From: Acidobacteriota bacterium
Lineage (GTDB): Bacteria; Acidobacteriota; UBA6911; RPQK01; JAJDTT01
Assembly: GCA_965217775.1 (NCBI GenBank)
Contig: CBDCJH010000002.1
Coordinates: forward strand, 2,688,001 to 2,752,000
Length of the DNA: 64,000 nt
Reading direction: 5' to 3'
In this document: positions 1 to 64,000 of the stretch, one piece after another
How positions within the stretch are numbered: the stretch's first letter is position 1
Layout of the letters: each line of letters starts with the position of its first letter
Position numbers and translations under genes: made by a program
The notes under the pieces: generated by a model
Told to the model about the DNA's origin: nothing
The model's input: the letters and a program-made list of their open reading frames with translations, nothing else
Databases searched by the model: none

Positions 1-2
1 GG

Positions 3-1373
3 ATGGCGGTCCCGGACCTGAAGGTGGAGGCGGGCCGCAAAGTCCTCTTCCTGGACATGCTGGAGGTGAGCGAGACCAACGGACTGATCGAGAGCTTCCA
101 ACCCATGAAGAAGCATCCGGCCAACCCGGTGCTTAGAACCGGTCCTCCGGGCAGTTTCGACAGTCTCCGCGCCCACGCCTACGGAGAGATCCTCTACGAC
201 GGGGGGCGATTCCGGATGTGGTACTCGGGCCTATCTCAGGAGTACACGACGAACCAGCGGTCTCCTCATTACGTGGGCTACGCCGAGAGCCCCGACGGGG
301 TGAACTGGGTCAAGCCCAATCTGAACCAGGTGGAATACAAGGGGTCCAAAGCCAACAACATCATGGACATGAGCGGGGATGGCGGGAGCGCCTACATGCC
401 CATGGTGGTCAAGGACGAACGGGAGCCGGATCCCGAGCGCCGCTACAAGGCCATCGTGGCCACACGAGGCAATCCGCTCCTCTATTCACCCGACGGCATT
501 CACTGGACCCGGGGCGGCCGCGTCCAGATGTCGTTCGGCGACCGGCGCAATCTCTTCTACGACCATCTGGAACCAAAACCGGAGCGTCGCTGGAAGGTGT
601 ACTCCCATTGCGCGAGAGAGACCTACAAATGGGTCCGTATGACCTGCGTTTACTGGAGCCCCGACCTTCTGGAGTGGACCAGCGATCCCAGGAACCCCAA
701 CATGATGCCCCGTGCCGGCCTGGAGGCGGAGCAGCATCTGACCTCGGTCTGGCCGGACGCCGGCATCTATCCCGGCGTGTTCGACATCTGGGGCCCCGAC
801 CACCGGATGCCCCAGCAGTTGATCGTCAGCCGGGACGGAGTCAATTTTGTCCATGTCTTCGACGGGCGGCCCGTGATCGAATTGGGCCGGGACGGAGAAT
901 GGGACGCCGGCTGGGTCTCTCCCGTGAACGTCCCCTTGGAAGTCAAGGGCGAACTCTGGTTCTACTATTCCGGCAGCGCCACCACCATCGGATGGTTCCA
1001 CGATTGGATCATGACTCCCATGTACACCGGTCTGGCCACCATCCGCCGGGACGGGTTCGTCAGCCTGGAGGTGGCGGGGAGGTCCGAGTCCGGTTCCTGG
1101 ACCACCATCCCCCTGAAGCCGACGGGGGCGCCCCTGGAATTGGAACTGAATGCAACGGGACTCTATCGAGGCCGAGGCCGGATTCTCGTGGAGCTGTTGC
1201 AGGGGGACCGGGTCGTGGCTCGGAGCAACGCCGTAACCGGTGACGGCCTGGCGGTGCCGGTCTCCTGGCCCTACGGGGGAGAACAGCTCAGTCTTCCCAC
1301 CAGCGGAGAACCGCTCCGGCTGCGATTCCATCTGGAGGGTCACGCCCGGCTCTACAGCTTTTCCTTCAGGTGA
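3..1373 (+). CDS. Five-bladed beta-propeller glycoside hydrolase-like protein (GH32/GH130-like); may be 5'-truncated by the window edge
   Basis: 456-aa ORF with repeated propeller-blade motifs (NPVL..G..G.FD, FRMWYSG, YAES.DG..W.KP, S.DG..W, LWFYYSG, R.DGFVSL) and a C-terminal beta-sandwich ending LYSFSF. Confidence 0.65.
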   Translation: MAVPDLKVEAGRKVLFLDMLEVSETNGLIESFQPMKKHPANPVLRTGPPGSFDSLRAHAYGEILYDGGRFRMWYSGLSQEYTTNQRSPHYVGYAESPDGVNWVKPNLNQVEYKGSKANNIMDMSGDGGSAYMPMVVKDEREPDPERRYKAIVATRGNPLLYSPDGIHWTRGGRVQMSFGDRRNLFYDHLEPKPERRWKVYSHCARETYKWVRMTCVYWSPDLLEWTSDPRNPNMMPRAGLEAEQHLTSVWPDAGIYPGVFDIWGPDHRMPQQLIVSRDGVNFVHVFDGRPVIELGRDGEWDAGWVSPVNVPLEVKGELWFYYSGSATTIGWFHDWIMTPMYTGLATIRRDGFVSLEVAGRSESGSWTTIPLKPTGAPLELELNATGLYRGRGRILVELLQGDRVVARSNAVTGDGLAVPVSWPYGGEQLSLPTSGEPLRLRFHLEGHARLYSFSFR

Positions 1374-1409
1374 TTCCGCGGAGCCGTGCCCCGGCCGGAT
1401 GCCGGTGTA

Positions 1410-2708
1410 ATGCGAAATCCCATCTCGACTGAGACGCGCACGCGCATTCTCACCATGTTCGCCCTGGTGTTCGCCGGGGAGATGATGTACAGCCTGCCGT
1501 TTCACATTCTTCGTTTCTTCCGACCGACCGTGCTCGAAGTCTTCGACTTTTCCAATGCCGACCTGGGTGACATCTTCGCGCCCTACGGCATCACCGCGAT
1601 GCTCTGCTATTTCCCGGGAGGGATTCTCGCCGACCGCTTCTCGGCCCGTAAGCTGATGAGCATTTCGCTCGTGGTCACGGCCGCGGGCGGTCTCTATCTC
1701 ATGACCCTGCCCGGGATCCTGGGCATGTCGATCCTGTATGCGTTCTGGGGGGTGACGAGCGTGCTCCTTTTCTGGTGCGCCCTGATCCGCGCGACCCGGG
1801 AGTGGGGGGGACAACTCGCTCAAGGCCGGGGATTCGGCCTCCTGGACGGTGGCCGCGGTCTGATCGCGGCACTGTTCGCCAGCGGCGGCGTCGTTCTGCT
1901 CAGCCTCCGAATCGGAGCCGATCCGACGATCGCCGACCCGGCCGAACGCGCGGCCGCCCTGCAGACGGTCATCCTCTTCTACACCATCTCCACTCTGGCG
2001 GCAGCAGCCGCGGTGTGGTGGCTCATACCCGAAACGCCCTCGGGCTCGCCAGTGCGCCGACGGCAGACCTGGGCGAACGTCCGGAAAGTTCTCGGCATTC
2101 GCGCGGTGTGGCTGCAGGCCGTCATCGTGATCTGCGCGTACTGCGGCTTCAAGGGACTCGACAACTATTCCCTCTACTACTACGAAGTGCTGGGCATGAA
2201 CGAGACCGATGCCGCCGGTTTCGCCGCCACTACAGGCTACCTCCGTCCCGGCGGCGCCATCCTCGCCGGAATCGTGGGAGACCGATTCGGGATCGCCTGG
2301 ACGACCACGGTGCTGTTCACGTCCCTTGCCGCCAGTTGGGCCTTACTCGCTTTCCTGGGGACGAGTCCGGAACTCGTGGTGATCCTGTACGCGAACCTGA
2401 TTGTGACCATCTTCGGTGTGTACGCGCTGCGCGGCCTCTACTTCGCCCTTCTGGAGCAGACCCGCGTGCCCCATGCGCTGACCGGGACCGCGGTCGGCGT
2501 GATCTCCCTGGTGGGCTATACGCCGGACATCTTCTACTACATGATCGCCGGCCGGCTCTTGGACGCAACACCCGGGATCGGCGGGCATCAACACTACTTC
2601 CTCCTGCTCTCGGGCCTGGCGACTGTGGGGCTCGCCGCCGCCGCCATCCTGCACCATGGTCACGGGCGCCGGATTGGACGGAGAAGTCCAGGAAGCGCCG
2701 TCAATTAG
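1410..2708 (+). CDS. MFS transporter
   Basis: About 12 hydrophobic segments; MFS motif A GGILADRFSARK and a second copy GIVGDRFG. Confidence 0.85.
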   Translation: MRNPISTETRTRILTMFALVFAGEMMYSLPFHILRFFRPTVLEVFDFSNADLGDIFAPYGITAMLCYFPGGILADRFSARKLMSISLVVTAAGGLYLMTLPGILGMSILYAFWGVTSVLLFWCALIRATREWGGQLAQGRGFGLLDGGRGLIAALFASGGVVLLSLRIGADPTIADPAERAAALQTVILFYTISTLAAAAAVWWLIPETPSGSPVRRRQTWANVRKVLGIRAVWLQAVIVICAYCGFKGLDNYSLYYYEVLGMNETDAAGFAATTGYLRPGGAILAGIVGDRFGIAWTTTVLFTSLAASWALLAFLGTSPELVVILYANLIVTIFGVYALRGLYFALLEQTRVPHALTGTAVGVISLVGYTPDIFYYMIAGRLLDATPGIGGHQHYFLLLSGLATVGLAAAAILHHGHGRRIGRRSPGSAVN

Positions 2709-2751
2709 GAGACCGGCCAACTCGCGGGGACGATCTGGAACTCGATTCGTC

Positions 2752-4665
2752 TCAGTCCTTGTCCTGACCGCCGCTTCTCAACTGCTGCTCCAGCAGGTTC
2801 CCGGCGACCTCCAGGAAGTCCCGGTAGGTAACGATGCCCACCAGACGATTGTCCTGAACCACTGGAAGGCATCCGATTCTCTCGCGGCGCATAAGGGCGA
2901 TGGCTTCCACCGTCAACGTCTCCGGAGTGACGGTGATGGGATCCGGCTTCATGATCCGGCGGACCGGCTCCATCTTGCGTTGTCCGGCGCCCTGGCGGAT
3001 GAAGAAGCTGAAGATGGTGCGATAGGAGACCAGTCCCACCAGGCGGTTCCGTTCGTCCTCCACCGGGATGTGCCGGACCCGCTTCCAGTCCATGATATTG
3101 GCGGCCAGATCGATGGGGTCCTCCGGCTGGACCGTGAACACCTCCGCGGTCATGTATTGCTCGATCCTTCTGTAGTGAGCCCGCCAGTCGCCTCCCTCGT
3201 CCGATTCGGCCAACGGCCAGGAATGCACGGGTTTCCCTTGCCTCTGGCGCCGGTGAGTGGCTGCTGTCAGGGCCACCAGAGTCCCGCCCCGGCGCCGGCT
3301 GCCCCCCATTCGGGAATACGATCGCAGCAGCCAGTCCGCTCCCGTCCGGCCCTTCTCCGCACGATTTTCGATGACGCCCAGGTAACGCTCGATGTCCTCG
3401 GCGCGGATGCCGCGGTGCCGGAGCCCCTCCCTGGCCAAGGGCAGGAGCCGCCGGACAATCAGCTCGGGAGCGAGCATGGATTCTCCATCCAGCCAGACCA
3501 GCTGCGCGTTCAGGCCCGAACGAGCGGCCGACTGGAAGTTGGACTTGACCTCCCCAAAGGAGATCCGGGTGGTGACGTCGTCGTGCTCCTGGGCCACGCC
3601 CGTGACCAAGCCGCAGAAGAAGGCGGCGTTGGCCACCTCATCCAGCACCGAGGGACCGGCCGGAAGGACTCGATTCTCGATTCGCAGATGGGCCCGGCCC
3701 TGGTGAACTCCGTAACAGGGCCGATTCCAGCGGTAGACGGTGCCGTTGAACAGGCTGAGCGCCTTGAGCTTCGGCAGCCGGTTGCGGGAAAGCGCCTGAA
3801 TCGGATCCTCCGTTTTCTTGACCTTCATCAGAGCCCGGAAATGGGTCACGTCCTCTTGGAAAATATCCAGCACCGAACCTCGAACCCAGCGGTCCCCGAA
3901 ACCGACCCGAGGTCTCGCGTTGCGCGGATAGGCGAATGGCCGGCGCGTGTCGACGGAGAGTTGGAAGAGGGCGATCCGGGTTTCCTGCCAGAGTCTCTTG
4001 CCCAGCAGGAGAGGAGAGTTGACGGCGGCGGCCAGCACCGGCGCCGTCGCCAACTGGGCGATGTTGTAATAGCGGGGAAACTGATCCGGAGGGACTTGAA
4101 GGTGCACCTGGAAGCTGGTGTTGCAGGCCTCCAACATGATGGTCCTGACCTTGACCATCAATTCGTCGATCCCCCGGATGCGCAGGGAATGAGTCTCGCC
4201 GCGCAGCTTGGTGATCGCCTCCGAGAGGGTATGATAACGCTGTTGCGGGCTCATGTTCCGGTTGGTGAGCTGAGACAGGGTGAGAGTGGGCAAGATGCCC
4301 GCGAGCAGGATCCGCGCCCCGTGAGCGCGGGCCAGGACGGCCAGCTCCTCGATCGAACTGTTGAGCTGGCGCTCCGTCTCTTCCAGACAGCCGTCCCGGA
4401 ATTCCAGGGGATCGAAGTTGATCTCCAGATTGAATCGCCCCAACTCGTGGGTGACGTGGGGATTCCGGTTGTCCTCCAGAATCCGGGGACCCACGGGAGC
4501 CGGCTGCCAGGAGTCGTCCACCAGGAAGAGTTCCTGCTCGATGCCGATTCTCCTCGGGCCCGACTCGATCTTGCCCTGCTCGAGCATCAGACCAAGGGCT
4601 CGAAGGTCATCGAGCACAGAGTCCATGAAGCTCTGCGGATTCCCCGTGTCCGCCAGTTCGTCCAT
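2752..4665 (-). CDS. Glutamate-cysteine ligase family (GCS2) protein with a C-terminal CBS pair
   Basis: IGIEQE, ELGRFNLE, FQVHLQV, YRWNRPCY, HLRIENR motifs; C-terminal M..EVFTV.PED...RHIPV..LVGLVS and IM..DPITV...CLPVV..LVGIVT CBS repeats. Confidence 0.85.
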   Translation of the reverse strand: MDELADTGNPQSFMDSVLDDLRALGLMLEQGKIESGPRRIGIEQELFLVDDSWQPAPVGPRILEDNRNPHVTHELGRFNLEINFDPLEFRDGCLEETERQLNSSIEELAVLARAHGARILLAGILPTLTLSQLTNRNMSPQQRYHTLSEAITKLRGETHSLRIRGIDELMVKVRTIMLEACNTSFQVHLQVPPDQFPRYYNIAQLATAPVLAAAVNSPLLLGKRLWQETRIALFQLSVDTRRPFAYPRNARPRVGFGDRWVRGSVLDIFQEDVTHFRALMKVKKTEDPIQALSRNRLPKLKALSLFNGTVYRWNRPCYGVHQGRAHLRIENRVLPAGPSVLDEVANAAFFCGLVTGVAQEHDDVTTRISFGEVKSNFQSAARSGLNAQLVWLDGESMLAPELIVRRLLPLAREGLRHRGIRAEDIERYLGVIENRAEKGRTGADWLLRSYSRMGGSRRRGGTLVALTAATHRRQRQGKPVHSWPLAESDEGGDWRAHYRRIEQYMTAEVFTVQPEDPIDLAANIMDWKRVRHIPVEDERNRLVGLVSYRTIFSFFIRQGAGQRKMEPVRRIMKPDPITVTPETLTVEAIALMRRERIGCLPVVQDNRLVGIVTYRDFLEVAGNLLEQQLRSGGQDKD

Positions 4666-4713
4666 CCGTAATCCTCGTGTCCGTCCGTTGGAACGGGAAA
4701 GGACGCTTCCGGG

Positions 4714-6288
4714 TCAATCGCCGGGACCGGAAAAGAAATCGACGTTCTTCCGCACGAGTTCCGGCGACCAGATGCGAATCCGGGACACCTTTCCGGTGTC
4801 GTCGAACGAGCCCACGCCGATCCACCCTTCAGCGAACGTCTGGTCCTGGGCGCTCATGACGGGCTTGGACATATCGTTGACGAAAACCTGAATGGAGCCG
4901 CTCTCCAGGTCGCGCCGGATCCGGACCTGGTGCCAGTCCCTCTCCCCCCAGTCGTGTCCGGCGGTCGTCGTCGTGGAGATCTTCACCCGTGCCTCGCCGT
5001 TGACCAGAAAGATGTTGTGGGCGTGGTCGTCGGTCCGGGAAGCGATGTGGGCGTAGTAGAAGTGCGCCGGGTCCTGGAAACCGAAGAAGAAACAGAGATC
5101 CCGGTGACCGTATTCCCGGCCCGTCTGCCGGACCCGCAGATCCACGACGAAACTGCCGAATTGCTGGCGATCGACCAGCGCGATGTTCAGGGGGGAACGG
5201 TGCGGAGGCTGGTACCGGCTCTGCCGAAAATGCTCCAAGGCCGGCTCTCCCTGGCTTCGGACGGAGTAGCGCCACGCCCCCGGATCGGAGAAGACGAAGT
5301 TCCGGAGCGCCTCTTTACTCCCCATTCCCTGGTTGTAGAGCAACCGGTGCCCCGCCGGCACTTCGGGCCCGGGCGCCGGCGTCAGATCCACCATCACGAC
5401 CTCGGTCGTCGTGGGGAACCGATCGGGCACGGGAAGGGTGACCCGATCCTTGGCCAACCACTCGACGCTACGGGTGAAAATGGTCTGAAAACCCACGCAG
5501 TGCAGCGAGTTCCGGTGTTCCTGTCCGGGCCAGTGGTGCCCCATCAGGTTGGTGACGACCCGGCCCTGGCCGTAGGGGATCACCCAGACCAGGGGCTCGT
5601 GCTGGCCGGACCCGGATTGCTTCGGGTCGGAATAGGCGGAAGCCAGAACCGTCATGTCCAAGGCCGGTCCCCGCTGACCATGGTAAAGCTCGTCGGTGGC
5701 GTGCATCCAGCGGACCGGAATTCCCTTCATGATGGGATGCTCCGGTTTCCGGATCCGGACCAGGTAGGAATGCCGCCGCCCGTGTCCGCCGCCGATGCCG
5801 GTGCCTCGGAGGATGCGCAGAAGCCGGCCGCTGGCGTCGTCGACGGCGATGGCGTCGCCGTAGTCCCGGTCCCGCCATCCCAGGCCGATCATCCGGTTGT
5901 ACTCGGTCCATTCGGGAAAGGCGTTGTTGGCGGCGTGGATGATCGCCAGACCCCCTCCGGAGTGGACGTACTCCTCCAACGCCTCCTGCACCGCTCTGGG
6001 CCACGGTTGACCGTTGTAGTTGCTGACGACGACGTCGAACGCCCGGAAATCAGGCCACCAGCGGCGCCAGGCGCCGGGTTCCGCTTCCTGGGGCGGGCTG
6101 GTGGCAGTGACGACCTGGAACAGACCGGTACGCTCCAGTGCGCCGCGGAGCGATTCGCTGGTCTCGACCCAGTTGTGGTTGTTCTGCCCGTCGAGCAGAA
6201 GAACTCGAATCTTCCCTTCCCCTCGGAGTTCCCCGTCCGGAATGAGCAATGAGAGGCAAATCAGGCAGCAGGTCCATATCCGAATCAT
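4714..6288 (-). CDS. Secreted ThuA-like domain protein fused to a ConA-like/DUF1080-type domain
   Basis: Signal peptide; LDGQNNHNW, VVVSNYNG, HAANNAF, DELYH.QRGP, YGQGRV ThuA motifs; C-terminal WHQVRI.R...G.IGVGSFDD; GAGGAGG RBS. Confidence 0.75.
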   Translation of the reverse strand: MIRIWTCCLICLSLLIPDGELRGEGKIRVLLLDGQNNHNWVETSESLRGALERTGLFQVVTATSPPQEAEPGAWRRWWPDFRAFDVVVSNYNGQPWPRAVQEALEEYVHSGGGLAIIHAANNAFPEWTEYNRMIGLGWRDRDYGDAIAVDDASGRLLRILRGTGIGGGHGRRHSYLVRIRKPEHPIMKGIPVRWMHATDELYHGQRGPALDMTVLASAYSDPKQSGSGQHEPLVWVIPYGQGRVVTNLMGHHWPGQEHRNSLHCVGFQTIFTRSVEWLAKDRVTLPVPDRFPTTTEVVMVDLTPAPGPEVPAGHRLLYNQGMGSKEALRNFVFSDPGAWRYSVRSQGEPALEHFRQSRYQPPHRSPLNIALVDRQQFGSFVVDLRVRQTGREYGHRDLCFFFGFQDPAHFYYAHIASRTDDHAHNIFLVNGEARVKISTTTTAGHDWGERDWHQVRIRRDLESGSIQVFVNDMSKPVMSAQDQTFAEGWIGVGSFDDTGKVSRIRIWSPELVRKNVDFFSGPGD

Positions 6289-6503
6289 GATCGGTTCCAC
6301 CTCCTCGTTTCAGTCCGGCAACCGACCCTTGGAGCTCAGCCGGAGGCCGGTCGGGAATCTCGTTCGAGAGGGAATTGTATGGAGACACGGTAGATCCGAC
6401 AAGTCAGGGGCGCCCGTGAGAGGCGGGGCAGTCGGCTCCATTCTCCGTTATTCTAAGTCTGGAGCAACGGTACGCCGGAAGTGCCGAAACTGGAGAAGTT
6501 TGA

Positions 6504-8101
<1,598 letters not shown>

Positions 8102-8102
<1 letters not shown>

Positions 8103-8199
8103 GAACGGCGATTTCCCAACCGCCGATGGGAGCGGCGGTTTCCAACCGCCGAACTCCCGACGAAACATGGGGGAACGGGCGACTGAAAGTCGCCCCTCC
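8102..8199. repeat. REP/REPIN-like palindrome cluster (GGAG family)
   Basis: GGAACGGCGATTTCCCAACCGCCG, GGGAGCGGCGGTTTCCAACCGCCGA and an inverted GGGCGACTGAAAGTCGCCCCTCC directly after the pckA stop. Confidence 0.8.
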
Positions 8200-8217
8200 T
8201 TGGAAACTCCCTCCTAG

Positions 8218-8326
8218 GAGGCTGTCCGAGAACTCGAAAAATCACGATCCCGAAAAACCTATCTCCTTATAAATCAATAACTTAAATTTGGATATTTGGA
8301 CGAACATCGCATTCTCGGACAGGCTC
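8218..8326. mobile_element. MITE-like non-autonomous element A (109 bp)
   Basis: Terminal inverted repeats GAGGCTGTCCGAGAA / TTCTCGGACAGGCTC (14/15), CTAG on both sides (8214-8217, 8327-8330), AT-rich interior, no ORF. Confidence 0.75.
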
Positions 8327-8330
8327 CTAG

Positions 8331-8489
8331 GAGCCTGCGCCGCAGAAATTGATCTACTGCGAAAGCGGTAGAATCGGTCCATATTTCCCCGATTTCTCGG
8401 CGAATAGCACAACTATGCACCTCCAAATCGAGAAAATCTGGCCTCGATTCCCCACTTTCTCGCTACGATCATTTCTACCGCGCAGACTC
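8331..8489. mobile_element. MITE-like non-autonomous element B (159 bp)
   Basis: Imperfect TIRs GAGCCTGCGCCGCAGAAAT / ATTTCTACCGCGCAGACTC; left flank CTAG shared with element A, right flank CTA(C) is the stop codon of the neighbouring gene. Confidence 0.6.
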
Positions 8490-9503
8490 CTACTTCAGGC
8501 GCACCATCCGCTGGACCCGGCTGCCTTGGATGTCGCCCAGGTAGACGTCTCCCCGAGAGTCGACGGCGACGGCATGGACCCAGTTCAACGAGCCCGGCTC
8601 CCCCATCGCGCTCAGGGGAAAGGTCCAGTGCTCCAGGACCCGGCCTTCCGTGTTGAACTTCATCAGGATCTGGTCCTTGGGCGGGGCGCCCAAGCGGCCA
8701 CCACTTCCCCAACGCATGGGGGAGGACCCGCAGGCGTAGATCTCGTCGGTCTCGGACACCCAGAGCCCCCAGGGCACCAGGAGGTTCCGCCACTCGGCCA
8801 GGAAGCGTCCGTCCTGCTCGAAAACCTGGACCCGGGCGTTGCTGCGGTCCGCAACATAGAGGCGGCCCTTGGAGTCGACGACGATGCCGTGGGGCGTGTC
8901 GAATTCACCCGGAGCCGTTCCCAACTTTCCCCAAGTCTTGACGAAGCGGCCGTCGGCATCGTAGTGGACGACCCGGCTGTTTCCGTAGCCGTCGGTGACG
9001 AAAATGTCCCCGGCGGGCGTGATGGCCATATCGGTGGGACGGTTGAAGTGGCGGCCGTCCTCTCCGGCCTCACCCGGAACCCCCAGGGTCATGAGCAGCT
9101 TACCCTCGGGCGTGAACTTGTAGACCGCGTGGGCGCCGGCGTCCGACAGCCAGACGTTTCCCTCCGGCCCGATCTTCATATGGTGGGCACTTTTGAAGCC
9201 CTTGTCTTCCCAGGATCGGACCAGGGACCCATCCTGCCCGTAGACCTGGACGGGATCCTTACCCCGATGGAAGATCCAGACCTGGTCCTTGGCATCGACG
9301 TAAAGACCGGGCATCTGTCCCCATTCGAGACCGGCGGGCTTACGGGGCCATTCCGGGTCGACTTGATACCCAACGGCCAAGTTCACCTTGTCCGGTGCAG
9401 CAGCACTCCCCGAAATGATTCCGCCGGACCCGGTCAACCACCAGGAGAGGCCCAAAATGCTCCCCAGGGCAACGGCCTGCACCATGAGATACCTTCTGTT
9501 CAT
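8490..9503 (-). CDS. Secreted NHL-repeat protein (peptidyl-alpha-hydroxyglycine alpha-amidating lyase family)
   Basis: Signal peptide; NHL blades FNRPTDMAI..DIFVTDGYGNSRV, FDTPHGIVVD..LYVADRSNARVQVF; RBS AGGAGG before ATG 9503. Confidence 0.85.
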   Translation of the reverse strand: MNRRYLMVQAVALGSILGLSWWLTGSGGIISGSAAAPDKVNLAVGYQVDPEWPRKPAGLEWGQMPGLYVDAKDQVWIFHRGKDPVQVYGQDGSLVRSWEDKGFKSAHHMKIGPEGNVWLSDAGAHAVYKFTPEGKLLMTLGVPGEAGEDGRHFNRPTDMAITPAGDIFVTDGYGNSRVVHYDADGRFVKTWGKLGTAPGEFDTPHGIVVDSKGRLYVADRSNARVQVFEQDGRFLAEWRNLLVPWGLWVSETDEIYACGSSPMRWGSGGRLGAPPKDQILMKFNTEGRVLEHWTFPLSAMGEPGSLNWVHAVAVDSRGDVYLGDIQGSRVQRMVRLK

Positions 9504-9529
9504 AATTCTTTCCTCCTGGCGACTCCCGG

Positions 9530-10276
9530 TCACAATCTCTTGAGCCGGATGTCCTTGAACTCCACGTGGACTCCCAGGTCGTGCAGTTGCAATGCAATGC
9601 CGCCCTCCTCCAGACGTCCGGACTCGGCGTTGTCGGTGAATTCGGACGACAGCTTGCCGTTGATGAAAAACCGGCAGTGGTTGCCGCGGGCGATGACGTG
9701 GACCCGATTCCATTCGGGGCGGCGGTTCACGTGATCCAGTGTCAGCGGATCTTCGATGCGGGTCAACTGCGGGGTCTCGTCGGCCCCGATGACCAACCGG
9801 GTCCCGCGGGGATTGTCGGGTTCGGGTCGGGAGCCGAAGTGGAAATCCCAGGAGCCCAGTATGTTCTTTCCAATGCCCACGTGACCCAAGTCGGCGTGGT
9901 AGCTCTCGAACGGGCGCTTCCCGGTCACGTCGACCCGGGACCGGATGTCGATCCCGGTGTTGGCCTCGGTCAGCAGCCGGTAGCTCAGCTCAAGCTCGAA
10001 GTCGCGCAGTTCCTGGTCCTTCCAGAGCAGGTAAGAAGACCTCCCCAGGCAGATTCCGACCAGTCGACCATCCTGAACGGACCAGTCCCGGCTCGTCCCG
10101 CCCCCGGCGGCGCGCCAACCCTCGAGACTCTCGCCGTCGAAGATGGACACGAACCCGGGCTCCTCGCTGGAGGTCGGACCGCCGCATCCGCACAGGAGGC
10201 CGACGCTCAGAAACGTCAGAATCGAACAGCGGAGCCGGTTGGTCCAATCGCCGTTTCGGTCAGGCCCCGAATTCAT
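9530..10276 (-). CDS. DUF1080 (3-keto-disaccharide hydrolase) family lipoprotein
   Basis: Lipobox LLCGC; GFVSIFDGESLEGW, DFELEL.Y, NTGI, WNRVHVIA, G.IALQLH...VEFKDIRLK. Confidence 0.85.
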   Translation of the reverse strand: MNSGPDRNGDWTNRLRCSILTFLSVGLLCGCGGPTSSEEPGFVSIFDGESLEGWRAAGGGTSRDWSVQDGRLVGICLGRSSYLLWKDQELRDFELELSYRLLTEANTGIDIRSRVDVTGKRPFESYHADLGHVGIGKNILGSWDFHFGSRPEPDNPRGTRLVIGADETPQLTRIEDPLTLDHVNRRPEWNRVHVIARGNHCRFFINGKLSSEFTDNAESGRLEEGGIALQLHDLGVHVEFKDIRLKRL

Positions 10277-11007
10277 TCGCCGCCCTCTTCCTGCTTCTCC
10301 CCGTAGACGTGGCGGCTGAAGATCTCACGGATCTCGGCGGCGCTGCCCGCCGCCTGCAACTGTGCCATTCGCGACTCCTCTTCCTGCTGCATGGCCCGGA
10401 CGTTCATCAGCACCGCATCAAGCTTTTCCGCGGGGAACTTGCAGGCGCCGTTTTCGTCCATGTGGATGATCTCGCCGGGCGAAACGTCCATGCCCGCCAC
10501 CGTCACCGGCACGTTGACGGCGTGGAGGGCCGTGGGACCGTGGCCGGGAGTGGCTCCGCTGAGCAGATACTGGAATTTCATGGGACGGATCTCGTCCAGA
10601 TCTCGGGACGGACCGTTGGAGATGGCCGCCACGCAGCCGATGGCCTTGAGGGCGGAGGTCATGTTGCCTCCCGACAGGCCCACCTTGCCGGCGATCTCGG
10701 GCGGGAAATTCTGCTGGAAGACCAGGACCGTGGGCTGCTCCGACGCCTCCATGGCCTCCAGCACGTCGATGAAGGTCAGTTGCTTGTAGTTGGGATCGGG
10801 GAGCCCGAAGATGCAGGTGACGGCGTAACCCACGGTCCGCCCCAATTCGGGATACATGCATCGGATGGACTGGTCCGTGTACCAGTTCGTGGACCAGGGA
10901 TTGTAGAGCCCCAGGCACAAGGGATGGTCGGGATAGGTGGCCACCACGTTGGTGATGGAGGGGGTGTCGAAGTTCTTGAGTTCTTCCAGCATTTCAGATC
11001 GGTTCAT
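10273..11007 (-). CDS. RraA family / HMG-CHA aldolase-like protein
   Basis: FDTPSITN, GYAVT, GGNM..ALKAIG, NGPSRDLDEI, V.V.VAGM.VSPG.IIH.DENG. Confidence 0.8.
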   Translation of the reverse strand: MNRSEMLEELKNFDTPSITNVVATYPDHPLCLGLYNPWSTNWYTDQSIRCMYPELGRTVGYAVTCIFGLPDPNYKQLTFIDVLEAMEASEQPTVLVFQQNFPPEIAGKVGLSGGNMTSALKAIGCVAAISNGPSRDLDEIRPMKFQYLLSGATPGHGPTALHAVNVPVTVAGMDVSPGEIIHMDENGACKFPAEKLDAVLMNVRAMQQEEESRMAQLQAAGSAAEIREIFSRHVYGEKQEEGGE

Positions 11008-11192
11008 GTCCTGTTCCTTTCGCGCCCTTCGATTCCGGGTCCGCTGCCGATAGCGGGGCCGGGTCCATATCATCACAGATGAACCGGGTTGTTGGAAGTG
11101 CCGGGAGCGGCCCCGAGTTGTAGACTGAGTGTGAGGGATCCGGTCCCTCGGGGGAACACGCGTCGCAACCGGGTGCAACGGGGGGGAGTCCC

Positions 11193-11939
11193 ATGGAGAT
11201 CGTTCGAGAGAAGGACAAGGCCACCATGAGTCAAGCCGCCGCCGCCAGGGCCTCAACCAAACTGCGGGAAGCCATCGACCGGCAGGGGACCGCCAGATTC
11301 TGCGTGGCCACGGGCAGCTCGCAGTTCGACTTCCTGGCGGCGCTGACCGCGGACCGATCGATCGACTGGTCCCGGACGACCCTGTTCCACCTCGACGAAT
11401 ACACCGGGATCTCCGAGACCCACCCCGCCAGCTTCCGCCGCTATCTCCGGGAGCGCCTGGTGGACCGGGTGCATCCGGGAGAGGTCCACTTCATCCGGGG
11501 CGAGGCGCCCGACCCTCAGGCCGAGTGCCATCGGATCTCAGGCCTCATCCAAGAGGGCCCGATCGACGTCGCCTTCATCGGCATCGGAGAGAACGGGCAC
11601 CTGGCCTTCAACGATCCACCCGCCGATTTCGAAACCGAGGAGCCCTATATCCTGGTCACCCTGGACGCCGCCTGCCGGCGGCAGCAGGTCTCCGAGGGGT
11701 GGTTCGCCAGCATCGACAAGGTGCCGGTCCAGGCGGTCTCCATGTCCATCCGCCAGATCCTGAAGGCCGAGTCCATCGTCTGCACCGTTCCCGGCATCCG
11801 CAAAGCGGAGGCGGTCCGCAATTGCGTGGAAGGCGAGATCACACCCCTGCACCCCTCGTCCATAATGAGGACCCACTCCGATTGCCGCCTGTATCTGGAC
11901 CGGGATTCCGCCTCACTCCTGGGAACTGCCTCCGGCTGA
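11193..11939 (+). CDS. nagB: Glucosamine-6-phosphate deaminase
   Basis: ATGSSQ, FHLDEY, GIGENGHLAFNDP, CRRQQV.EGWF, SMSIRQIL, HP.SI. Confidence 0.85.
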   Translation: MEIVREKDKATMSQAAAARASTKLREAIDRQGTARFCVATGSSQFDFLAALTADRSIDWSRTTLFHLDEYTGISETHPASFRRYLRERLVDRVHPGEVHFIRGEAPDPQAECHRISGLIQEGPIDVAFIGIGENGHLAFNDPPADFETEEPYILVTLDAACRRQQVSEGWFASIDKVPVQAVSMSIRQILKAESIVCTVPGIRKAEAVRNCVEGEITPLHPSSIMRTHSDCRLYLDRDSASLLGTASG

Positions 11940-12348
11940 ACAGTCCGTGGTGAAAGTCGCGCGAGCACCGAGACCGTTCCTGCGCCCGCCGGACAAGGCG
12001 CTTCAGAGGGAGCATACCGGGAGTATGTGAGCCGATAGCAACGCAGTCCGCACACGATGCAGGGACGGTCAAATGCCGTGACGACTTTTGCCACGGGCTG
12101 TGAAGGTCCCGAGTCTGCAATAACCTTCACCACGGGCCATCCGCTAGAATGGATCGCAGGTCCGAGTAAATCGCTGGTTCCGACTGGACAGCCGGAGAAT
12201 CGATTGCAGATTCTTGAACTCCTTCGTTACTTGGTATGTAGGCAAGGATTGACGGGACGCCTGCCGGGAGTCGGGACAAAACCCGAGGTCGAAGATTCGC
12301 GACTCCAAATCGACGTTCGGAGAAGGCTTGAAGCGCCTCCGTCACCGG

Positions 12349-12834
12349 ATGGAGAAGGAACCAGTGAGGTACAGAGAGTCGATTTGGAGCGTCCCGGCGA
12401 CATGGCGGGACGCCTACTTCAAACTTTTTGTGGCTCTCGTTATAGTGACCACGGCTCTGGTCGTCTGGCACGAGGTGGCCAGTGGGACGACGGACGGCAA
12501 CCTGGAGACGTTCCTCGCCATCGCGCGAGGGCTGTCTCCCGTGGTCGTCGTGGTCGCTGCCTGGAGCGTGGTTTCCGTGGAGGTGGGAAGAATGTTTTCG
12601 GAATGGTATCTGAATCGACGTTACGCCAAGGGACGTGCCAAGGGGCGTGCCGAGGGGCGTGCCGAGGGACGTACCCAGGGGCGTGCCGAGGGACGTACCC
12701 AGGGGCGTGCCAGAGAGCGCAAGCGCTGGGAATCCTGGAACCGCGCGCGCATAGCCGCCGAGGAACAAGGAAACAGTTTCACCGAGCTACCTCCGGCGGC
12801 CGCTGACGATCATCAGACCGGTGAGCGCGCGTGA
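12349..12834 (+). CDS. Hypothetical membrane protein: 2 TM helices plus a C-terminal (GRAE)n repeat module (cassette copy 1)
   Basis: Hydrophobic segments FKLFVALVIVTTALVVW and LSPVVVVVAAWSVVSV, then MFSEWYLNRRYAKG(RxxG)6RARERKRWESWN; start uncertain (12328/12349/12364). Confidence 0.6.
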   Translation: MEKEPVRYRESIWSVPATWRDAYFKLFVALVIVTTALVVWHEVASGTTDGNLETFLAIARGLSPVVVVVAAWSVVSVEVGRMFSEWYLNRRYAKGRAKGRAEGRAEGRTQGRAEGRTQGRARERKRWESWNRARIAAEEQGNSFTELPPAAADDHQTGERA

Positions 12835-12942
12835 AAGATTCGCCGGATCCTGACTGGCCCCGAAATTCGGACGGGGGAGGATAGGCCGTCGGCAGTTTCC
12901 AGTCTTTCGCTTGAAATTTGGAAATTCTTAAGGGTGGGAAGA

Positions 12943-13137
12943 ATGTTTTCGGAATGGTATCTGAATCGACGTTACGCCAAGGGGCGTGCCGAGGGACGTG
13001 CCCAGGGGCGTGCCAGAGAGCGCAAGCGCTGGGAATCCTGGAACCGCGCGCGCTTGGCCGCCGAGGAACAAGGAAAAAGTTTCACCGAGCTACCTCCGGC
13101 AGCCGCTGACGATCATCAGACCGGTGAGCGCGCGTGA
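12943..13137 (+). CDS. Small hypothetical protein, C-terminal module only (cassette copy 2)
   Basis: Near-identical to the C-terminal part of copy 1 with 2 RxxG repeats; ATG preceded by TAAGGGTGGGAAGA. Confidence 0.55.
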   Translation: MFSEWYLNRRYAKGRAEGRAQGRARERKRWESWNRARLAAEEQGKSFTELPPAAADDHQTGERA

Positions 13138-13238
13138 AAGATTCGTCAGATCCTGACTGAACCCGAAATTCGGACAGAGGAGGATAGGCTGCCGGCTGAA
13201 TCCAGTCTTCCGTTTGCAATTTCTTAAGGGCGCGAAAA

Positions 13239-13445
13239 ATGTTTTCGGAATGGTATCTCAATCGTCGTTACGCCAAGGGGCTTGCTGAGGGACGTTCTGA
13301 GGGGCGGGCTGAGGGGCGGGCAAGAGAGCGCGAACGCTGGAAAACCTGGAACCGCCTCCGAATGGAGGCCGAGGAACAGGGCAAGAGGTTCACCGAGCCG
13401 CCTCCGGCAGCCGTTGACGATCGGCTGCCCGGAGAACTCACCTGA
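13239..13445 (+). CDS. Small hypothetical protein, C-terminal module only (cassette copy 3, diverged)
   Basis: MFSEWYLNRRYAKG with 3 xxEG repeats, then RARERERWKTWN..EEQGKRFTEPPP; frame kept despite nucleotide divergence. Confidence 0.55.
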   Translation: MFSEWYLNRRYAKGLAEGRSEGRAEGRARERERWKTWNRLRMEAEEQGKRFTEPPPAAVDDRLPGELT

Positions 13446-13557
13446 AACCGGAATACGGAGAACGAACGACCGCAAGACCGGTTGCATTCAAACCAGGACG
13501 ATTTGAAACCCCGGTGAGCCTTCCCCTCACCGGCCGGCGCGGGTGTGGTTTATGGCG

Positions 13558-14661
13558 TTACGCGATCCTGAGCCGGACCCAGCGGTTGTGGGTGACGGAT
13601 TCGACGGTGCACCAGAAGTAGACCAGTAGATCTCCGTCCGGGAGCAGAATTCCCCAGGGCCGGCCGAAGGCGATCTTCTGGTGGGCGTCGATGAACTCGT
13701 CCACCGCTTTCGCCGTCATGGTTTCCTCGCCGGCCCGAAACACCACGGCCTGATTTTCGACGTCGTAGTTCTCCAGATCCTCGGTGATCGCGACGTGGAT
13801 TCCCTGGGGTTCGCGGCGAAAATTGTAGATGGCCGCCACCCGGCCGTCGGGTAGCGCGATGGGGGCACAGAGCTGCCCCTGCAAGTTGGTGGGACGAGGC
13901 TTGCTCCAGGTCCGGCCGGCGTCCGCTGAAACCACCCAGTGGTCGTTGACGTCCTCTCCCTGCCCCACACCCCAGGTCCGGGTCCAGAGGGTGGTGTAGA
14001 TCCGTCCATCCGGCAACACGGACTGCATCTGGTCGGCGTAGTGGAGGCGCTCCTCCGGATCGTCGGCCACCACCGACCACTCGTCCCAGGTCTGTCCCTG
14101 ATCCGATGAGAAGACGGCCCCCGCCTTCTGGTCCACCGGCCCCTCGTAGCCGTCCGGCTTCCAAGTCTCGAACGGATACATCCAGCGGTCGGGCGCGAGA
14201 ATCAGGAGCTGACCCGAAAGGCTGCTCACGTATTTCTCGGGAGGCAGCGGGTTGGGCACCACCTCGGGTCCCGACCAGGACCGGCCCTGATCGGACGAGC
14301 GGAAGAGGACCATCTGTGTCGGCTTCAATCCCTCGGTGGCCGGATTGTACATCTCGTCGTTGTCCAGGAGATAACGGGCGGCCGCCATCACCAGGCTGCC
14401 ATCCTCCAGAGGAGCGATCATGGGCGCCCGGTAGCACCATCCATCCGCCGGGAGACCGCCGTGGATGCTTCCTTCGTTGGTCCAAATGCGGCCCCCGTCG
14501 GTGGAGCGCAACACCTCGATGTGGTTGTCCGGAGAGCACAAGCCGCTCCCGACGTGCTGCGCCGCCAGCAGCGACCCGCCCTGGAGTGGCCTCACGCAGG
14601 GAAAGTAGGCGCCGCGCCCAGGAACGTGAGAGAGAATTCCTCGGTCCACGATTTCGAGCAT
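13558..14661 (-). CDS. Sialidase-family / BNR (Asp-box) repeat protein
   Basis: Asp boxes RSTDGGRIW, RSSDQGRSW, SSDQGQTW, SADAGRTW. Confidence 0.75.
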   Translation of the reverse strand: MLEIVDRGILSHVPGRGAYFPCVRPLQGGSLLAAQHVGSGLCSPDNHIEVLRSTDGGRIWTNEGSIHGGLPADGWCYRAPMIAPLEDGSLVMAAARYLLDNDEMYNPATEGLKPTQMVLFRSSDQGRSWSGPEVVPNPLPPEKYVSSLSGQLLILAPDRWMYPFETWKPDGYEGPVDQKAGAVFSSDQGQTWDEWSVVADDPEERLHYADQMQSVLPDGRIYTTLWTRTWGVGQGEDVNDHWVVSADAGRTWSKPRPTNLQGQLCAPIALPDGRVAAIYNFRREPQGIHVAITEDLENYDVENQAVVFRAGEETMTAKAVDEFIDAHQKIAFGRPWGILLPDGDLLVYFWCTVESVTHNRWVRLRIA

Positions 14662-14696
14662 GGGAATTTCCTTGGAAGTCCGTCGCGCGGAAGCGG

Positions 14697-17579
14697 CTAC
14701 CTCTCGTAGGTCACCCAGGCCGGAGAGCCCCAGGCGATCTCGCCGTCCTCCTGCAGGACCCGAATGTAGTAGTAGCTCTCACCCGAGCCGGCCGCGTCGC
14801 CGTCCGTGAAGTCCAGACGGAACGTGGGCTGGCCGGGTTCCACCGAGTAGAGGACCCGGTTGTCCTTGATCAGGTCCACCCGCCTGATGGTCCCGGTCCC
14901 CAGTATGGCCGCCTGGATTCTCACCGGCTGAGAGCTGGTGAAGATCTCCCCCATCAGATGCTCGCCGCCGGACCCCACGAACCGGACGTCCAGCACGATG
15001 TTGTCGGTGGCGCCATAGGCCCGGCGGGCTCGTATGGCCTCCATCAAACCCTCCCGGGTGAGGCGCTCCGCGATGAGACAGGCATAGCTGATGTGGGTCG
15101 AAAGGTGGTCCGAAGAGGCGATGAACCCCAGCTTGAGACCCTTCTCCAGAGCGCTCCAGGCCGTGCCGTCACGGCGGGAAGGCGAACTGTCTTCCTGGAG
15201 TGTCGGCGTGGGCTCCAGCGTCTTGGGACGAGGGGAACCGGGATGCTCGTAGGTGTCGCGCATGCCCTGGTAGATCTCCAGCAGCGTCTCCACCTCGGGA
15301 TCGGAGTCCCGCCAGTCGGTTCCGGCCCCGGTGGCGATGGTGTGGGGGATGGAGGTGCCCCCGGTCCGGCGCAGGTAACCGAAGAGGCGCTCGGCCCCGT
15401 CCAGACCCATGCGTTCCGCCGTGAGCACTTCCAGGATGTTGTTTCCGCGCTGGGTGAAGAGGACGTTCCGGTGACCGTTGGGAAACTGGACCGAGCGCTC
15501 GTAGGCATAGAACGCGGTGAAGTCGTCGTCGAGCTGGAACAGATCGGCGAACTTCTGGGTCCGCCACCAGGCGTACGGCTCGGCGATTTCGTGGTTGTGG
15601 TCCGAGGTTCCCAGAAAGTCCATGGCCGCGGCGTCCCGCGCATACCGGTAGGCGTCGAGCAGACCGCCGTCGCCGCCCCCGTCCAGGGAGATGTCGGTGT
15701 GCCGGTGGGTGTCACCCCGGTAGATGAAGTAGGTCTTCCCGCCGGCCTCCACCCGATAGGAGCGGATCCGCTCCACCTGCTCGGCCTCGTCGGGATGGAT
15801 CCGGTCCACCGAACCGGCGGCGGCCGGCGACCAGGGCTGCAGGGCCAGCGTTTTCCGACCCGGACTCGATCCCAGGGGAGAGACCATCACCCGCCCGTAC
15901 TGGGGCAATGCCGACTTGGCGCTCCGCATGTCTGTGGCCCAGATGCCCCAGACGCGTCCGTCCGCATCGAGAGCCGTGGCCGGCGACATGTCGTTCCGCC
16001 CGCTGCTCTGCCGGACCCGGACCAGTTCACTCCACCGGGAGCCGTCATAGCGGGTGACGTGGACTTCCCACATGGGGAAGTACCGAGGCCTCCCGGCAGG
16101 ACCCCGCTTGGTGACGTTGCGGACCAGCAGCCAGGGATGCCCGTCCGCGTCGATCTGGAGATGGGGAAGCTCCCACTCGCGGGCCGCATCCAGGCGATCG
16201 CCCAAGGGATGGACCGTGGTGAGCAGTCGCTCGCCGTCCACGCAGGCCAGGCCCAACCAACGAGACTCCCTCAGCTCGGTTCCCTTGCGTTGAACCAGCC
16301 GGCCCGTGTCCTTGCCCCACTCGGGACCCGACTCGTGCCAGGCCACCCAGATTCGGTCCTGCGGATCCACGGCGACCGTCGGGGCGGCCTCGAAGCGCTC
16401 GGTCCCCGCCACCACCTGGACCGGCTGCCACTCGCCGGCAGAGTATCGCCTCAGGTAGACGTCGTAGTTCCCCGCCGCATAGCCGTCCCAGACCACGGCC
16501 ACCGACCCGGATTCGCCGGCAGCCACCGACGGGGTCCAGTTGTTCCCTTCGGCTGAATCGCCCTGACCGAGTTGGACCGTCTCGCTCCAGCGGGCCCCCT
16601 CCAAGCTCCGGGCCACGATCTGGCTTCGTCCCTCGATGACCGTCTGCCAGACCAGCAAGAGGTTCCCCGATTTGTCGGTGACGGCCCTGTGATAGATGTC
16701 GGGACCCGGCTCCCGGGTCAAACGGTGAACGCCGGACCAGGCCTCGCCGTCGTGGCGGCGGGCGTACAGATCCCAGTTCCCTTCCACCTGCATCGACCAG
16801 ATGGCCCAGACCCCGCCGTCCGAGTCGTGGGCCAGAGCGCTGCGGAACACGTCCGCCTCCCGGGCCAGGACCCAGACCGGTCCCCAGGCATCCCCCTGCT
16901 TGCGCCGGACGCAGACCGAATCGTGATGGCGCTCGTCATACTCCTGCCACGCGGCCCAGAGGTCTCCCGAAGGGGTGGCCATGAGGGCCGGATAGTCCTG
17001 CTGGCCGGTCCGCTCCCGAGCCACCTGAGCCGCCGGCGGCACCCGCTCCACCCGGACTCGATCTCCGAGCCGGGACTCGGGACGGAACAACGGCAGATCC
17101 GCCGGACCGACGGAGAAGTCCTGTCCTCCGGCCCGGACCTGGAACGGCGCCTGGCCCGGATTGTCCCAGAGCCGGACGAAGAGGCTGGGGTGCCGGATCC
17201 GGGCTCGATCCTGATAGCGAACCCAGTCAAAGGTGGTGTGCGCCAGCCAGCTTTCGGGTCCCGTGAGCCGGTCGTTGGGGATCTTCGGGTCGACGATGGT
17301 GCGCCAGCCGGCGCCGAAGTCGTGACGGTAAACTCCGGCGCGGAAGTGCTCGGGGACCAGCTCCGCTTTCTGGCCCGGCTGGAGGCGGAGATTCCCGGAC
17401 CAGTCCCGGGGCTCCGAATCGGTGAGGCCCAGAGTGACCCGAAACACCGAATCCGGAAATCGGATGTCGGAAACGGGAACCGACTCGACCTTCGAGTCCA
17501 GGGCCGATTCCTGGGACCCGCATCCCGACAGGACCAAGATCAGAACCAACGAGACGGAGGCACTCTGCCTTTTCTTCAT
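14697..17579 (-). CDS. Large lipoprotein with propeller-like repeats and a C-terminal PHP-like (DUF3604/CehA-McbA-type) metallohydrolase domain
   Basis: Lipobox LSGC; GDTHRHT..S.DG, SDHN, YE....GHRNV, IPH, EIYQ, GFIASSDH, YGAT, YYYIRV.Q.DG..AW.SP.WV. Confidence 0.7.
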   Translation of the reverse strand: MKKRQSASVSLVLILVLSGCGSQESALDSKVESVPVSDIRFPDSVFRVTLGLTDSEPRDWSGNLRLQPGQKAELVPEHFRAGVYRHDFGAGWRTIVDPKIPNDRLTGPESWLAHTTFDWVRYQDRARIRHPSLFVRLWDNPGQAPFQVRAGGQDFSVGPADLPLFRPESRLGDRVRVERVPPAAQVARERTGQQDYPALMATPSGDLWAAWQEYDERHHDSVCVRRKQGDAWGPVWVLAREADVFRSALAHDSDGGVWAIWSMQVEGNWDLYARRHDGEAWSGVHRLTREPGPDIYHRAVTDKSGNLLLVWQTVIEGRSQIVARSLEGARWSETVQLGQGDSAEGNNWTPSVAAGESGSVAVVWDGYAAGNYDVYLRRYSAGEWQPVQVVAGTERFEAAPTVAVDPQDRIWVAWHESGPEWGKDTGRLVQRKGTELRESRWLGLACVDGERLLTTVHPLGDRLDAAREWELPHLQIDADGHPWLLVRNVTKRGPAGRPRYFPMWEVHVTRYDGSRWSELVRVRQSSGRNDMSPATALDADGRVWGIWATDMRSAKSALPQYGRVMVSPLGSSPGRKTLALQPWSPAAAGSVDRIHPDEAEQVERIRSYRVEAGGKTYFIYRGDTHRHTDISLDGGGDGGLLDAYRYARDAAAMDFLGTSDHNHEIAEPYAWWRTQKFADLFQLDDDFTAFYAYERSVQFPNGHRNVLFTQRGNNILEVLTAERMGLDGAERLFGYLRRTGGTSIPHTIATGAGTDWRDSDPEVETLLEIYQGMRDTYEHPGSPRPKTLEPTPTLQEDSSPSRRDGTAWSALEKGLKLGFIASSDHLSTHISYACLIAERLTREGLMEAIRARRAYGATDNIVLDVRFVGSGGEHLMGEIFTSSQPVRIQAAILGTGTIRRVDLIKDNRVLYSVEPGQPTFRLDFTDGDAAGSGESYYYIRVLQEDGEIAWGSPAWVTYER

Positions 17580-17674
17580 GGATCACAATTCCCCCGCTTA
17601 TCGGTCCGGTTTTCCCAGTGGTCTAACATGAGTATGGGGAGCGGGACAAGATTCGATTTCAAGCCGCGAGGAGA

Positions 17675-18751
17675 TCAACGGGTACGCACCTGGACCCGGC
17701 GTCCGGTTTCGCTTGACTCGTAGGCCGCTTCCACGATGCGCGCCACCTGGAGCGCGTCCTCTCCTGAAGCCGGGACAGTCCCCTCTCCCCAGGTCGCTTT
17801 CAGGAAATCCCGGACGAAACGCTCTCCGGGAACCCCGCCATAGGCCGGTGACGAAGCCAAGGTATATTCGAACTCCCGCCAAGGGGCGTCGGACCAGTCG
17901 GGATGGTCCGTCTCCACTTGGAGCCGGTCGGGAGTCCCGGCGGAAGAGAAGTACAAGCGGCCCCGCCTGCCATTGATTCCCACATAGTTGTCGTAACCCC
18001 CCACGTTGTGGTAGCCGCTGCCGCTCAGGGCCATGACGAATCCGACGTGGAGGGTGCCCACGGTCCCGGAGGCGAGACGGAAGGAGAGCACGGCCACGTC
18101 CTCCACGTCGATCTCCTCGCCGCTCCGGGTGGCCACCTCGGCCGACACCGAAACGATCTCCTCTCCGGTGACGAACCGGATCTTGTCGACGTAGTGGCAG
18201 CCCAGCCAGGAGAGCATGCCGCCCCCCGAAATCCGTTTCTTGAAGAGCCAATAGTCGGGATCGCGGAAGCGGACCTGGGTCGTGAGCATCCGGAGTTCCA
18301 GCGACATGAGCGTTCCCAGCAGGCCCTGCGCGATGATCTCCCGCACCTGGCGGACCAGGGGATGGTACCTCCGCCCGTAGAAGACACCCAGCTTCCGGCC
18401 GTTGTCCCGCGCCGACCGGACGACCCGGCCGATCTCCTCAACCGTGGGACCGATGGGCTTCTCGGCCAGGACGTGATGCCCCGTCTCCAGCGCCTGGACG
18501 CAGACGTCGGGACTCCGGTCGGTCCGCGGGCTGGCCACGGCCAGGTGCGCGCCTGCCGCCAGGATCGACGACAGATCGGTCGATACCCGCTCCACCTTTG
18601 AGCTCCCGGCTTCCTCGACGCCGGGAATGAACTTCTCACTTTCGGACCAGACCAGGACCCGATCCACCTCGGGAAGCTGATCGAGCGTTTTCAGGTGCGC
18701 AATCGAATGGGGATTGTCCAGACCCAGCAGGACCGCGTCGATTTTTCGCAT
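17675..18751 (-). CDS. Gfo/Idh/MocA family oxidoreductase
   Basis: HVLAEKP, GGGML.WLGCHY.D, EDVA motifs. Confidence 0.85.
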   Translation of the reverse strand: MRKIDAVLLGLDNPHSIAHLKTLDQLPEVDRVLVWSESEKFIPGVEEAGSSKVERVSTDLSSILAAGAHLAVASPRTDRSPDVCVQALETGHHVLAEKPIGPTVEEIGRVVRSARDNGRKLGVFYGRRYHPLVRQVREIIAQGLLGTLMSLELRMLTTQVRFRDPDYWLFKKRISGGGMLSWLGCHYVDKIRFVTGEEIVSVSAEVATRSGEEIDVEDVAVLSFRLASGTVGTLHVGFVMALSGSGYHNVGGYDNYVGINGRRGRLYFSSAGTPDRLQVETDHPDWSDAPWREFEYTLASSPAYGGVPGERFVRDFLKATWGEGTVPASGEDALQVARIVEAAYESSETGRRVQVRTR

Positions 18752-18907
18752 GTGAACACTCCTTCCGAACCGGCCATGCACTCACCAACGTCAACGAACC
18801 GTCAAGAGGAGGTCAAGACTACCACGCGGGGAAACTGGTAAGCTTTACGGGCTGCCGAGGCCACCGGGACCGCCGCTTCCACCATACTCGTTGAAAGGGG
18901 AATCCGA

Positions 18908-19897
18908 ATGAAGCTGAGACCTTTGGGGAAGACGGGACGCATGATGAGTCCCATCGGATTGGGTTGCGCCACCTTTGGCCGGGAGATCGATGAGGAGACC
19001 TCGTGGCGGGTGCTGGACTACGCCGTGGAGAAGGGCGTCACCTTCCTGGACACGGCCGAGTCCTACGGCGGAGGCAATTCCCAGCAGTACCGGATCAAGG
19101 AGTATGGGGTCGAGGACAGGCGCGAGGTCACCCTGGAGATGAACTCATCGGAGAACATCATCGGCCGCTGGATGGAGGCGCGGGGCTGCCGGAACGAGGT
19201 GACGGTCTGCACCAAGGTCAGCACCGGCGCCAGTCCCGAGAATATCCACAAGGCTCTGGCGGCAAGCCTGGAACGGCTCCGGACCGATTCGGTCGACGCC
19301 TACAAGATCCATTCCCCCGACCCCAACGTCCCCATCGAAGAGAGCCTGGACGCCCTCAACCAGGAAGCGGATGCGGGACGCATCGTGGCCCTGGGCTGCA
19401 GCAACTTCACCGCGGACATGATGCGCGAGTCGATGGCGATCAGCCGCAAGCGGGGCTACCGCTGTTTCGAGATCACCCAGCCTCCGTACAACCTGGCCAT
19501 CAGGGAATACGAGCGGGACCTCTTCCCCCTATGCAGCCGCGAACAGATCGCCGTCACCACCTACAGTCCTCTGGGAGCCGGCTTTTTCGCGGGCAAGTAC
19601 GCGGCCGGAATGGAAAACCTGCCCTCGGGAACCCGCTTCGACATCGTCCCCGGACACGGGGACATCTACTTTCACGACCGGTTCTTCAGGATTGTGGAAC
19701 AGCTTCGAGCCAAGTCCGAGGAGACGGGATTCTCCATGGTGCGGCTGGCCATGGCGTGGGCCATGAGCAACCCGGACGTGACGGCGGTCCTGGCGGGCGC
19801 ACGCAAGTACGACCACATCGACAACGCTCTGGAATCGTTTCGGATGAACCTGGATCCGGAGTTGAAGGCCGAAATGTCTTCGTGGGGAGAAGTCTGA
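18908..19897 (+). CDS. Aldo/keto reductase
   Basis: LGKTG..SPIGLG, FLDTAESYG, TKV, SLERL.TD..D.Y.IH, LGCSN, QPPYNL, YSPLG.G. Confidence 0.92.
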   Translation: MKLRPLGKTGRMMSPIGLGCATFGREIDEETSWRVLDYAVEKGVTFLDTAESYGGGNSQQYRIKEYGVEDRREVTLEMNSSENIIGRWMEARGCRNEVTVCTKVSTGASPENIHKALAASLERLRTDSVDAYKIHSPDPNVPIEESLDALNQEADAGRIVALGCSNFTADMMRESMAISRKRGYRCFEITQPPYNLAIREYERDLFPLCSREQIAVTTYSPLGAGFFAGKYAAGMENLPSGTRFDIVPGHGDIYFHDRFFRIVEQLRAKSEETGFSMVRLAMAWAMSNPDVTAVLAGARKYDHIDNALESFRMNLDPELKAEMSSWGEV

Positions 19898-19958
19898 TCC
19901 GTTAGAGAAGGTCCCCCGTCAGGGCGGGACCGTTGACGCTCCTGCATGCCCAGGACGC

Positions 19959-20975
19959 TTGGCCGGGAGTACGCGACCTTTGAAGTCCAATAGCCGGACC
20001 CCGACCCCCGTCGTTGTCCTGAGCCGTTGCCTCGGCGTCGAAGCCTGCCGCTACAACGGCAAGATGATCCGGGAAGACTTCATCCACCATCTTTCCTCCT
20101 ACGTGAAGATCCGGCCGGTTTGCCCCGAACTGGAGATCGGCCTGGGCGTTCCGCGGGACCCCATCCGGATCCTCGCCGGCGACGGCGGCCGGACCCTGGT
20201 TCAACCGGCGACCGGGCGCGACCTGACCCAAGGGATGACCACCTTCAGCCAGTCGTTCTTGGGAACACTGAAAGAAGTGGACGGATTCATCCTCAAGAGC
20301 CGGTCCCCCAGTTGCGGCATCCGGGACACCAAGATCCACGACGCCGATCGGGAGACGGTGCTGGAACGCGGTGCCGGGATCTTCGCCGCGGCCGTCCTGG
20401 AGCACTTTCCCGACGCCGCCGTCGAGGACGAAAAGCGCCTCCGGAATCGAATCCGGCGGGAACAATTCCTGACCCGGCTCTACGCCCTGGCCCGGCTTCG
20501 CCGGATCACCCGAAGACCGACCCGGGAAGCCTTGAACCGGTTCCATGCCAAGAACCGCCTTCTGCTCATGGCCTACAACCGGAAGGAGCTGGATCGGCTG
20601 GACAAACTGTTGTCGGACGACGGCGAGCCGGATGCGGCCTTCCTCGCCAAGGAGTACAAGAGGCGTTTGTCGAACGCCCTTTCCCGCAATCCCCGGTACA
20701 CCTCCCTCATCGGCGTCCTGATCTACGCCTTCGGGCCGATTTCCAAGCAGTTGACCGACCGGGACAAGGCCCTCTTTCTGGATCGGCTCGAACGTTTCCG
20801 GAACGGCAAGATTCCCGCCAGCGGACCGGTGAGCCTGCTGCGGTCCTGGGTCCTGCGCCACGGTCCCAGGGACCTGAGGAATCAGACCTTGTTCAATCTC
20901 TATCCCATGGAGTTGAACGAAGTCGCCGACCCAGCCACGAAGAAGCCCCTGCAACGTTCTCTCTACGACATTTGA
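19959..20975 (+). CDS. DUF523/DUF1722 domain protein (YbbK-YbgA-like; 2-thiouracil desulfurase family N-domain)
   Basis: SRCLG..ACRYNG, PVCPELEIGLGVPRDPIR, GFILKSRSPSCG, G.GIFA, FHA.N.LLLMAY, YP.EL. Confidence 0.88.
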   Translation: MAGSTRPLKSNSRTPTPVVVLSRCLGVEACRYNGKMIREDFIHHLSSYVKIRPVCPELEIGLGVPRDPIRILAGDGGRTLVQPATGRDLTQGMTTFSQSFLGTLKEVDGFILKSRSPSCGIRDTKIHDADRETVLERGAGIFAAAVLEHFPDAAVEDEKRLRNRIRREQFLTRLYALARLRRITRRPTREALNRFHAKNRLLLMAYNRKELDRLDKLLSDDGEPDAAFLAKEYKRRLSNALSRNPRYTSLIGVLIYAFGPISKQLTDRDKALFLDRLERFRNGKIPASGPVSLLRSWVLRHGPRDLRNQTLFNLYPMELNEVADPATKKPLQRSLYDI

Positions 20976-21090
20976 GCCGGCCGTCTCCGGTAGTCCGTGG
21001 AACCGGACCGGCGGGCTCTCCTCCAGCTTGCATTTCCTTCCCTCCCGTAGGAATCTGGCTCGGTCAACCGCCAGGGAGGCAACACACGGC

Positions 21091-22080
21091 GTGAAGAGAC
21101 GGGTTCTGGTGGTGGGGGCAGGCTCCATCGGCCTGCGGCATCTGCAGCTCCTGACCGAGGTCGAAGGTCTTGCGGTCGAGGTCTGCGACAGCCGGCCCGA
21201 GGGGTTGTCCGAAGCGGCAACCGCGGTTCCAGGCGCCCGTCAATGGAGCGATTTCCGAGAGGCTGCCGCCTCCCGGCCCGATCTGGTCTTCGTCTGCACG
21301 CCTCCCGCATCCCACGCCCCCCTGAGCCGGATTGCCCTGGAATCGGGCGCCCACATTTTTTGCGAGAAACCGATCTCCGATTCCGCCGCGGGCGCCAGGA
21401 GCATGATCCGGGATCAGAAACGGACCGGCCGGATTCTGAACGTGGGCTTCGTCCAGAGATTCATGCCCGAAATGCTGCGCGCCCAAAAACTCATCCGGGA
21501 GGGCCGCATCGGACGAGTCTGCTACGCCCGATTCTCCGTCGCCACCTTGAATACGCTGGCGAACTCCCGCTCCCGGCACCAGCGGGACGTCTTCGGCTCG
21601 GCGGCCCTGGACTATGTCTACGGATTCGACACCTTCTGGTGGCTCATGGAGGAACGGCCCATTTCGGTCTACGCCCGGGGCATTCAGGTCGAGGGACTTC
21701 CCTTCACCAGCCGCCCCAACCTCCTCAGCGCAGTGATCGAATACGAGTCGGAGCGCGTCGCCGAGCTGCACATCGACTACGTCGCCTATCCGGACCGCTG
21801 CACCTATACGTTCCAGGGAGAACTGGGCTACGTTCGGGTGGATCTGAGCCGCAACCTCGTGGAGCACGGCGACCGGGAAACCGGACGGCGGCACGTGGAG
21901 AAGCTCACCGTGGACCGGGACGACGTCATGCGGGCCCAGCGGGACCACTTTCTGGACGCTCTGGAGGGACGGCATCCGGTGAGCAGCCCGCCGCAGGATG
22001 CCCTTCACGGAACTTTGGGAGTGGATGCTCTGATACGATCTCTGAAGACGGGGCAACCCGAATCCCTGGAGACTGGCTGA
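21091..22080 (+). CDS. Gfo/Idh/MocA family oxidoreductase
   Basis: VLVVGAGSIG Rossmann motif, CTPP..H, HIFCEKP. Confidence 0.88.
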   Translation: MKRRVLVVGAGSIGLRHLQLLTEVEGLAVEVCDSRPEGLSEAATAVPGARQWSDFREAAASRPDLVFVCTPPASHAPLSRIALESGAHIFCEKPISDSAAGARSMIRDQKRTGRILNVGFVQRFMPEMLRAQKLIREGRIGRVCYARFSVATLNTLANSRSRHQRDVFGSAALDYVYGFDTFWWLMEERPISVYARGIQVEGLPFTSRPNLLSAVIEYESERVAELHIDYVAYPDRCTYTFQGELGYVRVDLSRNLVEHGDRETGRRHVEKLTVDRDDVMRAQRDHFLDALEGRHPVSSPPQDALHGTLGVDALIRSLKTGQPESLETG

Positions 22081-22098
22081 AGCGGCCGGAGAGTCGCG

Positions 22099-23136
22099 AT
22101 GATCGACAGCGATATCCACAATCAGCTTCCCTCCCTGGAGACGTTGGTGCCTTACCTGGAGGAGCACTGGCGGGCGTACCTTCGCGAGTCGGCGTTCCTG
22201 GGCCCCGACGTGAACGACTACCCCGAGGGGACGCCCATTCCGGCGCGTCCGGGCACCACACCTCCGTCCGGGGGGCCGCCCGGTTCGGATCCCGAATTCC
22301 TCTGCGCCCAGACCCTGGACGCCTGGGATCTGGAGCTGGGCATTCTGAACTGCAACTATTGGGTCCAGAGCGTCCACAACGAATACCTGGCGTCGGCGCT
22401 GGCCACGGCCATCAACACCTGGCAGGTGGAGCACTGGTTGACGGCGGACCCCCGCCTGCGCGCCTCCCTGGTGGTGCCGAGCCAGAACCCGGTCCTGGCC
22501 GCCGAGGAGATCGATCGTCTGGGGGATCATCCCGGCTTCGTGCAGGTGATCCTGCCGGTCCGCTCCTGGACCCCCTATGGAAACCGCCGCTTCGATCCCC
22601 TTTACGAGGCGGCCCTCAGCCACGATCTGGTCGTGGGAATCCATTTCGGCGGCTCCTCCGGCAATCCCCCCACCCCCTGCGGGTGGCCCTCCACCTATCT
22701 GGAGGAGTACGCCGGCATGTCCCAGGTCTTCCAGTCCCAGGTCCTGAGCCTGATTGCCGAAGGGACCTTCGACCGCTATCCCGGCCTGCGGGTGGCTCTG
22801 ATCGAGGGCGGCTTCACCTGGATGCCCTCGCTCATGTGGCGGCTCGACAAGGAATGGAGAGGACTGCGCCGGGACATTCCGTGGGTCAAGCGGCCCCCGT
22901 CGGAATACATCCGGGAACACATCCGTCTGACCCTGCAGCCCGTGGACGCGCCGCCTCGGACCCGGCAGTTGCTGGAGGTCCTGGAGCAGATGGACGGACG
23001 GGACCTCCTGATGTTCTCCTCCGACTACCCGCACTGCCACGACGGCGCCGTGGAGGAAACGCTCCCGGTCCAGCTTCCCGACTCGCTGTGGGACCGGATC
23101 GGATCTGAAAACGCCCGTGAGTTCTATCGGCTTTGA
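22099..23136 (+). CDS. Amidohydrolase-fold protein (Amidohydro_2), subunit 1 of a tandem pair
   Basis: IDSDIH, GIHFGG, LIEGGF.W, QP, MFSSDYPH, ENA..FY. Confidence 0.85.
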   Translation: MIDSDIHNQLPSLETLVPYLEEHWRAYLRESAFLGPDVNDYPEGTPIPARPGTTPPSGGPPGSDPEFLCAQTLDAWDLELGILNCNYWVQSVHNEYLASALATAINTWQVEHWLTADPRLRASLVVPSQNPVLAAEEIDRLGDHPGFVQVILPVRSWTPYGNRRFDPLYEAALSHDLVVGIHFGGSSGNPPTPCGWPSTYLEEYAGMSQVFQSQVLSLIAEGTFDRYPGLRVALIEGGFTWMPSLMWRLDKEWRGLRRDIPWVKRPPSEYIREHIRLTLQPVDAPPRTRQLLEVLEQMDGRDLLMFSSDYPHCHDGAVEETLPVQLPDSLWDRIGSENAREFYRL

Positions 23137-23146
23137 GGAGGAAACC

Positions 23147-24259
23147 ATGGCCATCGCGGTTGAACCCAAGACTCGACCGATGATCCGCAGAAGGCGCCGG
23201 GCCAAGACCGCCGTCATCGACTGCGACATCCACAACGCGCTGCCCTATGATGAGGCGATCCGCAAGTACCTTCCTTCACGCTGGAGAAATCACCACCGGC
23301 TGATCGGGCTCCGTGGGCACATCGGTTGCGAGTACCCCCGAGCCAGTCCCAACGCCGCCCGGCACGATTCCTGGCCCCCTTCCGGCCTGCCCGCCGGCTC
23401 GGACCTGGACTTCATGCGGGAGCAGTTGCTGGACGAGTGGGACCTGGAATACGGCCTCCTGAACTGTCTCGTCGGCGCCGGCCGGCAGCAGAACCTGGAG
23501 TTCGGCGCCGCCTTCGCGCAGGGCCTCAACGACTGGCAGATCGAGGCCTGGCTGGAACCCGAGCCGCGGCTGCGGGCCTCCATCGTGGTGCCCTACGAAG
23601 ACGGAGAGCTGTCGGCGGCCGAGATCGACCGCGTGGGAGGCCATCCCGGCTTCGTCCAGGTGCTGGCGGCGGTCCGCACGCAACAGCCTCTGGGCCGGCG
23701 CAAATACTGGAAGATGTACGAGGCCTGCGAGCGCCACGATCTCCCCTTCGGCATCCACTTCGGAGGAAACTCGGGCCAGCCCCTGACCGGTGGAGGATGG
23801 CCCAACCACTACTACGAGGATCACGCAGGCATGCCTCAGGCCTTTCAAGCCCAGATGATCAGCATGGTCACGGAAGGGGTGTTCGAGCGATTTCCCGGAT
23901 TGAAGGTGGTGCTGATCGAGGGCGGGTTCGCCTGGTTGCCTCCCCTGATGTGGCGCCTGGACCGCTCCTGGGGGAGGCTCAAGGAGGAGGTGCCGGACCT
24001 GAGACGGCTGCCTTCGGAGACCATCCGCCGCCATTTCTGGCTCACCACCCAACCCATGGAGGAGCCGCCCCGGCACCAGTATCTCGTGCAGTTGCTGGAA
24101 CAGTTGGACATGGACGACCGACTGCTGTTTGCGACCGACTACCCCCACTGGGATTTCGACTCTCCGGCGCAGGCCATCCCGCCGAGCCTTCCCCGGGAGT
24201 TCCGTCGAGCCATCATGTCGGAGAACGCGCGGAGCCTCTACGATTTCGGAGAGGCGTAG
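23147..24259 (+). CDS. Amidohydrolase-fold protein (Amidohydro_2), subunit 2 of a tandem pair
   Basis: IDCDIH, GIHFGG, YYEDH, LIEGGFAW, TTQPMEEP, FATDYPHWDFD; GAGGAGG RBS. Confidence 0.88.
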   Translation: MAIAVEPKTRPMIRRRRRAKTAVIDCDIHNALPYDEAIRKYLPSRWRNHHRLIGLRGHIGCEYPRASPNAARHDSWPPSGLPAGSDLDFMREQLLDEWDLEYGLLNCLVGAGRQQNLEFGAAFAQGLNDWQIEAWLEPEPRLRASIVVPYEDGELSAAEIDRVGGHPGFVQVLAAVRTQQPLGRRKYWKMYEACERHDLPFGIHFGGNSGQPLTGGGWPNHYYEDHAGMPQAFQAQMISMVTEGVFERFPGLKVVLIEGGFAWLPPLMWRLDRSWGRLKEEVPDLRRLPSETIRRHFWLTTQPMEEPPRHQYLVQLLEQLDMDDRLLFATDYPHWDFDSPAQAIPPSLPREFRRAIMSENARSLYDFGEA

Positions 24260-24268
24260 GGGCACCCC

Positions 24269-24397
24269 GGGAGCGGCGGCTTTCTTGCCGCCGAACTCCC
24301 AACTAATGATGAAGCACGAGGGTATGGCGAAGGGGGCCGACGGGGGAAAGGGCGACAAGAAAGTCGTCCCTCCCAGGCGGGCGACAAGAAAGTCGCC
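24269..24397. repeat. REP/REPIN-like cluster; contains an intact copy of the sequence split by the group II intron
   Basis: GGGAGCGGCGGCTTTCTTGCCGCCGA plus two inverted GGGCGACAAGAAAGTCG copies. Confidence 0.8.
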
Positions 24398-24893
24398 GGT
24401 CCAGCGACACCTGATCTGCAGCGTCGACTCCCTGCCGCCCGGTTCCCGCAAGCTGGTGAAGATTGGGCCCCGGGCCATCGGCGTTTTCAACGTGGGCGGA
24501 CGTTTCTACGCCCTTCGCAACAGTTGTCCCCATCAGGGCGGCCCGGTCTGCCTGGGACACCTCACGGGATTCGCCACCTCGCCGACTCCGGGCGAGTTCG
24601 AGTACCTGCGGAAAGGCGAGATCCTGCGCTGCCCCTGGCACGGGTGGGAGTTCGACGTCAAGACCGGCCAGTCCTGGTTCGACCCGGCCCGGTTGCGCGT
24701 GGCCACCTACCCGGCCCGGGTCGAGAGCGGCGCCACTCTGGCGGGGAAGAACCGCGACCCGGCGTCCGATCCCGAGATGAGCGGCCTCTGCCCGGGTCCC
24801 TACACGCTGGAGACCTACTCGGTGGCGGTGGAACGGAACTATGTCGTGGTGGAGGTGCCGGGGACTTCCCGAGGAAATCGGAGACATCAATGA
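24307..24893 (+). CDS. Rieske [2Fe-2S] ferredoxin (start uncertain, lies within the repeat)
   Basis: LPPG.RK.V, IGVFNV.G.FYAL.N.CPHQGGP.C, LRCPWHGWEFD..TG. Confidence 0.85.
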
Positions 24894-24924
24894 CATCATA
24901 TTCGACAATCCATATGATGCTGTG

Positions 24925-25194
24925 ATGCGCACCACTCTCACCATCGACGAAGATATCGCTGTCCGGATCCGGGAATTGCGGCGGCGGCGCGGACACTCGT
25001 TGAAGCAGGTCATCAATCGGCTGTTGCGCGAGGGACCGCGAAACAGCCGCCGAACGCGGGATGCGAAACCATACCGCACAAAACCCCAAAGGCTCGCCCT
25101 GAGGCCCGGTTTCGACACCGTCGGGTTCAACCGACTCGTGGACGAGCTGGAGGCCGACGAACGTCGAAATCGAGAAATCCGGTTGCGCCAATGA
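24925..25194 (+). CDS. VapB-type ribbon-helix-helix antitoxin
   Basis: MRTTLTIDEDI....RELRRRRG.SLKQVINRLLREG; ATGA overlap with a PIN-toxin remnant. Confidence 0.75.
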   Translation: MRTTLTIDEDIAVRIRELRRRRGHSLKQVINRLLREGPRNSRRTRDAKPYRTKPQRLALRPGFDTVGFNRLVDELEADERRNREIRLRQ

Positions 25195-25265
25195 TGATTC
25201 CGAACGTCAACATGCTCGTCTAGGCCGTCGACGAGACGAGTCCGCTCCATGACTGGAGTGCCTGA
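25191..25265 (+). pseudogene. Truncated VapC (PIN) toxin remnant
   Basis: MMIPNVNMLV*AVDETSPLHD matches the PIN start MI.pDvNvLvYA.d..S..H, with D->N, Tyr->TAG (25221-25223) and the remainder deleted. Confidence 0.7.
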
Positions 25266-25281
25266 ACAGGAGAAATATCCC

Positions 25282-26919
25282 ATGAACGGCGCCGATGCCA
25301 TCGTCAAGATCTTGCAAATGGAAGGGATCCGGCAGGTGTTCTGCTACCCCTTGACCAACCTGTTGGACGCCCTGGCCCGGGCCGGTGTCCGGATCCTGAG
25401 CTCCCGCCAGGAGCGGGTCGCCGGCAACATGGCCGACGGCGTCTCCCGGTCCACCAACGGCCGGCAGATCGGGGTCTTCACAGTCCAGTCCCGAGCCGGC
25501 GCCGAGAACGCCTTCGCGGGCGTGGCCCACTCCTTCACCGATTCCACACCGGTCCTCTTCCTGCCGGGGCACGCGGGATTGGACCAGATCGGGACCCATC
25601 CTTCCTTCGACTGCGTCGACAACTACCGGGCCACCACCAAGATGGCCAACAAGGTGGTCTCGCCCGAGTTGGCTCCCAGCCGATTGCGGCATGCCTTCAC
25701 GGCCCTGCGCTCCGGGAGGCCCGGCCCGGTGATGCTGGAGCTGTTGGACGACGCCTGCAACGCGGAGTTCGTCGGCGACCTGGAATACACGCCGATCCCC
25801 CGGATGCGGGTGGCCGCCGATCCGGGAGCCGTGGAAGAGGCCGCCGAACGCCTGTTGCGCGCCCGGCGTCCCATGATCTGGGCCGGCCAGGGCATCCTCT
25901 ATGCCGAGGCGAGCCGGGAATTGGTGGAGGTGGCCGAGATCTTGGGAATTCCCGTCATGACCACGCTTCAGGGAAAGAGCGGCTTCCCCGAACGCCATGA
26001 GCTTTCGGCCGGCGTCGGCGCCTACTCCATCACCCTCATGGCGCGGCATTACCTGGCCGACACCGACCTGATCCTGGCCGTCGGCTCCAGCCTGACCGTG
26101 GCTCCCTTCACACCACCGATCCCGCCTGGTAAAGCCATCATCCACGCCACCGTGGACCCGTCCGACATCAACAAGGAATATCCGGCGGTGCTCCCGGTCG
26201 TGGCCGACGCCAAACTGTTCCTGCGGCAACTGGCCGAGGTCCTGAAATCCAAGGTGGGAAAGGACCGGGAGGCCCATCGTCAGGAGACGGTCGAGACCCT
26301 CTCACGGCTGCGGACCGCCTGGCTGGAGGAGTTCGAGTCCCTCTTCAGCGACGATTCCCGACCCGTCAACGGATACCGGATGTTCCGGGAGCTCTGGTCG
26401 GCCATCGACCCGGACACCTCCATCGTGACCCACGAATCGGGCGCCTCGCGGGACATTCAGAGCGTCTTCTACCAGGCCAACACTCCCCGCAGTTATCTGG
26501 GATGGGGCCAGTCCTCCCAACTGGGTTTCTCGCTGGGTCTGGCCATGGGAGCCAAGATCGCCCATCCCGACAAGCTGGTGGTCAACGTCATGGGGGACGC
26601 CTCCGTGGGGATGACCGGAATGGACTGGGAGACGGCGGTCCGGGAGAACATCCCCATTCTGACGGTGATCAAGCACGATTCCATCTTCAGCGGCTACGAC
26701 CGTCACATCCCCGTGGCTGTCGAGCGCTACAAGATCTCGACTCAGACCGGGGACTACGCCAACGTGGCGCGGGCCCTCGGCTGCCATGCGGAGAAGGTGG
26801 AGACGGTCCAAGGGCTGCAGCCGGCCCTGAAGCGGGCGATTCAGGCTACGAGAGACGGACAGCCGGCAGTAGTGGACGTGATCACCGCGGAGACCCGCAA
26901 GCTCTCCAAGATTTTCTGA
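25282..26919 (+). CDS. Thiamine pyrophosphate-requiring enzyme (acetolactate synthase-like)
   Basis: RQERVAGNMADG.SR, GRPGPV.LE, P.MTTL.GKSGFPE.H, ThDP motif GDASVGM. Confidence 0.9.
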   Translation: MNGADAIVKILQMEGIRQVFCYPLTNLLDALARAGVRILSSRQERVAGNMADGVSRSTNGRQIGVFTVQSRAGAENAFAGVAHSFTDSTPVLFLPGHAGLDQIGTHPSFDCVDNYRATTKMANKVVSPELAPSRLRHAFTALRSGRPGPVMLELLDDACNAEFVGDLEYTPIPRMRVAADPGAVEEAAERLLRARRPMIWAGQGILYAEASRELVEVAEILGIPVMTTLQGKSGFPERHELSAGVGAYSITLMARHYLADTDLILAVGSSLTVAPFTPPIPPGKAIIHATVDPSDINKEYPAVLPVVADAKLFLRQLAEVLKSKVGKDREAHRQETVETLSRLRTAWLEEFESLFSDDSRPVNGYRMFRELWSAIDPDTSIVTHESGASRDIQSVFYQANTPRSYLGWGQSSQLGFSLGLAMGAKIAHPDKLVVNVMGDASVGMTGMDWETAVRENIPILTVIKHDSIFSGYDRHIPVAVERYKISTQTGDYANVARALGCHAEKVETVQGLQPALKRAIQATRDGQPAVVDVITAETRKLSKIF

Positions 26920-27004
26920 AGAACAGAGGAAAGAGGAAAGAGTGAAGACATTCGCGAGACTGTAACGGTGACAAAACCGCAACGAATTGAGATGAGGTAT
27001 TCAC

Positions 27005-27244
27005 ATGGTTACCGAGGCCTTTAGCATTCGTACCGAAAGCGGGATCGTTCGGCAACTGGATACACTTGCCAAGCTACAGGACCGGTCACGCAACGACATC
27101 GTGAACGAAGCGATCGAAAATTTTCTTGAACTGCACGCCTGGCGGGAGGAATGTATCCGGGCCGGAATCGAGGCAGCCGATCAAGGCCGTTTCGCGGAGA
27201 GAGCGAAGGTGGAACGCACATTCGGCAAGTATTCAAATGTTTGA
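27005..27244 (+). CDS. CopG/RHH family antitoxin-like protein (orphan)
   Basis: FSIR......QLD.LA..QDRSRN.IVNEAIE.FL....W....I.AGI..AD.G.F, typical of ParD-like antitoxins; no intact toxin follows. Confidence 0.7.
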   Translation: MVTEAFSIRTESGIVRQLDTLAKLQDRSRNDIVNEAIENFLELHAWREECIRAGIEAADQGRFAERAKVERTFGKYSNV

Positions 27245-27383
27245 TCGTGCGTGTCCGACGGGCCGAACAATTCTGGGGCGAGTGTCGTCGATCCTCTGAT
27301 TTGGTAAAATCGTCCCAGAAGCTTGAGTCTCTTGTGTTCTCGATTTTCCTTCGTCAGTAGTCACCCAAGGAAGGAGGAATGCC

Positions 27384-27638
27384 ATGGCTGGGAATGACCT
27401 GTCTCTGGAGACTAAGATCTTTGAGCGACACAAGGCCGAGTTCGAGCGTGATCATCCCTGGGAGTGGATCGTCATTCATGGTGATGACTACGTGGAATTC
27501 TTTGAGGATTTCCAAGTTGCTGCGCAAACTGCGGTGGCTCGTTTTGGACGGGGGCCCTACCTGATTCGGCAAATTGGGGTACCCACGCCTTCACTTCCGG
27601 CTTCCGTTCTTTTCAGGCCCGTCGATGCCGACCACTGA
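27384..27638 (+). CDS. Small acidic DUF5678-like protein
   Basis: FE..K.E....HP.EWIVIHG......F.DF..A...A..RFG.GPYLIRQIG; AGGAGG RBS; overlaps the next gene. Confidence 0.6.
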   Translation: MAGNDLSLETKIFERHKAEFERDHPWEWIVIHGDDYVEFFEDFQVAAQTAVARFGRGPYLIRQIGVPTPSLPASVLFRPVDADH

Positions 27639-28113
27639 ATGTGGCTTCTCAGACACCCAGAACAGACCCGGATCGGCAAGGCTTGTCCTGTTTGGACCTA
27701 CTTTGGAAGTCCGTGTGGGGTTTGATCCAGACTATCGTCCTTCGTCAAAACCGGTTCCTTCACTTCCAAACCAGCGGATACCGGCACTTGTTGATACAGG
27801 TGCAGCAGAGAGTTGCATCGACAGCATTTTAGCCGACAGATTGAATCTTCCATTTGTCGGAGAGCAGGATTTTTCAGGTATATCGGGATCGAGCCGACGG
27901 CGTATGCATCTGGCTCAAATTTTCATTCCTGGTCTCCAGTGGTTAATTTATGGTCGGTTTGCAGCTGTTGACCTCATTTCTGGAGGGCAGCCGCATGCGG
28001 TCCTCATTGGGAGAACCTTCCTGAGAAGTTTCAAGATGATCTACGAAGGCCGCTCGGGAAGGGTGACTATCGAAAACGAATCCTCCATAGCTCCCACTGC
28101 TCGTCCGATTTGA
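27625..28113 (+). CDS. Clan AA (retropepsin-like) aspartyl protease
   Basis: ALVDTGA..SCID and VLIGRTFL motifs; single domain. Confidence 0.85.
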   Translation: MPTTECGFSDTQNRPGSARLVLFGPTLEVRVGFDPDYRPSSKPVPSLPNQRIPALVDTGAAESCIDSILADRLNLPFVGEQDFSGISGSSRRRMHLAQIFIPGLQWLIYGRFAAVDLISGGQPHAVLIGRTFLRSFKMIYEGRSGRVTIENESSIAPTARPI

Positions 28114-28265
28114 ATCGCTTCTCAATCCAACGGTGAATGGGAAGGTAAGAGGCGCACAACAAATAATCCGCGATAAATAGCTGAAGAGAATATCCTTTTC
28201 GACATTCAACCAGCGATGCGCTGAGCATTTCGAGTGAATCAAGTTCGGACTTCAGTTGTCCTCTC

Positions 28266-29888
28266 TCACACCAGCTTCTTCCGGGTAAACGGCGAGGGCT
28301 CGTGGCGAGTGGCCCAGGTCAGGCCCTTGATCCTTTCCAGATCCTTATTGGGAAACACAAAGCTCAGCAGCCATGCGGAACCCAGCGCGGCAACGGCCGA
28401 CGAGAGGATGATCCAGGTGAATCCCATCCCCTTTTCCACCAGGCGCTGAGTGAAGTCCGCACCGAAGACACCTGCCATGGCCTGGTGGGTGGAGGGGTCC
28501 ATGAGCTGCAGCAGGTCGCGCGAATAGGCCACTCCCAGAGCCACCGCCAAGCCGATGAACGCCGCCGGCCAGACGGCGCGAGTGCCGACCCTGGGGAACA
28601 GCATCCCCGCCAGGAACAGAGCTCCCATCGAACCCACCAGGGAGTTGAAGGTCTTGGGCAGTATGGTGAGGATATCGTCCATTCCGGTGAGCCCGTCCAG
28701 GTAGACGGCCGACACGGTCACCACCAACCCGACGATCAGGGTGATGATCCGGGCCTGGAAGACGCGGTTCCCGCTGGACGGCTTCTTGCGGAGCCGGCCG
28801 AAGTCCACCGTGGCCACGGTGGCCCAGGAATTGACGCCCGAGTCGATGGTGGACATGGCCGCCGCCAGGAGGGCGGCGAAGATGGCTCCGGCCAGTCCCG
28901 GCGGAATCCTGGAGGCCACGAAGAAGGGAAAGATGGAATCCCGATCCTTGCCGCTCGCCAGGTTGATGTGCTCGGGGAGGGCTTCCGGACCGTGAGTGTA
29001 GTAGTAGACCAGGGAGGCGCCGATGATAGCCAGCAGGAGCGCGATCATCGCGCTGACCACGATACTGGTGACGAAGCTGCGCTTGGCGGCCCGGACGTCC
29101 ACGGTGCTGAAGTAACGTTGCAGGGTCATCTGGTTGGCGCAATGGGCCGTCAGAGTCCAGATCACACCCGAGAGGGTCATGGTCACCACCGTGGCGGCCA
29201 CGGTGGGATCGGGGGAGAAGAAGGTGAAACTCTCGTTGTCCCTGACGTTCACGACGTGGAACCAGTCCAGCGGTCCCGAACCCGTGACCCAGGCCACGTA
29301 GCCGACGGTGAACAGCCCTCCGCCCACCAGGAGAGCCGCCTGAATCACATCGGTCCAGACCACGGCCCGAATGCCTCCCATCATGGTGTACACGGTGGCG
29401 ACGACTCCGATCACCCCGATGATCACCACCAGAGGCAGACCCGTGGCCACGGCCAGAGCGCGGGACGAGACCAGCACGATCACTCCCATGAGCACGGTGA
29501 CGAACAGGAGAAACATGGTGGCGCCCAACAGCCGCACCGAGAGGTCGTACCGGTGTTCCAGGTATTCGTAGGCCGTGGTGAACTTGAAACGGACGAAGAA
29601 GGGAATGGCCAGGAGCAGAATCAGAATCATGTCGAGGGGAATGGCGAACAGGGAGCTGACGAAGCCGCCGAAGCCGAAGCGCCAGACGATGCCGGGACTC
29701 GCCAGATAGGTGATGCTGGACAGGAGCGAGGCGATGATGCTGACTCCGACGGCAAACCAGGGGAGGCGCCGCCCGCCCAGAAAATATTCTTCTTCGGTCT
29801 GCTGACCCCTGGCGAGCCTCCAACCCAGGAACATCATGGCCGCCAGATAGACGCCCAGCACCACGTGATCGGCGAAGTGAAGTTGCAT
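28266..29888 (-). CDS. Sodium:solute symporter (SSS)
   Basis: EEYFLGGR.LPW, TAYEYLE.RY, YT..GG.RAVVWTD.IQ, Q..LQRY, AAAMSTIDSG.NS. Confidence 0.92.
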   Translation of the reverse strand: MQLHFADHVVLGVYLAAMMFLGWRLARGQQTEEEYFLGGRRLPWFAVGVSIIASLLSSITYLASPGIVWRFGFGGFVSSLFAIPLDMILILLLAIPFFVRFKFTTAYEYLEHRYDLSVRLLGATMFLLFVTVLMGVIVLVSSRALAVATGLPLVVIIGVIGVVATVYTMMGGIRAVVWTDVIQAALLVGGGLFTVGYVAWVTGSGPLDWFHVVNVRDNESFTFFSPDPTVAATVVTMTLSGVIWTLTAHCANQMTLQRYFSTVDVRAAKRSFVTSIVVSAMIALLLAIIGASLVYYYTHGPEALPEHINLASGKDRDSIFPFFVASRIPPGLAGAIFAALLAAAMSTIDSGVNSWATVATVDFGRLRKKPSSGNRVFQARIITLIVGLVVTVSAVYLDGLTGMDDILTILPKTFNSLVGSMGALFLAGMLFPRVGTRAVWPAAFIGLAVALGVAYSRDLLQLMDPSTHQAMAGVFGADFTQRLVEKGMGFTWIILSSAVAALGSAWLLSFVFPNKDLERIKGLTWATRHEPSPFTRKKLV

Positions 29889-30005
29889 CAGGTCACCCTT
29901 TCCCGTCCTGAATCCGCGACGAGGAAGTCGCGGTTGGTCCGGCGACTCCGGCCGGACTGAATTTTATTCTGGCCATCCTTCTCCGGACCAGCCGCAGGGT
30001 TGGCA

Positions 30006-31619
30006 TCATTCCTGCGACGGCTCGATCCGGATCGACTCGATTCCGGGTCCCGGGCCTTCTCCGGTGCGGGAGAGGCGGAGATTCAGCCTCCAGCGGGCTC
30101 CCGTCATCGGGACCGTGTAGTTCTCGACGCCGCCGTGGAGCTCCCGCCAGCTCGATCCTCCGTCCGCTTCACCGTCACCGTCGGCGTCCTCTTCCAACCG
30201 GAACCGGGCCCGCCGTCCGCCGAACGTGTACTGCTCCAGGTCCGACACCATGGAGTCCCGGGTTGCATAGTAGGCCACGGCCACGAAGGCCCCGTCCACC
30301 CGCCGCTTCAGGTCTCCGTAACCGGTGTCGGTTCCCGGAAGCATGGGGCCGTGCAGCAGCTCGGGGCCCTGCCAGGTGGCGCCGTCTTCGTCGGACCAGT
30401 AGACCACCGGCTTGCGAGTGTATCCGCCGCCGATGCTGTGGAGGCCCATGCCCCAGAGACGGCCCTCGCCAGCGGCGTAGTCCAGCACGTTCCCATGCTG
30501 GAACCTGGGATTGCTCTCCTTGTAGATCCGGGCCCGCTGCCAGAGGCCCCCTTCGACGCCGCCGTCCACCTTGGGGGATATCTCCTCCAGGGGGGCGAAG
30601 GTGGCGCCCATGTCGGTGCTCACCGTCTGCCAGGTGTGCCGATTGCCGGCCGCGTCCCGCAGGACGGCCACGATGGTGCGGTTGCCCACGTACTCGATGG
30701 CCGGTTCGAAGGTCGCTCCTCCGTCCGGGTCCTTCTCGCTGGCCAGGGGACCGATCCAGCTCAGGAATTCATAGCTCCGGCCGTCGTCGGTGGAGCGGGC
30801 CAACAGGGTTCCCGCCTGGGCCTCGTGGTGGAAATACTGGAACGCCATGTAGACGTGGGTGGGATTCTCGGGATCCACGAACCAGTCTTCGGTGCCGATG
30901 GCCAGGTCCCCGGGCGCCCCGGTGACCCCCTGCACGTGAATTCGATCGTGGTCCGAGACCCAGGTCTTCCCGCCGTCGTGGGAACGGAGCTGTCGTGTTC
31001 CGGTGCTGTAGGCGGTCCGCCAGAACTGGAGGATGAGGTCGCCGCTGGGCATGTGGTAGAGGCCCGGCTCGCTGTGGGTGTAGCCGTCGTCAAAGGGCAT
31101 CCCCGAAATGGGGGAACCGTCGAACCAGCGGTCCAACTCGCCCCAGGTCCGTCCCTCGTCCGAGGAGGTCAGAATGTGGATGGCATCCTGGCCCTTCCAG
31201 TCCATGTGATTCAGTCCGGAGCGAAGCGCCATGACCCACCGGTTCTGGTCCAGAATGGCGATCATCGAGCGCCCGTACCAGTCGTGCGGAACACCGTCGC
31301 TGCCGGTGTAGGGTTCCTCGGAGCCGTCCACCACGACTTCGATGGTCTTGTCCCGGAAAAGGTCCAATCGGGACCGGAACGTAACCCGGACCGAACCGGC
31401 CTCTCCCGGCCCTTCCCGCCAGGCCCCGGTCCAACGGCCTTCGCCGCCCGCTTCCAGCTCCAGACCGTTGGGTCCGGCCACGACGCCCGCCGTGGCACCG
31501 GCGGCGTCCTTCCATTGCTGCTCCGCTTCCAGGATCAAGGTTCCGCTCCCTGCACCGCAGGCCGCCGCGGCCACGGCCAGAAGGCACCCGGCTCCCCTCA
31601 GCCCGCTCATTGGATTCAT
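30006..31619 (-). CDS. Sialidase-family / BNR-repeat lipoprotein
   Basis: Lipobox AAAC; Asp boxes SSDEGRTW, SHDGGKTW, STDDGRSY, STDMGATF, SDEDGATW; ATGA overlap with the upstream gene. Confidence 0.7.
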   Translation of the reverse strand: MNPMSGLRGAGCLLAVAAAACGAGSGTLILEAEQQWKDAAGATAGVVAGPNGLELEAGGEGRWTGAWREGPGEAGSVRVTFRSRLDLFRDKTIEVVVDGSEEPYTGSDGVPHDWYGRSMIAILDQNRWVMALRSGLNHMDWKGQDAIHILTSSDEGRTWGELDRWFDGSPISGMPFDDGYTHSEPGLYHMPSGDLILQFWRTAYSTGTRQLRSHDGGKTWVSDHDRIHVQGVTGAPGDLAIGTEDWFVDPENPTHVYMAFQYFHHEAQAGTLLARSTDDGRSYEFLSWIGPLASEKDPDGGATFEPAIEYVGNRTIVAVLRDAAGNRHTWQTVSTDMGATFAPLEEISPKVDGGVEGGLWQRARIYKESNPRFQHGNVLDYAAGEGRLWGMGLHSIGGGYTRKPVVYWSDEDGATWQGPELLHGPMLPGTDTGYGDLKRRVDGAFVAVAYYATRDSMVSDLEQYTFGGRRARFRLEEDADGDGEADGGSSWRELHGGVENYTVPMTGARWRLNLRLSRTGEGPGPGIESIRIEPSQE

Positions 31620-32407
31620 GGTTCGTTCCCTTCCTCGGCCACCACCGGGTTGGCCAGAACGCCCACCTGGGGGACCTCGATCTCCACGTTGTCTCCAGGA
31701 TAGATGGGTCCCACACCCGAGGGCGTCCCGGTCAGGATCACGTCCCCGGGAAGCAGCGTCATGGCCCGGCTCATGTAGGAGACGATCTCGGCCACGGAGT
31801 AGATGAGGTCCGAGGTATTGGTGCGTTGCCGCTCCCGGCCGTTGACGCGGGCCAGCAGCAGCAGGCCGGTGGGATCCAGCCCGGTGACGACGGCCGGCCC
31901 CAGGGGGCAAAAGGTGTCGTACCCCTTGCCCATGAGAAGACATCCCTCCTTCATCTCGGCCCTCTGGATGACGCGCTCGCTCACGTCGTTGCCGCAAGTG
32001 TATCCCAGGACGTAGTCCAGGGCCTCGCTGCTGCCGACCCTCCGGGCTATCCTCCCGATGACCGCCACCAGCTCGGCCTCGAAGTGGACTTCCAGATTCC
32101 CCTCTTCGGCCGGATAGACGATGGATTCCCCGGGTCCGATGGCGGCCGTGGAGGGCTTCATGAAGAGCATGGGCTGCGGCGGGTGTTCCTTTCCCCCCTC
32201 GGCCGCGTGGTCGGCATAGTTGAGGCCCAGCCCGAAGATCCTGGGCGCAGGCACGGGCGAGAGGATCCGCACGGACTCCAATCGCGTGGCGGTCCCGTCC
32301 GGAGTCAGGCTCTCGAAGGGCGTCCCTTCCAGGCGCCGGATCAGTCCCCCCTCTTCCAGGATCCCGTAGTGGATCCGGTCCCCTTCCCGATATCGAACGA
32401 TCTTCAT
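31616..32407 (-). CDS. Fumarylacetoacetate hydrolase family protein
   Basis: GLNYADHA.E, LFMKP, HFEAEL..VIG, GYTCGNDVSER, GKGYDTFCPLGP, TL.PGDVILTGTPSGVG. Confidence 0.93.
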   Translation of the reverse strand: MKIVRYREGDRIHYGILEEGGLIRRLEGTPFESLTPDGTATRLESVRILSPVPAPRIFGLGLNYADHAAEGGKEHPPQPMLFMKPSTAAIGPGESIVYPAEEGNLEVHFEAELVAVIGRIARRVGSSEALDYVLGYTCGNDVSERVIQRAEMKEGCLLMGKGYDTFCPLGPAVVTGLDPTGLLLLARVNGRERQRTNTSDLIYSVAEIVSYMSRAMTLLPGDVILTGTPSGVGPIYPGDNVEIEVPQVGVLANPVVAEEGNEP

Positions 32408-33336
32408 CAGCTTCCCCTTTCGATTTCTTCCTGAAACTCCCGGTAAAGCTCTCCGACCTGCGCCTCGCGGGCGTCGCCGTCGTGGACCCCGACTCGAAGC
32501 CCGAACTCCACGTTCTGTCCCGGTTCCAGCGACCAGACGCGGCTGGCCATGGGGTTGATGGTCAGGGTCCCCCAATCGGTCACGTACCAGGGATGACCGG
32601 CCGTCGAGGAATGGGGAAACAGGGCCACGCCCGCACGGACCCCCCTTCCCAAGGTCCCGGAACCGTCCACCCAATCGGCGCTCTCACGACTGATGTCCCG
32701 TCCCCCCTCACGCCCCTCCGAGTCCAGAAGCCTTCCGCCATGGGTCACGGTCAGGGCCTCGATCAGTCGCACCCCGAAAAGTCCATGGCGAGTGGGCCCC
32801 AGCTCGAGTCCCCACTGGCCGGCCTGGAGGCGGGAGCGGACGTCGATCCGGTTCGCCCGCTCCCCGGGACGGATGTCCAGCGTCCGGGTCTCGGTCAGGA
32901 GGACTCGTCCTTCCGATGCGGCCCATTCCTCCGGACCCCGCCACTGGAGGTTCAACTGGATTCTCAGGTGGTCCGGAGCCAGCTCTTCGGACTCGACTCC
33001 GGTGGTCAGGATCCGTCCCGGCGCCCGGCCCTGGAAGGTCCCGTTCACGTAGAAGTTGTAGGTCCCCTCCTCGGTCTCGTCCGAGGAATAGGGGAAACGG
33101 CACCGGACCCGGTCCAGGGCCACCCAAATGGAATTGTGGTGGGGGTGATCCGCCGGACTCTCGGAGGTGACGGCGAAGCCAGCCGGAGTGAATACCGGGT
33201 AGAGATAGGGCCTGTAGGGCCCCTGGCTCAGTGACAGGATTCGCTTTCCACGCCACCGGACTCCGAGGCGATGCGACGCCGCCCAAGCCCCCCGCGCCAG
33301 CTCGACCTGATCCTCCAGAATTGAGAAAGATTCCAC
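32407..33336 (-). CDS. DUF6807 / PmoA-like family protein
   Basis: RPYLYPV.TPAG..VT..SP.DHPHH.SIW, LLTETR, G.FGVR, A.WVD.SG, W; start uncertain. Confidence 0.7.
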   Translation of the reverse strand: MESFSILEDQVELARGAWAASHRLGVRWRGKRILSLSQGPYRPYLYPVFTPAGFAVTSESPADHPHHNSIWVALDRVRCRFPYSSDETEEGTYNFYVNGTFQGRAPGRILTTGVESEELAPDHLRIQLNLQWRGPEEWAASEGRVLLTETRTLDIRPGERANRIDVRSRLQAGQWGLELGPTRHGLFGVRLIEALTVTHGGRLLDSEGREGGRDISRESADWVDGSGTLGRGVRAGVALFPHSSTAGHPWYVTDWGTLTINPMASRVWSLEPGQNVEFGLRVGVHDGDAREAQVGELYREFQEEIERGS

Positions 33337-33436
33337 CAGAACCGCCTGTCGCCGCTGGATTTGCAATCGGGGGACGCCCCAGCCAGAATGACCCGTCAAC
33401 GCCGTGCGGGATGGTCCAACCGACCGGGACGCAATC

Positions 33437-35119
33437 ATGCCCGAGAAGAGATCGGATGTCCAAGGCGACCGGCTGCTGCTGCGGGAAGCCCGCGCCCAAG
33501 GCCGGGGCGCCCTGCTGAAGACCTATTTCCGGCTCTCGGGTCCGGGCTGGCTTCAAAGCGCCCTGACCCTTGGAGGCGGTTCCCTGGCCAGTGGCCTCTA
33601 CCTGGGAACCCTCTCCGGGTTCGCCCTCCTCTGGCTCCAACCGGTGGCCATGATCCTGGGCATCGTCATGCTGGGCGCCATCAGCTACGTCACCCTCTCC
33701 ACGGGCGAGCGTCCCTTTCAGGCCATCAACCGGCACGTGAGCCCCCTCCTGGGATGGGCCTGGGCCATCGCCAGCCTCATGGCCAACATGGTCTGGTCAC
33801 TGCCCCAGTACAGCCTGGCTACCAGCGCGGTCCAGCAGAACCTGCTGCCGGATCTCTTGGGAGCGGACGGCGTCACCGGCGACCTGGGCGGCAAGGTGAT
33901 CATCTGCGCCGTCATCCTCGCGGTCACCATCTCCATCACCTGGCTCTACGGCAAGGGCGGCTGGGGGGTGAAGGTGTACGAGGGGACCCTGAAGGTGGTG
34001 GTGGCACTGATCGTCCTCTGCTTCTTCGGCGTGGTCGTGAAGATGGCCCTCTCCCCGGGCGCCCTGAACTGGGGAGCCGTTCTCTCCGGGTTCGTCCCCG
34101 ACCTGAGCGTCCTGATGCATCCGACCGCTACCTACACCCCCTTCCTGGAGGCGGTCGGCGAGACCTCGCGCGAGTTCTGGAGCGGCAAGATCCTGGGGAT
34201 GCAGCGCGACGTCATGATCAGCGCCAGCGCCACGGCGGTCGGGATCAACATGACCTTCCTGCTGGGCTACTCCCTCCTCTCCCGAGGCTGGAACCGGGAA
34301 TTTCGCGGTCTGGCCATCTTCGACCTGTCCACCGGGATGCTCATCCCCTTCCTGCTGGCCACCAGTTGCGTGGTCATCGCCTCGGCCAGCCAGTTTCACA
34401 CCCGTCCCGCGGCCGGACTGGTCTCGGAGGCGGAGGGGCCGGCGCCTCCTGCCAAATTGGTGGCCGGCTACCAGGGCCTGTTGAGGGAGCGGATTGCAGC
34501 CACCAGTCCGGGGCTGTCCGCGGAAGCGAGTAGCCGGGCGGCCGAGGAGTTGCCGCAGGCGGAGAAGGAAATAGCCGCCATGCTGGTGAAACGGGACGCC
34601 TTCAATCTGGCGGAGTCGCTGGAGCCTCTCACCGGCAGCCTGTTCGCCCGGGTGGTGTTCGGAATCGGCGTGGTGGGAATGGCCCTCTCCAGCATCGCCA
34701 TCCTCATGCTGATCTCGGGGTTCGTCGTCTGCGAGATGCTGGGACTGGAGCCCAAGGGGCGGGCCTATCGGCTGGGCTCACTGGCCGCCGTGGTAGGGGT
34801 GCTGGGGCCCTTCTTCTGGAAGGATGCCCAGTTCTGGCTGGCGGTCCCCACGTCGATCTTCGGGATGGCGCTACTGCCCATTGCGTACATCTCCTTCTTC
34901 TTGCTCATGAACCAGCGGAAGCTGTTGGGCGAGAACCTGCCCCGGGGAGGAAAGCGAGTGGTCTGGAACGTGATGATGGCCCTGGCCACCGGGTTCGCCA
35001 CGTTGGGCTGCGCCTACAGCATCTGGTCCCGGATCGGGGTCCCCGGATTGGTCGCTGCCGGGGGATTCGTGCTGCTGGCGGTGTTGTTCCGGTTTCGACG
35101 GAAGGGCAGTACGGCCTGA
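33437..35119 (+). CDS. NRAMP-like divalent metal cation transporter family protein
   Basis: SGPGWLQSA.TLGGGSL, LLWLQP, TAVGINMTF and about 11 TM segments. Confidence 0.7.
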   Translation: MPEKRSDVQGDRLLLREARAQGRGALLKTYFRLSGPGWLQSALTLGGGSLASGLYLGTLSGFALLWLQPVAMILGIVMLGAISYVTLSTGERPFQAINRHVSPLLGWAWAIASLMANMVWSLPQYSLATSAVQQNLLPDLLGADGVTGDLGGKVIICAVILAVTISITWLYGKGGWGVKVYEGTLKVVVALIVLCFFGVVVKMALSPGALNWGAVLSGFVPDLSVLMHPTATYTPFLEAVGETSREFWSGKILGMQRDVMISASATAVGINMTFLLGYSLLSRGWNREFRGLAIFDLSTGMLIPFLLATSCVVIASASQFHTRPAAGLVSEAEGPAPPAKLVAGYQGLLRERIAATSPGLSAEASSRAAEELPQAEKEIAAMLVKRDAFNLAESLEPLTGSLFARVVFGIGVVGMALSSIAILMLISGFVVCEMLGLEPKGRAYRLGSLAAVVGVLGPFFWKDAQFWLAVPTSIFGMALLPIAYISFFLLMNQRKLLGENLPRGGKRVVWNVMMALATGFATLGCAYSIWSRIGVPGLVAAGGFVLLAVLFRFRRKGSTA

Positions 35120-35161
35120 GTTGGGGGCTTTCGGGTCGTCCGTGCTCGTAAGAGTCGGCGG
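35065..35161 (+). repeat. 97-bp direct repeat, copy 1 (3' end of the transporter gene, downstream sequence, start of a REP)
   Basis: Aligns without gaps to 37472-37568. Confidence 0.88.
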
Positions 35162-35179
35162 TTGGAAACCGCCGCTCCC
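35155..35179. repeat. REP-like palindrome
   Basis: TCGGCGGTTGGAAACCGCCGCTCCC, reverse complement of the 8128-8152 copy. Confidence 0.8.
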
Positions 35180-35207
35180 GCTCCCAAACTCACCCAAAGG
35201 AGACCAA

Positions 35208-35250
35208 TTTTCGCCATGAATAGCAAAATATTTTCTATTCATGGCGAAAA
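35208..35250. other. 43-bp AT-rich near-perfect palindrome
   Basis: TTTTCGCCATGAATAG-C-AAAATATTTT-CTATTCATGGCGAAAA: perfect 16-bp arms around a self-complementary core. Confidence 0.8.
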
Positions 35251-35314
35251 CGACTGCAAGGGAGAGCTGACTGGCCTCGGCCACGCTCCGGTCCGCACAG
35301 GCGCGCCTTCACAG

Positions 35315-35500
35315 ATGACTGGAAACGAGCCAGCGAAACGGCTCAGCATCAATGTGCCAGCCCCTGTACATCGGCGCTTTAAGACGGCGTGTTTCGCTAT
35401 CAGTCGCCAGACGGTCTCTGAGCTACGGCACTTGATCGAAGTCCGTATAATGGAGCTTGAACGTGAGGTCGGAAGCGGTGAATCGCGCGGTCCACGGTGA
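35315..35500 (+). CDS. ParG-like ribbon-helix-helix DNA-binding protein
   Basis: KRLSINVPAPVHRRFKTAC......TVSELRHLIE RHH pattern. Confidence 0.55.
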   Translation: MTGNEPAKRLSINVPAPVHRRFKTACFAISRQTVSELRHLIEVRIMELEREVGSGESRGPR

Positions 35501-35522
35501 TTCTCCTAGAAGAAGACTGGAC

Positions 35523-35753
35523 ATGAGCTACATCGTAAGCGAACTCTACGAAGCACTCCTCGCCGCTGGCGCACCTGACGACAAGGCTAAGGCTGCGGCG
35601 GCGGCCGTTCCGATCCCGGAACAGCTCGCCACCAGGGCCGACGTTGATGACGTGAAAGCGAACCTGGCAGGGTTGGACAAGCGCGTAGCTCGTTTGGAGT
35701 GGGCCGCGTATGCGGCTCTAGCCCTTTTGGGGAAGTTGGCCTTCTTCAGTTGA
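35523..35753 (+). CDS. Small coiled-coil protein with C-terminal TM (DUF1640/CCDC90-like)
   Basis: LYEALLAAGAPDDKAKAAA...LATRADV, heptads, hydrophobic tail. Confidence 0.6.
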   Translation: MSYIVSELYEALLAAGAPDDKAKAAAAAVPIPEQLATRADVDDVKANLAGLDKRVARLEWAAYAALALLGKLAFFS

Positions 35754-36161
35754 CCCTCGTCAGGGACAATCCGCGCTCCTCTGCAAGAAGGCAAGAAGCA
35801 CCTCCCACTGCGGAAGATACGGCGTCATTTCCTCGCATATCATCCTGAAGATCTGCAGTGCGCGGAGGACCATCGCTACCTCTCGGCACTCCTTTGCGAA
35901 CGGGAATGTTGAGGGAGACTGCCAGACTAATTCTCAAGCTCGCGACTGCGAAGCATCACCGACCGGCGCCGCCGGTGCGTCACCCACAACCTCGTCGAGC
36001 GGGTCTCCATCTGGAGGCATTGTTTGACTGAAATCAACAGGTCTCGCTGAACCTTTGTCAGCCGTAATTCATCAGTTCCAGTAAGGGTTTGAGTGTCGCT
36101 CCGGTCGTGCCAACGAGATCAACGGCCTCATGAATTCATTCTGAACAGGGAGGAGAAAGCA

Positions 36162-36978
36162 ATGAGAGTCACGCGGATTGGACTGTGTCTACTGGTACTG
36201 GCAATCACGATCGCACCGGTCCGGGCCCGCAACGTCTACGGTCACCTTGTTCTCGGTGGGAGTGACACCGATTTGTCATTCGAATGCATCTTTATGGTCT
36301 CAAACAAAGTCCTCACAGAGCCTTGGGAAGACAAGGTCACGCTTCTGACCGGATCAGACGAGGACTGGGAGGGAAACTGGTCCGTCAACGGAGAGGATTT
36401 CAGCGGCTCAAACTCGTTTCCCGTAGCTTTGGAACCCGCGGGGTCCGCCACCTTCGTCATCACCGGTGACTCCATGATTCGTACCGGTTATCTGGAGTTT
36501 CGCGGTGACCGTTCCTACTTCCACGGGGATCTGGCGACTACATTCTTCTATCAGGTGAAGCAGGGGGGCGAGCTCATCGACTCGATTGGCACGGGACCTA
36601 CGGAGCCTGGGCTCTATTTCGCATTCCCTATCCAGCAAAACTCCCGTATGAGAACGGGAATTGCCTGGGTGGCGCTTGCCCACGTCAAACCCTTGGCGCC
36701 GGAAGAGATCCGCATCGGGATCTTCGACCCGGAAGGCGCAGTCTTCGAAATCAAGACCGTGCCCTACGAAGGATACGAAGCCCAATTCGTGGACGAGTTG
36801 TTTCCGGACCTAACCGGAGGAATTTCAAGGAACCATGATGGTCAATGTGGAGAAATTCATTCACATCACAGTCCTCCGGCAGGATACGCTGGCTTCGGGT
36901 GCGGTCCAGTTCACCAACACACCTCCGGACCATTGGTGTTTCGATGGCGACTGCTCTTTGGGTGAAGCCAGCCCTTGA
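36162..36978 (+). pseudogene. Secreted beta-rich protein with an apparent +1 frameshift near 36813
   Basis: Signal peptide and GGGAGGAG RBS; AQFVDELFPDL continues in the +1 frame as PEEFQGTMMV...TVLRQ...VQFTNTPP to TGA 36976-36978 if one A is removed. Confidence 0.55.
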
Positions 36979-37219
36979 ATACCTCCGGTGGGCAACACCC
37001 ACGCTCAGTCTCTGTTACCCCGGAGCGGACTGTCAGACAGTCCCAGGTCTAATTTAGCCCGTGGACTCGCTGGTGGGGGCAGGTCATGACGGTTCGGTTA
37101 CGAATAGCATGTCATCGCGAATGCCAGTCTTGATCGTCTTGGTCTTCTCGGGAGCATTTTTTTCGGTGGCCAGGGTGATACTGGATCTGAAGAATCGGAC
37201 GAGAGTGCCTGCAGCGTGG

Positions 37220-37400
37220 TTTGTGACACTTCGTAACGACCCGTACACCAACCGCATCGCGCGCAGGCTGAGCGAGTTCCGAAATAGCCGCATCGTGGAT
37301 CTGCTTATAGATGCGGTCAACGGACAGGAACGTGTATTCGCTGTCGTAGGTGCCGGCCGCGTTGTCATGCAGGAACCTGCCTCACGCGCGACGATTCTTC
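37220..37400 (+). pseudogene. Gene fragment resembling a TraB-like/erythromycin-esterase-fold C-terminus
   Basis: RNSRIVDLLIDAVNGQERVFAVVGAGRVVMQEPA resembles R...i...l......v..vvG..H with the His replaced; no convincing N-terminus. Confidence 0.3.
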
Positions 37401-37471
37401 CTGTTGATCTACTACCCAACGTTGAAATGCCGAATCCGCGACCATTCATCGGCGCCGTCAAGAGAACGTGC

Positions 37472-37568
37472 ATTCGTATTGCTTGCTGTGTTGTTTCGGT
37501 TTCGCAGGAAGGGCGGTACGGCCTGAGTTGGGGGCTTTCAGGTCGCCCGTGCTCGTAAGAGTCGGCGG
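37472..37568 (+). repeat. 97-bp direct repeat, copy 2
   Basis: Encodes FVLLAVLFRFRRKGGTA* versus FVLLAVLFRFRRKGSTA* in copy 1. Confidence 0.88.
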
Positions 37569-37574
37569 CAAGAA

Positions 37575-39491
37575 GTCACGGTAGGAACGGCAGTTTCCTG
37601 CCGCCCCCCGCACAGATCCGGACGTGCCCGTTAAGGCATCCGGCTCCTACCTTGGGTGTGGACGGCCAGCGGAACCGCTGCCCCGGCCACGGGTGACGGA
37701 TCTTCACGGATGGCCAGAGCAATTCCGTCATCCGTCGCAACCGTCCCCAGCTGAAGCGGTCGCGTTGGGACCGGCGGCGCAAGGCTCGCAGCCACCGCCG
37801 TTGCAGCAGATAGCAGAAACCTCGCAGCCAGCGCGTACTCCCCGGAACCGCAAAATAGTTCAGCCAGCCGTTCAGGACCCGGCTCAACCATTTCCCGACC
37901 TCCCAGTGATCCGCGTGCCGTTGTCTCCACAGCCTCTCCCCCACCCGTTGCAGGGTCCGGTTCATCCGTTTCGCGCTTGGCTTCCGCCCCAGCCGGAAGC
38001 GTCCCTTCCGGGTCTTCGCACAGTAGTGCGTGAACCCCAGAAAGTCGAACGTCTCCGGTTTCCGCTCCCCGCGTCGTCGCCGATCCGCTGCCGCAAATCG
38101 TCCGAACTCCACCAGTCGCGTCTTTTCCGGGTGCAGTTCCAGCCCGAACTCGGCGCACCGTTCCCCCAGGTCTCGGAGAAACCGTTTCGCGTCCGCCCGT
38201 CTCTGGAATCCGGCCACGAAGTCGTCCGCATATCGCACCAGGATCGCTTCGCCTTTCGGGACTCGTGGGCGCCACGTCCGATGGAACCATTGGTCCAGCA
38301 CGTAGTGCAGGTACACGTTGGCCATGACCGGCGAGACGTTGGCGCCCTGAGGCGTCCCTCTCCCCGTGTCCGACCAGGTCCCTTCTTCCATCACGCCGGC
38401 GTTCAGCCACTTGCGCAGCAGCCGCAGCACCCGCCGGTCTCCGATCCGCCGTTCCACGAACTGCATCAGGCAGTCCCGGTCGATCGCATCAAAGAACGTC
38501 CGAATGTCCGCGTCCACGATCCCATTGACTTTCCGCCGTTCGATCCCGTAGGCCAGTGCATCCAGCGCGTCATGCGCCTTCCGTCCGGGCCGGAACCCGT
38601 AGCTGAGCCCGAGAAACTCCGCCTCGTAAATCGGCGTCAGGAGCTCGTCCACGACTGCCTTCTGGAGGATCTTGTCCTCCAGCGCGGCCACGCCGAGCGG
38701 TCGTGTCCTTCCATCCGGCTTGGGGATGTTCACCCGCCGGACGGGAGGCGCTCGGTACGCGCCCCGGTGCACGCGGCGATGCAGGTCCAGCAGTCGCTCT
38801 TCCAGCTTCGCCCCGTACTCCTCCCACCGACCCCATCGATTCCCGGCGCAGCATCCTTCCTCAGTCCGAGGTAGGCGCGGCGCAGGGCCTCCACAGTGAT
38901 ATGGTGCAGCAGCGCGGTCAGTCGCTCCTTGGGGTTTCTCGCGATCGCTCGCCGTATCCGGTCCACCGCTTGGGACACGCTCCCCCGACTCTGCGTCCGG
39001 CGCGTGCTTTGGCTCACCGAATTCCCCTTGGTTCCATCCCTTCGCTCCACCGGCTCCGCCGAGGGTCGCCCCTCTTTGTTCGCCCGCTTCATCGCTACTA
39101 TGGATGAATCCGATTGCTTCGTTCCGTCCATCATGAGTTTCGGGTTACTCCTTTCTCATGCGACCCCGGGGCGACCCCCCGGCGTGAAATGAAGCCCTCC
39201 CAGGTCCCGGAACAAGATTTTGCGTACGTGCCTGGGTTCTTTGACACCGCGGAGCCCGGCCGGCCCTCACCTGGGCGGTCCAGCCGGTGTTGCCTTCGAC
39301 CGCGACTACAGCCTCGGCACTTCCGATCATGGAGCTTTCGATGCTCAATAGCCTGCCCATACGCACCGCTACCGACGCTTCGCCGACACCCTCACGGGTG
39401 CCCACGCACGGCTCGCGGAGAAACGTGGATGGTTAGTCCTTCGTTTCGGCGGACTTCCACCGCCTATCTTGTGCCAGTTAGCCTGGCGCAC
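37575..39491 (-). mobile_element. Group II intron (IIB-like, probably bacterial class E, no endonuclease domain) inserted in a REP palindrome
   Basis: 5' end GTGCG at 39491; domain V GAGCCGGATGCCTTAACGGGCACGTCCGGATC and domain VI ending CTACCGTGAC at 37575; flanks rejoin to GGAGCGGCGGCT|TTCTTGCCGCCGA. Confidence 0.92.
37576..39134 (-). pseudogene. ltrA: Group II intron reverse transcriptase/maturase, frameshifted near 38828
   Basis: N-part ...LTALLHHI..AAPGIDGV and, in another frame, WEEYG..RRVNIPKPDG.TRPLG, SYGFRPGR, DADI..FFD, GTPQG, RYADDF, FDFLGFTH, GWLNYF; one base is missing after GTC. Confidence 0.9.
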
Positions 39492-39531
39492 AGCCGCCGC
39501 TCCCAGTCGGCGACTGGGAAGTCGTCGCTCC
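39492..39531. repeat. REP half (intron 5' exon with IBS1/IBS2) plus an adjacent REP
   Basis: AGCCGCCGCTCCC followed by TCGGCGACTGGGAAGTCGTCGCTCCC. Confidence 0.8.
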
Positions 39532-39533
39532 CG

Positions 39534-41330
39534 TCACCAACCCAGGGCGTAGCAGGCTCGGCGGGGGTCGGCGCCGGTGGCCAGGATTCCCGTGGCCGGA
39601 TCGCGCCAGGTGAGGGTGGCTCCCATTCCGCAGACCAGCGCCGGCACGACGTTGTGGCCCAGTCTCCCCAGCTCTCGGCGGGTGGACTCTGAGAACGCCT
39701 CCTCCAGCGAGAGTTGTCCCGGGAAGTAGACGTGGGGATAGAAGGAGTTGCGGAGGCTGTCGCTCCCGAAGCGGGGCGCCTCGATGGATTCCTGGATGTT
39801 CATCCCGAAGACCAGCACGTTGAGCAGGAGTTGCAGGTTGGCCTGGGCTTGATGGTCGCCGCCGGGGCAGCCGACGGTCATGACCGGTTGCCCGTCCTTC
39901 ACCACCAGGTAGCCGACCAGGGTGGTCCGGGGCCGCTTTCCCGGTTCCAGACCGTTGGGGTGGTCCGGCTTCAGGAAGAACATCTCGCTGCGGGTGCTCA
40001 GGGCACAGCCGATCTCGGGGAAGAAAACCGACTTGCCGAAAGACCCGCCGCTGGGCGTGGCACACACCAGGTTTCCATGATGGTCCACCACGGCGATGTG
40101 GGTCGTCCCCTGCTCGGCGTGGCTGGGTCCCTGAAGGGGCGAAGGGGATGGGGCCTCCTGGGACGGACGTTCCCGGGAGTCTTGTGAGTACTTCCAGGGA
40201 TTGCCGGGCGGCGGCGTGTCGGGATGCGCCTTGCCGGGGTCGAGGAGCCGGACCCGCTCGGCCGCGTATTCCATGGAGAGAAGTCCATCCAGGGGAACGC
40301 GGGCGAAATCGGGGTCGCCGTAGAAGGCTTCACGGTCGGCGATCGCCAGCTTCAATGCCTCCACCACGGTGTGGACGTAAGCTGGCGAGTTGTGGCCCAT
40401 GGCCCCGAGGTCGAAGTGCTCCAGGAGATTCAAGGTTTGCAGCAGGACCGGGGCCTGGGACCAGGTCCGCTGGCAGCAGATTTCGTAGCCCCGGTAACGG
40501 GTGCGGGCCGGCTCCTCGAACTTGGCCCGGTAGCCCGCCAAGTCCTCGGCGCTGAGAATCCCTCCGACACTGCGGGCGCATTCCACTAGGGTGCGGGCGA
40601 GGCGTCCCTGGTAGAAGTCTCGCCGGGCGGCCCGGATCCCCTCGATCCGATCCCGTGATCCCCCCGCGTCACAGGCGGCCAGCCGCCGCAACGTTCGGGC
40701 CAAACCGGGTTGAACCAGGAGTGTACCGGGACGGGGGAGTTCTCCGTTCTCGTAGAAGATCTCGTTGCCGCCGGGCGGGTACTGGTCGAACTGGTCCCGG
40801 GTGGCCTGGGAGTCCAGAGCGTCGATCATGTACTCGTAGTGCGGAAATCCCGCCTGAGCCAGGTGGATGGCCGGCTCCAGGACCTGGGACAGCGGGAGTG
40901 TCCCGTATCGCTCCAGGAGAGACAGATACCCGTCCACCGCGCCCGGAACCGTGAAGGAGAGATGGGCGAGGGGTCCGGGACCGGTGGGGATCTCGTCCAG
41001 TCCCTGACTTCGAAAGAAGTCGACCGTGGCCTGTTCGGGAGCCGTTCCCTGACCGCTCAGCGAGAGGAGATCGCCGCTCTCGGCGTCGTAGAGCATGAAG
41101 ACCGACTCGGCCGCAAGCGAGTACGACGCGACCGGTTCGGTCACGGCGGCCGCGAACCCGGCCGCTACCAGGGCGTCGAAGGCATTCCCGCCCCCCAGCA
41201 GCATGCCCATCCCGGCCATGGAGGTCAGGTAGTGGCCGCTGGAGATGACCCCTTGGGTGGCGTAGATCACCGGCCGGCCGGTGGGGGGCCGGCCGCTGGC
41301 GTCGGTCTGGGACGGGATCGGTCGAACCAT
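39534..41330 (-). CDS. ggt: Gamma-glutamyltransferase family protein (Ntn hydrolase)
   Basis: GGNAFDA, TVPGAVDG, FYQG, EALKLA.ADR..FYGDP, GTTH..VVD..GN.V..T.S, PGKRPRTTL, PGGD.Q, GADPRR. Confidence 0.88.
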   Translation of the reverse strand: MVRPIPSQTDASGRPPTGRPVIYATQGVISSGHYLTSMAGMGMLLGGGNAFDALVAAGFAAAVTEPVASYSLAAESVFMLYDAESGDLLSLSGQGTAPEQATVDFFRSQGLDEIPTGPGPLAHLSFTVPGAVDGYLSLLERYGTLPLSQVLEPAIHLAQAGFPHYEYMIDALDSQATRDQFDQYPPGGNEIFYENGELPRPGTLLVQPGLARTLRRLAACDAGGSRDRIEGIRAARRDFYQGRLARTLVECARSVGGILSAEDLAGYRAKFEEPARTRYRGYEICCQRTWSQAPVLLQTLNLLEHFDLGAMGHNSPAYVHTVVEALKLAIADREAFYGDPDFARVPLDGLLSMEYAAERVRLLDPGKAHPDTPPPGNPWKYSQDSRERPSQEAPSPSPLQGPSHAEQGTTHIAVVDHHGNLVCATPSGGSFGKSVFFPEIGCALSTRSEMFFLKPDHPNGLEPGKRPRTTLVGYLVVKDGQPVMTVGCPGGDHQAQANLQLLLNVLVFGMNIQESIEAPRFGSDSLRNSFYPHVYFPGQLSLEEAFSESTRRELGRLGHNVVPALVCGMGATLTWRDPATGILATGADPRRACYALGW

Positions 41331-41332
41331 GT

Positions 41333-41578
41333 CTACGCCATTGCGGATGGGATCAAACAACTGTTGCTGAATTCACCATCGCTCAAGAGCAAACCGGCCG
41401 CTGCAAGAACGATGGAGTTCACGGAGAGGAAGAACGTGTTTACAACTTGACGCCGCGCGGAAAGCGCTTCGGACGTTTCTACGAACAATCGATACTGCGT
41501 CAGCAACGCTTCCGCGTCGCCGGGCGCGGGTTCGCCGTTACGAAACAACTCATCATCAACTGACTTGTCGTTGTTCAT
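41333..41578 (-). pseudogene. Truncated membrane effector (SLATT/RipA-like), partner of the TIR gene
   Basis: QYRLFVETSEALSARRQVVNTFFLSVNS then one TM helix; ends abruptly beside the ggt start; overlaps the TIR gene end. Confidence 0.5.
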
Positions 41579-41975
41579 TGTACAGGTGAGCCACGATCGT
41601 CTTGATGTCCCACGGCATGGGTATTACACCGATTTCCACTAGCGCCGCCGGAGACCGTGCGGCATTTGATTCCAGGTAGACAGCCAGAACACGTCTACCA
41701 AGTTCCGCACTCCTTCGAACCTCCCAGTTCACCGGCTCGCTACGCCAAGTACTCTCGCCGACCAAACAGATCGTCACACTTGACGCTCGAATGAGACGCT
41801 CCGCATGAATCTTCCACGCACCTTCCACGGGTTCCTTGATGGAGTAGTCACGAAAATCTAAACCTGAATGGCCGTATTGCGCCTGATCTCGAAACAGATC
41901 GACGAGCGGCTTGTGCTCCATGGCGAAACTGAGGAACACCCCGGGGGGCGCTGAAGAGTACGTCATCTCCATCAA
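41556..41975 (-). CDS. TIR-domain protein (DUF1863/MTH538, ThsB-like)
   Basis: VFLSF, DYS..EP, I..SSVTICLVG..T..S..VNWEV..S...G..VLAV with the catalytic Glu; lower GC than flanks. Confidence 0.8.
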   Translation of the reverse strand: MMEMTYSSAPPGVFLSFAMEHKPLVDLFRDQAQYGHSGLDFRDYSIKEPVEGAWKIHAERLIRASSVTICLVGESTWRSEPVNWEVRRSAELGRRVLAVYLESNAARSPAALVEIGVIPMPWDIKTIVAHLYNEQRQVS

Positions 41976-42115
41976 ACGATTTTACAGGGTGATCCCAATT
42001 GTAACACTCCGCAGGACACTCGCTCCCCTTCCCTAGTTGTTCCTGCAGCGCCGCACCACGGCCCCTCCCGGTGTTGGGCGGGACCGAGGGGGAAATTGGG
42101 TTCCCGGTTGAGCGT

Positions 42116-42184
42116 GGGAGCGGGGGTTTGTAACCCCCGATTCCGGGTTGGCGATGAAGAGGGGGACTACAAGTCCCCCCTCTC
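42116..42184. repeat. Divergent REP doublet
   Basis: GGGAGCGGGGGTTTGTAACCCCCGA ... GGGGGACTACAAGTCCCCCTCTC with compensatory stem changes. Confidence 0.6.
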
Positions 42185-42220
42185 AGTTCGAGCTTGTCGT
42201 GGACGGCGGGCCGTGGTCGG

Positions 42221-43687
42221 TCAGGCCAGGATTCGGTCCAACACCTCGCCGTGGACGTCGGTGAGGCGGAAATGGCGGCCCTGGTACTTGTAGGTCAGCC
42301 GCGTGTGGTCGATGCCCAGGCAGTGGAGGAGGGTGGCCTGCAGGTCGTGGACGTGGACCGGGTCCCGGGTGATGTTGTAGGAGAACTCGTCGGTCTCCCC
42401 CAGGACCACGCCCGGACGGACGCCGCCGCCGGTCATCCAGATGGTGAAGCACCGGGGATGATGGTCGCGGCCGTAGTCGGACTCGGTCAGCGGTCCCTGG
42501 CAGTAGACGGTCCGCCCGAACTCGCCGCCCCAGACCACCAGCGTGTCCTCCAGCATTCCCCTCTGCTTCAGGTCCTGCACCAGCGCGGCGGAGGCCTGGT
42601 CGGTGGCCTTGCACTGCTTGGGGAGGGCGGTGGGCAGCTTCCCGTGTTGATCCCAACCCCGGTGGAAGACCTGGATGAATCTCACCCCCCGCTCGGCCAG
42701 GCGCCGGGCGAGCAGACAGTTGGAGGCGAAGGTGCCCGGCTTTCGGGCGTCCTCGCCGTAGAGCTGGAAGATGTGATCCGGCTCGCCGGACAGGTCGGTG
42801 AGCTCGGGCACGGAGGTCTGCATGCGAAAGGCCATTTCGTATTGGGAGATCCGGGCCGAGATCTCGGGGTCGCCCGACTCTTCCAGCTTGATCCGGTTCA
42901 AGCGGTTCAGGGCATCCAGAAAATGCCGGCGGCTATCCCGTCCGAAGCCCTTGGGATCGGAGAGGTAGAGGACCGGATCTCCGACCGAGCGGAACTTGAC
43001 CCCCTGGTAGCGGCTGGGCAGGAAACCGCTTCCCCAGAGGCGGTCGTAGAGCGGCTGTCCTCCGGTCCCCTGGGTGACCATGACCACGAACGCCGGCAGG
43101 TTGCTGTTCTCGTTCCCCAGACCGTAGGCCAACCAGGAGCCCAGACTGGGCCGCCCCGCGATCTGCGCGCCGGTGAGGAGAAAGGTGACGGCCGGATCGT
43201 GATTGATGGCCTCCGTATGCATGGACCGGATGAAGCAGAGGTCGTCGGCGATCTCGGCGGTCCGGGGCAGGAGTTCGCTGATCCAGGCTCCCGACTGGCC
43301 GTGTTGGGCGAACTCGTAGATGGACGGAGCCACGGGAAAACTGCCCTGTTCGGAGGTCATGCTGGTGAGCCGCTGGCCCTGGCGGATGGACTCGGGCAGT
43401 TCCTCGCCGCGGCGGGGGGCCAGGGCCGGCTTGTAGTCGAAAAGGTCCATCTGGGAGGGCCCCCCCGACTGGAACAGCCAGATCACCCGCTTGGCCGTGG
43501 GGGCGAAGTGGGGCAGGGGTGGGACTCCGGGCAAAGCCGCTGTTCGTGTCCCGTCTACGGCGGTCTTTGCAGCCTGAAGGTCTTCCTGGAGCAGCGACCC
43601 CAGGGCGGCGGTCCCGATTCCGGCGGCTGTGGCGCCGAAGAAATGGCGACGGGTCTGCATCAGTCGATATCGGTTCCAGGGATCCAT
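42221..43687 (-). CDS. DUF1501 domain protein (Tat-type signal)
   Basis: TRRHFF; [72 protein letters not shown]. Confidence 0.93.
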
Positions 43688-43694
43688 GGCGGCG

Positions 43695-46600
43695 TCACTC
43701 CTTGGTAATGGCCTCGTCCAGGTTCAGGATAACGCTGGCGAGGCCGGCGTAGGAAGCCAATTCTTGCGGGTTCAGATTCTCATTCCGGGCCGACGCGCCT
43801 GCGGAGAGGTAGTCCAGTGCCTCCCGGGGCCGGGACTTGAAGTCCTGCTCGAACCGCTCCAGGGCCTGGAAAAGAGCGGTCTGCTCGGACGGCCGGGGCC
43901 AGCGGGCGGTGACCAGACGGAAACCGTAGGCGACACGAGCCAGAGGTGTGGCGCCGCCCTCCACGAGCATGCGCTCGGCCAGACGGCGGGACGTCTCCAG
44001 ATAGGTCTCGTCGTTCATCAGGTTCAGGGCCTGCAGCGGCGTGTTGGTGCGGTCGGTCCGCACCACACAGGCTTCGCGGGTGGAGGCGTCGAACGTCACC
44101 ATGGCCGGCGGCGCTATGGTCCGTCTCCAGTACGTATAGAGACTTCGGCGATAGAGGCTCGCGCCCTGGTCGGCTTCGTAGCCCCGCGTGCGGAACGTCA
44201 ACTCCGTCCAGAGACCGGGGGGCTGGTAGGGCTTGACCGACGGTCCCCCCGGTTTCTCCACCAGAAGCTCCGAAACGGCCAGGGCCTGGTCCCGGATCAC
44301 CTGGGCCGGGAGGCGAAAACGGGGCGCCCGGGCCAGCAACAGGTTCTCCGGGTCCCGCTCGGACAGCTCCGGCGACTGACGGGAGGACTGGCGGTAGGTG
44401 GCGCTGGTCACCACGGTTCTGAGCAACGCCTTGACGTCCCAGCCGCTCTCCATGAACTCCGCGGCCAACCAGTCCAGCAGCCGGGGATGGGTGGGCCGGT
44501 CGCCCTGGGAGCCGAAGTCCTCGGGAGTCCGAACCAGACCGGCTCCGAACAGCTTCTGCCAGAGACGGTTCACCGTCACCCGAGCCGTCAAGGGGTTGGA
44601 CCGATCCACCAACCAACGAGCCAGGCCCAGGCGGTCCGGGACCGGCGCCTCGAACTTCGAGTCCAGGGCCGCCGGGACCCCCGGCTTCACCGGCTCCGTG
44701 TGGGCGTCATAGGCGCCCCGGTCCAGAATGTAGGTCTGGCGCCGCTGGGACCGCTCCTTCATGACCATCACAGTGGGAATGGTGTCGTAGTGGTCCTGGC
44801 GCCGTTGCTGCGCCTCCCGCAGTTCCTGGACGGCCTGCCGAACGGCCTCCGGGGCGTGTCCGCCCTCCAGGAAACAGAGGTCCAGCTTGTCCTGCCGGGT
44901 GACACTGCGTTTCGATGGATCCAGGGCCGCGATCTCCGAGACCGGATCCAGGAGGCCGATCACCCGCGCTTCCCGGTCCGAGAGTGCCCGATCGTAGATC
45001 CGGACCTCGTCGATGAACCCGTCGAAGCGGTCGTCGGGACCCTCGCCGGCGCCGATCCGGAGGTCCCGTTTGGGACCCATGGGGTTGAGCAGGAAGTCGA
45101 ACAGCACCACCGGCTCCTGCAGGACGCCGTCCAGGTGGAGCCGGAACCCGCTCGCGTTGCGTTTGCCGTCGTAGCTCAAGACGACGTGATGCCAGCGGTT
45201 CCGCTCCAGGACCTGCTCCGTCTCCAGACGCGCGCCCAGATCCGACCAGCGGTAGGTGAAGTTGAAGCGCAACTTCCCTTCCCTCAGATAAAGGCCGTAG
45301 CCGCGCCCCCGGAACCGGTCCACGACGCTGGAGAGGATGGCCCCCTGGCCGGACCGGGGATAGAACCAGGCGGAGAGGGTGAACGGGTCCATGTAGTCGA
45401 AGCTGGCGACGGGACCGCCGTTGACGAACCGCCCGTCGAAGCGGCCCGCCTGACCCTTTCGTCCGGGCACGAATTCCAGTTTCGGCTCCGGGCCTCCGTC
45501 CAGGAAGGGAGGTTCGGGCAACGGCTCCTCCGGCTCGGCCGCCGTCGCCTTCTCCTTGGCCTGTTCCTTCTCTTTCTCCTTCTTCTTCTCGGCTTCCTCC
45601 TCCCATACCCGCTTCAGGTTCCCTGTGGTCTCGACCCAATCGCGGTCCAGGGGGAAATGCACCAGCAGGCCCCGATCCAGGGTCCAGTCCTCGCGCCGGC
45701 CCTGTTCCCGGACTTCCTCTTCCCAGGTGCGCTGGGCTCTTCTCCGTTCGTCTTCCAACTCCTCGAGGCGGAGGCTGACCATCCGAACCTGGTCGTCCAG
45801 CTCCTCCAGACGCGCTTCCTGCGACGCCGTCGGCGCCTTGGCCACCGGATCTTCGTTGCCGTAGTTGTAGACGAAGCCCCGCTCGGGGACGTTGTTGAAG
45901 AAGGCGAAGAACCGGTAGTACTCCCGCTGGCTGATGGGGTCGTACTTGTGATCGTGGCAGCGGGCGCACCCCACCGTCAGCCCCATCCAGACGGTCGAGG
46001 TGGTCTCCACCCGGTCGGCCACGTACTCGACCCGCAGCTCCTCGTCGATGGAGCCCCCTTCGGCGCTGGTCCGGTGGTTCCGGTTGAATCCGGTGGCGAC
46101 GATCTGATCCCGTGTCGCTCCCTCCACCAGATCCCCCGCCAGTTGCTCGATGGTGAACTGATGGAAACCGAGGTTCCGGTTGAAGGCGTCGATGACCCAG
46201 TCCCGCCAGCGCCACATCTGACGGATGCCGTCACTCTGGTAGCCGTTGGTGTCGGCGTAGCGGGCCGCTTCGAGCCAGCGAGCCGCCATGTGCTCCCCGT
46301 ACCGGGTGGAGCCCAGCAGGCGGTCCACCAGCTTCTCGTAGGCGTCGGGCGCAGGATCCCGCAAGAAGCGGTCCAGATCCTGGGATGAGGGAGGCAGACC
46401 CGTCAGGTCCAGGGTCACCCGCCGGATCAGCGTCTCCCGTGCGGCCTGGGGCGAGGGCGCGAGGCCGTTCTCTTCCAGGCGGTGCAGGACGAAGGCGTCC
46501 AGACCGTTGCGAACCCATCCGCGATTTTGGACTGGAGGCGGGTTTGGCCTGCGGACCGGGAGGAAGGCCCAGTGAGGCTGCCACCGGGCGCCCTGGTCGA

Positions 46601-46973
46601 TCCAGTTCTCGACCTGGCGAATCTGGAGATCGCTCAAGGGCTCGTGGCCCAGAAAGCCGGGCGGCATTCGGGAGGCCGCATCGGGGCTGGAGATCCTTTG
46701 GAAGAGGGGGCTCTGCCGGGCGCTGCCGGGAACCACGACTGGCCCCTTTCCGTCCCGCTCCGCGGCGATGCCGTCAGCGGTGTCCAGACGCAGGGAGGCT
46801 TGGCGCTGGCCGGCGTCGGGGCCGTGGCAGGAGAAGCATTTCTCGGAGAGGATGGGGCGAATGTCGCGGTTGAAGTCGATGTCGGAAGGGGCGGTTTTCG
46901 CGGCCGCCAGTCCCGGGAGGGCAACTGCCAGACACCAGCCTAAAAAGCAGATCACGGACCGAAGTTCTGGCAT
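43695..46973 (-). CDS. Planctomycete-type cytochrome c / DUF1549 / LamG / DUF1553 protein
   Basis: [49 protein letters not shown], LamG insert, [23 protein letters not shown]. Confidence 0.93.
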
Positions 46974-47067
46974 GATCCCCCGCGGCCATCCCCGGTCGGA
47001 TGCCGTAATGACAGTTGCCGACGGCTGGGAGACATCATAGTCAAGAGGGGTTGCTCAGGCAACGACA

Positions 47068-47237
47068 GGAGGGGCGATTTCCAGTCGCCCATTCTTCGTT
47101 TTGCCCACTTGGAAGACGCTACGCGGAGTGGGGACTCCGTCCTCCCAAGACCCCCCTGGTCGGCGGTTGGAAACCGCCGCTCCTCGGCGACAAGAAAGTC
47201 GCTCCCCCCCAATCGGCGATTGGAAATCGCCGCTCCA
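47068..47237. repeat. REPIN-like 116-bp unit (47068-47183) plus two extra REPs
   Basis: Outer inverted GGAG-footed hairpins; the spacer is homologous (inverted) to 50043-50160 and partly to 57830-57885. Confidence 0.82.
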
Positions 47238-47298
47238 GCCGATTCTCAAGTAGGATAGCGGCTGAGTTTGGATCGGGGAGCCACGGAGGGCGCAGATT

Positions 47299-48606
47299 TT
47301 GGACCAGACGACAGGCAGCTTGCGGGCGGCCAGAGCACCCGCTTCTCGCCGAGCCGTCGTTTCCTGGTGCTTTTACGACTTCGCCAATTCCCCCTTCACC
47401 ACCTTGGTGGTGACCTTCATCTATTCATCCTACTTCACCCAGGCCATTGCCCCCGACGCGATCTCGGGGACGCTGTCATGGTCCCGGGCCGTTACCATCA
47501 CCGCCTTGGCCGTGGCTCTGCTGTCGCCGATTCTGGGAGTGGTGGCCGATCAAGGCGGCTACCGCAAGTTCTTCCTGCTGCTCTGGACCGGCGCCTGCGT
47601 CCTCTTCACGGCCCTGCTCTACCTGCCCCTCCCGGGCCAGGTCTTCCAGGCTCTGCTCTGGTTCACTCTGGCCAACATCGCTTTCGAACTGTCCTTGGTC
47701 TTCTACAACGCAATGCTTCCGGATATCGCTCCCCAAAATCGCATCGGGCGCATCTCCGGGTATGGGTGGTCCCTGGGTTATGTGGGCGGACTCGCCGCCA
47801 TGGCCGTGGCTTTCGTGGGTTTCGTGGATGCGGCCACTCCCTGGTTCGGTTTCAGCCGGGAGGCCGGTTCGCACATTCGGGCCACGAACCTGGTGGTCGC
47901 CGCCTGGTATGCCGTCTTCACCGTGCCCCTGCTGCTCTGGGTTCGAGAGGTCCAGCCTCGAGCCCGGTTGTCGTCCCGAATGCTGTTGTCTTCCTTCCAC
48001 CATCTGGCGGTCGCCCTCCGCGACGTGCGCCGTTACCGGGAAATCACCAAGCTCCTCCTGGCCCGGCTGCTGTACAACGACGGTCTGGTGACCATCTTCG
48101 CCTTCGGCGGGATCTATGCCACCGGGACCTTCGGCTTCACCTTCTCGGAACTGATGATCTTCGGGCTGGCCCTGAATGTGGCGGCCGGCGTCGGCGCCTT
48201 CTTACTAGGGCACTTGGACGACCGGATCGGCGGGAAGCGGACCATCCAGATCAGCCTCTGGGGGCTCATCATCGCCGCCTTCGTCGCCATCCTGACCAGC
48301 AGCCGCGCCATGTTCTGGGGCGCCTGCATCCTGATCGGCATCTGCTCCGGTCCCAACCAGTCCGCCAGCCGTTCTCTCCTGGGCCGTTTCGTCCCGCGGG
48401 ACAAGGAGAACGAGTTCTACGGCCTCTTCGCCTTCTCGGGCAAGGCGACCGCCTTTCTGGGACCCTTTCTGGTGGGCGTTTTGACCAGCCATTTCGACTC
48501 CCAGAGGGTGGGCATGTCGACCATGATCCTCTTCTTCGCCGCCGGCCTCTGGCTCCTCCGGTACGTCGACGAGGAAAAGGGCTGCCGGGAGTCGGGAAGG
48601 AACTGA
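47299..48606 (+). CDS. MFS transporter, UMF1/Atg22 family
   Basis: SW..YDFANSPF, SPILG..AD, VFYNAMLP, GRISGYGW.LGY.GG, YNDGL, QSASRSL, EFYGLFA.SGK. Confidence 0.88.
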   Translation: MDQTTGSLRAARAPASRRAVVSWCFYDFANSPFTTLVVTFIYSSYFTQAIAPDAISGTLSWSRAVTITALAVALLSPILGVVADQGGYRKFFLLLWTGACVLFTALLYLPLPGQVFQALLWFTLANIAFELSLVFYNAMLPDIAPQNRIGRISGYGWSLGYVGGLAAMAVAFVGFVDAATPWFGFSREAGSHIRATNLVVAAWYAVFTVPLLLWVREVQPRARLSSRMLLSSFHHLAVALRDVRRYREITKLLLARLLYNDGLVTIFAFGGIYATGTFGFTFSELMIFGLALNVAAGVGAFLLGHLDDRIGGKRTIQISLWGLIIAAFVAILTSSRAMFWGACILIGICSGPNQSASRSLLGRFVPRDKENEFYGLFAFSGKATAFLGPFLVGVLTSHFDSQRVGMSTMILFFAAGLWLLRYVDEEKGCRESGRN

Positions 48607-48711
48607 TGCCGCTACAAGGCAGGTGCCGTTCGACATCCCCGATGGGACCGGGTTATCCTTTCGCGGGTTTGTGATTCCGGCGTTTGGAAAAATCAGTGTG
48701 AGGAGAATTTC

Positions 48712-50043
48712 ATGACTCAGAGCGTTGCCACGATAGCGGAAAGTTTTCGAGCCCGGACGGCTCGTTCGCGCGAACTGTACGAGGGAGGGACCTCGTATAC
48801 GGCGGGTCCGGCCAAGGGGGCCTACTACTACCGTCCCTATCCTCTCACCATGGACCGGGGAGAGGGCACTCGTCTCTGGGACGTAGACGGGAACGAATAC
48901 CTGGATTGCGCCAATCACCACACGGCCCAGGTGCTCGGGCACAACCATCCTCGAGTGACGGAGGCCGTCTACGCCCAGATTCCCAGGGGCTTGGCCGTGG
49001 GCGCTCCCATGGGGACGGAAGCCCCCATCGCCGAGGAGATGTGCCGAAGGGTCGACTCTCTGGACCGGATCCGCTTCGTCAATTCGGGAACCGAAGCCAC
49101 CCTGCACGCGATTCGGCTGGCTCGCGGATTTACCGGGAAGACGAAGATCGCCAAGTTCGAAGGGGGCTATCACGGCAGTCATGATCCGGTGGAGGTCAGC
49201 GTGGCGCCGCCTCTGGCCAAGGCGGGCCCGGCCCACGCGCCCAACTCGGTTCCGGGGGCGGGGGGGAGTTCTCCCAGCGTGGCCGATGAGGTCGTGGTCC
49301 TGCCCTATGACGACGAAGAGGCGGTGGAACGGCTCATCGTGGAGAACCGGGAAGATCTGGCCTGCGTCATTTTCGATCCCAAGTGCGGGATCCTGCCCAT
49401 CCGGCCCGAATTTGCCCAGGCGGTGCGACGGATCACGCGGGAGAACGGCGTCCTCCTCATCTTCGACGAGATCGTCGCCTTCCGCACGGCTCCGGGAGGG
49501 CTCCAGGCCGTATTCGGCATCGACCCCGACCTGACCTGCTTCGGGAAGATCGTGGGCGGCGGGTTCCCCGTCGGTGCCTTCGGGGGGCGGGCCGACCTGA
49601 TGGATCTCCTGGACAGCAGCAAGCCGGGGACCGGGTTTTCCCAGAGCGGGACCTTCAGCGCCCATCCCCTGGCCATGGCGGCCGGCCTGGCGATGCTCCA
49701 GGAACTGACGCCCGAAGCCTGCGATCACCTGAACCGGCTCGGGGACCGTCTCACCAGCGGCCTCAACCGGATGTTCGCCCGCAGAGGCATCATCGCCCAG
49801 GCCGTCAACACCGGCTCCGTCTTCAGCATCTACTTCGGCGACCACGAGCTGCGGAACTACCGCGACCTGGCCGCCCTCGACAGTTCACTCGTGGCTCCCA
49901 CCTTCCTGGCGCTGCTGGAGGAGGGCTACTTCGTGGGTCACACGCTGGGCATGTGTGCGCTCTCGGTGCCGATGACCGACGGCGATATCGACGGACTGAT
50001 CGAAGCGACCGGCCGGGCCATCGTCCGGGCTCAAGCCGAATAG
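48712..50043 (+). CDS. Class III aminotransferase, glutamate-1-semialdehyde 2,1-aminomutase-like
   Basis: DVDGNEY.D, RFVNSGTEAT..AIRLAR, KFEGGYHG, LLIFDEIV, FGKIVGGGFPVGAFGG, GTFSAHP. Confidence 0.88.
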   Translation: MTQSVATIAESFRARTARSRELYEGGTSYTAGPAKGAYYYRPYPLTMDRGEGTRLWDVDGNEYLDCANHHTAQVLGHNHPRVTEAVYAQIPRGLAVGAPMGTEAPIAEEMCRRVDSLDRIRFVNSGTEATLHAIRLARGFTGKTKIAKFEGGYHGSHDPVEVSVAPPLAKAGPAHAPNSVPGAGGSSPSVADEVVVLPYDDEEAVERLIVENREDLACVIFDPKCGILPIRPEFAQAVRRITRENGVLLIFDEIVAFRTAPGGLQAVFGIDPDLTCFGKIVGGGFPVGAFGGRADLMDLLDSSKPGTGFSQSGTFSAHPLAMAAGLAMLQELTPEACDHLNRLGDRLTSGLNRMFARRGIIAQAVNTGSVFSIYFGDHELRNYRDLAALDSSLVAPTFLALLEEGYFVGHTLGMCALSVPMTDGDIDGLIEATGRAIVRAQAE

Positions 50044-50187
50044 GAGCGGCGACTTTTTTGTCGCCGACCAGGGGGGTCTAGGGGGGACGGCCGTCCCCCC
50101 TCGGCGAAGCGTCTTCCAACCGGGCGAAACGAAGAATGGGCGACTAGAAATCGCCCCTCCCAGTGGGCGATTGGAAATCGCCCCTCC
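50043..50187. repeat. REPIN-like unit plus an extra REP between convergent genes
   Basis: GGAGCGGCGACTTTTTTGTCGCCGA ... GGGCGACTAGAAATCGCCCCTCC, GGGCGATTGGAAATCGCCCCTCC; both flanking TAG stops abut the GGAG feet. Confidence 0.82.
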
Positions 50188-51230
50188 TATCCACTATTGA
50201 CCACTTGGTTCCGATCCTCACCCTGCAGCGGCAACTCCACCCAGGCGCCGGAGCGGGCGTGGGAGAGGTGGAAGCCGGCGATGGCTTCCAGGGTCTCGAC
50301 CGCTTCGACGGCCGGATAGGGGAAGGGGGCGGTCCTTTCCAACCAGTCGACGATCTCCACGACCGCCACGTCCATGGAGGTGGCTTGGGCCCGGGGACTG
50401 GGCCATTCCTCGTTCAAGCCGTCCCAGTACTCGATCCTCACCTCCTCGCCTCCGGTGGTGGCCCGGCCCTCGGTGCCGTTGAAGCCGATGACCATGGGGA
50501 CCCGGGCGTAGTCGGCGGCGTCCACCGTGGTCATGAGGCCTCCTTGGAGCCGCATCACGCCCCATCCTCCCGGGTCCTGAAACGCGGGTCCGCGGCAATC
50601 GGGTTTGCCGGCCAGATCCAGGGTGCCCGAGACCGCTTCCACCCGGCGGCCGGTGATGAGGCGGATGGCGTCCAAGACGTGGGTCCCCACGTTTCCCAGG
50701 CGTCCGGTGCTCCACTGGGCCGTCACCGAAGTCAGCTCGCCCAGTCCTCCGGCGGCGATATGGTCCCGCAGCCTCCGGTAGTTGGGGTTGAAACGGCGGT
50801 TGTGGTTGATGGCCAGCAACGACCCGGCTTCGTCGCAGGCGTCCACCATGTCGTGGCCGTCGGCCACGGTGTTGGCGATGGGTTTCTCGCAGAAGATGGC
50901 CCGGACCCCCTGCCGGGCAGAGGCCACCGTCATCTCCTTGTGGACCGGAGTATAGGTGGCCACGCTCACGATGTCGGCATTTTCCTTCTCCAGCATCTCA
51001 CGCCAGTCCGCATAGGTCCCGATCCCGGTCCGTTCGGTGAACCGTTCCCGCCGGCCCAGGTCCCGGCTGCTACCGGCCACCACCTCGACCCGGGGATGGT
51101 TGGCCAAGGCGTCGATGTGGGTCCCGTCCAGGTCCACCACCAACTGGCCCAACGCGTCTCCGGAAACCTGGTCCGCGCCGCCGATGTAGCCCAGACCCAT
51201 GATCACTGCCCGATGCGATTGATTCGTCAT
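50187..51230 (-). CDS. Gfo/Idh/MocA family oxidoreductase
   Basis: GLGYIG, DIVSVAT, IFCEKP, NHNRRF, GTH.LD. Confidence 0.88.
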   Translation of the reverse strand: MTNQSHRAVIMGLGYIGGADQVSGDALGQLVVDLDGTHIDALANHPRVEVVAGSSRDLGRRERFTERTGIGTYADWREMLEKENADIVSVATYTPVHKEMTVASARQGVRAIFCEKPIANTVADGHDMVDACDEAGSLLAINHNRRFNPNYRRLRDHIAAGGLGELTSVTAQWSTGRLGNVGTHVLDAIRLITGRRVEAVSGTLDLAGKPDCRGPAFQDPGGWGVMRLQGGLMTTVDAADYARVPMVIGFNGTEGRATTGGEEVRIEYWDGLNEEWPSPRAQATSMDVAVVEIVDWLERTAPFPYPAVEAVETLEAIAGFHLSHARSGAWVELPLQGEDRNQVVNSG

Positions 51231-51461
51231 TCGTTTCACTCCCAAATGTTTTTCTGTCAGATGTCCAAACCGGCCTCAAGATACCGCAAAACGAGGAGGG
51301 AGGAGCGGGTGGCTGGTTCTCACTTTTCTCGCCTCTGGTTATGATGGACCGTTCCATCGACAACAATTCGTCGATCGATCTGGAAACACTTGTGGAATGC
51401 CGGTGGGTTCCCTGTCGATCGCCTGTGGATTCCTTGTGGATCCACGACTGGAGGGATTTCC

Positions 51462-53342
51462 ATGACGGCACAACGAATCTGGTTGCCGGTGGCTGCGGCC
51501 GCCGTCGCCATCGGATTGACTCTCACCTCCCACGCTCGGCCTCCCGAAGGCCCGATTCAGGTCCGGATCTGGAAAAACGTCATGGTGCCGATGCGCGACG
51601 GCGTCCGCCTGGCCACCGACGTCTACCTGCCCAATGGCGAGACCACGCCTCCCGGTCCCTTCCCCACCATCCTCATTCGGCACCCCTACGGGAAGAGCAG
51701 ATCGGGCGCGATCGGCGAGTTCTTCACCACCCACGGCTACGCGGTGGCGATCCAGGACGCGCGGGGCCGGTACGACTCGGAGGGGGAATTCTACATCTAC
51801 GTCAACGAGGGCGAGGACGGATACGACGCCGTGGAATGGATCGCCGCCCAACCCTGGTCCAGCGGCGACGTGGGGACCTACGGTGGATCCTATGGCGCCG
51901 CCTGCCAGAACGCTCTGGCGGCCCTCAGACCGCCTCACCTGAGGACCATGTTCGCCTACGTGGGCACCTCCAACTACATCGAGGACGGAGCGGGCCGAGG
52001 GGGCGCATTCGCCTTGCTGCACAACATGGCCTACGGGTTCCGCCTGGCGCAGTTGGGAAAGGAGGCCGAGTCCGGCGACCCCGACCAGGAGGAGGAATCT
52101 CCCACCCGCCTGGCCCTGAACCGGGCCAACGAGCAACTGGCGAGCTGGCTCATGGCGGCTCCCCTAAAGTCCACCTCCCCGTTGTCGTGGACGCCCTCCT
52201 ATGCGAAGTGGTACGCCGACTGGCGGGCGCATCCCACTTACGACGCCTATTGGAAACAGAACGGCTACAACTTCGAGGAGCGCTACTCCCAATACCCCGA
52301 CATCCCCATCTGCTACATCGGCGGCTGGTACGACATCTTCAAGCGGGGAACCTTGAGGAACTTCCAAGGCCTGACCGGGCGCCAGGGTTACGTCCATCTC
52401 CTGGTGGGACCCTGGACCCACTCAACCGGACGGACCTACGCCGGGGACGTGGACTTCGGTCCGGAGGTGAAGATGACGCTCAAGAAGAAGGCGGTGAAGT
52501 GGTTCGACCAGTTCCTCAAGGGAAAGGACCTGGGACTGGACACGCAACCTCCGGTCCGGTACTTCGTCATGGGCGCCGAATCGGCGAAGCGCAACGAGAA
52601 GGGAAGGCTCCAGAGCGGCGGCGCCTGGAAGAGCTCCGACACGTGGCCGCCTGCAGGGTCACGGCAACTGCGCCTGTACCTGCACGGCGACGGCACTCTT
52701 CGCCGCGAGCCGCCTCGGGAAGCGGGTACGAGCGGGTTCGAATGCGACCCCAGGAAACCGGTGCCCACCATCGGGGGCAACATCGATTCCGGCAAGCAAC
52801 TGGTGCGACGGGGCGCCCATAACCAGGTCCCGGTGGAGGGAGAATTCGCGGCCACCGACCTGCTGCCTCTCTCTTCCCGCTCGGACGTGCTCTCCTTTCA
52901 GACGCCGCCCCTGGAAGAGGAACTGGAGATCGCCGGTCCCATGCGGGTGGAGCTCTGGGTCTCCTCCACGGCCAAGGACACCGACTTCACGGCCAAGCTC
53001 ATGGACGTCTATCCCCCCTCGTCCGACTATCCGGAGGGGTACGCCATGAACCTGGAGGACGGAATCCTCCGCATGCGCTTCCGCGAATCCCGGGAACGGG
53101 AGGAGCTGATGGAGCCGGGCACCGTCTACCGGGTGGAGATCGACCTCTGGGACACGGCGAACCGGTTCCGCAAGGGGCACCGGGTCCGCCTGGACATCTC
53201 CAGCAGCAACTTCCCCTTTTATGACGTCAATCCCAACACAGGAGAGTTCCTGGGGCGCCACACCCACATGAAGAGCGCCGTGAACACGGTCTACCATGCG
53301 CCCGATGGAGCCTCGGCGCTGGTCCTGACCGTGCCGGAATAG
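51462..53342 (+). CDS. CocE/NonD family hydrolase (secreted)
   Basis: VPMRDGVRLATDVYLP, QDARGR..SEG, DGYDAVEW, GGSYG nucleophile, GGWYD, GPWTH, DTDF.AKL.DV, SSSNFP. Confidence 0.92.
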   Translation: MTAQRIWLPVAAAAVAIGLTLTSHARPPEGPIQVRIWKNVMVPMRDGVRLATDVYLPNGETTPPGPFPTILIRHPYGKSRSGAIGEFFTTHGYAVAIQDARGRYDSEGEFYIYVNEGEDGYDAVEWIAAQPWSSGDVGTYGGSYGAACQNALAALRPPHLRTMFAYVGTSNYIEDGAGRGGAFALLHNMAYGFRLAQLGKEAESGDPDQEEESPTRLALNRANEQLASWLMAAPLKSTSPLSWTPSYAKWYADWRAHPTYDAYWKQNGYNFEERYSQYPDIPICYIGGWYDIFKRGTLRNFQGLTGRQGYVHLLVGPWTHSTGRTYAGDVDFGPEVKMTLKKKAVKWFDQFLKGKDLGLDTQPPVRYFVMGAESAKRNEKGRLQSGGAWKSSDTWPPAGSRQLRLYLHGDGTLRREPPREAGTSGFECDPRKPVPTIGGNIDSGKQLVRRGAHNQVPVEGEFAATDLLPLSSRSDVLSFQTPPLEEELEIAGPMRVELWVSSTAKDTDFTAKLMDVYPPSSDYPEGYAMNLEDGILRMRFRESREREELMEPGTVYRVEIDLWDTANRFRKGHRVRLDISSSNFPFYDVNPNTGEFLGRHTHMKSAVNTVYHAPDGASALVLTVPE

Positions 53343-53461
53343 CCGCACAGCCCCCCGGCAAGCGGCCCGGCGCAGACCCGAAGTGCTACAATCTGCGGGC
53401 CGGCGAAACCGGGATCACGCCGGCCACGGCAGATTCCACGAAGTTGCGGAGAACACGATCC

Positions 53462-53860
53462 ATGCGAAAATTCACGACTCGACTCGTCCTGAGCCTGTTC
53501 GGTAGCTGTCTGCTCCTGTTGGCCGCCGGCGCCCACGATTGGGAGGCGCCCGAAGAGGCCAAGAAGATGAAGAACCCCCACGCGGCCACCGACGAAGCCA
53601 TGACCCTGGCCAGGACGCAATACGACGAGAACTGCAAGTTCTGCCACGGTGATACCGGCGGTGCTGATGGTCCGGTGGCGGCCATGCTCAAGGAAAAGCC
53701 CCCTCCGTTCAACGAAGCCGAAGCCATGGCGAAGGTCGCCGACGGTGAACTCTTCTGGAAGATCACCAACGGCAAGGACCCCATGCCCGGCTACCAGAAG
53801 AAGCTCTCCGACGAGGAGCGGTGGCAACTGGTGAACTTCATCCGAACCTTCGCCAAGTGA
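53462..53860 (+). CDS. Monoheme cytochrome c
   Basis: Signal peptide; CKFCHG; DGELFWKI..G..PMP; W.LV.FIR. Confidence 0.9.
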   Translation: MRKFTTRLVLSLFGSCLLLLAAGAHDWEAPEEAKKMKNPHAATDEAMTLARTQYDENCKFCHGDTGGADGPVAAMLKEKPPPFNEAEAMAKVADGELFWKITNGKDPMPGYQKKLSDEERWQLVNFIRTFAK

Positions 53861-53874
53861 TCCGCTCTTCCGGC

Positions 53875-55758
53875 ATGAAGGGCCCCATCGACCGCCGTCA
53901 CTTTCTGAAGACGAGTTCCGCGTTGGCCGCCGTCTGGAGCGCTTGCGCCCCAGGCCGGCAAGTTGCGGACCCGGCCGCCCGGGAGTGGCAATCCTACGGT
54001 GGAGACGCAGGAGCGAGCCGCTACTCGCCCCTGGACCAGATCAACCGGGCCAACGTCTCCGAGCTGAAGGTGGCCTGGACCCACCGGACCGGGGATGCCC
54101 TCCAGCGACCGTCCACCACCATCGAGTGCACGCCCATCGTGGTGGACGGCCGCATGTACGTCTCCACGGCCACACTTCAGGTGCACGCGCTGGATGCGGC
54201 CACCGGTCGGAAGCTCTGGAGCTTCGATCCCCACGGCGGGAAGCCGCTGCGGGGGTCCCCCGGGGTCAACCGCGCAGTCACCTACTGGCAGAACCCCGCC
54301 CAGCCTGACGACCGCCGGATCTTCCTGCCGGTCAAGGACATGCTCTTCTCCATCGACGCGGGGACCGGGAAGCTGACGCCCGGATTCGGCCAGGACGGGG
54401 TCATCGACCTGAAACAGGACTTCGACCACGACATGACCGGACTCTCCTTCACCCTGACCAGTCCGGTGGTGGCCTACCAGGACCTGATCATCGTGGGAGG
54501 AGGCGGCGCGGAGGGACCCTACCCGGAGGCGCCGGGCCACATCCGGGGCTACGACGCCGCCACCGGAAAGCGGCGCTGGATCTTCCACACCACGCCTCGC
54601 CCTGGCCAGTTCGGAAACGACACCTGGGAAGGAGACTCGTGGAGGACCACGGGCGGGACCAACAATTGGGGCGGCATGAGCCTGGACCCGGAACGGGGCT
54701 GGGTCTTTGCCTCCATCGGCTCCCCTGCATTCGACTTCTACGGGGGCAATCGCAAGGGGGCCAACCTCTTCGGCAACTGCGTCCTGGCGCTGGACGCCTC
54801 CACCGGGGAACGGCAGTGGCACTTCCAGACCGTCCACCACGACGTCTGGGACTACGACCTTCCGTGCCAGCCGGCCCTCATCAACATGACCCAGGGCGGA
54901 CGGAACTTCGAGGCGGTGGTCCAGCCCACCAAGATGGGGATGATCTTCTTCTTCGATCGGGAGACGGGCAAACCGGTCTTCCCCGTGGAGGAACGGCCCA
55001 TGCCCGCCTCGGACGTTCCGGGCGAGGAGCTCTGGCCGACCCAACCCTTTCCCGTGAAGCCCCCTCCCCTGTGCCGGCAGGGGTTCATGCCGGACCAGAT
55101 CACCGACATCACTCCCGACGCCCACGCCTTCGTCAAGGAGATCTACGACCGCTCCCGTGTCGGGGCACTCTACACTCCGCCCAGCCTCCAGGGGACCATC
55201 ATCCACCCGGGCTTCCGCGGTGGAGCTCTCTGGGGCGGATGCAGCCACGACCCGGTGGCCAACCGGCTCTTCGTGAACACCAGCGAATGGACCAACCGGA
55301 TCACGCTGGCTCCCGCCCGGGAGGACCAACCTTTCGACTACGCCCTTCCCGAACGGGCCCTGTTGCAGGACCCGGAGAAATACCCGGCCATCAAGCCCCC
55401 GTGGGGCTACCTGACGGCCATCGATCTGGACTCGGGGGACTTCGTCTGGCGAGTGGTGGCGGGAGGGATTCCGGAGTTGGAGGCTCGCGGAATCACCGGG
55501 ACGGGGAGCCCCATGCACGGCGGAACCATCGCCACGGCCGGAGGCCTGATCTTCGTGGGAGGAAGTTTCGACAAGAAGTTCCGCGCCTACGACTCCAGCA
55601 ACGGCCAGGTGGTCTGGGAGCATCAGTTGAACGCCGGCGGCTTTGCGACCCCGTCCACTTACGAGGCGGAGGGCCGGCAATATGTGGTCATTGCCGCCGG
55701 GGGCGGCCAGGCCGCTTCCAATTCGGGCGATGAATTCGTGGCCTTCGCGCTGGCGTAA
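53875..55758 (+). CDS. PQQ-dependent dehydrogenase (glucose/quinate/shikimate family), Tat lipoprotein
   Basis: RRHFLK..SAC; W.SYGGD....RYSPLDQIN..NV, TPIVVDG, W.GMS.D, WHFQTVHHD.WDYD, PPWG, TAGGL.F. Confidence 0.9.
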   Translation: MKGPIDRRHFLKTSSALAAVWSACAPGRQVADPAAREWQSYGGDAGASRYSPLDQINRANVSELKVAWTHRTGDALQRPSTTIECTPIVVDGRMYVSTATLQVHALDAATGRKLWSFDPHGGKPLRGSPGVNRAVTYWQNPAQPDDRRIFLPVKDMLFSIDAGTGKLTPGFGQDGVIDLKQDFDHDMTGLSFTLTSPVVAYQDLIIVGGGGAEGPYPEAPGHIRGYDAATGKRRWIFHTTPRPGQFGNDTWEGDSWRTTGGTNNWGGMSLDPERGWVFASIGSPAFDFYGGNRKGANLFGNCVLALDASTGERQWHFQTVHHDVWDYDLPCQPALINMTQGGRNFEAVVQPTKMGMIFFFDRETGKPVFPVEERPMPASDVPGEELWPTQPFPVKPPPLCRQGFMPDQITDITPDAHAFVKEIYDRSRVGALYTPPSLQGTIIHPGFRGGALWGGCSHDPVANRLFVNTSEWTNRITLAPAREDQPFDYALPERALLQDPEKYPAIKPPWGYLTAIDLDSGDFVWRVVAGGIPELEARGITGTGSPMHGGTIATAGGLIFVGGSFDKKFRAYDSSNGQVVWEHQLNAGGFATPSTYEAEGRQYVVIAAGGGQAASNSGDEFVAFALA

Positions 55759-56269
55759 GCCGGGTTCCCGGGGCCGGCGCCTCGGAGCCGCCGGCCTGAT
55801 TCTGTTCCTTGGTGTCCTGACCGGGGCGGCGCGCACGGAAGACAAGGCGCCGGAGCCTCAGCCCATCCCCTTCAGCCACAAGGTCCATGTGGCCTCCGGG
55901 TTGCGGTGCGCCTTCTGCCATCCCATCGAGGAACCGGGCTTCACGGCGGGACTGCCCGCCGAGTCCAAGTGCATGGTCTGCCACACCGCCGTCAAGAGCG
56001 ACAGTCCGGACATCCTGAAGCTGGCGAAAGCCGCCAAGTCGGGCGAGACGATCCCCTGGGTGCGAATCTACCGGGTTCCGGACTACGTCTGGTTCTCCCA
56101 TGCGCTGCACGCCGTGGACGCCAAGATCGAATGCGCCGCCTGCCACGGGCCCGTCGCCACGCGGGAGGTGTTGGTTCAGGAGAAGCCGACCTCCATGGAC
56201 TTCTGCATGGAGTGCCACGCGGCCCACAAGGCCTCCAACGGCTGCGACGTGTGCCATGTTCGGCAGTAG
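55730..56269 (+). CDS. Pentaheme cytochrome c3-family protein (ActA-like)
   Basis: QPIPFSHK.H, five CxxCH motifs, IPWVRIY..PDYV.FSH..H; start uncertain. Confidence 0.85.
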   Translation: MNSWPSRWRKPGSRGRRLGAAGLILFLGVLTGAARTEDKAPEPQPIPFSHKVHVASGLRCAFCHPIEEPGFTAGLPAESKCMVCHTAVKSDSPDILKLAKAAKSGETIPWVRIYRVPDYVWFSHALHAVDAKIECAACHGPVATREVLVQEKPTSMDFCMECHAAHKASNGCDVCHVRQ

Positions 56270-56504
56270 TTGGGAGTATCCATGTTGCAAGTGGTGGGTG
56301 CTAATCGGTGTTTCCATCCCGTGTCGTTAGTGCGTGATCTGTCCGGTCCAAGAGGCACAGGGTTAGGAGGAGCGTTCTTCCGCCGGAGGTGAGGCGGAGA
56401 TCGAACTGGATCCGCCGGGCGCCGTGCAGGGGGCGATGAGTGGACCGATCAACTGGATCGAGGGGCCTGAGATCGTCGACGTCAGTCCTCCGGGAGGTCC
56501 GGAT

Positions 56505-56587
56505 ACGCCCTGGGGAGCGTCGGGTCAAGCCTCCGGCTCCTCCGCTTCGCTGCGCCCCTTCGGGTGACCCGACGCTCCCCAGGGCGT
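56505..56587. other. Perfect 23-bp-stem hairpin in the long downstream non-coding end of the IS110
   Basis: ACGCCCTGGGGAGCGTCGGGTCA (56505-56527) and its exact reverse complement (56565-56587). Confidence 0.75.
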
Positions 56588-56699
56588 GAAGAGCTTTCAT
56601 GGCCGTAAGCAAGCTTCCGGCCAGACCTGACCGGAAGTTCGACAGACGGCCATCAGGGGGTCCACACGCTCCCTTTCCTCACGGGGTCTCTCCGTGGCC

Positions 56700-57647
56700 T
56701 CAGAAGGTCGCTCGGGGCGCTACGGGCAACCAGGTGCGGTCCTGCCGGACGAGGGTGTTGGCCAGGACGATGAGCTTGCGCATGACGGCGACGAGGGCCA
56801 CCTTGCCGGGCTTGCCGCGCTCTCTCAGCCTCCGGTACACCTCGGCCAAGTCGGGGTTCCAGCGCAGGGCGGACACCGCCGGCATGTACAGGAGCCGTCG
56901 CGCCCGCGCCCGTCCGCCGCGGATGAACGCCCGGCCCTGCCAAGCCCCCGACTCGCGCGGAACGGCGGCCAACCCGGCCAGACTGGCGGCGGCCTTGCCG
57001 CTGAGGGCACCCAGCTCGGGCATCTCGGCCAGCAGACCGGCGGCGGTGGTGGCCGCGATCCCCGGGATGGAGGTGAGGATCTCCAACTTGCGGGCCCGCG
57101 CCTCGTCAGCCGCGATCAGCGTCTGCATTTTGCGGTCGATGGTGCGCACGTGACGCTCGAACATGTTGATCTGGGTCTGGTGCTGCTGTTTCAACACGGG
57201 TTCGCGGAGCTGTTGGCGGCGGTTGAGCGTGGCCGTGCGCTGGCGCATCAGCCCGTCCCGGACCATCTGCAGTTCCTGGAGCCGGCGTTGCGTTTTCGAC
57301 GGCGCCGGGGTCCGGCGCGGATCCAGGCTGGCGGCCAACTGGGCCAGTTTCCGAGCGTCTACGGCGTCGGTCTTGGCACGGCTCCCGGTCGCCTCGGCGA
57401 AGCGCCGCGCCTGCCAGGGGTTCACCTTCGCCAGCGGCAGCTTCGCTTTGGACAGCGCTTCCTCGAGGTCCCGGTGGTAGGGGCCGGTGGCCTCGTAGAC
57501 GACGCACTCGACCGGAGTTCCGATCCAATCGATCAGCGCCCGGAAGCCGGCCGGGTCATTGTCGAACTGGGCGGAATGGCCGTCGGCCAGCCGGTGCGCG
57601 TCCAGGTGCGCTTTCGAGATGTCGATGCCTACGGTATGCTGTTTCAT
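56700..57647 (-). CDS. IS110 family recombinase/transposase (DEDD RuvC-like plus Tnp20)
   Basis: GIDISK, VYEATG, KVNP..ARRFA, AKTDAVDA, SIPGI, GLA...RESG (catalytic Ser), GGR...R..LYM.A, A.MRKL. Confidence 0.96.
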   Translation of the reverse strand: MKQHTVGIDISKAHLDAHRLADGHSAQFDNDPAGFRALIDWIGTPVECVVYEATGPYHRDLEEALSKAKLPLAKVNPWQARRFAEATGSRAKTDAVDARKLAQLAASLDPRRTPAPSKTQRRLQELQMVRDGLMRQRTATLNRRQQLREPVLKQQHQTQINMFERHVRTIDRKMQTLIAADEARARKLEILTSIPGIAATTAAGLLAEMPELGALSGKAAASLAGLAAVPRESGAWQGRAFIRGGRARARRLLYMPAVSALRWNPDLAEVYRRLRERGKPGKVALVAVMRKLIVLANTLVRQDRTWLPVAPRATF

Positions 57648-57654
57648 CTTTCCT

Positions 57655-57811
57655 GTCTCCTGTGCTTGTCATTCGGGCCATGATGCCCTTGTATCCATTC
57701 AGGACATCGGGAAAGACGGTGGCCGACCTCACTCCACATCCGGATCTGACGGTCAGCGGCGACACGGTCCAGCCACCGCCGTCCGGGTCGCTCATGAGCG
57801 ACCCGGACGGC
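57655..57811 (-). ncRNA. Predicted IS110 bridge RNA (5' stem-loop, target-binding loop, donor-binding loop)
   Basis: 34-bp palindrome 57778-57811; LTG GTCGCCGCT (57755-57763); RTG GGAG (57732-57735); LDG ATGGATAC (57691-57698); RDG GACAAG (57665-57670); each matches the observed target or donor junction. Confidence 0.82.
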
Positions 57812-57829
57812 CCTATTTAAACAGACAAG

Positions 57830-57978
57830 CGGCGACTTTCTTGTCGCCGAACAGGGGGGCAGGGGGGACGGAGTCCCCACTCTACACATTCCGGCCACGG
57901 AATTGCATAGCAGTAAAAGAAGAGCAGGCGACAAGAAAGTCGCCTGTCCCAATGGGCGGCAAGAAAACCGCCCGTCCC
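57830..57978. repeat. REP/REPIN-like cluster (first REP split by the IS110)
   Basis: CGGCGACTTTCTTGTCGCCGA ... CAGGCGACAAGAAAGTCGCCTG, GGGCGGCAAGAAAACCGCCC. Confidence 0.8.
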
Positions 57979-58023
57979 AAGGTCACTGACAACACCTCTC
58001 TCAGGTGGCATCATATGGTCCTC

Positions 58024-59871
58024 ATGAAATCCGGTATAAGACCAACATACGCCCTTTTCCTGCTCCCGCTCTTGCTGGCCGCGGCCTGCGTCCCGGCGCC
58101 CGATCCGTCCGACGACAACGACTGGCGCTACTACGGCAAGGACCCGGGCGGGACCAGGTACTCCGCTCTGGCTCAGATCAACCGGACCAACGTCCAGGAA
58201 CTGGAGGTGGCCTGGATCTACCGCATGGGCGAGGTGAAGCGCCCGCACCGGACCATCCCCGACCGGATGCAGGCTCCGTGGGAATGCACGCCTCTGGCAG
58301 TGGATGGAGTCCTCTACCTGTCCACGCCTTCCAACCGGGTCATCGCCCTGGAGGCGGAGACGGGCCGGGAGCTCTGGGAGTTCGACCCGCAGGAAGGCAG
58401 CGGCGACGACCGCTTCTACCTCCAGCATCGGGGCGTCTCGTTCTGGGAGGGAACCGTCGACGGGCAACTTCAGCGGCGGATCCTGATGGGGACGGGAGAC
58501 GCCAAGCTGTTCGCGCTGGATGCGGAGACGGGGCAGTTGATCCCCGGGTTCGGCGAGGACGGATGGGTGGATCTGGACGGGGGCATGACCACGCGCTGGC
58601 CCAAGAGCATCTATACGGTCACCTCTCCGGTGGCCGTCTACAAGAACGTGGTGGTCACGGGCTCGCGGCTCAGCTCCGGCCAGGAGAACCAAGGACCCAG
58701 CGGCAAGGTCCGGGCCTGGGACGTGCTCACGGGCGATCTGGTCTGGGAGTTCCACACCGTTCCCCGACCCGGAGAAGCGGGAAACGAGACCTGGGGGGGA
58801 GACTCCTGGAAGGACCGTTCCGGCGCCAACGCCTGGTCCATCATCAGCGTGGACACGGAGCGGGGCTGGGTCTTCGTCCCCACGGCCTCCCCCCTGGGAG
58901 GCGACCGTGACGGTCAGAACCTGTACGGAAACTCCCTGGTCGTGCTGGACGCCCACACCGGAAAACTCATCTGGTACTACCAGGCCGTCCGCCATGACAC
59001 GTGGGACTACGATCTCCCGGCCCAGCCGGTGCTGGTGACCCTGGAACAGGACGGTCACGTGGTCCCGGCGGTGGCTCAGCCCACCAAGATGGGGATGGTC
59101 TTCGTGCTGGATCGGCTGACCGGCAAGCCCCTGCTCCCGGTGGAGGAGCGCCCGGTGCCCCAGACCGGGGGCGGATACAACTGGCCCACCCAGCCCATTA
59201 CCGTCAAACCGCCGCCGCTGGTTCGGCACAACCTGACCCGGGAGGAGGTGAGCCGGGTCACGCCCGAGTCCTACGAATTCTGTCTGGAGCTCTTCGACTC
59301 GCTCCACTACGAGGGCATCTACACGCCTCGGCAGGAGGGGCCGACCCTCATGCTGCCCGGTTCCCTGGGGGGAGCCAACTGGTCCGGATCCTCCTTCGAT
59401 CCCACGACCGGGATCCTCTACGTGAACGTCACCGAGCTGGGGAACGCCCGCGGCGCGGGCCGCCGATTCTGGCAGGACAACAAATGGCCCTGTCAGGAGC
59501 CCCCGTGGGGGACGCTCAACGCAGTGGACCTGAACCGGGGCGAGATCGTCTGGAAGAGCACCCTCGGCGTGGTGGACGAGCTGATGGAGAAGGGCGTCCC
59601 GCAGACGGGGACCCCGAACCTGGGTGGATCGATCGTCACCGCCGGCGGGCTGGTCTTCATCGGAGGCACCAACGACCAGCGGTTCAGGGCATTCGACTCG
59701 GCCTCCGGCGAGGAGCTCTGGGTGGACCTGCTGGAGGCCAACGCGCACGCCACCCCCATGACCTTCTGGGAAGAGAAGAGCGGCAAGCAGTACGTGGTGA
59801 TCGCCGCGGGGGGAGGCAACGTGTTCAGTGACATCACATCCGACGGGCTGGTGGCCTACGCGTTGCCGTGA
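58024..59871 (+). CDS. PQQ-dependent dehydrogenase lipoprotein (paralog of 53875-55758)
   Basis: Lipobox AAAC; W.YYG.D.GGTRYS.L.QIN, ECTPL.VDG, W.YQ.V.HD.WDYD.PAQP, PPWG, GTPNLGG..VTAGGL.F. Confidence 0.9.
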   Translation: MKSGIRPTYALFLLPLLLAAACVPAPDPSDDNDWRYYGKDPGGTRYSALAQINRTNVQELEVAWIYRMGEVKRPHRTIPDRMQAPWECTPLAVDGVLYLSTPSNRVIALEAETGRELWEFDPQEGSGDDRFYLQHRGVSFWEGTVDGQLQRRILMGTGDAKLFALDAETGQLIPGFGEDGWVDLDGGMTTRWPKSIYTVTSPVAVYKNVVVTGSRLSSGQENQGPSGKVRAWDVLTGDLVWEFHTVPRPGEAGNETWGGDSWKDRSGANAWSIISVDTERGWVFVPTASPLGGDRDGQNLYGNSLVVLDAHTGKLIWYYQAVRHDTWDYDLPAQPVLVTLEQDGHVVPAVAQPTKMGMVFVLDRLTGKPLLPVEERPVPQTGGGYNWPTQPITVKPPPLVRHNLTREEVSRVTPESYEFCLELFDSLHYEGIYTPRQEGPTLMLPGSLGGANWSGSSFDPTTGILYVNVTELGNARGAGRRFWQDNKWPCQEPPWGTLNAVDLNRGEIVWKSTLGVVDELMEKGVPQTGTPNLGGSIVTAGGLVFIGGTNDQRFRAFDSASGEELWVDLLEANAHATPMTFWEEKSGKQYVVIAAGGGNVFSDITSDGLVAYALP

Positions 59872-59913
59872 CCGGTTGGGCCTGCCGTCCACACCCATTG
59901 CCCCATGCAAAGA

Positions 59914-59938
59914 GGGTACCCACAAGGGGTACCCCTAC
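59914..59938 (-). repeat. GTAG-type REP-like palindrome (second family)
   Basis: Minus strand reads GTAGGGGTACCCCTTGTGGGTACCC; single copy in the window. Confidence 0.5.
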
Positions 59939-59983
59939 GCACGGCTACGCACGGCGCGGAGAGTCTCGAAGTGCAGCCGTCGT

Positions 59984-60853
59984 TCACGCCACGCCGCTTT
60001 CGTCTATCGGCTCGGAGGCGACGTAGTTCCAGACGAGGGCCAGATTGAACAGGTAGATGATGGACCGAGAGAGACGTTCCGCATCTGAAAAATCATAGCG
60101 GCGGGCGTGCGCAAAACGGTTTCTGTGGTCGTTCATTGCGCGCAGCACGTAGGCCGCCCTCGGGACTGAACCCATCGGCAGCAGATCTTCATCCCGTAAT
60201 CTGGAGACGAGTTCCGGAAAGGAGTATCGCCCAGATCCTTCCACTCCCAGCATCTGTTGAAGATTCCTCTTGATTTCTTCATGAGTGCTCTCGACAAACT
60301 CACGGGGATACAGGATGGGCTCCATCTCCCTCATCCACACTTTGAAGGAGGGGTCTTTCGATACCTGATAGGCCAACTCCTTGACCATGTTTTCCAGGTT
60401 TTGAAGATTCGTTCGCTCGCTGAGATCGATTTCGCTGTCCGTTCGCGACTCAGAGGGTTGGTAAGCCCCCTCGACCAGCTTTTGGGTTTTCCGAGTCGAC
60501 TTCTCGACATTGTCCACCAGGCTCAGAATCGTTTTTACGCCTTCGTCGAGGTCTTCCAGACGCTTCCGGACCGTGATTTTCTCGCGGGGCGAATCAGCGG
60601 GAGCCGGCGGCGGGAGCCGTTTCGAAGCGGGTTCCCGGAGGTCAAATACGGCGGCATCGCGCTTGAACTCTTTCCTCAACTCGCGATAACTCGGAATCGT
60701 CTTTGGATACACCCAGCGCGTTCGGCCGGGATCCCATCGACGGCCGGGGATTTTCTTGGCTCGCTCTTTCTGACCGGGAGCGATCTTTACTTCGTAGTCC
60801 TCTTCGGTCTCCGTGACTTCGATGGGAAAGAAGCTGCCTCTGGAAAACTGCAT
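59984..60853 (-). CDS. Hypothetical protein: HARP/DUF5710-like N-domain, coiled coil, HEPN-like C-domain
   Basis: KERAKKIPGRRWDP...RWVYP; C-terminal MNDHRNRFAH (R-x4-H); lower GC. Confidence 0.55.
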   Translation of the reverse strand: MQFSRGSFFPIEVTETEEDYEVKIAPGQKERAKKIPGRRWDPGRTRWVYPKTIPSYRELRKEFKRDAAVFDLREPASKRLPPPAPADSPREKITVRKRLEDLDEGVKTILSLVDNVEKSTRKTQKLVEGAYQPSESRTDSEIDLSERTNLQNLENMVKELAYQVSKDPSFKVWMREMEPILYPREFVESTHEEIKRNLQQMLGVEGSGRYSFPELVSRLRDEDLLPMGSVPRAAYVLRAMNDHRNRFAHARRYDFSDAERLSRSIIYLFNLALVWNYVASEPIDESGVA

Positions 60854-60904
60854 TGTCAGTCAGATGGCCACGACGCCGTTCCCGTACCTCGGCGGCCAAC
60901 CGGT

Positions 60905-61732
60905 TCAGTAGACCTTGGGAACAAACCTCTGGATCCCCATGGGGGGCCGGACGTACCCGCCGTCCTCCTGGCGGGGCGGGAGTTCCAGCTCGGGTGGATC
61001 TTTCTGATTGTATTTGAACCGGCTCAGCAGGTGGGAGATGCAGTTGAGGCGGGCCCGGCGCTTGTCGTCGGCGTTGACCACGTACCAGGGCACTTCGGGT
61101 GCGTCCGTCTTGTCGAACATGGCGTCCTTGGCCTTGGAGTACTCGACCCAGCGCAGCCGCGACTCCAGATCCATGGGACTCAGCTTCCAGCGCTTGCGCG
61201 GATCCTTGATCCGGGCCTGGAAGCGGCGTTCCTGTTCCTCGTCGCTCACCGAGAACCAGTACTTGATGAGATGGATGTGGGAACGGAGCAGCATCCGCTC
61301 GAACCGGGGGCAGGAGTAGAGGAATTCCCAGTACTCCTCTTCGGTGCAGAATCCCATGACCCGCTCGACTCCGGCCCGGTTGTACCAGCTCCGGTCGAAG
61401 AGCACGATCTCTCCGGCGGCCGGGAGATGCGCCACGTAGCGCTGAAAATACCACTGGGTCCGCTCGCGCTCGGTCGGCTTGGCCAGGGCGGCCACGCGGA
61501 CCTGGCGCGGGTTCAGCGTCTGGATGATCCGCTTGATGACGCCCCCCTTGCCGGCCGCGTCCCGGCCCTCGAAGAGGACCACGACCTTGAGACCCTCCCG
61601 CGCCACCCAGTCCTGGAGCTTGGTCAACTCCACCTGCAGCCGCCGGAGCTCCGCTTCGTAGTATTTCCGCTTCAGCCGCCGGGGACCCTTCTTCAATCCG
61701 CCGCTGGAGGTCGACTCCGACTGGACGTCCAT
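60905..61732 (-). CDS. ppk2: Polyphosphate kinase 2
   Basis: FEGRDAAGKGG, PTERE..QWYFQRY..HLP..GEIVLFDRSWYNRAGVERVMGFC, WKLSPMD, PWYVV..DDK.RARLN. Confidence 0.96.
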   Translation of the reverse strand: MDVQSESTSSGGLKKGPRRLKRKYYEAELRRLQVELTKLQDWVAREGLKVVVLFEGRDAAGKGGVIKRIIQTLNPRQVRVAALAKPTERERTQWYFQRYVAHLPAAGEIVLFDRSWYNRAGVERVMGFCTEEEYWEFLYSCPRFERMLLRSHIHLIKYWFSVSDEEQERRFQARIKDPRKRWKLSPMDLESRLRWVEYSKAKDAMFDKTDAPEVPWYVVNADDKRRARLNCISHLLSRFKYNQKDPPELELPPRQEDGGYVRPPMGIQRFVPKVY

Positions 61733-61760
61733 CCTTTCCTCTTCCAAGAAAAATACCAGT

Positions 61761-63548
61761 TCAGCTCCTCCGTTTGAATACGGGAAGCCAACCCAGAATC
61801 AGAGTCGACAGCAGCGTGACGAAGAAGGAGACCGGCAGCGGCCACATCCAGGAAACGGCCTTCAGCCGAACCAGCAGACGGCGCGACCCCAGCGTCACCA
61901 CGTCATCGGGGGCGATGACGGCGGGTGAACCGGGACGGTCGTTGACGCGGACCTCCGTATCCTCGGTCAGAGTACGAATCGACCAGCCCTCGGGCGTTTT
62001 CTCCACGCCGGCATGCCGCGGGGCCACCCCTTCTCCGGTCAGGATGAAGTGATTGTCCTCGGGACTGGATCCGATGGTGTTGGGCGTCTCGGGTAGAGGC
62101 TCCCACCGCGTCGGCTCCTGTCCCTGCTCCAGGACGTAGAGGAAGATGTCCGGGTGGTCCTGGAACCAGTGTCCCAGTGACAAATAGAACCCGGTCGACA
62201 GGCCCAGGAAGGCCGCCAGCACCATGGCGGCGCCGCTGGCCCGGAATTTGAGGAAGGCGGCCACGAACATGCCTCCCAGGGTTCCGATGACATAGGCGAT
62301 GATCCGGGTCGTCAGGTCGAAGATATTGCCCCGGGAGCCTTCGGGAATCGTGTTGAGGAAGAGGCAGAAGAGGACAGCGTAGATGCCGGCCCCCAAGGTG
62401 AACAGCCGGGCCAACCTGAGTTGGCTGGTCTGGGAGAGCGGGTCTTTTCGGAAACGCCCCACGAAGTCGACGGTCAGGACGGTGGCGACTCCGTGCATGC
62501 TGGAATCCAGCGCGGCCATGGCGGTGGAGAAGAGGGCCGCCACCACCAGGCCGGCCAGGCCTCGCGGCAGGATGTGGGCGATGAAGTGGGGGAAGACCTC
62601 GTCGGGCGTCCCCGGTAGCTGGGCCTTGTAGTAGGAGTAGAGGGCGATTCCGCCCAGGCCCAGGAGGATGCCCACGCTCACGTCGGCGGCCTGGTTGGCC
62701 AATATGGAACGGCGGGCCGCGCGGAGCGATCCCGTGGCCAGGTAACGCTGCACCATGAGCTGATCCGAGCCGCAGGTGGAGACCCACCAGACGAAGGCGT
62801 AGATGGCCATCCCCAGCACGCTGACCCGGACGTAGGGGTCGAGGCGGAAGAAGGGCTGGGGCTCGTGGTCCGCCGCCAGAATGTCCTGAAGCCAGGTGAT
62901 GGGCCCGGTCCCGGTGTCGTAGAAGACGTAGCCGATGGTGAAGAGGAGGCCGCCGAAGAGGATGATGAACTGCACCAGGTCGGTCCACATGACGGCCCGC
63001 ATGCCGCCGAGGACCGTGTAGACGACGGCGATGACGCCGACGCCCAACACCACCCAGGTGAAGGGCAGGTCGGCCATCTTGGACATGGCGATGGCGGCGG
63101 TGTAGACGATCATCCCCATCATGGAGAGCCGGATCAGCAGGAACAGGGTCGACCCGAACATCCGCGCGCCGAGGCCGTATTTCTCCTCCAGGTACTCGTA
63201 GGCGCTGGTCAGCCGCTTGCGCATGAAGAAGGGGACGAGGATCAGGACGGCCACCGCCACGCTGAAGGGGACGTGCATCTGCCGGCCCCAGACCCCGATG
63301 CCGTTCTTGATGAACTCGCCGGGTTCCGAGAGATAGGCGATGGTGGAGAGCAGCGAGGCATACATGCTCAGCCCCACCACGAACCAGGGCATCTTGCGGC
63401 CGGCCAGGAAGTATTCGTCGGCCGATTTCTGCCGCTTGCTGAAGTAGTAGCCCAGGAGCAGGACGCACGCGAAGTAGACGGCGACCACCACGTAGTCGAC
63501 GGCTTGCAAACCGTCGTAGCGGTCGACGCGCACCGGGGTTGTGGCCAA
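61761..63548 (-). CDS. Sodium:solute symporter with an FHA-like domain before the last TM helix
   Basis: DEYFLAGRKMPW, SAYEYLE, YT.LGGMRAV.WTD..Q, SDQ..VQRYL; insert TIGSSPEDNHFIL...VAPRHA.V...W.I.......RVND...IAPDDVVTLG. Confidence 0.85.
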   Translation of the reverse strand: MATTPVRVDRYDGLQAVDYVVVAVYFACVLLLGYYFSKRQKSADEYFLAGRKMPWFVVGLSMYASLLSTIAYLSEPGEFIKNGIGVWGRQMHVPFSVAVAVLILVPFFMRKRLTSAYEYLEEKYGLGARMFGSTLFLLIRLSMMGMIVYTAAIAMSKMADLPFTWVVLGVGVIAVVYTVLGGMRAVMWTDLVQFIILFGGLLFTIGYVFYDTGTGPITWLQDILAADHEPQPFFRLDPYVRVSVLGMAIYAFVWWVSTCGSDQLMVQRYLATGSLRAARRSILANQAADVSVGILLGLGGIALYSYYKAQLPGTPDEVFPHFIAHILPRGLAGLVVAALFSTAMAALDSSMHGVATVLTVDFVGRFRKDPLSQTSQLRLARLFTLGAGIYAVLFCLFLNTIPEGSRGNIFDLTTRIIAYVIGTLGGMFVAAFLKFRASGAAMVLAAFLGLSTGFYLSLGHWFQDHPDIFLYVLEQGQEPTRWEPLPETPNTIGSSPEDNHFILTGEGVAPRHAGVEKTPEGWSIRTLTEDTEVRVNDRPGSPAVIAPDDVVTLGSRRLLVRLKAVSWMWPLPVSFFVTLLSTLILGWLPVFKRRS

Positions 63549-63681
63549 AGTCAGGAGGGGTTGAATCGGACTCTCCTCGTAGCGGAAACCGGCCGAGGCG
63601 GACTGTGCAACGGACTACCGGTTGCCGCTCGGATGCCTCGACTCGGCGCAGAGCGTACGTCGGCGCCACCCCATTGGCAAG

Positions 63682-63735
63682 GTAGGAGGGAGGACATTCC
63701 TGTCCCCCGGAGGGGCGATTTCCAATCCCGACCGT
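63682..63735. repeat. Degenerate REP-like copies
   Basis: GGAGGACATTCCTGTCCCC and GGAGGGGCGATTTCCAATCCC resemble the GGAG family. Confidence 0.45.
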
Positions 63736-64000
63736 CCCTCAGTCAACAACCATCAAACATTAACGGTTTCAGTCATTTTCCGGGTTCTTCGCCGAATCGG
63801 AAAAGTGTATGTCGATCCGGGGCATGCGACTGCCAAGGGCCTGCGCTCCTGGGCAGCGGCGCACCGGTGGCACAAGATCGCTCCGTCAAGGTCGCGATCG
63901 ACGGTTACCGCGCCTTGCAGGCGAAAGGTCATTTGTGACTCGATTCGGAAGGCGTAAAGGGGGGCTCGTGCCGATCCAGGAATGTGAAAAGGACAAGCCG

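Follow-up and report, generated by a model that had tools for sequence, protein, structure and literature searches.

What placed two unrelated RNA-guided mobile elements, a group II intron and an IS110-family element, in copies of one short repeat within a single stretch of an Acidobacteriota bacterium chromosome? The window (the whole stretch analysed, 64,000 nt; GCA_965217775.1, CBDCJH010000002.1, positions 2,688,001 to 2,752,000, forward strand) contains both, and the initial annotation had proposed that they target the same arm of one REP family. We consider it very probable that this REP family, found throughout the genus and apparently associated with a RAYT, is where the two elements naturally home. 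The evidence, all of it observed, consists of element boundaries, empty sites, a census of sites and guide-target complementarity with covariation; the window's own genome is referred to as G000, and guide covariation was compared over eight sister genomes.

The repeat is a short, GC-rich, imperfect palindrome with the consensus NGGAG[C/G]GGCG-RY-T-loop-RY-CGCC[G/C]A. The census of G000 yielded 451 units (matches to any of four cores with up to 2 mismatches; in the sequence upstream of them GGAG[C/G] is conserved), which fall into four stem/loop subfamilies. A strict pattern found 62–176 units per sister genome, versus 0–1 for the reversed control. Within the window, the 12-mer GGAGCGGCGRCT occurs 10 times when up to 1 mismatch is allowed, a count reached in 0/100 shuffles (mean 1.97, largest 7). 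The copies previously reported at 8128, 24269, 35155, 47160 and 50043 were all located. Window units form tandem and inverted clusters, and their hairpins have DNA folding energies of about −9.6 to −9.9 kcal/mol. Hundreds of copies, frequent clustering and a mostly intergenic location (judged by eye only) characterize the family as REPs. The units to which the text refers are the following:

24270..24294, + strand: intact REP unit, empty target, GGAGCGGCGGCTTTCTTGCCGCCGA (sequence match)
50043..50067, + strand: intact REP unit, GGAGCGGCGACTTTTTTGTCGCCGA (DNA hairpin, −9.6 kcal/mol)
39507..39531, − strand: intact REP unit, GGAGCGACGACTTCCCAGTCGCCGA, tandem neighbour of the intron-occupied unit (sequence match)
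39492..39503, − strand: 5' half of the intron-split REP, GGAGCGGCGGCT, i.e. IBS2-N-IBS1 (G006 ortholog intact)
37562..37574, − strand: 3' half of the intron-split REP, TTCTTGCCGCCGA (G006 ortholog intact)
57830..57850, + strand: hairpin part of the IS110-split REP, CGGCGACTTTCTTGTCGCCGA (its GGG-AG part at 56272-56276)

The initial annotation had suggested looking for a RAYT flanked by the repeat, and a candidate was found, a RAYT-like gene that appears to have REPs on both sides. Y1_Tnp had three matches above the Pfam cut-off in G000, and the scores for NCBIfam REP_Tyr_transpos were 78.2, 70.5 and 50.6 bits, all (the best included) under the cut-off of 80. The gene at G000:C2:4665591-4666266 is followed by a REP 7 nt past its stop codon; a sequence resembling the REP lies at its 5' end, and upstream there is a REP split by an IS110 element.

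The intron and its parts are located as follows:

37575..39491, − strand: group II intron, 1917 nt, with a frameshifted protein gene (Rfam, 5' GUGCG, 10-copy alignment)
39302..39307, − strand: EBS1 AGUCGC, intron nt 185–190, pairs with IBS1 GCGRCU at −6..−1 (Id3-type hairpin loop in the Rfam alignment)
39331..39335, − strand: EBS2 GCUCC, intron nt 157–161, in an unpaired stretch, pairs with IBS2 GGAGC/GGAGG at −12..−8 (3 covarying variants)
39242..39242, − strand: candidate EBS3, A, intron nt 250, pairs with the +1 T of the 3' exon (covarying alignment column)
37576..39134, − strand: RT/maturase gene in two frames, 38730-39134 and 37576-38772 (TIGR04416, RVT_1)

Its ends are 5' GUGCG at 39491 and 3' ...CCGUGAC at 37575. 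RF02005 (D1-D4) matches at 39235-39457 with 166 bits (gathering score 49), and RF00029 (D5-D6) ends exactly at 37575 with 37.5 bits (E 3e-5), slightly short of its gathering score of 40. By its 5' end and these matches the element has the ribozyme domains of a group II intron, which are defined by 5' GUGYG, D1-D4, a D5 with the AGC triad and a D6 with a bulged A near the 3' end. The flanks, GGAGCGGCGGCT on the 5' side and TTCTTGCCGCCGA on the 3' side, are those noted initially; they make up a REP hairpin split after its first loop base. The RT/maturase gene is broken by a frameshift private to the window copy (+1 nt near 39221, −1 nt near 38830) and encodes an intact 519-aa protein in the other 9 full-length copies (TIGR04416, 351 bits versus a cut-off of 300; RVT_1, 5e-35). 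No endonuclease family appeared among the Pfam/NCBIfam hits of this protein (E <= 0.01); by profile search it thus belongs with the En-minus proteins (intron classes C, D, E and F), which carry no H-N-H domain after domain X. Its best plasmid-borne relatives are 52–58% identical and are unnamed as to intron class. The intron is presumably active in vivo, to which its near-identical copies and exact empty sites point indirectly; an exon-exon joint was not seen in contigs of four public runs, a kind of data that cannot show absence.

The second element occupies another copy of the REP:

56275..57829, − strand: IS110-family element, 1555 nt including both core copies, AG on the + strand and CT in element orientation (flanks, G006 empty site)
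56700..57647, − strand: IS110 recombinase gene, 315 aa (PF01548, PF02371, NF033542)
57648..57829, − strand: left end encoding the bridge RNA, with a perfect hairpin (57779-57810), a target-binding loop and a donor-binding loop (fold, consensus)
57755..57763, − strand: LTG GUCGCCGCU, identical to left target plus core, GTCGCCG-CT (sequence match)
57732..57737, − strand: RTG GUGGAG, complement of CT-CCAC (own site CT-CCCA)
57691..57699, − strand: LDG AAUGGAUAC, matches the right end ...ATGGATA-CT (sequence match)
57663..57670, − strand: RDG GACAAGCA, in which GACAAG is the complement of the left end CT-TGTC (sequence match)

Joining its flanks restores GGG-AG-CGGCGACTTTCTTGTCGCCGA, and the orthologous empty site in sister genome G006 reads TTGGG-AG-CGGCGG..., with a single AG; the sites orthologous to both the intron and the IS110 element are uninterrupted REPs in that genome, and both insertions thus proved to split REP copies as the initial annotation described. 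These uninterrupted empty sites speak against REP halves that travel with the elements. The element has neither terminal inverted repeats nor a target duplication. The recombinase contains a DEDD RuvC-like domain (PF01548, 82 bits) and Transposase_20 (PF02371, 67.5 bits), and scores 206.5 bits against NF033542, 'IS110 family RNA-guided transposase' (cut-off 140). Its left-end RNA has a fold energy of −88.8 kcal/mol (z-score −6.0); an Rfam search with it matched no family. In a two-loop consensus built from 11 sequences the variable columns are confined to the guides, and the DBL inner stem shows a compensatory GC->AU change in 2/11 sequences. The LTG was defined according to PMC11208160. All four quoted guides (EBS1, EBS2, LTG and RTG) are present, the RTG in the form G-U-GGAG at 57732-57737. 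It matches its own right flank at only 4/6 positions, and several G006 copies match at 3–5 of 6. Judged by its domains, CT core and target-binding and donor-binding loops, the element would be a bridge recombinase.

Intron copies in G000 comprise 10 full-length introns (98.7–100% identical), 1 5'-truncated intron, 4 ORF-less mini-introns of the main type (roughly 640 nt) and one 67-nt 5' fragment. REP-type hairpins hold 9/10 of the full introns and 3/4 of the minis, inserted as GGAGNGGCGRYT^T(T)CYNN..CGCC (^, insertion point), and the truncated copy lies at the same position of the family. The fourth mini occupies a hairpin of a second repeat family and carries guides altered to fit that family. 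One full copy (G000:C2:3931636) lies within a long ORF, at a non-REP site, and three copies in sister genome G004 lie in non-REP repeats; these full copies in non-hairpin sites still match their guides. For covariation, 35 loci were fetched and the 5' end was located in 34; at each of these 34, EBS1 pairs with IBS1 at 5/6 positions or more and EBS2 with IBS2 at 4/5 or more, G-U pairs included. Seven EBS1 variants (AGUCGC, AAUCGC, AGUCCC, AACCCC, GGGUGC, GGUCGC and GGAUGC) covary with their 5' exons. EBS2 exists in 3 variants: GCUCC, and CCUAC and CAUGC, which pair with GUAGG and GCAUG exons. In the candidate EBS3 column, A, G and U go with +1 T, C and A, respectively (10/10 aligned sequences; 3 variants). 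Each EBS variant matches the REP variant or, occasionally, the non-REP site that its own copy occupies.

The IS110 guides behave similarly. All four copies in G000 are in REPs at the same AG^CGGCG position, with flanks ...CGCCG^IS^CTCC and the CT core at both junctions. Subtype 1 in G000 (LTG GUCGCCG) occupies GTCGCCG and GCCGCCG REPs; subtype 2, and G006 copies with the same LTG (ACCGCCG), occupy AACCGCCG REPs. A G006 variant, ACCGACG, is found in 3 non-REP GTCACCGACG sites, whereas CACGCCG in G001 is found in ACACGCCG REPs and GACGCCG in G003 in AGACGCCG REPs. At least 5 LTG variants were found over the sister genomes, each matching the REP variant or, occasionally, the non-REP site in which it sits. 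Over 20 genus rows the LTG matches at 7–9 of 9 positions, the RTG covaries, and LDG and RDG match the element ends. A second IS110 family (57% aa identity) has the same ends, other guides and the site CCCGGTATG-CT-CCCTC, which its RTG, GAGGGAG, matches. The initial proposal was staked on two expectations, that copies of either element lie mainly inside the repeat and that guides track it. Both held: 9/10 full introns, 3/4 minis and 4/4 IS110 copies are in REPs, and EBS1/EBS2/EBS3 and LTG/RTG variants match the occupied REP variants in sister genomes.

Within the REP, the AG/CT core used by IS110 lies 8 nt upstream of the intron site, in agreement with the spacing of about 8 nt first reported. 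The intron guides read −12..−8, −6..−1 and +1, and the IS110 LTG and RTG together read −14..−2, so that the recognition footprints overlap by 11 nt. The two elements may compete, as was first proposed, but the earlier statement that IS110 insertion destroys the intron site is too strong: IBS1 stays intact and 3/5 IBS2 bases are unchanged.

These observations suggest the following mechanism. The intron would read the REP top strand by RNA-DNA pairing through EBS2 GCUCC, EBS1 AGUCGC and EBS3 A. The nine intact introns would supply RT/maturase, which presumably mobilises the frameshifted window copy and the ORF-less minis in trans. The IS110 left end would encode a two-loop bridge RNA in which the LTG, being identical to left target plus core, pairs with the bottom strand, while the RTG pairs with CTCC(NN), with recombination at the AG/CT core. 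Guides of both elements appear to have drifted, or to have been re-set, to the REP variant present in each sister species; since both systems follow local variants, the REP can be regarded as a landing pad that is neutral, present in many copies and stable in evolution; intron and IS110 would exploit it independently. It is the usual but not the obligatory site, because non-REP sites contain one G000 intron, three G004 introns and three IS110 copies of G006.

Pairing might be secondary if the intron recognised the REP hairpin as a structure, as class C (IIC) introns do, its constant position at the junction of 5' arm and loop then reflecting structural docking. The same insertion geometry is indeed seen in two hairpin families (GGAG...T^TCTT and GUAGG...C^CTTGT), although constant geometry is also expected from homologous REP variants. 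Occupancy is nominally higher in hairpin sites, 9/63 REP-type versus 1/36 non-REP sites with the same 12-mer and orientation, but this difference is not significant. Structure-reading at REPs has a precedent, since a preprint (10.64898/2026.03.19.712850) describes a target stem-loop as an extra determinant for an IS110 element. However, IBS1 is the 5' arm itself, which would be inaccessible to EBS1 once the hairpin folds; the guides pair in three parts over 12 nt and covary fully; full copies also occupy guide-matching non-hairpin sites (3931636 in G000 and three times in G004); and a review describes IIC introns as using terminator/attC motifs, not a long homing site. We therefore judge structural docking to be quite improbable. 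Somewhat better placed, though still doubtful, is a passive filter in place of adaptive convergence: any guide that matches a multicopy neutral sequence would reach high copy number, and the footprint overlap would be meaningless, with no interaction between the elements. The overlapping bases are simply the most conserved ones of the REP, its GGAG plus 5' arm, which both footprints cover. No REP unit carries both elements, and this shows no exclusion beyond chance, as fewer than 0.2 co-occupancies are expected in G000 because 13 main-type introns and 4 IS110 copies are spread among about 450 units; in G006 an intron and an IS110 element occupy adjacent units 23 nt apart. That guides were re-set again and again to new REP variants (7 EBS1, at least 5 LTG) in several species, on the other hand, suggests a match that is maintained rather than accidental. 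A passive filter differs from the homing-site reading only in denying selection for the guide-target match.

The orientation of the introns bears on how the homing intron may prime its reverse transcription. GC-skew extremes of G000 lie at about 4.95 and 1.65 Mb, and the sense strand is on the G-rich (leading-sequence) strand in 10/10 full introns, the truncated copy, the 5' fragment and 3/4 minis; mini-intron 1903834 has the opposite replication orientation. Vacant REP-type sites are divided 54 versus 53 between orientations. En-minus introns are described in a review as using replication-fork strands as primers, and from the missing En domain together with the strand bias we infer that priming is probably replication fork-dependent. 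The bias is confounded with gene orientation. It could instead reflect a need for co-transcription with an upstream gene, as genes favour the leading strand, and a co-oriented gene (39534-41360, minus strand) does end 42 nt upstream of the window intron. A rough ORF test of 15 copies found at least 5 in which the upstream ORF is co-oriented and ends no more than about 45 nt away, but also at least 3 with an opposed upstream ORF that nevertheless keep the replication orientation; given also the intron protein without a detected endonuclease domain and the fork priming reported for such introns, we consider co-transcription an unlikely cause.

The initial annotation knew of no description of such an arrangement. 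That must be narrowed: IS110 insertion into REPs is established (PMC11208160; PMC1525189), and an entry on introns exists in a table of Tobes & Pareja 2006, which gives the REP-associated copies in P. putida KT2440 as 7/7 for ISPpu9, 7/7 for ISPpu10 and 2/9 for a group II intron. Apart from that one entry, we did not find REP-homing by a group II intron family, or two guide systems on one arm, described. The IS110 element shares its two Pfam domains, left-end two-loop RNA, CT core and REP targets with IS621 (E. coli), ISPpu9 and ISPpu10 (P. putida) and ISPa11. As described for the IS621 group (PMC11208160), the LTG would pair with the bottom strand over 8–9 nt and the RTG with the top strand over 4–7 nt; as reported for ISPpu10, the target core has a REP hairpin on its 5' side. 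Unlike in those systems, the REP family and the guides are different here, a single genome contains two guide subtypes that occupy separate REP subfamilies, and a retroelement uses the same REP arm.

The intron resembles RmInt1-type En-minus introns, as these are described, in its RT/maturase without endonuclease domain, EBS-IBS homing, multicopy non-essential target and high copy number; those introns home into a multicopy insertion sequence, whereas the present intron targets a REP hairpin of 25 nt. With class C introns at terminators/attC it shares the En-minus state and the association with DNA hairpins. Class C introns insert after such a hairpin, have a short IBS1 and IBS3 and lack EBS2; membership of that class was rejected on account of insertion inside the loop rather than after the hairpin, a covarying EBS2 and a 6-nt EBS1. 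In P. putida KT2440 the intron-REP association is weak and the table gives no mechanism; here it extends to 9/10 copies, the guides pair and covary with their targets, and IS110 shares the footprint. Introns of a thermophilic cyanobacterium (PMC2882425) are likewise reported to be numerous, to include ORF-less relatives and to have EBSs that diverged towards new sites, but diversification of the present introns follows the variants of one REP superfamily.

Within the window, a group II intron and an IS110 element each split a copy of the same hairpin repeat (REP, ~25 nt), and in both cases the part of the repeat that is read by the guides of the element is essentially the same arm. The features concerned are:

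39491 (5' GUGCG) to 37575, minus strand: group II intron
57829 to 56275, minus strand: IS110 element
57647-56700, minus strand: IS110 recombinase gene, 315 aa, with two IS110 Pfam domains

The intron is recognized by two Rfam models: RF02005 (D1-D4) gives 166 bits at 39235-39457, and RF00029 (D5-D6), found at the E-value threshold (37.5 bits, E 3e-5; gathering score 40), gives a match that ends exactly at 37575. The IS110 protein scores 206.5 bits on the NCBIfam model 'IS110 family RNA-guided transposase' (cut-off 140). Read on its own strand, the intron is bordered by GGAGCGGCGGCT (5') and TTCTTGCCGCCGA (3'). On the plus strand the IS110 is flanked by TTGGG-AG and AG-CGGCGACTTTCTTGTCGCCGA; since AG stands on both sides, the target contributes one of the two AG (CT) cores. 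Orthologous sites free of the elements are found in a sister genome of the genus (G006), where the IS110 site reads ...GTAGTTGGGAGCGGCGGCTTTCTTGGCGCCGAACAGGGG... and the intron site ...GGGAGCGGCGGCTTTCTTGCCGCCGA..., after which the sequence downstream is the same. These empty sites fix the boundaries of both elements and exclude that the REP halves are parts of the elements themselves.

All the copies of the repeat listed in the initial annotation were found in the window. At ≤1 mismatch, the 12-mer GGAGCGGCGRCT occurs 10 times there, as compared with a mean of 1.97 in shuffled sequences (0 of 100 shuffles reach 10). The REP consists of a 7-bp stem (CGGCGRY/RYCGCCG), a pyrimidine loop of 3-6 nt and GGAG[C/G] ahead of the stem; two of the window copies fold, as single-stranded DNA, at -9.6 and -9.9 kcal/mol. 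The source genome (G000; 6.43 Mb, 2 contigs, 62% G+C) contains 451 units at ≤2 mismatches to any of four cores, for which the numbers of exact copies are 60 (GGCGACTTTCTTGTCGCC), 47 (GGCGGCTTTCTTGCCGCC), 56 (GGCGGTTTCCAACCGCC) and 27 (GGCGATTTCCAATCGCC); compensatory stem changes set the subfamilies apart. A strict 23-nt REP pattern is present 62-176 times per genome in five sister genomes (0-1 times for the reversed control). G000 also has a second hairpin family (GTAGG-S-GC-NN-CC CTTGTGG...; ~102 copies). Three Y1-transposase (RAYT-like) genes were detected in G000, with scores of 78.2, 70.5 and 50.6 bits on NCBIfam REP_Tyr_transpos, all below the cut-off of 80. One of them, G000:C2:4665591-4666266, is followed by a REP 7 nt past its stop codon and has a REP-like sequence at its 5' end; ~20 nt upstream of it lies the right end of an IS110 copy by which a further REP is split.

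Downstream of approximately 39 of the 451 units lies a conserved module, CAGGGGGG-N3-5-GGGGGGACGGAGTCCCCAC..., a small hairpin in its own right (window examples of the composite: 57830-57890, 50043-50100 and 47130-47183). These composite-type REPs host three of the four G000 IS110 copies and several of those in the sister genomes G006 and G003, a larger share than their 9% of the units predicts. One sequence of ~50 nt (GACTCTTACGAGCACGG.CGACC.GAAAGCCCCCAACTCAGGCCGTAC) follows two distinct REP units 2.4 kb apart in the window (~35100-35153 and 37508-37561, minus strand), one of which is the intron-bearing unit.

Ten full-length copies of the intron (98.7-100% identity), one 5'-truncated copy, one 67-nt 5' fragment and four ORF-less mini-introns were identified in G000 by blastn; the mini-introns (642-755 nt) retain the 5' ~550 nt and the 3' ~94 nt. 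The gene for a 519-aa RT/maturase is intact in nine full copies, and the window copy carries private +1 and -1 indels. Contigs covering the intron were available from four public runs, two of RNA libraries and two of unrecorded kind; they differ from the window copy at both private indels and carry the intact-frame version. No joint skipping 37575-39491 was found in the contigs of these four runs, contigs being unable to show absence, level or strand. Neither Pfam nor NCBIfam profiles detected an endonuclease domain in the RT/maturase (En-minus). Its nearest relatives on plasmids are encoded by ltrA genes with generic names (52-58% identical; tblastn).

Nine of the ten full copies are located in REP-type hairpins, and in each of these the first base of the loop precedes the intron. 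The remaining copy (G000:C2:3929720-3931636) lies in sense orientation inside a long ORF, at GGAGATGCGGCT/G; this site (3931636) fits IBS2 and IBS1, but position +1 is G. Three of the mini-introns are in the main REP family; the second hairpin family hosts the fourth (3224157), at GTAGGGGCACCC/CTTGTGGGTGCCC. Several of the occupied sites have features of their own. Two mini-introns ~1.2 kb apart (G000:C2:4405417-4407265) have identical 3' flanks and look for that reason like a local duplication, not two insertions. The mini-intron at G000:C2:1903834-1904588 bears an AT-rich insertion of ~113 nt in domain I; because this insertion and the flanks are shared with two loci of the sister genome G007 (L042/L050), this copy is old and vertically inherited. 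At three intron-occupied sites the two arms, GGCGAC (5') and GCCGCC (3'), come from different REP subfamilies.

The guides of the intron pair with the bases of the insertion site (positions are counted from the intron joint, -1/+1). EBS1 (AGUCGC, intron nt 185-190, within an Id3-type hairpin loop) pairs with positions -6..-1 (GCGRCU, with G-U where R = G), and EBS2 (GCUCC, intron nt 157-161, in an unpaired stretch left open by the Rfam consensus) pairs with -12..-8 (GGAGC). In the mini-intron of the second hairpin family the corresponding guides are GGGUGC and CCUAC, exact complements of its own exon. The intron family is present in seven of the eight sister genomes searched, from which 35 loci were taken with both flanks, 34 of them with the 5' end (L102 is without it). 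In all 34, EBS1-IBS1 pair at ≥5/6 and EBS2-IBS2 at ≥4/5 positions, with seven EBS1 variants (AGUCGC, AAUCGC, AGUCCC, AACCCC, GGGUGC, GGUCGC and GGAUGC) and three EBS2 variants. In addition, the base at intron nt 250 varies with the first base of the 3' exon (A with T, G with C, U with A) in 10 of 10 aligned sequences; on the strength of this covariation, we take nt 250 to be a candidate EBS3.

The majority of the intron sites are hairpin repeats with a 5' arm of the matching variant, and one variant, in G004, occurs three times in a single non-hairpin repeat. By a strict test (7-nt arm, ≤1 mismatch), 20 of 32 sites in the relatives were scored as hairpins. The 3' end is doubtful for loci L083 and L085, and for L089 and L091 it is missing from the fetched stretch. 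Four loci (L078, L082, L086 and L090) failed this test, yet are degenerate REPs by eye. The difference in intron occupancy between REP and non-REP sites was not significant, and the view that a requirement for the hairpin is demonstrated was dropped on that ground.

The IS110 was analysed in the same manner. Its left end (182 nt) has a fold z-score of -6.0, and when 11 distinct left ends, drawn from six genomes, are aligned, two stem-loops with large internal loops emerge; no column varies outside two short stretches of the first loop and its inner hairpin. Rfam finds no bridge-RNA family in the element, only chance-level matches of miRNA models on a near-perfect palindrome of ~85 nt (56503-56589; right end, downstream of the recombinase gene). 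Another near-perfect palindrome, of 32 nt, is present at the start of the bridge-RNA region (57779-57810). In a bridge-RNA loop, the 5' side pairs with 8-9 nt of the bottom strand and the 3' side with 4-7 nt of the top strand, the core being counted in both pairings (Durrant et al. 2024, PMC11208160). In the window copy the left target guide (LTG) is GUCGCCGCU, identical to the left target GTCGCCG + CT, and the right target guide (RTG) is GUGGAG, the complement of CT-CCAC. The second loop contains AAUGGAUAC and GACAAG, which match the right and left element ends (...ATGGATA-CT / CT-TGTC...), and its inner stem shows a compensatory GC to AU change in 2 of the 11 sequences.

All four G000 copies are flanked by ...CGCCG / element / CTCC.... 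They fall into two subtypes (~97% identical) of two copies each: the one with LTG GUCGCCG is found in GTCGCCG and GCCGCCG (U-G) REPs, the one with LTG ACCGCCG in AACCGCCG REPs. The LTG is identical to the local REP arm in the sister genomes too, being GUCGCCG in G004, CACGCCG in G001, GACGCCG in G003 and ACCGCCG in 10 of the 13 G006 copies; the three others have ACCGACG and are inserted in GTCACCGACG sites of another repeat. The RTGs, read by hand from the left-end sequences, pair UGGGAG with CTCCCA, CUGGAG with CTCCAG and CGGGAG with CTCCCG, the match being just 3-5/6 in several copies and 4/6 in the window copy. The guide tables leave out copies L028, L059, L016, L024 and L018 (G004), missed by the anchors.

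A second IS110 family (57% aa identity, same ends as the window element) has four copies in G000:C2, near 1657626, 3135424, 5761205 and 6040600. Its target is CCCGGTATG-CT-CCCTC, with guides ..GUAUGC.. and GAGGGAG, in a MITE-like repeat (CCGTGGTAAAAGTC.../...GACTTTCACCACGG) that hosts it in every case; two copies have a left-end tandem duplication of ~110 nt. Within two of the four G000 copies of the window-type element is nested an IS of ~1.85 kb (C2:2676783-2678631 and 4663684-4665530; L069 and L070) that has GGGTGCACGAC... as its inverted ends and GGATGGAAA as a 9-bp duplication, 36 nt away from the right end of the IS110. Its transposase, split across two frames, belongs to the ISKra4 family (NCBIfam); Pfam gave no match on two of its ORFs. 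Three more copies or fragments of it are present elsewhere in G000.

When the two sets of guides are projected on the REP, the intron covers -12..-8, -6..-1 and +1 and the IS110 about -14..-2, with 11 positions in common. The crossover core at -10/-9 and the intron joint at -1/+1 bear out the spacing of ~8 nt between insertion points proposed from the initial inspection. After IS110 insertion, the intron site retains IBS1 and the last three of the five IBS2 bases (...CAAGC-G-GCGACT). After intron insertion, the IS110 site retains CTCC and the 9 nt made up of left target and core, and loses the adjacent stem; a stem of this kind is reported to matter for ISPpu10. It is plausible that the two elements interfere with each other in both directions. 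A REP unit containing both was not found in G000, among 22 IS110 flanks of the genus or among 34 intron flanks; this zero is uninformative either way, far fewer than one such unit being expected by chance. One REP cluster of G006 has an IS110 in one unit and a mini-intron in the next, 23 nt apart. At the G005 ortholog of the window intron site (L111), ~19 nt beside a REP resemble the IS110 right end (AGTATCCATGTCGCAAGTG) and may be what is left of a lost copy; G005 gave no IS110 match with the recombinase query.

The distribution of the intron is also biased with respect to replication. En-minus introns prefer a lagging-strand template. Their primer is taken from fork strands according to a 2015 review. 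The cumulative GC skew of G000 is lowest near 4.95 Mb and highest near 1.65 Mb. The ten full introns without exception, the 5' fragment, the truncated copy and all mini-introns but one have their sense strand on the G-rich strand of the replichore; the odd one out is the mini-intron at 1903834-1904588, which lies 250 kb away from the highest point of the skew. Among unoccupied REP-type sites that carry the 12-mer, the two orientations are represented 54 and 53 times. In G002, G005 and G006, plus and minus intron copies lie in two contiguous arcs, as judged from map positions only. The bias is confounded by gene orientation, a confound which our test, based on crude GC3-filtered ORFs and indicative only, addresses only roughly.

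Guide diversity comprises the seven EBS1 variants, at least five LTG variants and two IS110 subtypes split between REP subfamilies in one genome, and the diversification of intron and IS110 guides is parallel across the genus. A far-reaching reading, which we consider rather unlikely, is that REPs, RAYT, intron lineage and IS110 lineage form one layered co-evolving system. A domesticated Y1 transposase would maintain the REPs, and two RNA-guided elements would hyperparasitise them, their guides speciating along the REP subfamilies. Escape from both readers would partly drive the compensatory stem variation that defines these subfamilies, and the elements would interfere at single units, the IS110 by altering IBS2 and the intron by removing the stem-loop beside the IS110 target. 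The genus offers a natural experiment in guide reprogramming, where the short guides of a retroelement and of a DNA recombinase have each been re-set many times to the variants of one 25-nt repeat. For either system it provides a set of guides with their fitting targets, among them LTGs that have switched to non-REP sites by a single base. For practical purposes, natural specificity rules for compact En-minus introns with ORF-less partners and for IS110 bridge RNAs can be read straight from genomes.

Insertion of IS110 elements into REPs is established (PMC1525189, PMC11208160); for IS621, 144 of 173 insertions are in REPs (PMC11208160). Three target specificities of bacterial group II introns (homing sites, terminators and attC sites) are named in the 2015 review, and in the table of Tobes and Pareja (PMC1525189) a group II intron of Pseudomonas putida KT2440 is REP-associated in 2 of 9 cases. 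Searches of the main texts of open-licence papers and bioRxiv preprints found neither a REP-homing group II intron family nor a REP arm used by an intron as well as an IS110, the KT2440 entry being the sole link. Given these precedents (IS110 in REPs, the three kinds of intron target and the lone KT2440 entry), the present case is built from known kinds. What appears to be new is a REP-homing family of En-minus introns with ORF-less partners, whose target arm is shared with a bridge-RNA IS110. REPs act here as hubs where mobile elements with different mechanisms meet, and they could join the three named kinds of natural intron target as a fourth.

Follow-up and report, generated by a model that had tools for sequence, protein, structure and literature searches.

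The homing site of the group II intron RmInt1 lies inside an insertion sequence gene, and RmInt1 prefers the lagging-strand template. Group IIC introns carry a domain V triad other than AGC. Three target specificities of bacterial group II introns (homing sites, terminator motifs and attC sites) are given in the available part of a 2015 review, which also describes introns without an endonuclease (En-minus) as primed from replication-fork strands. Introns of group IIC are described in the accessible portions of the literature as having an EBS1 of 3-4 bp and no EBS2, and as inserting just after a stem-loop. For IIE and IIF introns, PMC3753933 as available lists a 5-nt domain V loop, an extra DId3 bulge loop, small size and an En-less intron-encoded protein (IEP); EBS2 was dispensable for in vitro splicing, where EBS2 and IBS2 pair clearly, the function suggested was homing and not splicing, and the same portions of that paper do not describe REP targeting. 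In the literature at hand, a linked Y1 transposase of the RAYT type and a GTAG or CGTC tag are among the features that define REPs. The accessible part of PMC1525189 reports 100% REP association for several insertion sequences and, without EBS analysis, REP association of 2 of 9 copies (22%) of a group II intron in Pseudomonas putida KT2440. The latter was the only precedent, and a weak one, for REP-homing group II introns in main texts outside subscription journals.

The intron described here lies in a window, the whole stretch of 64,000 nt that was analysed, from an Acidobacteriota genome (G000). An earlier note on this DNA had located the intron, its 5' exon, EBS1 and EBS2, and all of these positions and sequences were correct on direct reading; for the 5' exon end proposed as GGAGC-G-GCGGCT, the minus strand reads ...GGGAGC-G-GCGGCU before the GUGCG at 39491, a 5' end of the GUGYG type. 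The match to RF02005 (166.4 bits, E 3e-48, gathering score 49) identifies a group II intron with its domain I-IV core. The D5-D6 match to RF00029 scored 37.5 bits, just below the gathering score of 40 (E 4.5e-6, model positions 1-77), with relatives scoring 41-47 bits; it contains the predicted AGC triad, ends exactly at 37575, and in the alignment the domain V loop is readable as 4-6 nt. The 3' end at 37575 was set in three ways, by the CGUGAC common to 10/10 full-length copies in the genome, by the end of the RF00029 match and by orthologous empty sites. Features are collected in Table 1.

Table 1. Features of the REP-inserted intron and its flanks in the window.
Feature	Position	Strand	Basis
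Whole group II intron, 1917 nt (5' GUGCG ... CCUACCGUGAC 3')	37575..39491	-	10 full copies, empty sites, Rfam matches
Ribozyme domain I core (Rfam group-II-D1D4-6)	39235..39457	-	RF02005 model positions 1-225; RNAalifold consensus concurs
Domains V (AGC triad) and VI (bulged A of CCUACC, 7 nt from the 3' splice site)	37575..37648	-	RF00029
EBS1 AGUCGC in the 8-nt terminal loop GUAGUCGC	39302..39307	-	RF02005 and RNAalifold placement; covaries with IBS1 in 7 variants
EBS2 GCUCC in the 13-nt one-sided internal loop/bulge AAAGCUCCAUGAU	39331..39335	-	RF02005 and RNAalifold placement; covariation
EBS3, unpaired A after GGUGUC, coordination-loop region	39242	-	Covaries in three states with base 1 of the 3' exon
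IBS1 GCGGCU, 5' exon -6 to -1, REP hairpin 5' arm plus one loop base	39492..39497	-	Sequence; copy comparison
IBS2 GGAGC, positions -12 to -8, conserved GGAG head of the REP unit	39499..39503	-	Sequence; REP census; copy comparison
3' half of the split REP: IBS3 (U at 37574), loop remainder (UCUU), 3' arm GCCGCC	37564..37574	-	Ligated sequence is an intact REP at orthologous loci
Neighbouring, slightly degenerate REP unit (GGGAGCGACGACTTCCCAGTCGCCGACT)	39505..39532	-	28-nt tandem with the occupied unit; immediately 3' of the upstream gene stop codon
IEP N-terminal piece (first ~100 codons), then out-of-frame readthrough past a 1-nt deletion near 38829/38830	38730..39134	-	ORF frames; copy comparison
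Frame with remaining IEP: RT domain (YADD), maturase region; its stop codon finishes 1 nt short of the 3' splice site	37576..38772	-	

The assignment of the exon-binding sites was confirmed by structure modelling, in which EBS1 and EBS2 fall in loops and not in stems, and EBS3 was added. An RNAalifold consensus of 10 sequences, including relatives with 41-57% IEP identity, gave the same placement of the EBS1 and EBS2 loops independently of Rfam and showed compensatory changes in 38 of 57 pairs. Exon recognition is of the IIB-like type, with an EBS1 of ~6 nt in a terminal loop and EBS2 in an internal loop, which together pair with the final ~12 nt of the 5' exon, and EBS3 in the coordination loop. 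Across copies EBS1 and IBS1 occur as the pairs AGUCGC/GCGACU, AGUCCC/GGGACU, AACCCC/GGGGUU, AAUCGC/GCGAUU, GGGUGC/GCACCC, GGUCGC/GCGACC and GGAUGC/GCAUCU. EBS2 covaries with IBS2 as GCUCC/GGAGC, CCUAC/GUAGG and CAUGC/GCAUG, often with only four of the five positions paired, for example at GGAGG or GGAGA sites. Of 44 copies, 43 have EBS3 paired with base 1 of the 3' exon, in the states A:U, G:C and U:A, and both EBS2 and EBS3 switch together with EBS1. The proposed better fit of EBS1 to the REP consensus than to the occupied site is also seen among the 10 full copies, five of which occupy GCGACU (perfect pairing), four GCGGCU and one GCGAUU (one G-U wobble each).

The genome contains 10 full copies of 99-100% identity, one internally deleted copy, one 5' fragment and four ORF-less derivatives, counts taken from metagenome assemblies (estimated contamination of G000 7.5%) in which copy numbers and single-base indels may carry errors. 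Nine of the 10 full-length copies lie in the REP loop GGAG-N-GGCGRCT/TTCTTGYCGCC (the slash marks the insertion point), and of the 15 copies in G000 that have both flanks, 14 are in a REP. When flanks of close homologs were collected throughout the genus, as the earlier note had advised, 41 of 45 two-flank copies were found in REP-family hairpins (in 38 the inverted repeat across the junction is perfect over 6 bp or more, and 3 are in degenerate REPs), a count that includes copies orthologous between genomes (S3 with L091, S4 with L092) and in duplicated DNA (S1 with S2; three in G009). Left out of the 45 were ten loci at which the 3' end (L064, L072, L075, L078, L082, L088, L090, L093 and the G000 5' fragment) or the 5' end (L089) was not found; eight of nine 5' exons among them are of REP type, and L075, for which the 3' end was not set, appears non-REP. 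The remaining 4/45 lie outside REPs. The three G009 sites, at codon 4 of an integrase gene, form a 5-bp hairpin with G-T pairs by the site rule, yet were scored non-REP. Copy c7 of G000 sits in an ORF, and a Pfam search on the two ORF pieces flanking it found no family. Homologs with the same EBSs in non-REP targets would have spoken against the initial reading; those in non-REP targets are the G009 copies, which have different EBSs, and c7, which has imperfect matches, and the initial reading thus withstood this check.

The regularity of these sites also bears on a structure-guided, IIC-like mode of insertion, in which the intron or its protein would recognize the folded REP DNA hairpin and base pairing would be secondary. 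The perfect inverted repeat across the junction at 38/45 sites, a cut that is always at the boundary of 5' arm and loop, and a strand bias (below) pointing to single-stranded DNA, where hairpins can form, are consistent with such a mode. It is nevertheless improbable, since EBS1 forms 6 bp, EBS2 is present and covaries, D5 has AGC, the pairing register by itself accounts for the position within the hairpin, and insertion has occurred at sites that lack a hairpin but match in the IBS sequences (c7 of G000, the integrase gene of G009). The length of EBS1, the covariation of EBS2 and EBS3 and an insertion point within the loop, not past the hairpin, bear out the earlier view that the intron is not of group IIC. 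IBS1 lies inside the hairpin stem and would be hidden in a folded REP, a point against homing by pairing.

The occupied sites belong to a short palindrome abundant enough to count as a REP (about 100 copies or more), with 109 exact cores GGCGRCTTTCTTGYCGCC in the genome and a conserved GGAG head; a looser pattern gave 197 matches compared with 76 for the control. Many units are arranged in 28-nt tandem arrays, the 28-nt spacing occurring 18 times in the genome, and the REP copies cited near 50043 and 57830 are present at 50045-50076 and 57828-57859. Three PF01797 matches, candidates for a RAYT, were found in the genome (39, 31 and 22 bits), two of them adjoined by a REP-like hairpin. A second family, GTAG-GGGCACCC-CTTGT-GGGTGCCC, bears the classical GTAG tag, in place of which the main family has GGAG. 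The exact core makes up ~0.03% of the genome, yet is the site of 9/10 full copies. On C2, GGAGC-N-GCGRCT occurs 101 times, and 89 of these occurrences are REP forms. Since ~88% of perfect targets are thus REPs, a preference for REPs is inseparable from a 12-nt target that happens to be REP.

Throughout the genus, changes in the REP variant are matched by changes in EBS1, EBS2 and EBS3. At least six such combinations exist, one of them with two origins: AGUCCC is found in both the full-length and the ORF-less clades of a tree computed with the EBSs masked, indicating convergence. The GGGGGAC variant of the REP has 561 matches in G007 compared with 27-56 in four other genomes, and G007 contains seven copies with AGUCCC. 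Changes in the EBSs follow the commonest REP variant of each genome. At least six retargeting events in EBS1, EBS2 and EBS3, one convergent, are available in the genus as a natural series, which is useful for deriving the targeting rules of small introns of the IIE/IIF type. These results bear directly on whether the distribution reflects survivorship only, that is, insertion anywhere by loose matches followed by persistence of copies in harmless extragenic repeats, with no adaptation to REPs. REPs do appear to be mostly extragenic (62 of 106 cores fall within the 9.5% of C2 outside ORF calls, which are crude for this G+C-rich genome), and c7 lies within an ORF. Survivorship alone is very unlikely, however, since the 12-nt match is specific, most strict matches on C2 being REPs, and since the EBSs have followed both the REP variants and the most abundant variant per genome, in one case convergently.

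Orthologous empty sites showed an uninterrupted REP in three of five related genomes checked. These sites weigh against the idea that the REP halves are no target but belong to a composite mobile unit or are an artefact of repeat assembly. The use of metagenome assemblies, and the fragmented G008 assembly that breaks at intron ends, would be compatible with that idea; it is scarcely credible given the intact sites in three other assemblies, uninterrupted REPs that are about tenfold more numerous than the introns, and flanks that vary in their heads (GGAGC, GGAGA, GGAGG, GGACA), arms (GCGACU, GCGGCU, GCGAUU) and loops, of which there are several. The intron is covered, at an identity of at least 99%, by contigs from four public runs, of which two are RNA libraries with the label sponge metagenome, and contigs from the RNA libraries also contain it; among the 15 joints listed (of 19) in these runs none spans 37575-39491. 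The occupancy of REP hairpins in 9/10 copies of the genome and 41/45 of the genus, the covariation of EBSs with the REP variant and the intact REPs at empty sites together uphold the earlier proposal of homing to REPs by EBS-IBS pairing. The intron in the window is very probably a copy of an active IIB-like family that encodes RT and maturase without an endonuclease and homes to REPs by RNA-DNA pairing.

The frame break in the IEP of the window copy is real in the assembly, with one additional base at intron position 271 and one missing at 662 relative to the other nine copies. An intact 519-aa IEP is encoded by those nine full copies (for example L002:1496-3055), which makes a repaired IEP, once suggested for homing assays, unnecessary. 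The intact protein of L002 matches TIGR04416 with 351 bits (cut-off 300) and RVT_1 with 121 bits, which identifies it as an RT/maturase, and a profile search of the 519-aa IEP found no endonuclease (HNH) domain. Contigs of the four public runs carry the intact-type bases at both indel places, including the extra base near 38829/38830, which reflects only the majority of copies. The frameshifted window copy would rely on the nine intact copies, as the four ORF-less derivatives of ~640 nt must.

Copies of the intron are found in the lagging-strand template in 50 of 52 cases. In G000 the intron sense strand is the leading-strand sequence, as judged from GC skew and dnaA, in 10/10 full copies (binomial p = 0.0017) and in 15/16 copies overall; the values for relatives were 11/11, 12/13, 8/8 and 4/4, with the terminus assumed at the antipode of dnaA. 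Two other sources of an orientation bias were considered and rejected: for transcription, 51% of crude genes are leading and a co-oriented upstream gene is present in just 4/10 full copies, and for REP orientation, cores are distributed 56:50. The bias fits endonuclease-free retrohoming at replication forks and, set against unbiased targets and genes, gives unusually clean genomic support for fork-dependent retrohoming.

Combined, these observations suggest a pathway in which the intron RNA would find the REP site GGAG-N-GGCGRC-U/UUCUU-GYCGCC through 12 base pairs, the GGAG head being bound by EBS2, the hairpin 5' arm together with the first loop base by EBS1, and the following loop base by EBS3. 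The RNA would then reverse splice between the first and second loop bases. Since the IEP cannot cut the opposite strand, the RNA would enter the lagging-strand template while it is transiently single-stranded at the fork, and the nascent lagging-strand end would probably prime the cDNA. REPs, being numerous and apparently mostly between genes, would offer many harmless landing sites. In sublineages, EBS1, EBS2 and EBS3 have been re-tuned to further REP variants, among them a classical GTAG-tagged REP. A tighter coupling is conceivable, although we hold it only tentatively and consider it rather doubtful: the REP may be a required substrate that, extruded or single-stranded on the lagging-strand template at the fork, gives the En-less, IIB-like intron access to DNA, so that intron and REP families are coupled, sublineages repeatedly and even convergently re-tune their EBSs to the REP subfamily last amplified by the host RAYT, which would make the intron a hyperparasite on a different system of mobile elements. 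If that were true, the genus would hold a natural, readable retargeting series for introns of the IIE/IIF type. A further question is what intron insertion does to the spread of REPs.

Distant relatives with an IEP identity of 41-57% are present in assemblies of Bryobacterales, other Acidobacteriota, Thermoanaerobaculia and Binatia, and all match RF02005. Their 5' exons differ from the REP of the window (EBS1 read by eye), and L108 and L109 have a common target with a GTAG/ATAG head. The IEP may be of class E, as first proposed, or of class F, which is at least as likely since, in one paper, it includes an intron of Solibacter (Acidobacteria).

Several known systems share features with the intron described here. 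RmInt1 of Sinorhizobium meliloti, an En-less IIB-like intron of class D, likewise encodes an IEP with RT and maturase but no endonuclease, recognizes its target through EBS1, EBS2 and EBS3, has a multi-copy homing site and has relatives that diverge in target specificity, according to the accessible parts of PMC4615759 and PMC4181065; the site of the window intron is instead an extragenic palindrome of ~28 nt, and its RNA belongs to RF02005, putatively of the IIE/IIF type. Group IIC introns, in the literature as available, are also En-less and reside in many copies per genome at repeated DNA hairpins outside genes (terminators, attC), but use an upstream stem-loop, whereas the window intron relies on 6+5+1 bp of covarying pairing and inserts within the loop. 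The small IIB-like, En-less ribozymes of the IIE and IIF introns are 450-700 nt without ORF in the available text of Nagy et al. (2013, PMC3753933), compared with ~640 nt for the ORF-less copies here, and the small size and absent endonuclease domain of the present family fit the feature list of that group. The REP is a dedicated landing site also for the insertion sequences ISPpu9, ISPpu10, ISPsy8, ISPa11 and IS1397, but these are DNA transposons or elements driven by recombinases, whereas the window intron is an RNA-guided retroelement whose RNA reveals its specificity; a retroelement now joins the elements that exploit REPs. In P. putida KT2440 a bacterial group II intron has been recorded beside REPs, there for 2/9 copies and here for 9/10 and 41/45 with covariation. 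A homing-type intron that finds its target by base pairing has here adopted a dispersed extragenic palindrome as homing site, and thereby a many-copy, low-damage lifestyle so far tied to group IIC, with RNA-readable specificity.

The domain I core of the intron matched RF02005 (group-II-D1D4-6) at 166.4 bits (E 3e-48). Domains V and VI gave a full-length match to RF00029 at 37.5 bits (E 4.5e-6), slightly below the gathering score of 40, with the final model position at 37575. Since comparison of the copies assigned CGUGAC to the intron, the 3' end was set at this position, in agreement with an earlier note. The exon-binding sites EBS1 and EBS2 assigned in that note were both located in loops by the Rfam alignment, and were placed identically in an RNAalifold consensus of ten sequences (eight being relatives at 41-57% protein identity) in which 38 of 57 pairs were preserved by two-sided changes. 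The intron with EBS complementary to a repetitive extragenic palindrome (REP) was confirmed where the note had placed it.

Coordinates of the intron, its exon-binding sites and RAYT-like transposase genes of the same chromosome (C2)
Feature	Position	Strand	Remarks
Group II intron	window 39491 down to 37575	minus	1917 nt; 5' GUGCG
EBS1 AGUCGC	window 39307->39302	minus	in 8-nt terminal loop GUAGUCGC; Rfam alignment
EBS2 GCUCC	window 39335->39331	minus	in one-sided bulge of 13 nt; Rfam alignment
EBS3 (from sequence covariation)	window 39242	minus	base after GGUGUC; pairs with first 3'-exon base
RAYT-like Y1 transposase gene	C2:5635223-5635945		PF01797 39 bits; MPNHVHVLF; GGAG-headed hairpin adjoining
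RAYT-like Y1 transposase gene	C2:4665591-4666268		PF01797 31 bits; MPNHVHVLF; GGAG-headed hairpin adjoining
RAYT-like Y1 transposase gene	C2:2626191-2627141		PF01797 22 bits

Ten full-length copies (99-100% identity) were found in the 6.43-Mb assembly that includes the window, besides four ORF-less derivatives (~640-755 nt), a copy with an internal deletion and a 5' fragment. Nine of the ten full copies interrupt GGAG-N-GGCGRCT/TTCTTGYCGCC (slash, insertion point) between loop bases one and two of the hairpin. The tenth, c7, is located in an ORF on the sense strand at GGAGA-U-GCGGCU/G, where EBS1 pairs at 6/6 and EBS2 at 4/5 positions and EBS3 is unpaired. Of eight further genomes in the genus, seven carry the family, as against none of six from the sister genus. 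Among 45 copies with two flanks, a perfect inverted repeat of at least 6 bp spans the junction in 38, degenerate REP units hold three, and four are non-REP, namely c7 and three copies in the related genome G009 that carry a differing EBS set and interrupt a gene of the phage integrase family (93 bits) at its fourth codon. Ten loci with no usable end were excluded from the 45; their 5' exons were REP-type in eight of the nine that were readable. The G009 copies (L073, L074, L087, L103) are of a 1912-nt sister intron, and their near-identical flanks indicate that the gene they split is part of a multi-copy element. One ORF-less derivative, S4 (C2:1903834-1904588), bears within a domain I hairpin a 112-nt MITE-like insertion with long terminal inverted repeats; since insertion and flank recur in a second genome (G010 locus L092), this copy is evidently old and inherited.

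The genome has 109 exact copies of the REP core GGCGRCTTTCTTGYCGCC. Upstream of the core, GGAG is conserved at -5 to -2 and one variable base follows, an arrangement that exactly matches IBS2 (intron-binding site 2) plus spacer. Strict matches to GGAGC-N-GCGRCT on the chromosome were REP forms in 89 of 101 cases, and 62 of its 106 cores fall in the 9.5% outside ORF calls, which were crude. Tandem arrays of 28 nt are common (18 such spacings). A second family, GTAG-GGGCACCC-CTTGT-GGGTGCCC, comprises ~31 hairpins and bears the classical GTAG tag. Three genes matched PF01797, two of them adjoined by a REP-like hairpin. The variant GGGGGACT(3-7)GTCCCCC gave 561 matches in the related genome G007, which holds seven intron copies with EBS1 AGUCCC, 27-56 in each of four congeners searched and 0 in controls, and looks like a lineage-specific burst in G007. 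Repeats of other kinds were also observed: a 97-nt stretch just downstream of the intron (window 37472-37568) is duplicated 2.4 kb away at 35065-35161 with 90% identity, the duplicate terminating in an intact REP of the GGCGGTTTCCAACCGCC variant, and window 12566-13447 holds three ~300-nt tandem repeats (75-92% identity) with short GGGRCGTGC repeats within.

All copies, including 39 further loci fetched from relatives, were tabulated for covariation. EBS1 AGUCGC was found opposite IBS1 GCGACU, GCGGCU or GCGAUU, AGUCCC opposite GGGACU, AACCCC opposite GGGGUU, AAUCGC opposite GCGAUU, GGGUGC opposite GCACCC, GGUCGC opposite GCGACC, and GGAUGC opposite GCAUCU, the last with EBS2 CAUGC opposite IBS2 GCAUG. 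The ORF-less S3, located in a GTAG-type REP, combines GGGUGC/GCACCC with EBS2 CCUAC/IBS2 GUAGG. Covariation also identified EBS3 as the base at window 39242, which in 43 of 44 copies is paired with the opening base of the 3' exon: the main REP has A:U, the GTAG REP G:C and G009 U:A. A tree built after masking of the EBS positions separated the full-length from the ORF-less copies as two clades, and AGUCCC was present in both.

The window copy lies inside the second of two 28-nt tandem REP units, immediately after the upstream gene's stop codon. Orthologs of this gene occur in five related genomes. At three of these five loci (L125, L127, L128) intact REP units follow the gene and lead into the common downstream sequence GACTCTTACGA.., empty sites as predicted by precise insertion without target duplication. 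REP homing by EBS-IBS pairing, the interpretation offered in the earlier note, is thus supported by the site tally, the covariation and the empty sites.

Relative to nine sister copies, the protein gene of the window copy is disrupted by one additional A at intron position 271 and the loss of one base at 662. In the sister copies the gene is intact, and its 519-aa product scored 121 bits on RVT_1 and 351 bits on TIGR04416 (group II RT/maturase; cut-off 300); an endonuclease domain was not found in the domain-model search. The frame continues through domains V and VI, its stop codon ending 1 base before the 3' splice site (window 37576-37578, minus; L002:1496-3055). Since the stop is immediately upstream of domain V in distant relatives such as L108, the final ~24 residues may be a chance extension. 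The related genome G014 holds eight ORF-less or fragmentary copies (L065-L072), and a contig scan resting on a few peptide patterns found no close intron-encoded protein gene there. RNA libraries bearing the label sponge metagenome (four runs, one study) contained 60-64% of the words sampled from window 37300-39800, and both of the two examined at contig level had intron contigs at ≥99% identity, a hint of habitat and no proof of expression.

Cumulative GC skew of the chromosome was minimal at ~4.95-5.0 Mb and maximal at ~1.65 Mb, with dnaA at 5.011 Mb. The intron sense strand is the leading-strand sequence in 10/10 full copies (binomial p = 0.0017) and 15/16 overall, the exception being S4, close to the terminus; the strand that carries the IBS thus serves as template for lagging-strand synthesis. 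REP cores are oriented 56:50, crude genes are on the leading strand in 51% of cases, and only four of the ten full copies have a co-oriented upstream gene, which indicates that neither target orientation nor transcription explains the bias. With dnaA as origin and its antipode assumed as terminus, relatives showed the same orientation in 11/11, 12/13, 8/8 and 4/4 copies, for a total of 50/52 (copies partly non-independent).

Computation establishes what the element is, which site it targets, that three EBS pairings join the two and that its insertions are strand-biased. By analogy with introns lacking an endonuclease domain (En-minus), the intron would reverse splice into the single-stranded lagging-strand template, with the nascent lagging strand as primer; a folded REP would conceal IBS1, which lies within the stem. 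A preference for the lagging-strand template is described for RmInt1. Priming from replication-fork strands is stated for En-minus introns in a review.

Of the structural traits, those checked (size and the lack of an endonuclease domain) fit IIE/IIF introns as presented in passages of PMC3753933. The protein may belong to class E, as the note suggested, or at least as probably to class F, to which a Solibacter intron was assigned in a paper. In the passages of a review that were consulted, three known target specificities are given, REPs not among them. Within passages and abstracts, the only precedent found was for P. putida KT2440, for which a table lists two of nine intron copies as REP-associated (PMC1525189). 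The intron is of clear interest to researchers of group II introns and bacterial repeats, though as a system it is not novel in kind. As proposed earlier, it is not a hairpin-recognising IIC intron: three EBS pairings were found, and it behaves as an RmInt1-type homing intron, with the same mode of working and a REP as the homing site.

Follow-up and report, generated by a model that had tools for sequence, protein, structure and literature searches.

An IS110-family insertion sequence of an Acidobacteriota genome with a predicted IS621-like bridge RNA and guides that match its REP target

The window, by which we mean the whole 64,000-nucleotide stretch of Acidobacteriota DNA analysed here, comes from an assembly with a contamination rating of 7.47% and holds an IS110-family element next to a repeated extragenic palindrome (REP) hairpin (Table 1). 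Element numbering starts at window position 57829, which is position 1. The boundaries of the element are exact, since they recur in the three further genome copies and a same-genus genome (G006, locus L090) has an empty site, in which both flanks are joined via a single CT; a search for such a site had been proposed in the sequence-only reading, an earlier interpretation of this DNA. The exact cut is ambiguous by 2 nt, owing to the CT core. The four genome copies are 96–100% identical, lie between four different pairs of flanks, carry CT at both ends and all have open 315-aa frames. No terminal inverted repeats were found when the first and last 80 nt were compared, the longest inverted word being an internal 8-mer. 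A contig of the public run X18 that joins 56274 to 57828, skipping 1553 nt, was rejected as an empty site (29 letters on one side, depth 4.7); it lies below the threshold for a bridging record and was left uncounted, and the empty site rests on G006. Gaps in the coverage by the public runs were given no weight in either direction.

The window copy and copy B differ at 5 of 930 bases of the reading frame and nowhere in the left end. At its 3' end, the window-copy gene has a diverged patch (56625–56721) that changes the last three residues of the protein. Copies C and D contain an identical nested ISKra4 element in the right end, flanked by the same 9-bp duplication, which implies that a 3.41-kb composite was moved by the outer ends. 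The transposase of the nested element is split over two frames, both assigned to ISKra4 by NCBIfam, and Pfam has no family for the first of them. Among relatives, whole elements measure 1179–1557 bp and the right end is variable in length; its palindromic segment is missing in two related loci (L021 and L030) and is skipped by one contig of run X18. Rfam matches of the microRNA type at 56503–56592, on both strands, were dismissed as chance hits that merely reflect this palindrome.

Table 1. Features of the element and its insertion site, in window coordinates
Feature	Position	Strand	Remarks
IS110-family element	56275..57829	(-)	1555 bp with one CT per end; ends common to the four genome copies, empty site in G006
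REP hairpin CGGCGAC-AAGAAA-GTCGCCG	57830..57849	(-)	Last 7 nt (57830-57836) are the left target
CT core, left copy	57828..57829	(-)	
-10-like hexamer TTAAAT	57815..57820	(-)	Putative promoter function
5' stem-loop	57778..57811	(-)	34-nt perfect palindrome; helices 1-2, both-side changes in 7/14 pairs
Target-binding loop module	57718..57777	(-)	Helix 3, 11 pairs, 100% paired, 2 with both-side changes
Outer stems of the target loop	57766-57777 with 57718-57728	(-)	GGTGGCTGGACC with GGTCGGCCACC
Left target guide GTCGCCGCT (RNA form GUCGCCGCU)	57755..57763	(-)	Identical to the top strand, left target plus core
Right target guide GGAG	57732..57735	(-)	Complementary to CT-CC
Handshake-guide position UG	57730-57731	(-)	Next two bases after GGAG
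Linker and donor-binding loop module	57648..57717	(-)	Helices 4-6, 16 pairs, 4 with both-side changes
Left donor guide ATGGATAC (RNA form AUGGAUAC)	57691..57698	(-)	Identical to right end ATGGATA plus core C
Right donor guide GACAAG	57665..57670	(-)	Complementary to CT-TGTC of the left end
Handshake-guide position CA	57663-57664	(-)	Next two bases after GACAAG
Recombinase gene	56700..57647	(-)	315 aa; D9, E52, D94, D97 and S233-G234
Right end	56275..56699	(-)	425 nt; terminal 9 nt are ATGGATA-CT (left donor plus core)
Palindromic segment in the right end	56508..56585	(-)	76-78 nt; indel polymorphism, outside the conserved core
-35-like hexamer TTGCAA	56285..56290	(-)	In the joined form, separated from TTAAAT by 17 nt
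CT core, right copy	56275..56276	(-)	Right target CC next, at 56273-56274

The product of the gene has the two domains expected of the family, an N-terminal RuvC-like DEDD domain (PF01548, E 4.8e-23, residues 6–146) and a C-terminal Tnp domain (PF02371, E 1.4e-18, residues 189–272), and it scores 206.5 bits against a cut-off of 140 for the NCBIfam model NF033542, 'IS110 family RNA-guided transposase'. The relatives of known structure, ISCro4 (9t56, E 6.6e-35) and IS621 (8wt6, E 4.5e-31), are both matched by phmmer over residues 3–299. In the alignment, D9, E52, D94 and D97 correspond to D11, E60, D102 and D105 of IS621, and S233-G234 to its S241-G242; in IS621, the catalytic roles are assigned to the DEDD residues and the serine (Durrant et al. 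2024, PMC11208160; Hiraizumi et al. 2024, PMC11208158). The sequence-only reading had described an intact frame with DEDD and Ser, and the frame is indeed open over 315 codons with all five catalytic residues in place. Its description of the protein as compact did not hold, as 315 residues are unremarkable beside PDB chains of 328 (IS621) and 341 (ISCro4) residues.

Between the left terminus and the start codon, a script located the four guides that had been proposed for the target GTCGCCG-CT-CC and the donor ATGGATA-CT-TGTC, in the proposed order of left target, right target, left donor and right donor guide, as in IS621. The left flank of the window copy reads GTCGCCG (57830–57836), so that the left target guide matches flank plus core at 9 of 9 positions. 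When the 180-nt left end was shuffled 200,000 times (mononucleotide shuffles), the 9-mer occurred in 224 of the products, the 8-mer in 348 and the 6-mer in 9,566, and all three together in none. The right target guide of the window copy is only 4 nt long. The dinucleotide GU directly 5' of GGAG does not pair with the flank of the window copy (CCCAAC), a mismatch already noted from the letters; an extended right-target pairing was rejected for this copy, where loop and flank disagree beyond CT-CC.

The comparative evidence supports a 180-nt left end that would fold like the IS621 bridge RNA. The single-sequence fold has a z-score of -4.95, and none of 200 shuffles was equally stable. Our alignment of 13 left ends, from which two alphaproteobacterial rows were left out because they misaligned, contains 41 pairs in six helices; 96.8% of the cells pair, against 90.8% in shuffles and 31.6–53.8% in controls slid out of register. 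Compensatory changes on both sides occur in 13 of the 41 pairs, the loops do not pair, and none of 500 shuffled alignments reaches the observed values on four of five measures. The covariation analysis over homologous left ends that had been suggested thus bears out the hairpin and guide-enclosing stem read earlier from the window copy, both of which were located (Table 1). Two RNAalifold pairs between the target guides (columns 61–87 and 63–86), which have no both-side changes, were removed before counting. The only Rfam 15 match of the left end is ilvB-OMG, at 10.7 bits (E 4.8) against a gathering score of 95.9. Contigs from three RNA libraries span the left end and the gene, but such contigs may derive from DNA and are no proof of transcription. 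With a start downstream of TTAAAT and an end at the start codon, the RNA would measure about 160 nt. The basal helices of the donor module reach the start codon and cover the ribosome-binding stretch GGAG/GGAAAG; the pairing, which brings 57711–57718 together with the start-codon region and includes the A of the start codon, shows compensatory changes in Ca. Foliamicus. RNA folding could therefore gate translation of the recombinase.

Across the compared sequences, the left-target, right-donor, right-target and handshake positions of the predicted RNA covary with the DNA. Copy counts overstate the independence of these comparisons, because the relatives share descent and a single genome supplies many of the copies; none of the conclusions depends on an unpublished genome (G016). 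In 30 Acidobacteriota and Ca. Foliamicus copies, the left guide matches the left flank at 7/7 positions in 26, at 6/7 in three and at 5/7 in one. Seven distinct left-target guide variants are present, five of which are perfect in every copy. When copies are collapsed into nine variant groups, including alphaproteobacterial and second-family elements, 58 of 63 left-guide positions match, while random pairings of guides and flanks average 32.8 and reach 58 once in 100,000. The right donor guide and the left end change together, as GACA/TGTC in 27 loci, TACA/TGTA in six and GATA/TATC in one (34 loci). No relative shows a change in the left donor guide or its DNA, nor any close relative in the CC of the right target, so that in both cases we have concordance rather than covariation.

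A distant test is provided by the alphaproteobacterial relative, 41–44% identical, whose guides were read by anchored patterns instead of alignment. Its left guide TTCGTGTCT matches 27 of 33 flanks at 7/7, and in 30 of 31 copies CT-CACG is complementary to its right guide CGTGAG over the full length. Covariation of the right target is seen only against this relative; the right target guide reads GCAG in three copies of one related genome. In IS621, each right guide is followed by a base that is paired to position 7 of the other DNA, an arrangement known as the handshake (PMC11208160; PMC11208158). Here, the U after GGAG stands opposite donor A7 in 33/33 loci and the C after GACAAG opposite target G7 in 34/34, with A opposite T7 in the alphaproteobacterial element, to which covariation at the handshake position is likewise limited. 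The second handshake base does not fit the pairing rule.

In our view, the element is very probably an intact IS110-subgroup insertion sequence, likely still active, with the same mode of operation as IS621. Its anatomy, exact boundaries, empty site in G006, intact catalytic residues, conserved RNA fold and guide–DNA covariation are directly observed, and transcription, circle formation and RNA-guided catalysis would be shared with the family. In the proposed scheme, the recombinase and the RNA of about 160 nt from the left end would excise the element as a circle with the junction ATGGATA-CT-TGTC. The junction would unite the -35-like hexamer of the right end with the -10-like hexamer of the left end, and so boost transcription of both RNA and recombinase. 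Once folded, the RNA would present the 5' stem-loop and two internal loops, the second of which would read the junction of the element itself via AUGGAUAC and GACAAG. The composite active site of DEDD and Ser would then recombine the DNAs at the CT core, placing the element just 3' of a REP hairpin.

The promoter is the step for which another account deserves most weight. A true bridge-RNA element could also be expressed by read-through, or by a promoter inside the left end, with TTGCAA-N17-TTAAAT a product of chance; we regard this as rather unlikely, though it is the strongest of the alternatives. The sequence-only reading had found that joining the ends creates a plausible promoter, and the hexamers do lie 17 nt apart, in the joined form only. 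The match itself is weak (4/6 + 4/6, or 8/12 of the consensus, with T for A at position 2 of the -10 hexamer), too weak for the stricter rule of the scan, and an equally good match arises in 279 of 2000 shuffled versions of the 120-nt junction, so that promoter function stays an expectation drawn from the family. In L035, L036, L087 and the second family, moreover, several hundred extra bases separate the left terminus from the 5' stem-loop (the left end of the second family is about 500 nt long, and the three loci have about 650 nt extra), and at such spacing their RNA could not be driven from the junction. Weak expression of the IS621 bridge RNA from integrated loci has also been reported. 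Against this account, both hexamers keep their place in the acidobacterial and Foliamicus elements, with a perfect TTGACA at the -35 place in Ca. Foliamicus, and the integrated left boundary gives no promoter match in the same scan. Furthermore, the REP hairpin, which our scan flagged as a hairpin followed by a T-rich run, resembles, together with the T-rich left terminus, a terminator that would block read-through. Junction promoters are also the rule in the IS110 family (Durrant et al. 2024, PMC11208160; Hiraizumi et al. 2024, PMC11208158). A different doubt concerns the window copy, which might be a silent relic of a real family. The joined junction word does not occur in the genome, no circle back-joint was reported among the contigs of four public runs, and the diverged 3' patch alters the end of the recombinase. 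Its open frame with all catalytic residues, its near-identity to copy B, the 9/9 fit of its guide to its own flank and the same-genus genome without an insertion at the same site make loss of mobility improbable, more so than the alternative promoter.

Two further explanations would remove the guides from the left end altogether, and we give both very little credence. The guide-like words might not be guides, the left end being a leader or protein-binding site and the insertion sites being found by protein–DNA contacts. This is hard to reconcile with left target, right donor and right target guides and a handshake base that change with the DNA across lineages, with shuffles that never held all three guide words, and with compensatory changes in the stems around unpaired loops. 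Alternatively, a guide RNA might be encoded in the right end, as in the IS1111 subgroup (seekRNA), where the RNA lies downstream of the gene and subterminal inverted repeats are present. The right end is long (425 nt) and contains a large hairpin, as such an arrangement might suggest, but the hairpin is an indel that is missing in L021 and L030, and the Foliamicus right ends measure roughly 80–200 nt, going by whole elements of 1281 and 1179 bp. Setting aside its own terminus, the right end contains target matches of at most 7 nt and donor matches of at most 6 nt, none in a guide arrangement. The window element shares the protein family with the IS1111 subgroup, but neither a downstream RNA nor subterminal inverted repeats were found in it, and all four guides lie in its left end.

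Among the closest known systems is IS621, which inserts into REP sequences, as does the present element. The two share both protein domains, the catalytic residues, the CT core and a left-end RNA in which a 5' stem-loop precedes the target and donor loops. Guide lengths agree as well: 9 nt for the left target guide, which repeats the top strand, 4 nt for the right target guide and 8 nt for the left donor guide, whose last letter is the first core base. In both elements, each right guide is followed by a handshake base. They differ in the recombinase, which is distant (phmmer E 4.5e-31 over residues 3–299), in target and donor (GTCGCCG-CT-CC and ATGGATA-CT-TGTC here), in the right donor guide, which is contiguous over 6 nt here and discontiguous in IS621, in the much longer right end and in the acidobacterial host. 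The bridge RNA of IS621, from E. coli, is 177 nt long and reads a CT core (Durrant et al. 2024, PMC11208160; Hiraizumi et al. 2024, PMC11208158), compared with the estimated 160 nt here. ISCro4 (PDB 9t56), the best solved relative, was compared by protein only.

Related behavior has been described elsewhere in the family. Repeated extragenic palindromes are also the insertion sites of two IS110 elements of Pseudomonas putida, ISPpu9 and ISPpu10 (PMC12288879; bioRxiv 10.64898/2026.03.19.712850), and a stem-loop 5' of the target is reported to provide a second layer of specificity for ISPpu10 (bioRxiv 10.64898/2026.03.19.712850). The left target of our element is likewise the 3' arm of a REP hairpin, while the REP families and guides are unrelated in sequence. 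Expanded IS110 elements bearing cargo have also been reported (bioRxiv 10.64898/2026.08.14.744561); the 3.41-kb form of copies C and D, moved with its nested ISKra4 element, resembles them, except that the cargo here is merely another insertion sequence with a split transposase. Our literature search on IS110 bridge RNAs in Acidobacteriota and sponges turned up a single, unrelated review.

Within the genome, candidate 11-mers number 60, 152 and 84 in the REP subfamilies. Two of the four copies carry a different target loop, ACCGCCGCG, and are located in the REP subfamily that matches it. Between near-identical copies, the gene is 98.9% identical (920/930) and the other left-end positions differ at 2 of 147, but the loop core shares only 26 of 35. 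Meanwhile, the loop of the window copy agrees at 33 of 35 positions with the loop of a lineage that shares only 89% identity in the gene. Perhaps, then, the target loop behaves as a cassette that is exchanged among near-identical copies, a suggestion that we put forward tentatively. If the exchange occurs via recombination at the invariant flanking stems, IS110 lineages that share a genome would swap address labels and move from one REP subfamily to another. A long right target guide is also conceivable in several variants, where up to 11 nt of the spacer behind a REP could pair with the 3' half of the loop.

To conclude, the element is a very clean, fresh example of the RNA-guided recombinases described in 2024 and is otherwise ordinary, and it leaves the understanding of how bridge-RNA systems work unchanged. 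Bridge recombinases are sought as programmable tools for the insertion, inversion and excision of DNA, and this orthologue from a little-studied phylum has target and donor codes that can be read directly. Its relatives form a natural reprogramming series, with at least seven left-target and three right-donor codes on nearly the same scaffold, and the two target codes in one genome, each in the matching REP subfamily, are a ready specificity panel. For the biology of the genome, our findings show one insertion sequence that partitions the REP families of a single genome and can carry another element with it.

The IS110-family element of the window forms a minus-strand unit of 1555 bp (57829 to 56275), which, read directly, starts with CT-TGTCTGTTTAAAT and ends with ATGGATA-CT. 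The hairpin, stem, guide and promoter words cited in the sequence-only reading were all found in place, by reading and by script. Shuffling the 180-nt left end 200,000 times reproduced the 9-mer in 224 cases, the 8-mer in 348 and the 6-mer in 9,566, and never the three jointly. Terminal inverted repeats were looked for at the element's ends and none was found; on this ground, and because the guides lie in the left end, an IS1111-type element was rejected.

Features of the window element and its copies in the source genome (C2, contig of that genome)
Feature	Position	Strand	Basis or remark
Recombinase ORF	56700-57647	minus	sole long open frame, 315 aa
34-nt palindrome	57778-57811	minus	sequence read and script location
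Stem GGTGGCTGGACC / GGTCGGCCACC	upstream of recombinase gene	minus	sequence read and script location
GTCGCCGCT, left target guide	57755-57763	minus	sequence read and script location
GGAG, right target guide	57732-57735	minus	sequence read and script location
ATGGATAC, left donor guide	57691-57698	minus	sequence read and script location
GACAAG, right donor guide	57665-57670	minus	sequence read and script location
TTAAAT	57815-57820	minus	sequence read and script location
TTGCAA	56285-56290	minus	sequence read and script location
Copy A			window copy
Copy B	C2:1161101-1162728
Copy C	C2:2676737-2680218		locus among L003, L004
Copy D	C2:4662145-4665576		locus among L003, L004

Within the right end lies a palindrome of 76-78 nt (56508-56585) whose presence varies among otherwise similar copies; it is missing from loci L021 and L030, is skipped by one public contig, and may be a small hairpin repeat in its own right. 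The element lies 5 nt past the stop codon of a plus-strand ORF with five CxxCH motifs (55643-56269), whose predicted product looks like a multihaem cytochrome c, and is flanked by two mutually similar long ORFs (53821-55758 and about 58010-59871, plus strand).

The source assembly (6.43 Mb, 2 contigs, 97.88% complete, 7.47% contaminated) holds four copies of the element with 96-100% identity. They share identical start and end bases, with CT at both bounds, in four distinct flanks, and the 315-aa frame is open in all of them, B-D differing from A at 3-5 residues. In copies C and D the right end is longer by an insert of 1848 bp, which has inverted ends, is accompanied by a 9-bp duplication and lies some 36 nt short of the right terminus. 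Two overlapping frames of this insert match two halves of the NCBIfam ISKra4 transposase model; the transposase is thus split, with profile positions 17-249 in one frame and 241-421 in the other. Since C and D share the identical insert at the identical place, it was the outer IS110 ends that moved the whole 3.41-kb composite. The empty-site check for which the sequence-only reading proposed PCR was done in silico and located the orthologous site, unoccupied and with a single CT core, in a same-genus genome (G006, locus L090): the cytochrome gene's end leads through GTTGGG, one AG (CT in minus-strand reading) and the repeated extragenic palindrome (REP) into more than 130 nt matching the element's other flank in the window. 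A contig from public run X18 with the same joint was not counted, having only 29 letters on one side. Two solo left-end remnants stand behind REP copies of the source genome (G000:C2:5910962, minus; C2:5614952, plus), one retaining about 75 nt, up to and including the left target guide, and the other about 16 nt. REPs of the ACCGCCGCT type are arrayed in tandem (repeat periods 52 and 104 bp) at C2:940414-940674 and C2:4661521-4662146, and copy D is located at the end of the latter.

In order and in match, the four guide words fit the IS621 rule exactly; in that system, the 8-nt left donor guide and the right donor guide are described as acting on the joined ends as the target guides do on the target (PMC11208160, PMC11208158). 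Stronger evidence than the fit of the window copy's words alone is the variation of the guides with their DNA. Copies A and B differ from C and D at 15 left-end positions, 13 of which fall in the target loop (element positions 67-94). A and B carry GTCGCCGCT and have the flanks GTCGCCG and GCCGCCG, respectively, the latter with U-G wobble pairing to the bottom strand, and C and D carry ACCGCCGCG, both with ACCGCCG. REP families with these three endings are all found in the source genome (11-mer copies: 60 with GTC, 152 with ACC and 84 with GCC), and relatives provide the further left-target codes ACCGACG, CACGCCG, GACGCCG, GCCCTCG and GTCCTCG. Among 30 copies, the left target guide matches the left flank at 7/7 positions in 26, at 6/7 in three and at 5/7 in one. 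Cognate guide-flank pairs from nine variant groups match at 58 of 63 positions, against a mean of 32.8 for random pairings, one in 100,000 of which reached 58. The right donor guide tracks the left terminus (GACA/TGTC at 27 loci, TACA/TGTA at 6, GATA/TATC at 1). An alphaproteobacterial relative, 41-44% identical, has the guide TTCGTGTCT behind TTCGTGT, with 27 of 33 flanks matching 7/7, and its right target guide CGTGAG matches CT-CACG in 30 of 31; right target guide covariation was seen only there. Neither the left donor guide nor the right end varies anywhere, so that they show concordance only. Of the handshake positions described for the IS621 bridge RNA (PMC11208158), the fit is limited to the first base: U after GGAG stands opposite donor A7 (33/33), and C after GACAAG opposite target G7 (34/34), replaced by A where the target has T7. 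Covariation analyses of 5,511 target and 2,201 donor pairs are cited in the IS621 literature (PMC11208160, PMC11208158).

Copies A and C agree at 920/930 gene positions and 145/147 in the rest of the left end vs 26/35 in the loop core; for A and locus L031, the values are 830/930 in the gene and 33/35 in the loop core. In a patch covering the last gene codons and downstream sequence (56625-56721), copy A is identical to L021/L022 of another assembly and departs at about 25 positions from the three other copies, which match a different lineage. Given both mosaics, the element lineages appear to recombine, with the target loop moving as a module.

The single-sequence fold of 57648-57813 has an energy of -84.8 kcal/mol (z = -4.95), and 0/200 shuffles were as stable. 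We aligned 13 left ends. Besides those of the window copy and copy C, these were seven left ends of other Acidobacteriota assemblies, three of Ca. Foliamicus and one belonging to a second IS110 family in the source genome. The consensus fold, a 5' stem-loop and then two stems, each around an internal loop (the first one large), has the layout described for the IS621 bridge RNA (PMC11208160, PMC11208158). In this covariation analysis over homologous left ends, which the sequence-only reading had called for, 13 of the 41 retained pairs change on both sides (7.1 in shuffles), and 96.8% of cells are paired (90.8% in shuffles). The observed values were reached by 0/500 shuffles on four of five measures; the fifth, further pair types, was reached by 195/500 and is not distinctive. 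As the aligned sequences are kin, the shuffle control overstates; a slid control, free of this, gave 31.6-53.8% pairing with partners moved 1-3 columns.

The 315-aa protein contains PF01548 and PF02371 (Pfam) and scores 206.5 bits (cut-off 140) with the NCBIfam model 'IS110 family RNA-guided transposase'. The solved recombinases ISCro4 (E 6.6e-35) and IS621 (E 4.5e-31) align over residues 3-299. D9, E52, D94, D97 and S233-G234 are aligned to D11, E60, D102, D105 and S241-G242 of IS621, which make up the composite active site described in the structural paper (PMC11208158). The proposal of an intact ORF with DEDD plus Ser stands, the frame being open and all catalytic positions matching IS621.

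The joined ends yield TTGCAA-N17-TTAAAT, finishing 2-3 nt ahead of the 5' stem-loop; the integrated left boundary gave zero matches under the same loose promoter rule. This junction sequence matches the consensus at 8/12 positions, without the A at -10 position 2, fails a stricter scan rule, and is equalled in 279/2000 shuffles. Both hexamers hold their position in relatives, Foliamicus having TTGACA. By family precedent, a circle-junction promoter is likely (PMC11208160, PMC11208158). When the element is integrated, the REP hairpin, with CTTGTCTGTT after it, is flagged as terminator-like; it is one of 2 such sites vs 1.1 expected, so this reading is only a hint.

Parts of the window stretch occur in twenty public runs from nine studies, some labelled sponge metagenome. 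Contigs from three RNA libraries (two studies) and one other run cover the gene and left end to about 57729-57735; being contigs, they indicate presence of the sequence rather than transcription, starts or ends, and no back-joint (circle junction) was reported in the contigs of these four. Public contigs, including those of runs X1 and X2, stop inside the target loop (57730-57763), the loose ends being other loop variants. One such variant is complementary to 11 nt of a common post-REP spacer in the source genome.

The second IS110 family (L005-L008; G000:C2 about 3134896-3136413 and three other places) comprises four identical copies, each located within the same longer repeated sequence. It encodes a 317-aa protein, with 66% nucleotide identity in the gene, and shares termini and donor guides with the window element. 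The left end of this family spans about 500 nt; a match of 7 nt (CT-CCCTC) is seen for the right target guide, and one of only 6/9 positions of left target plus core for the left guide. In L035, L036 and L087, from related Acidobacteriota assemblies, about 650 nt separate the left terminus from the 5' stem-loop, so these copies are unable to use a junction promoter at the usual spacing; within the extra stretch lies another donor-loop-like module, in diverged form (ATGGAGAC ... GACCAG). In L034, from a related assembly, an insertion of about 1.1 kb directly after the left target guide splits the target loop, and the bridge RNA is therefore broken. A 1.2-kb relative is present about forty times on two contigs of one alphaproteobacterial assembly (L046-L086), each time behind the same hairpin-like repeat, an expansion that is very large for an IS110 element.

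The anatomy, ends, empty site, intact active site, conserved fold and guide-DNA covariation of the element are established, and its movement would follow IS621. The element would be excised to a circle, possibly single-stranded and by copy-out, as a published abstract on the family suggests, and RNA and protein would be produced in a junction-dependent burst. On the two RNA loops, two recombinase dimers would assemble, the serine would cut the top strand after CT, and strand exchange, aided by the handshake bases, would precede resolution. Judged from sequence alone, the element has all testable defining features of IS621-type systems, along with a candidate circle-junction promoter; it belongs to a known class, with nothing unexpected in the mechanism class. 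Its significance lies in a naturally occurring set of target codes on a single scaffold, in two codes within one genome, each in the matching REP subfamily, and in the modular behaviour of the target loop.
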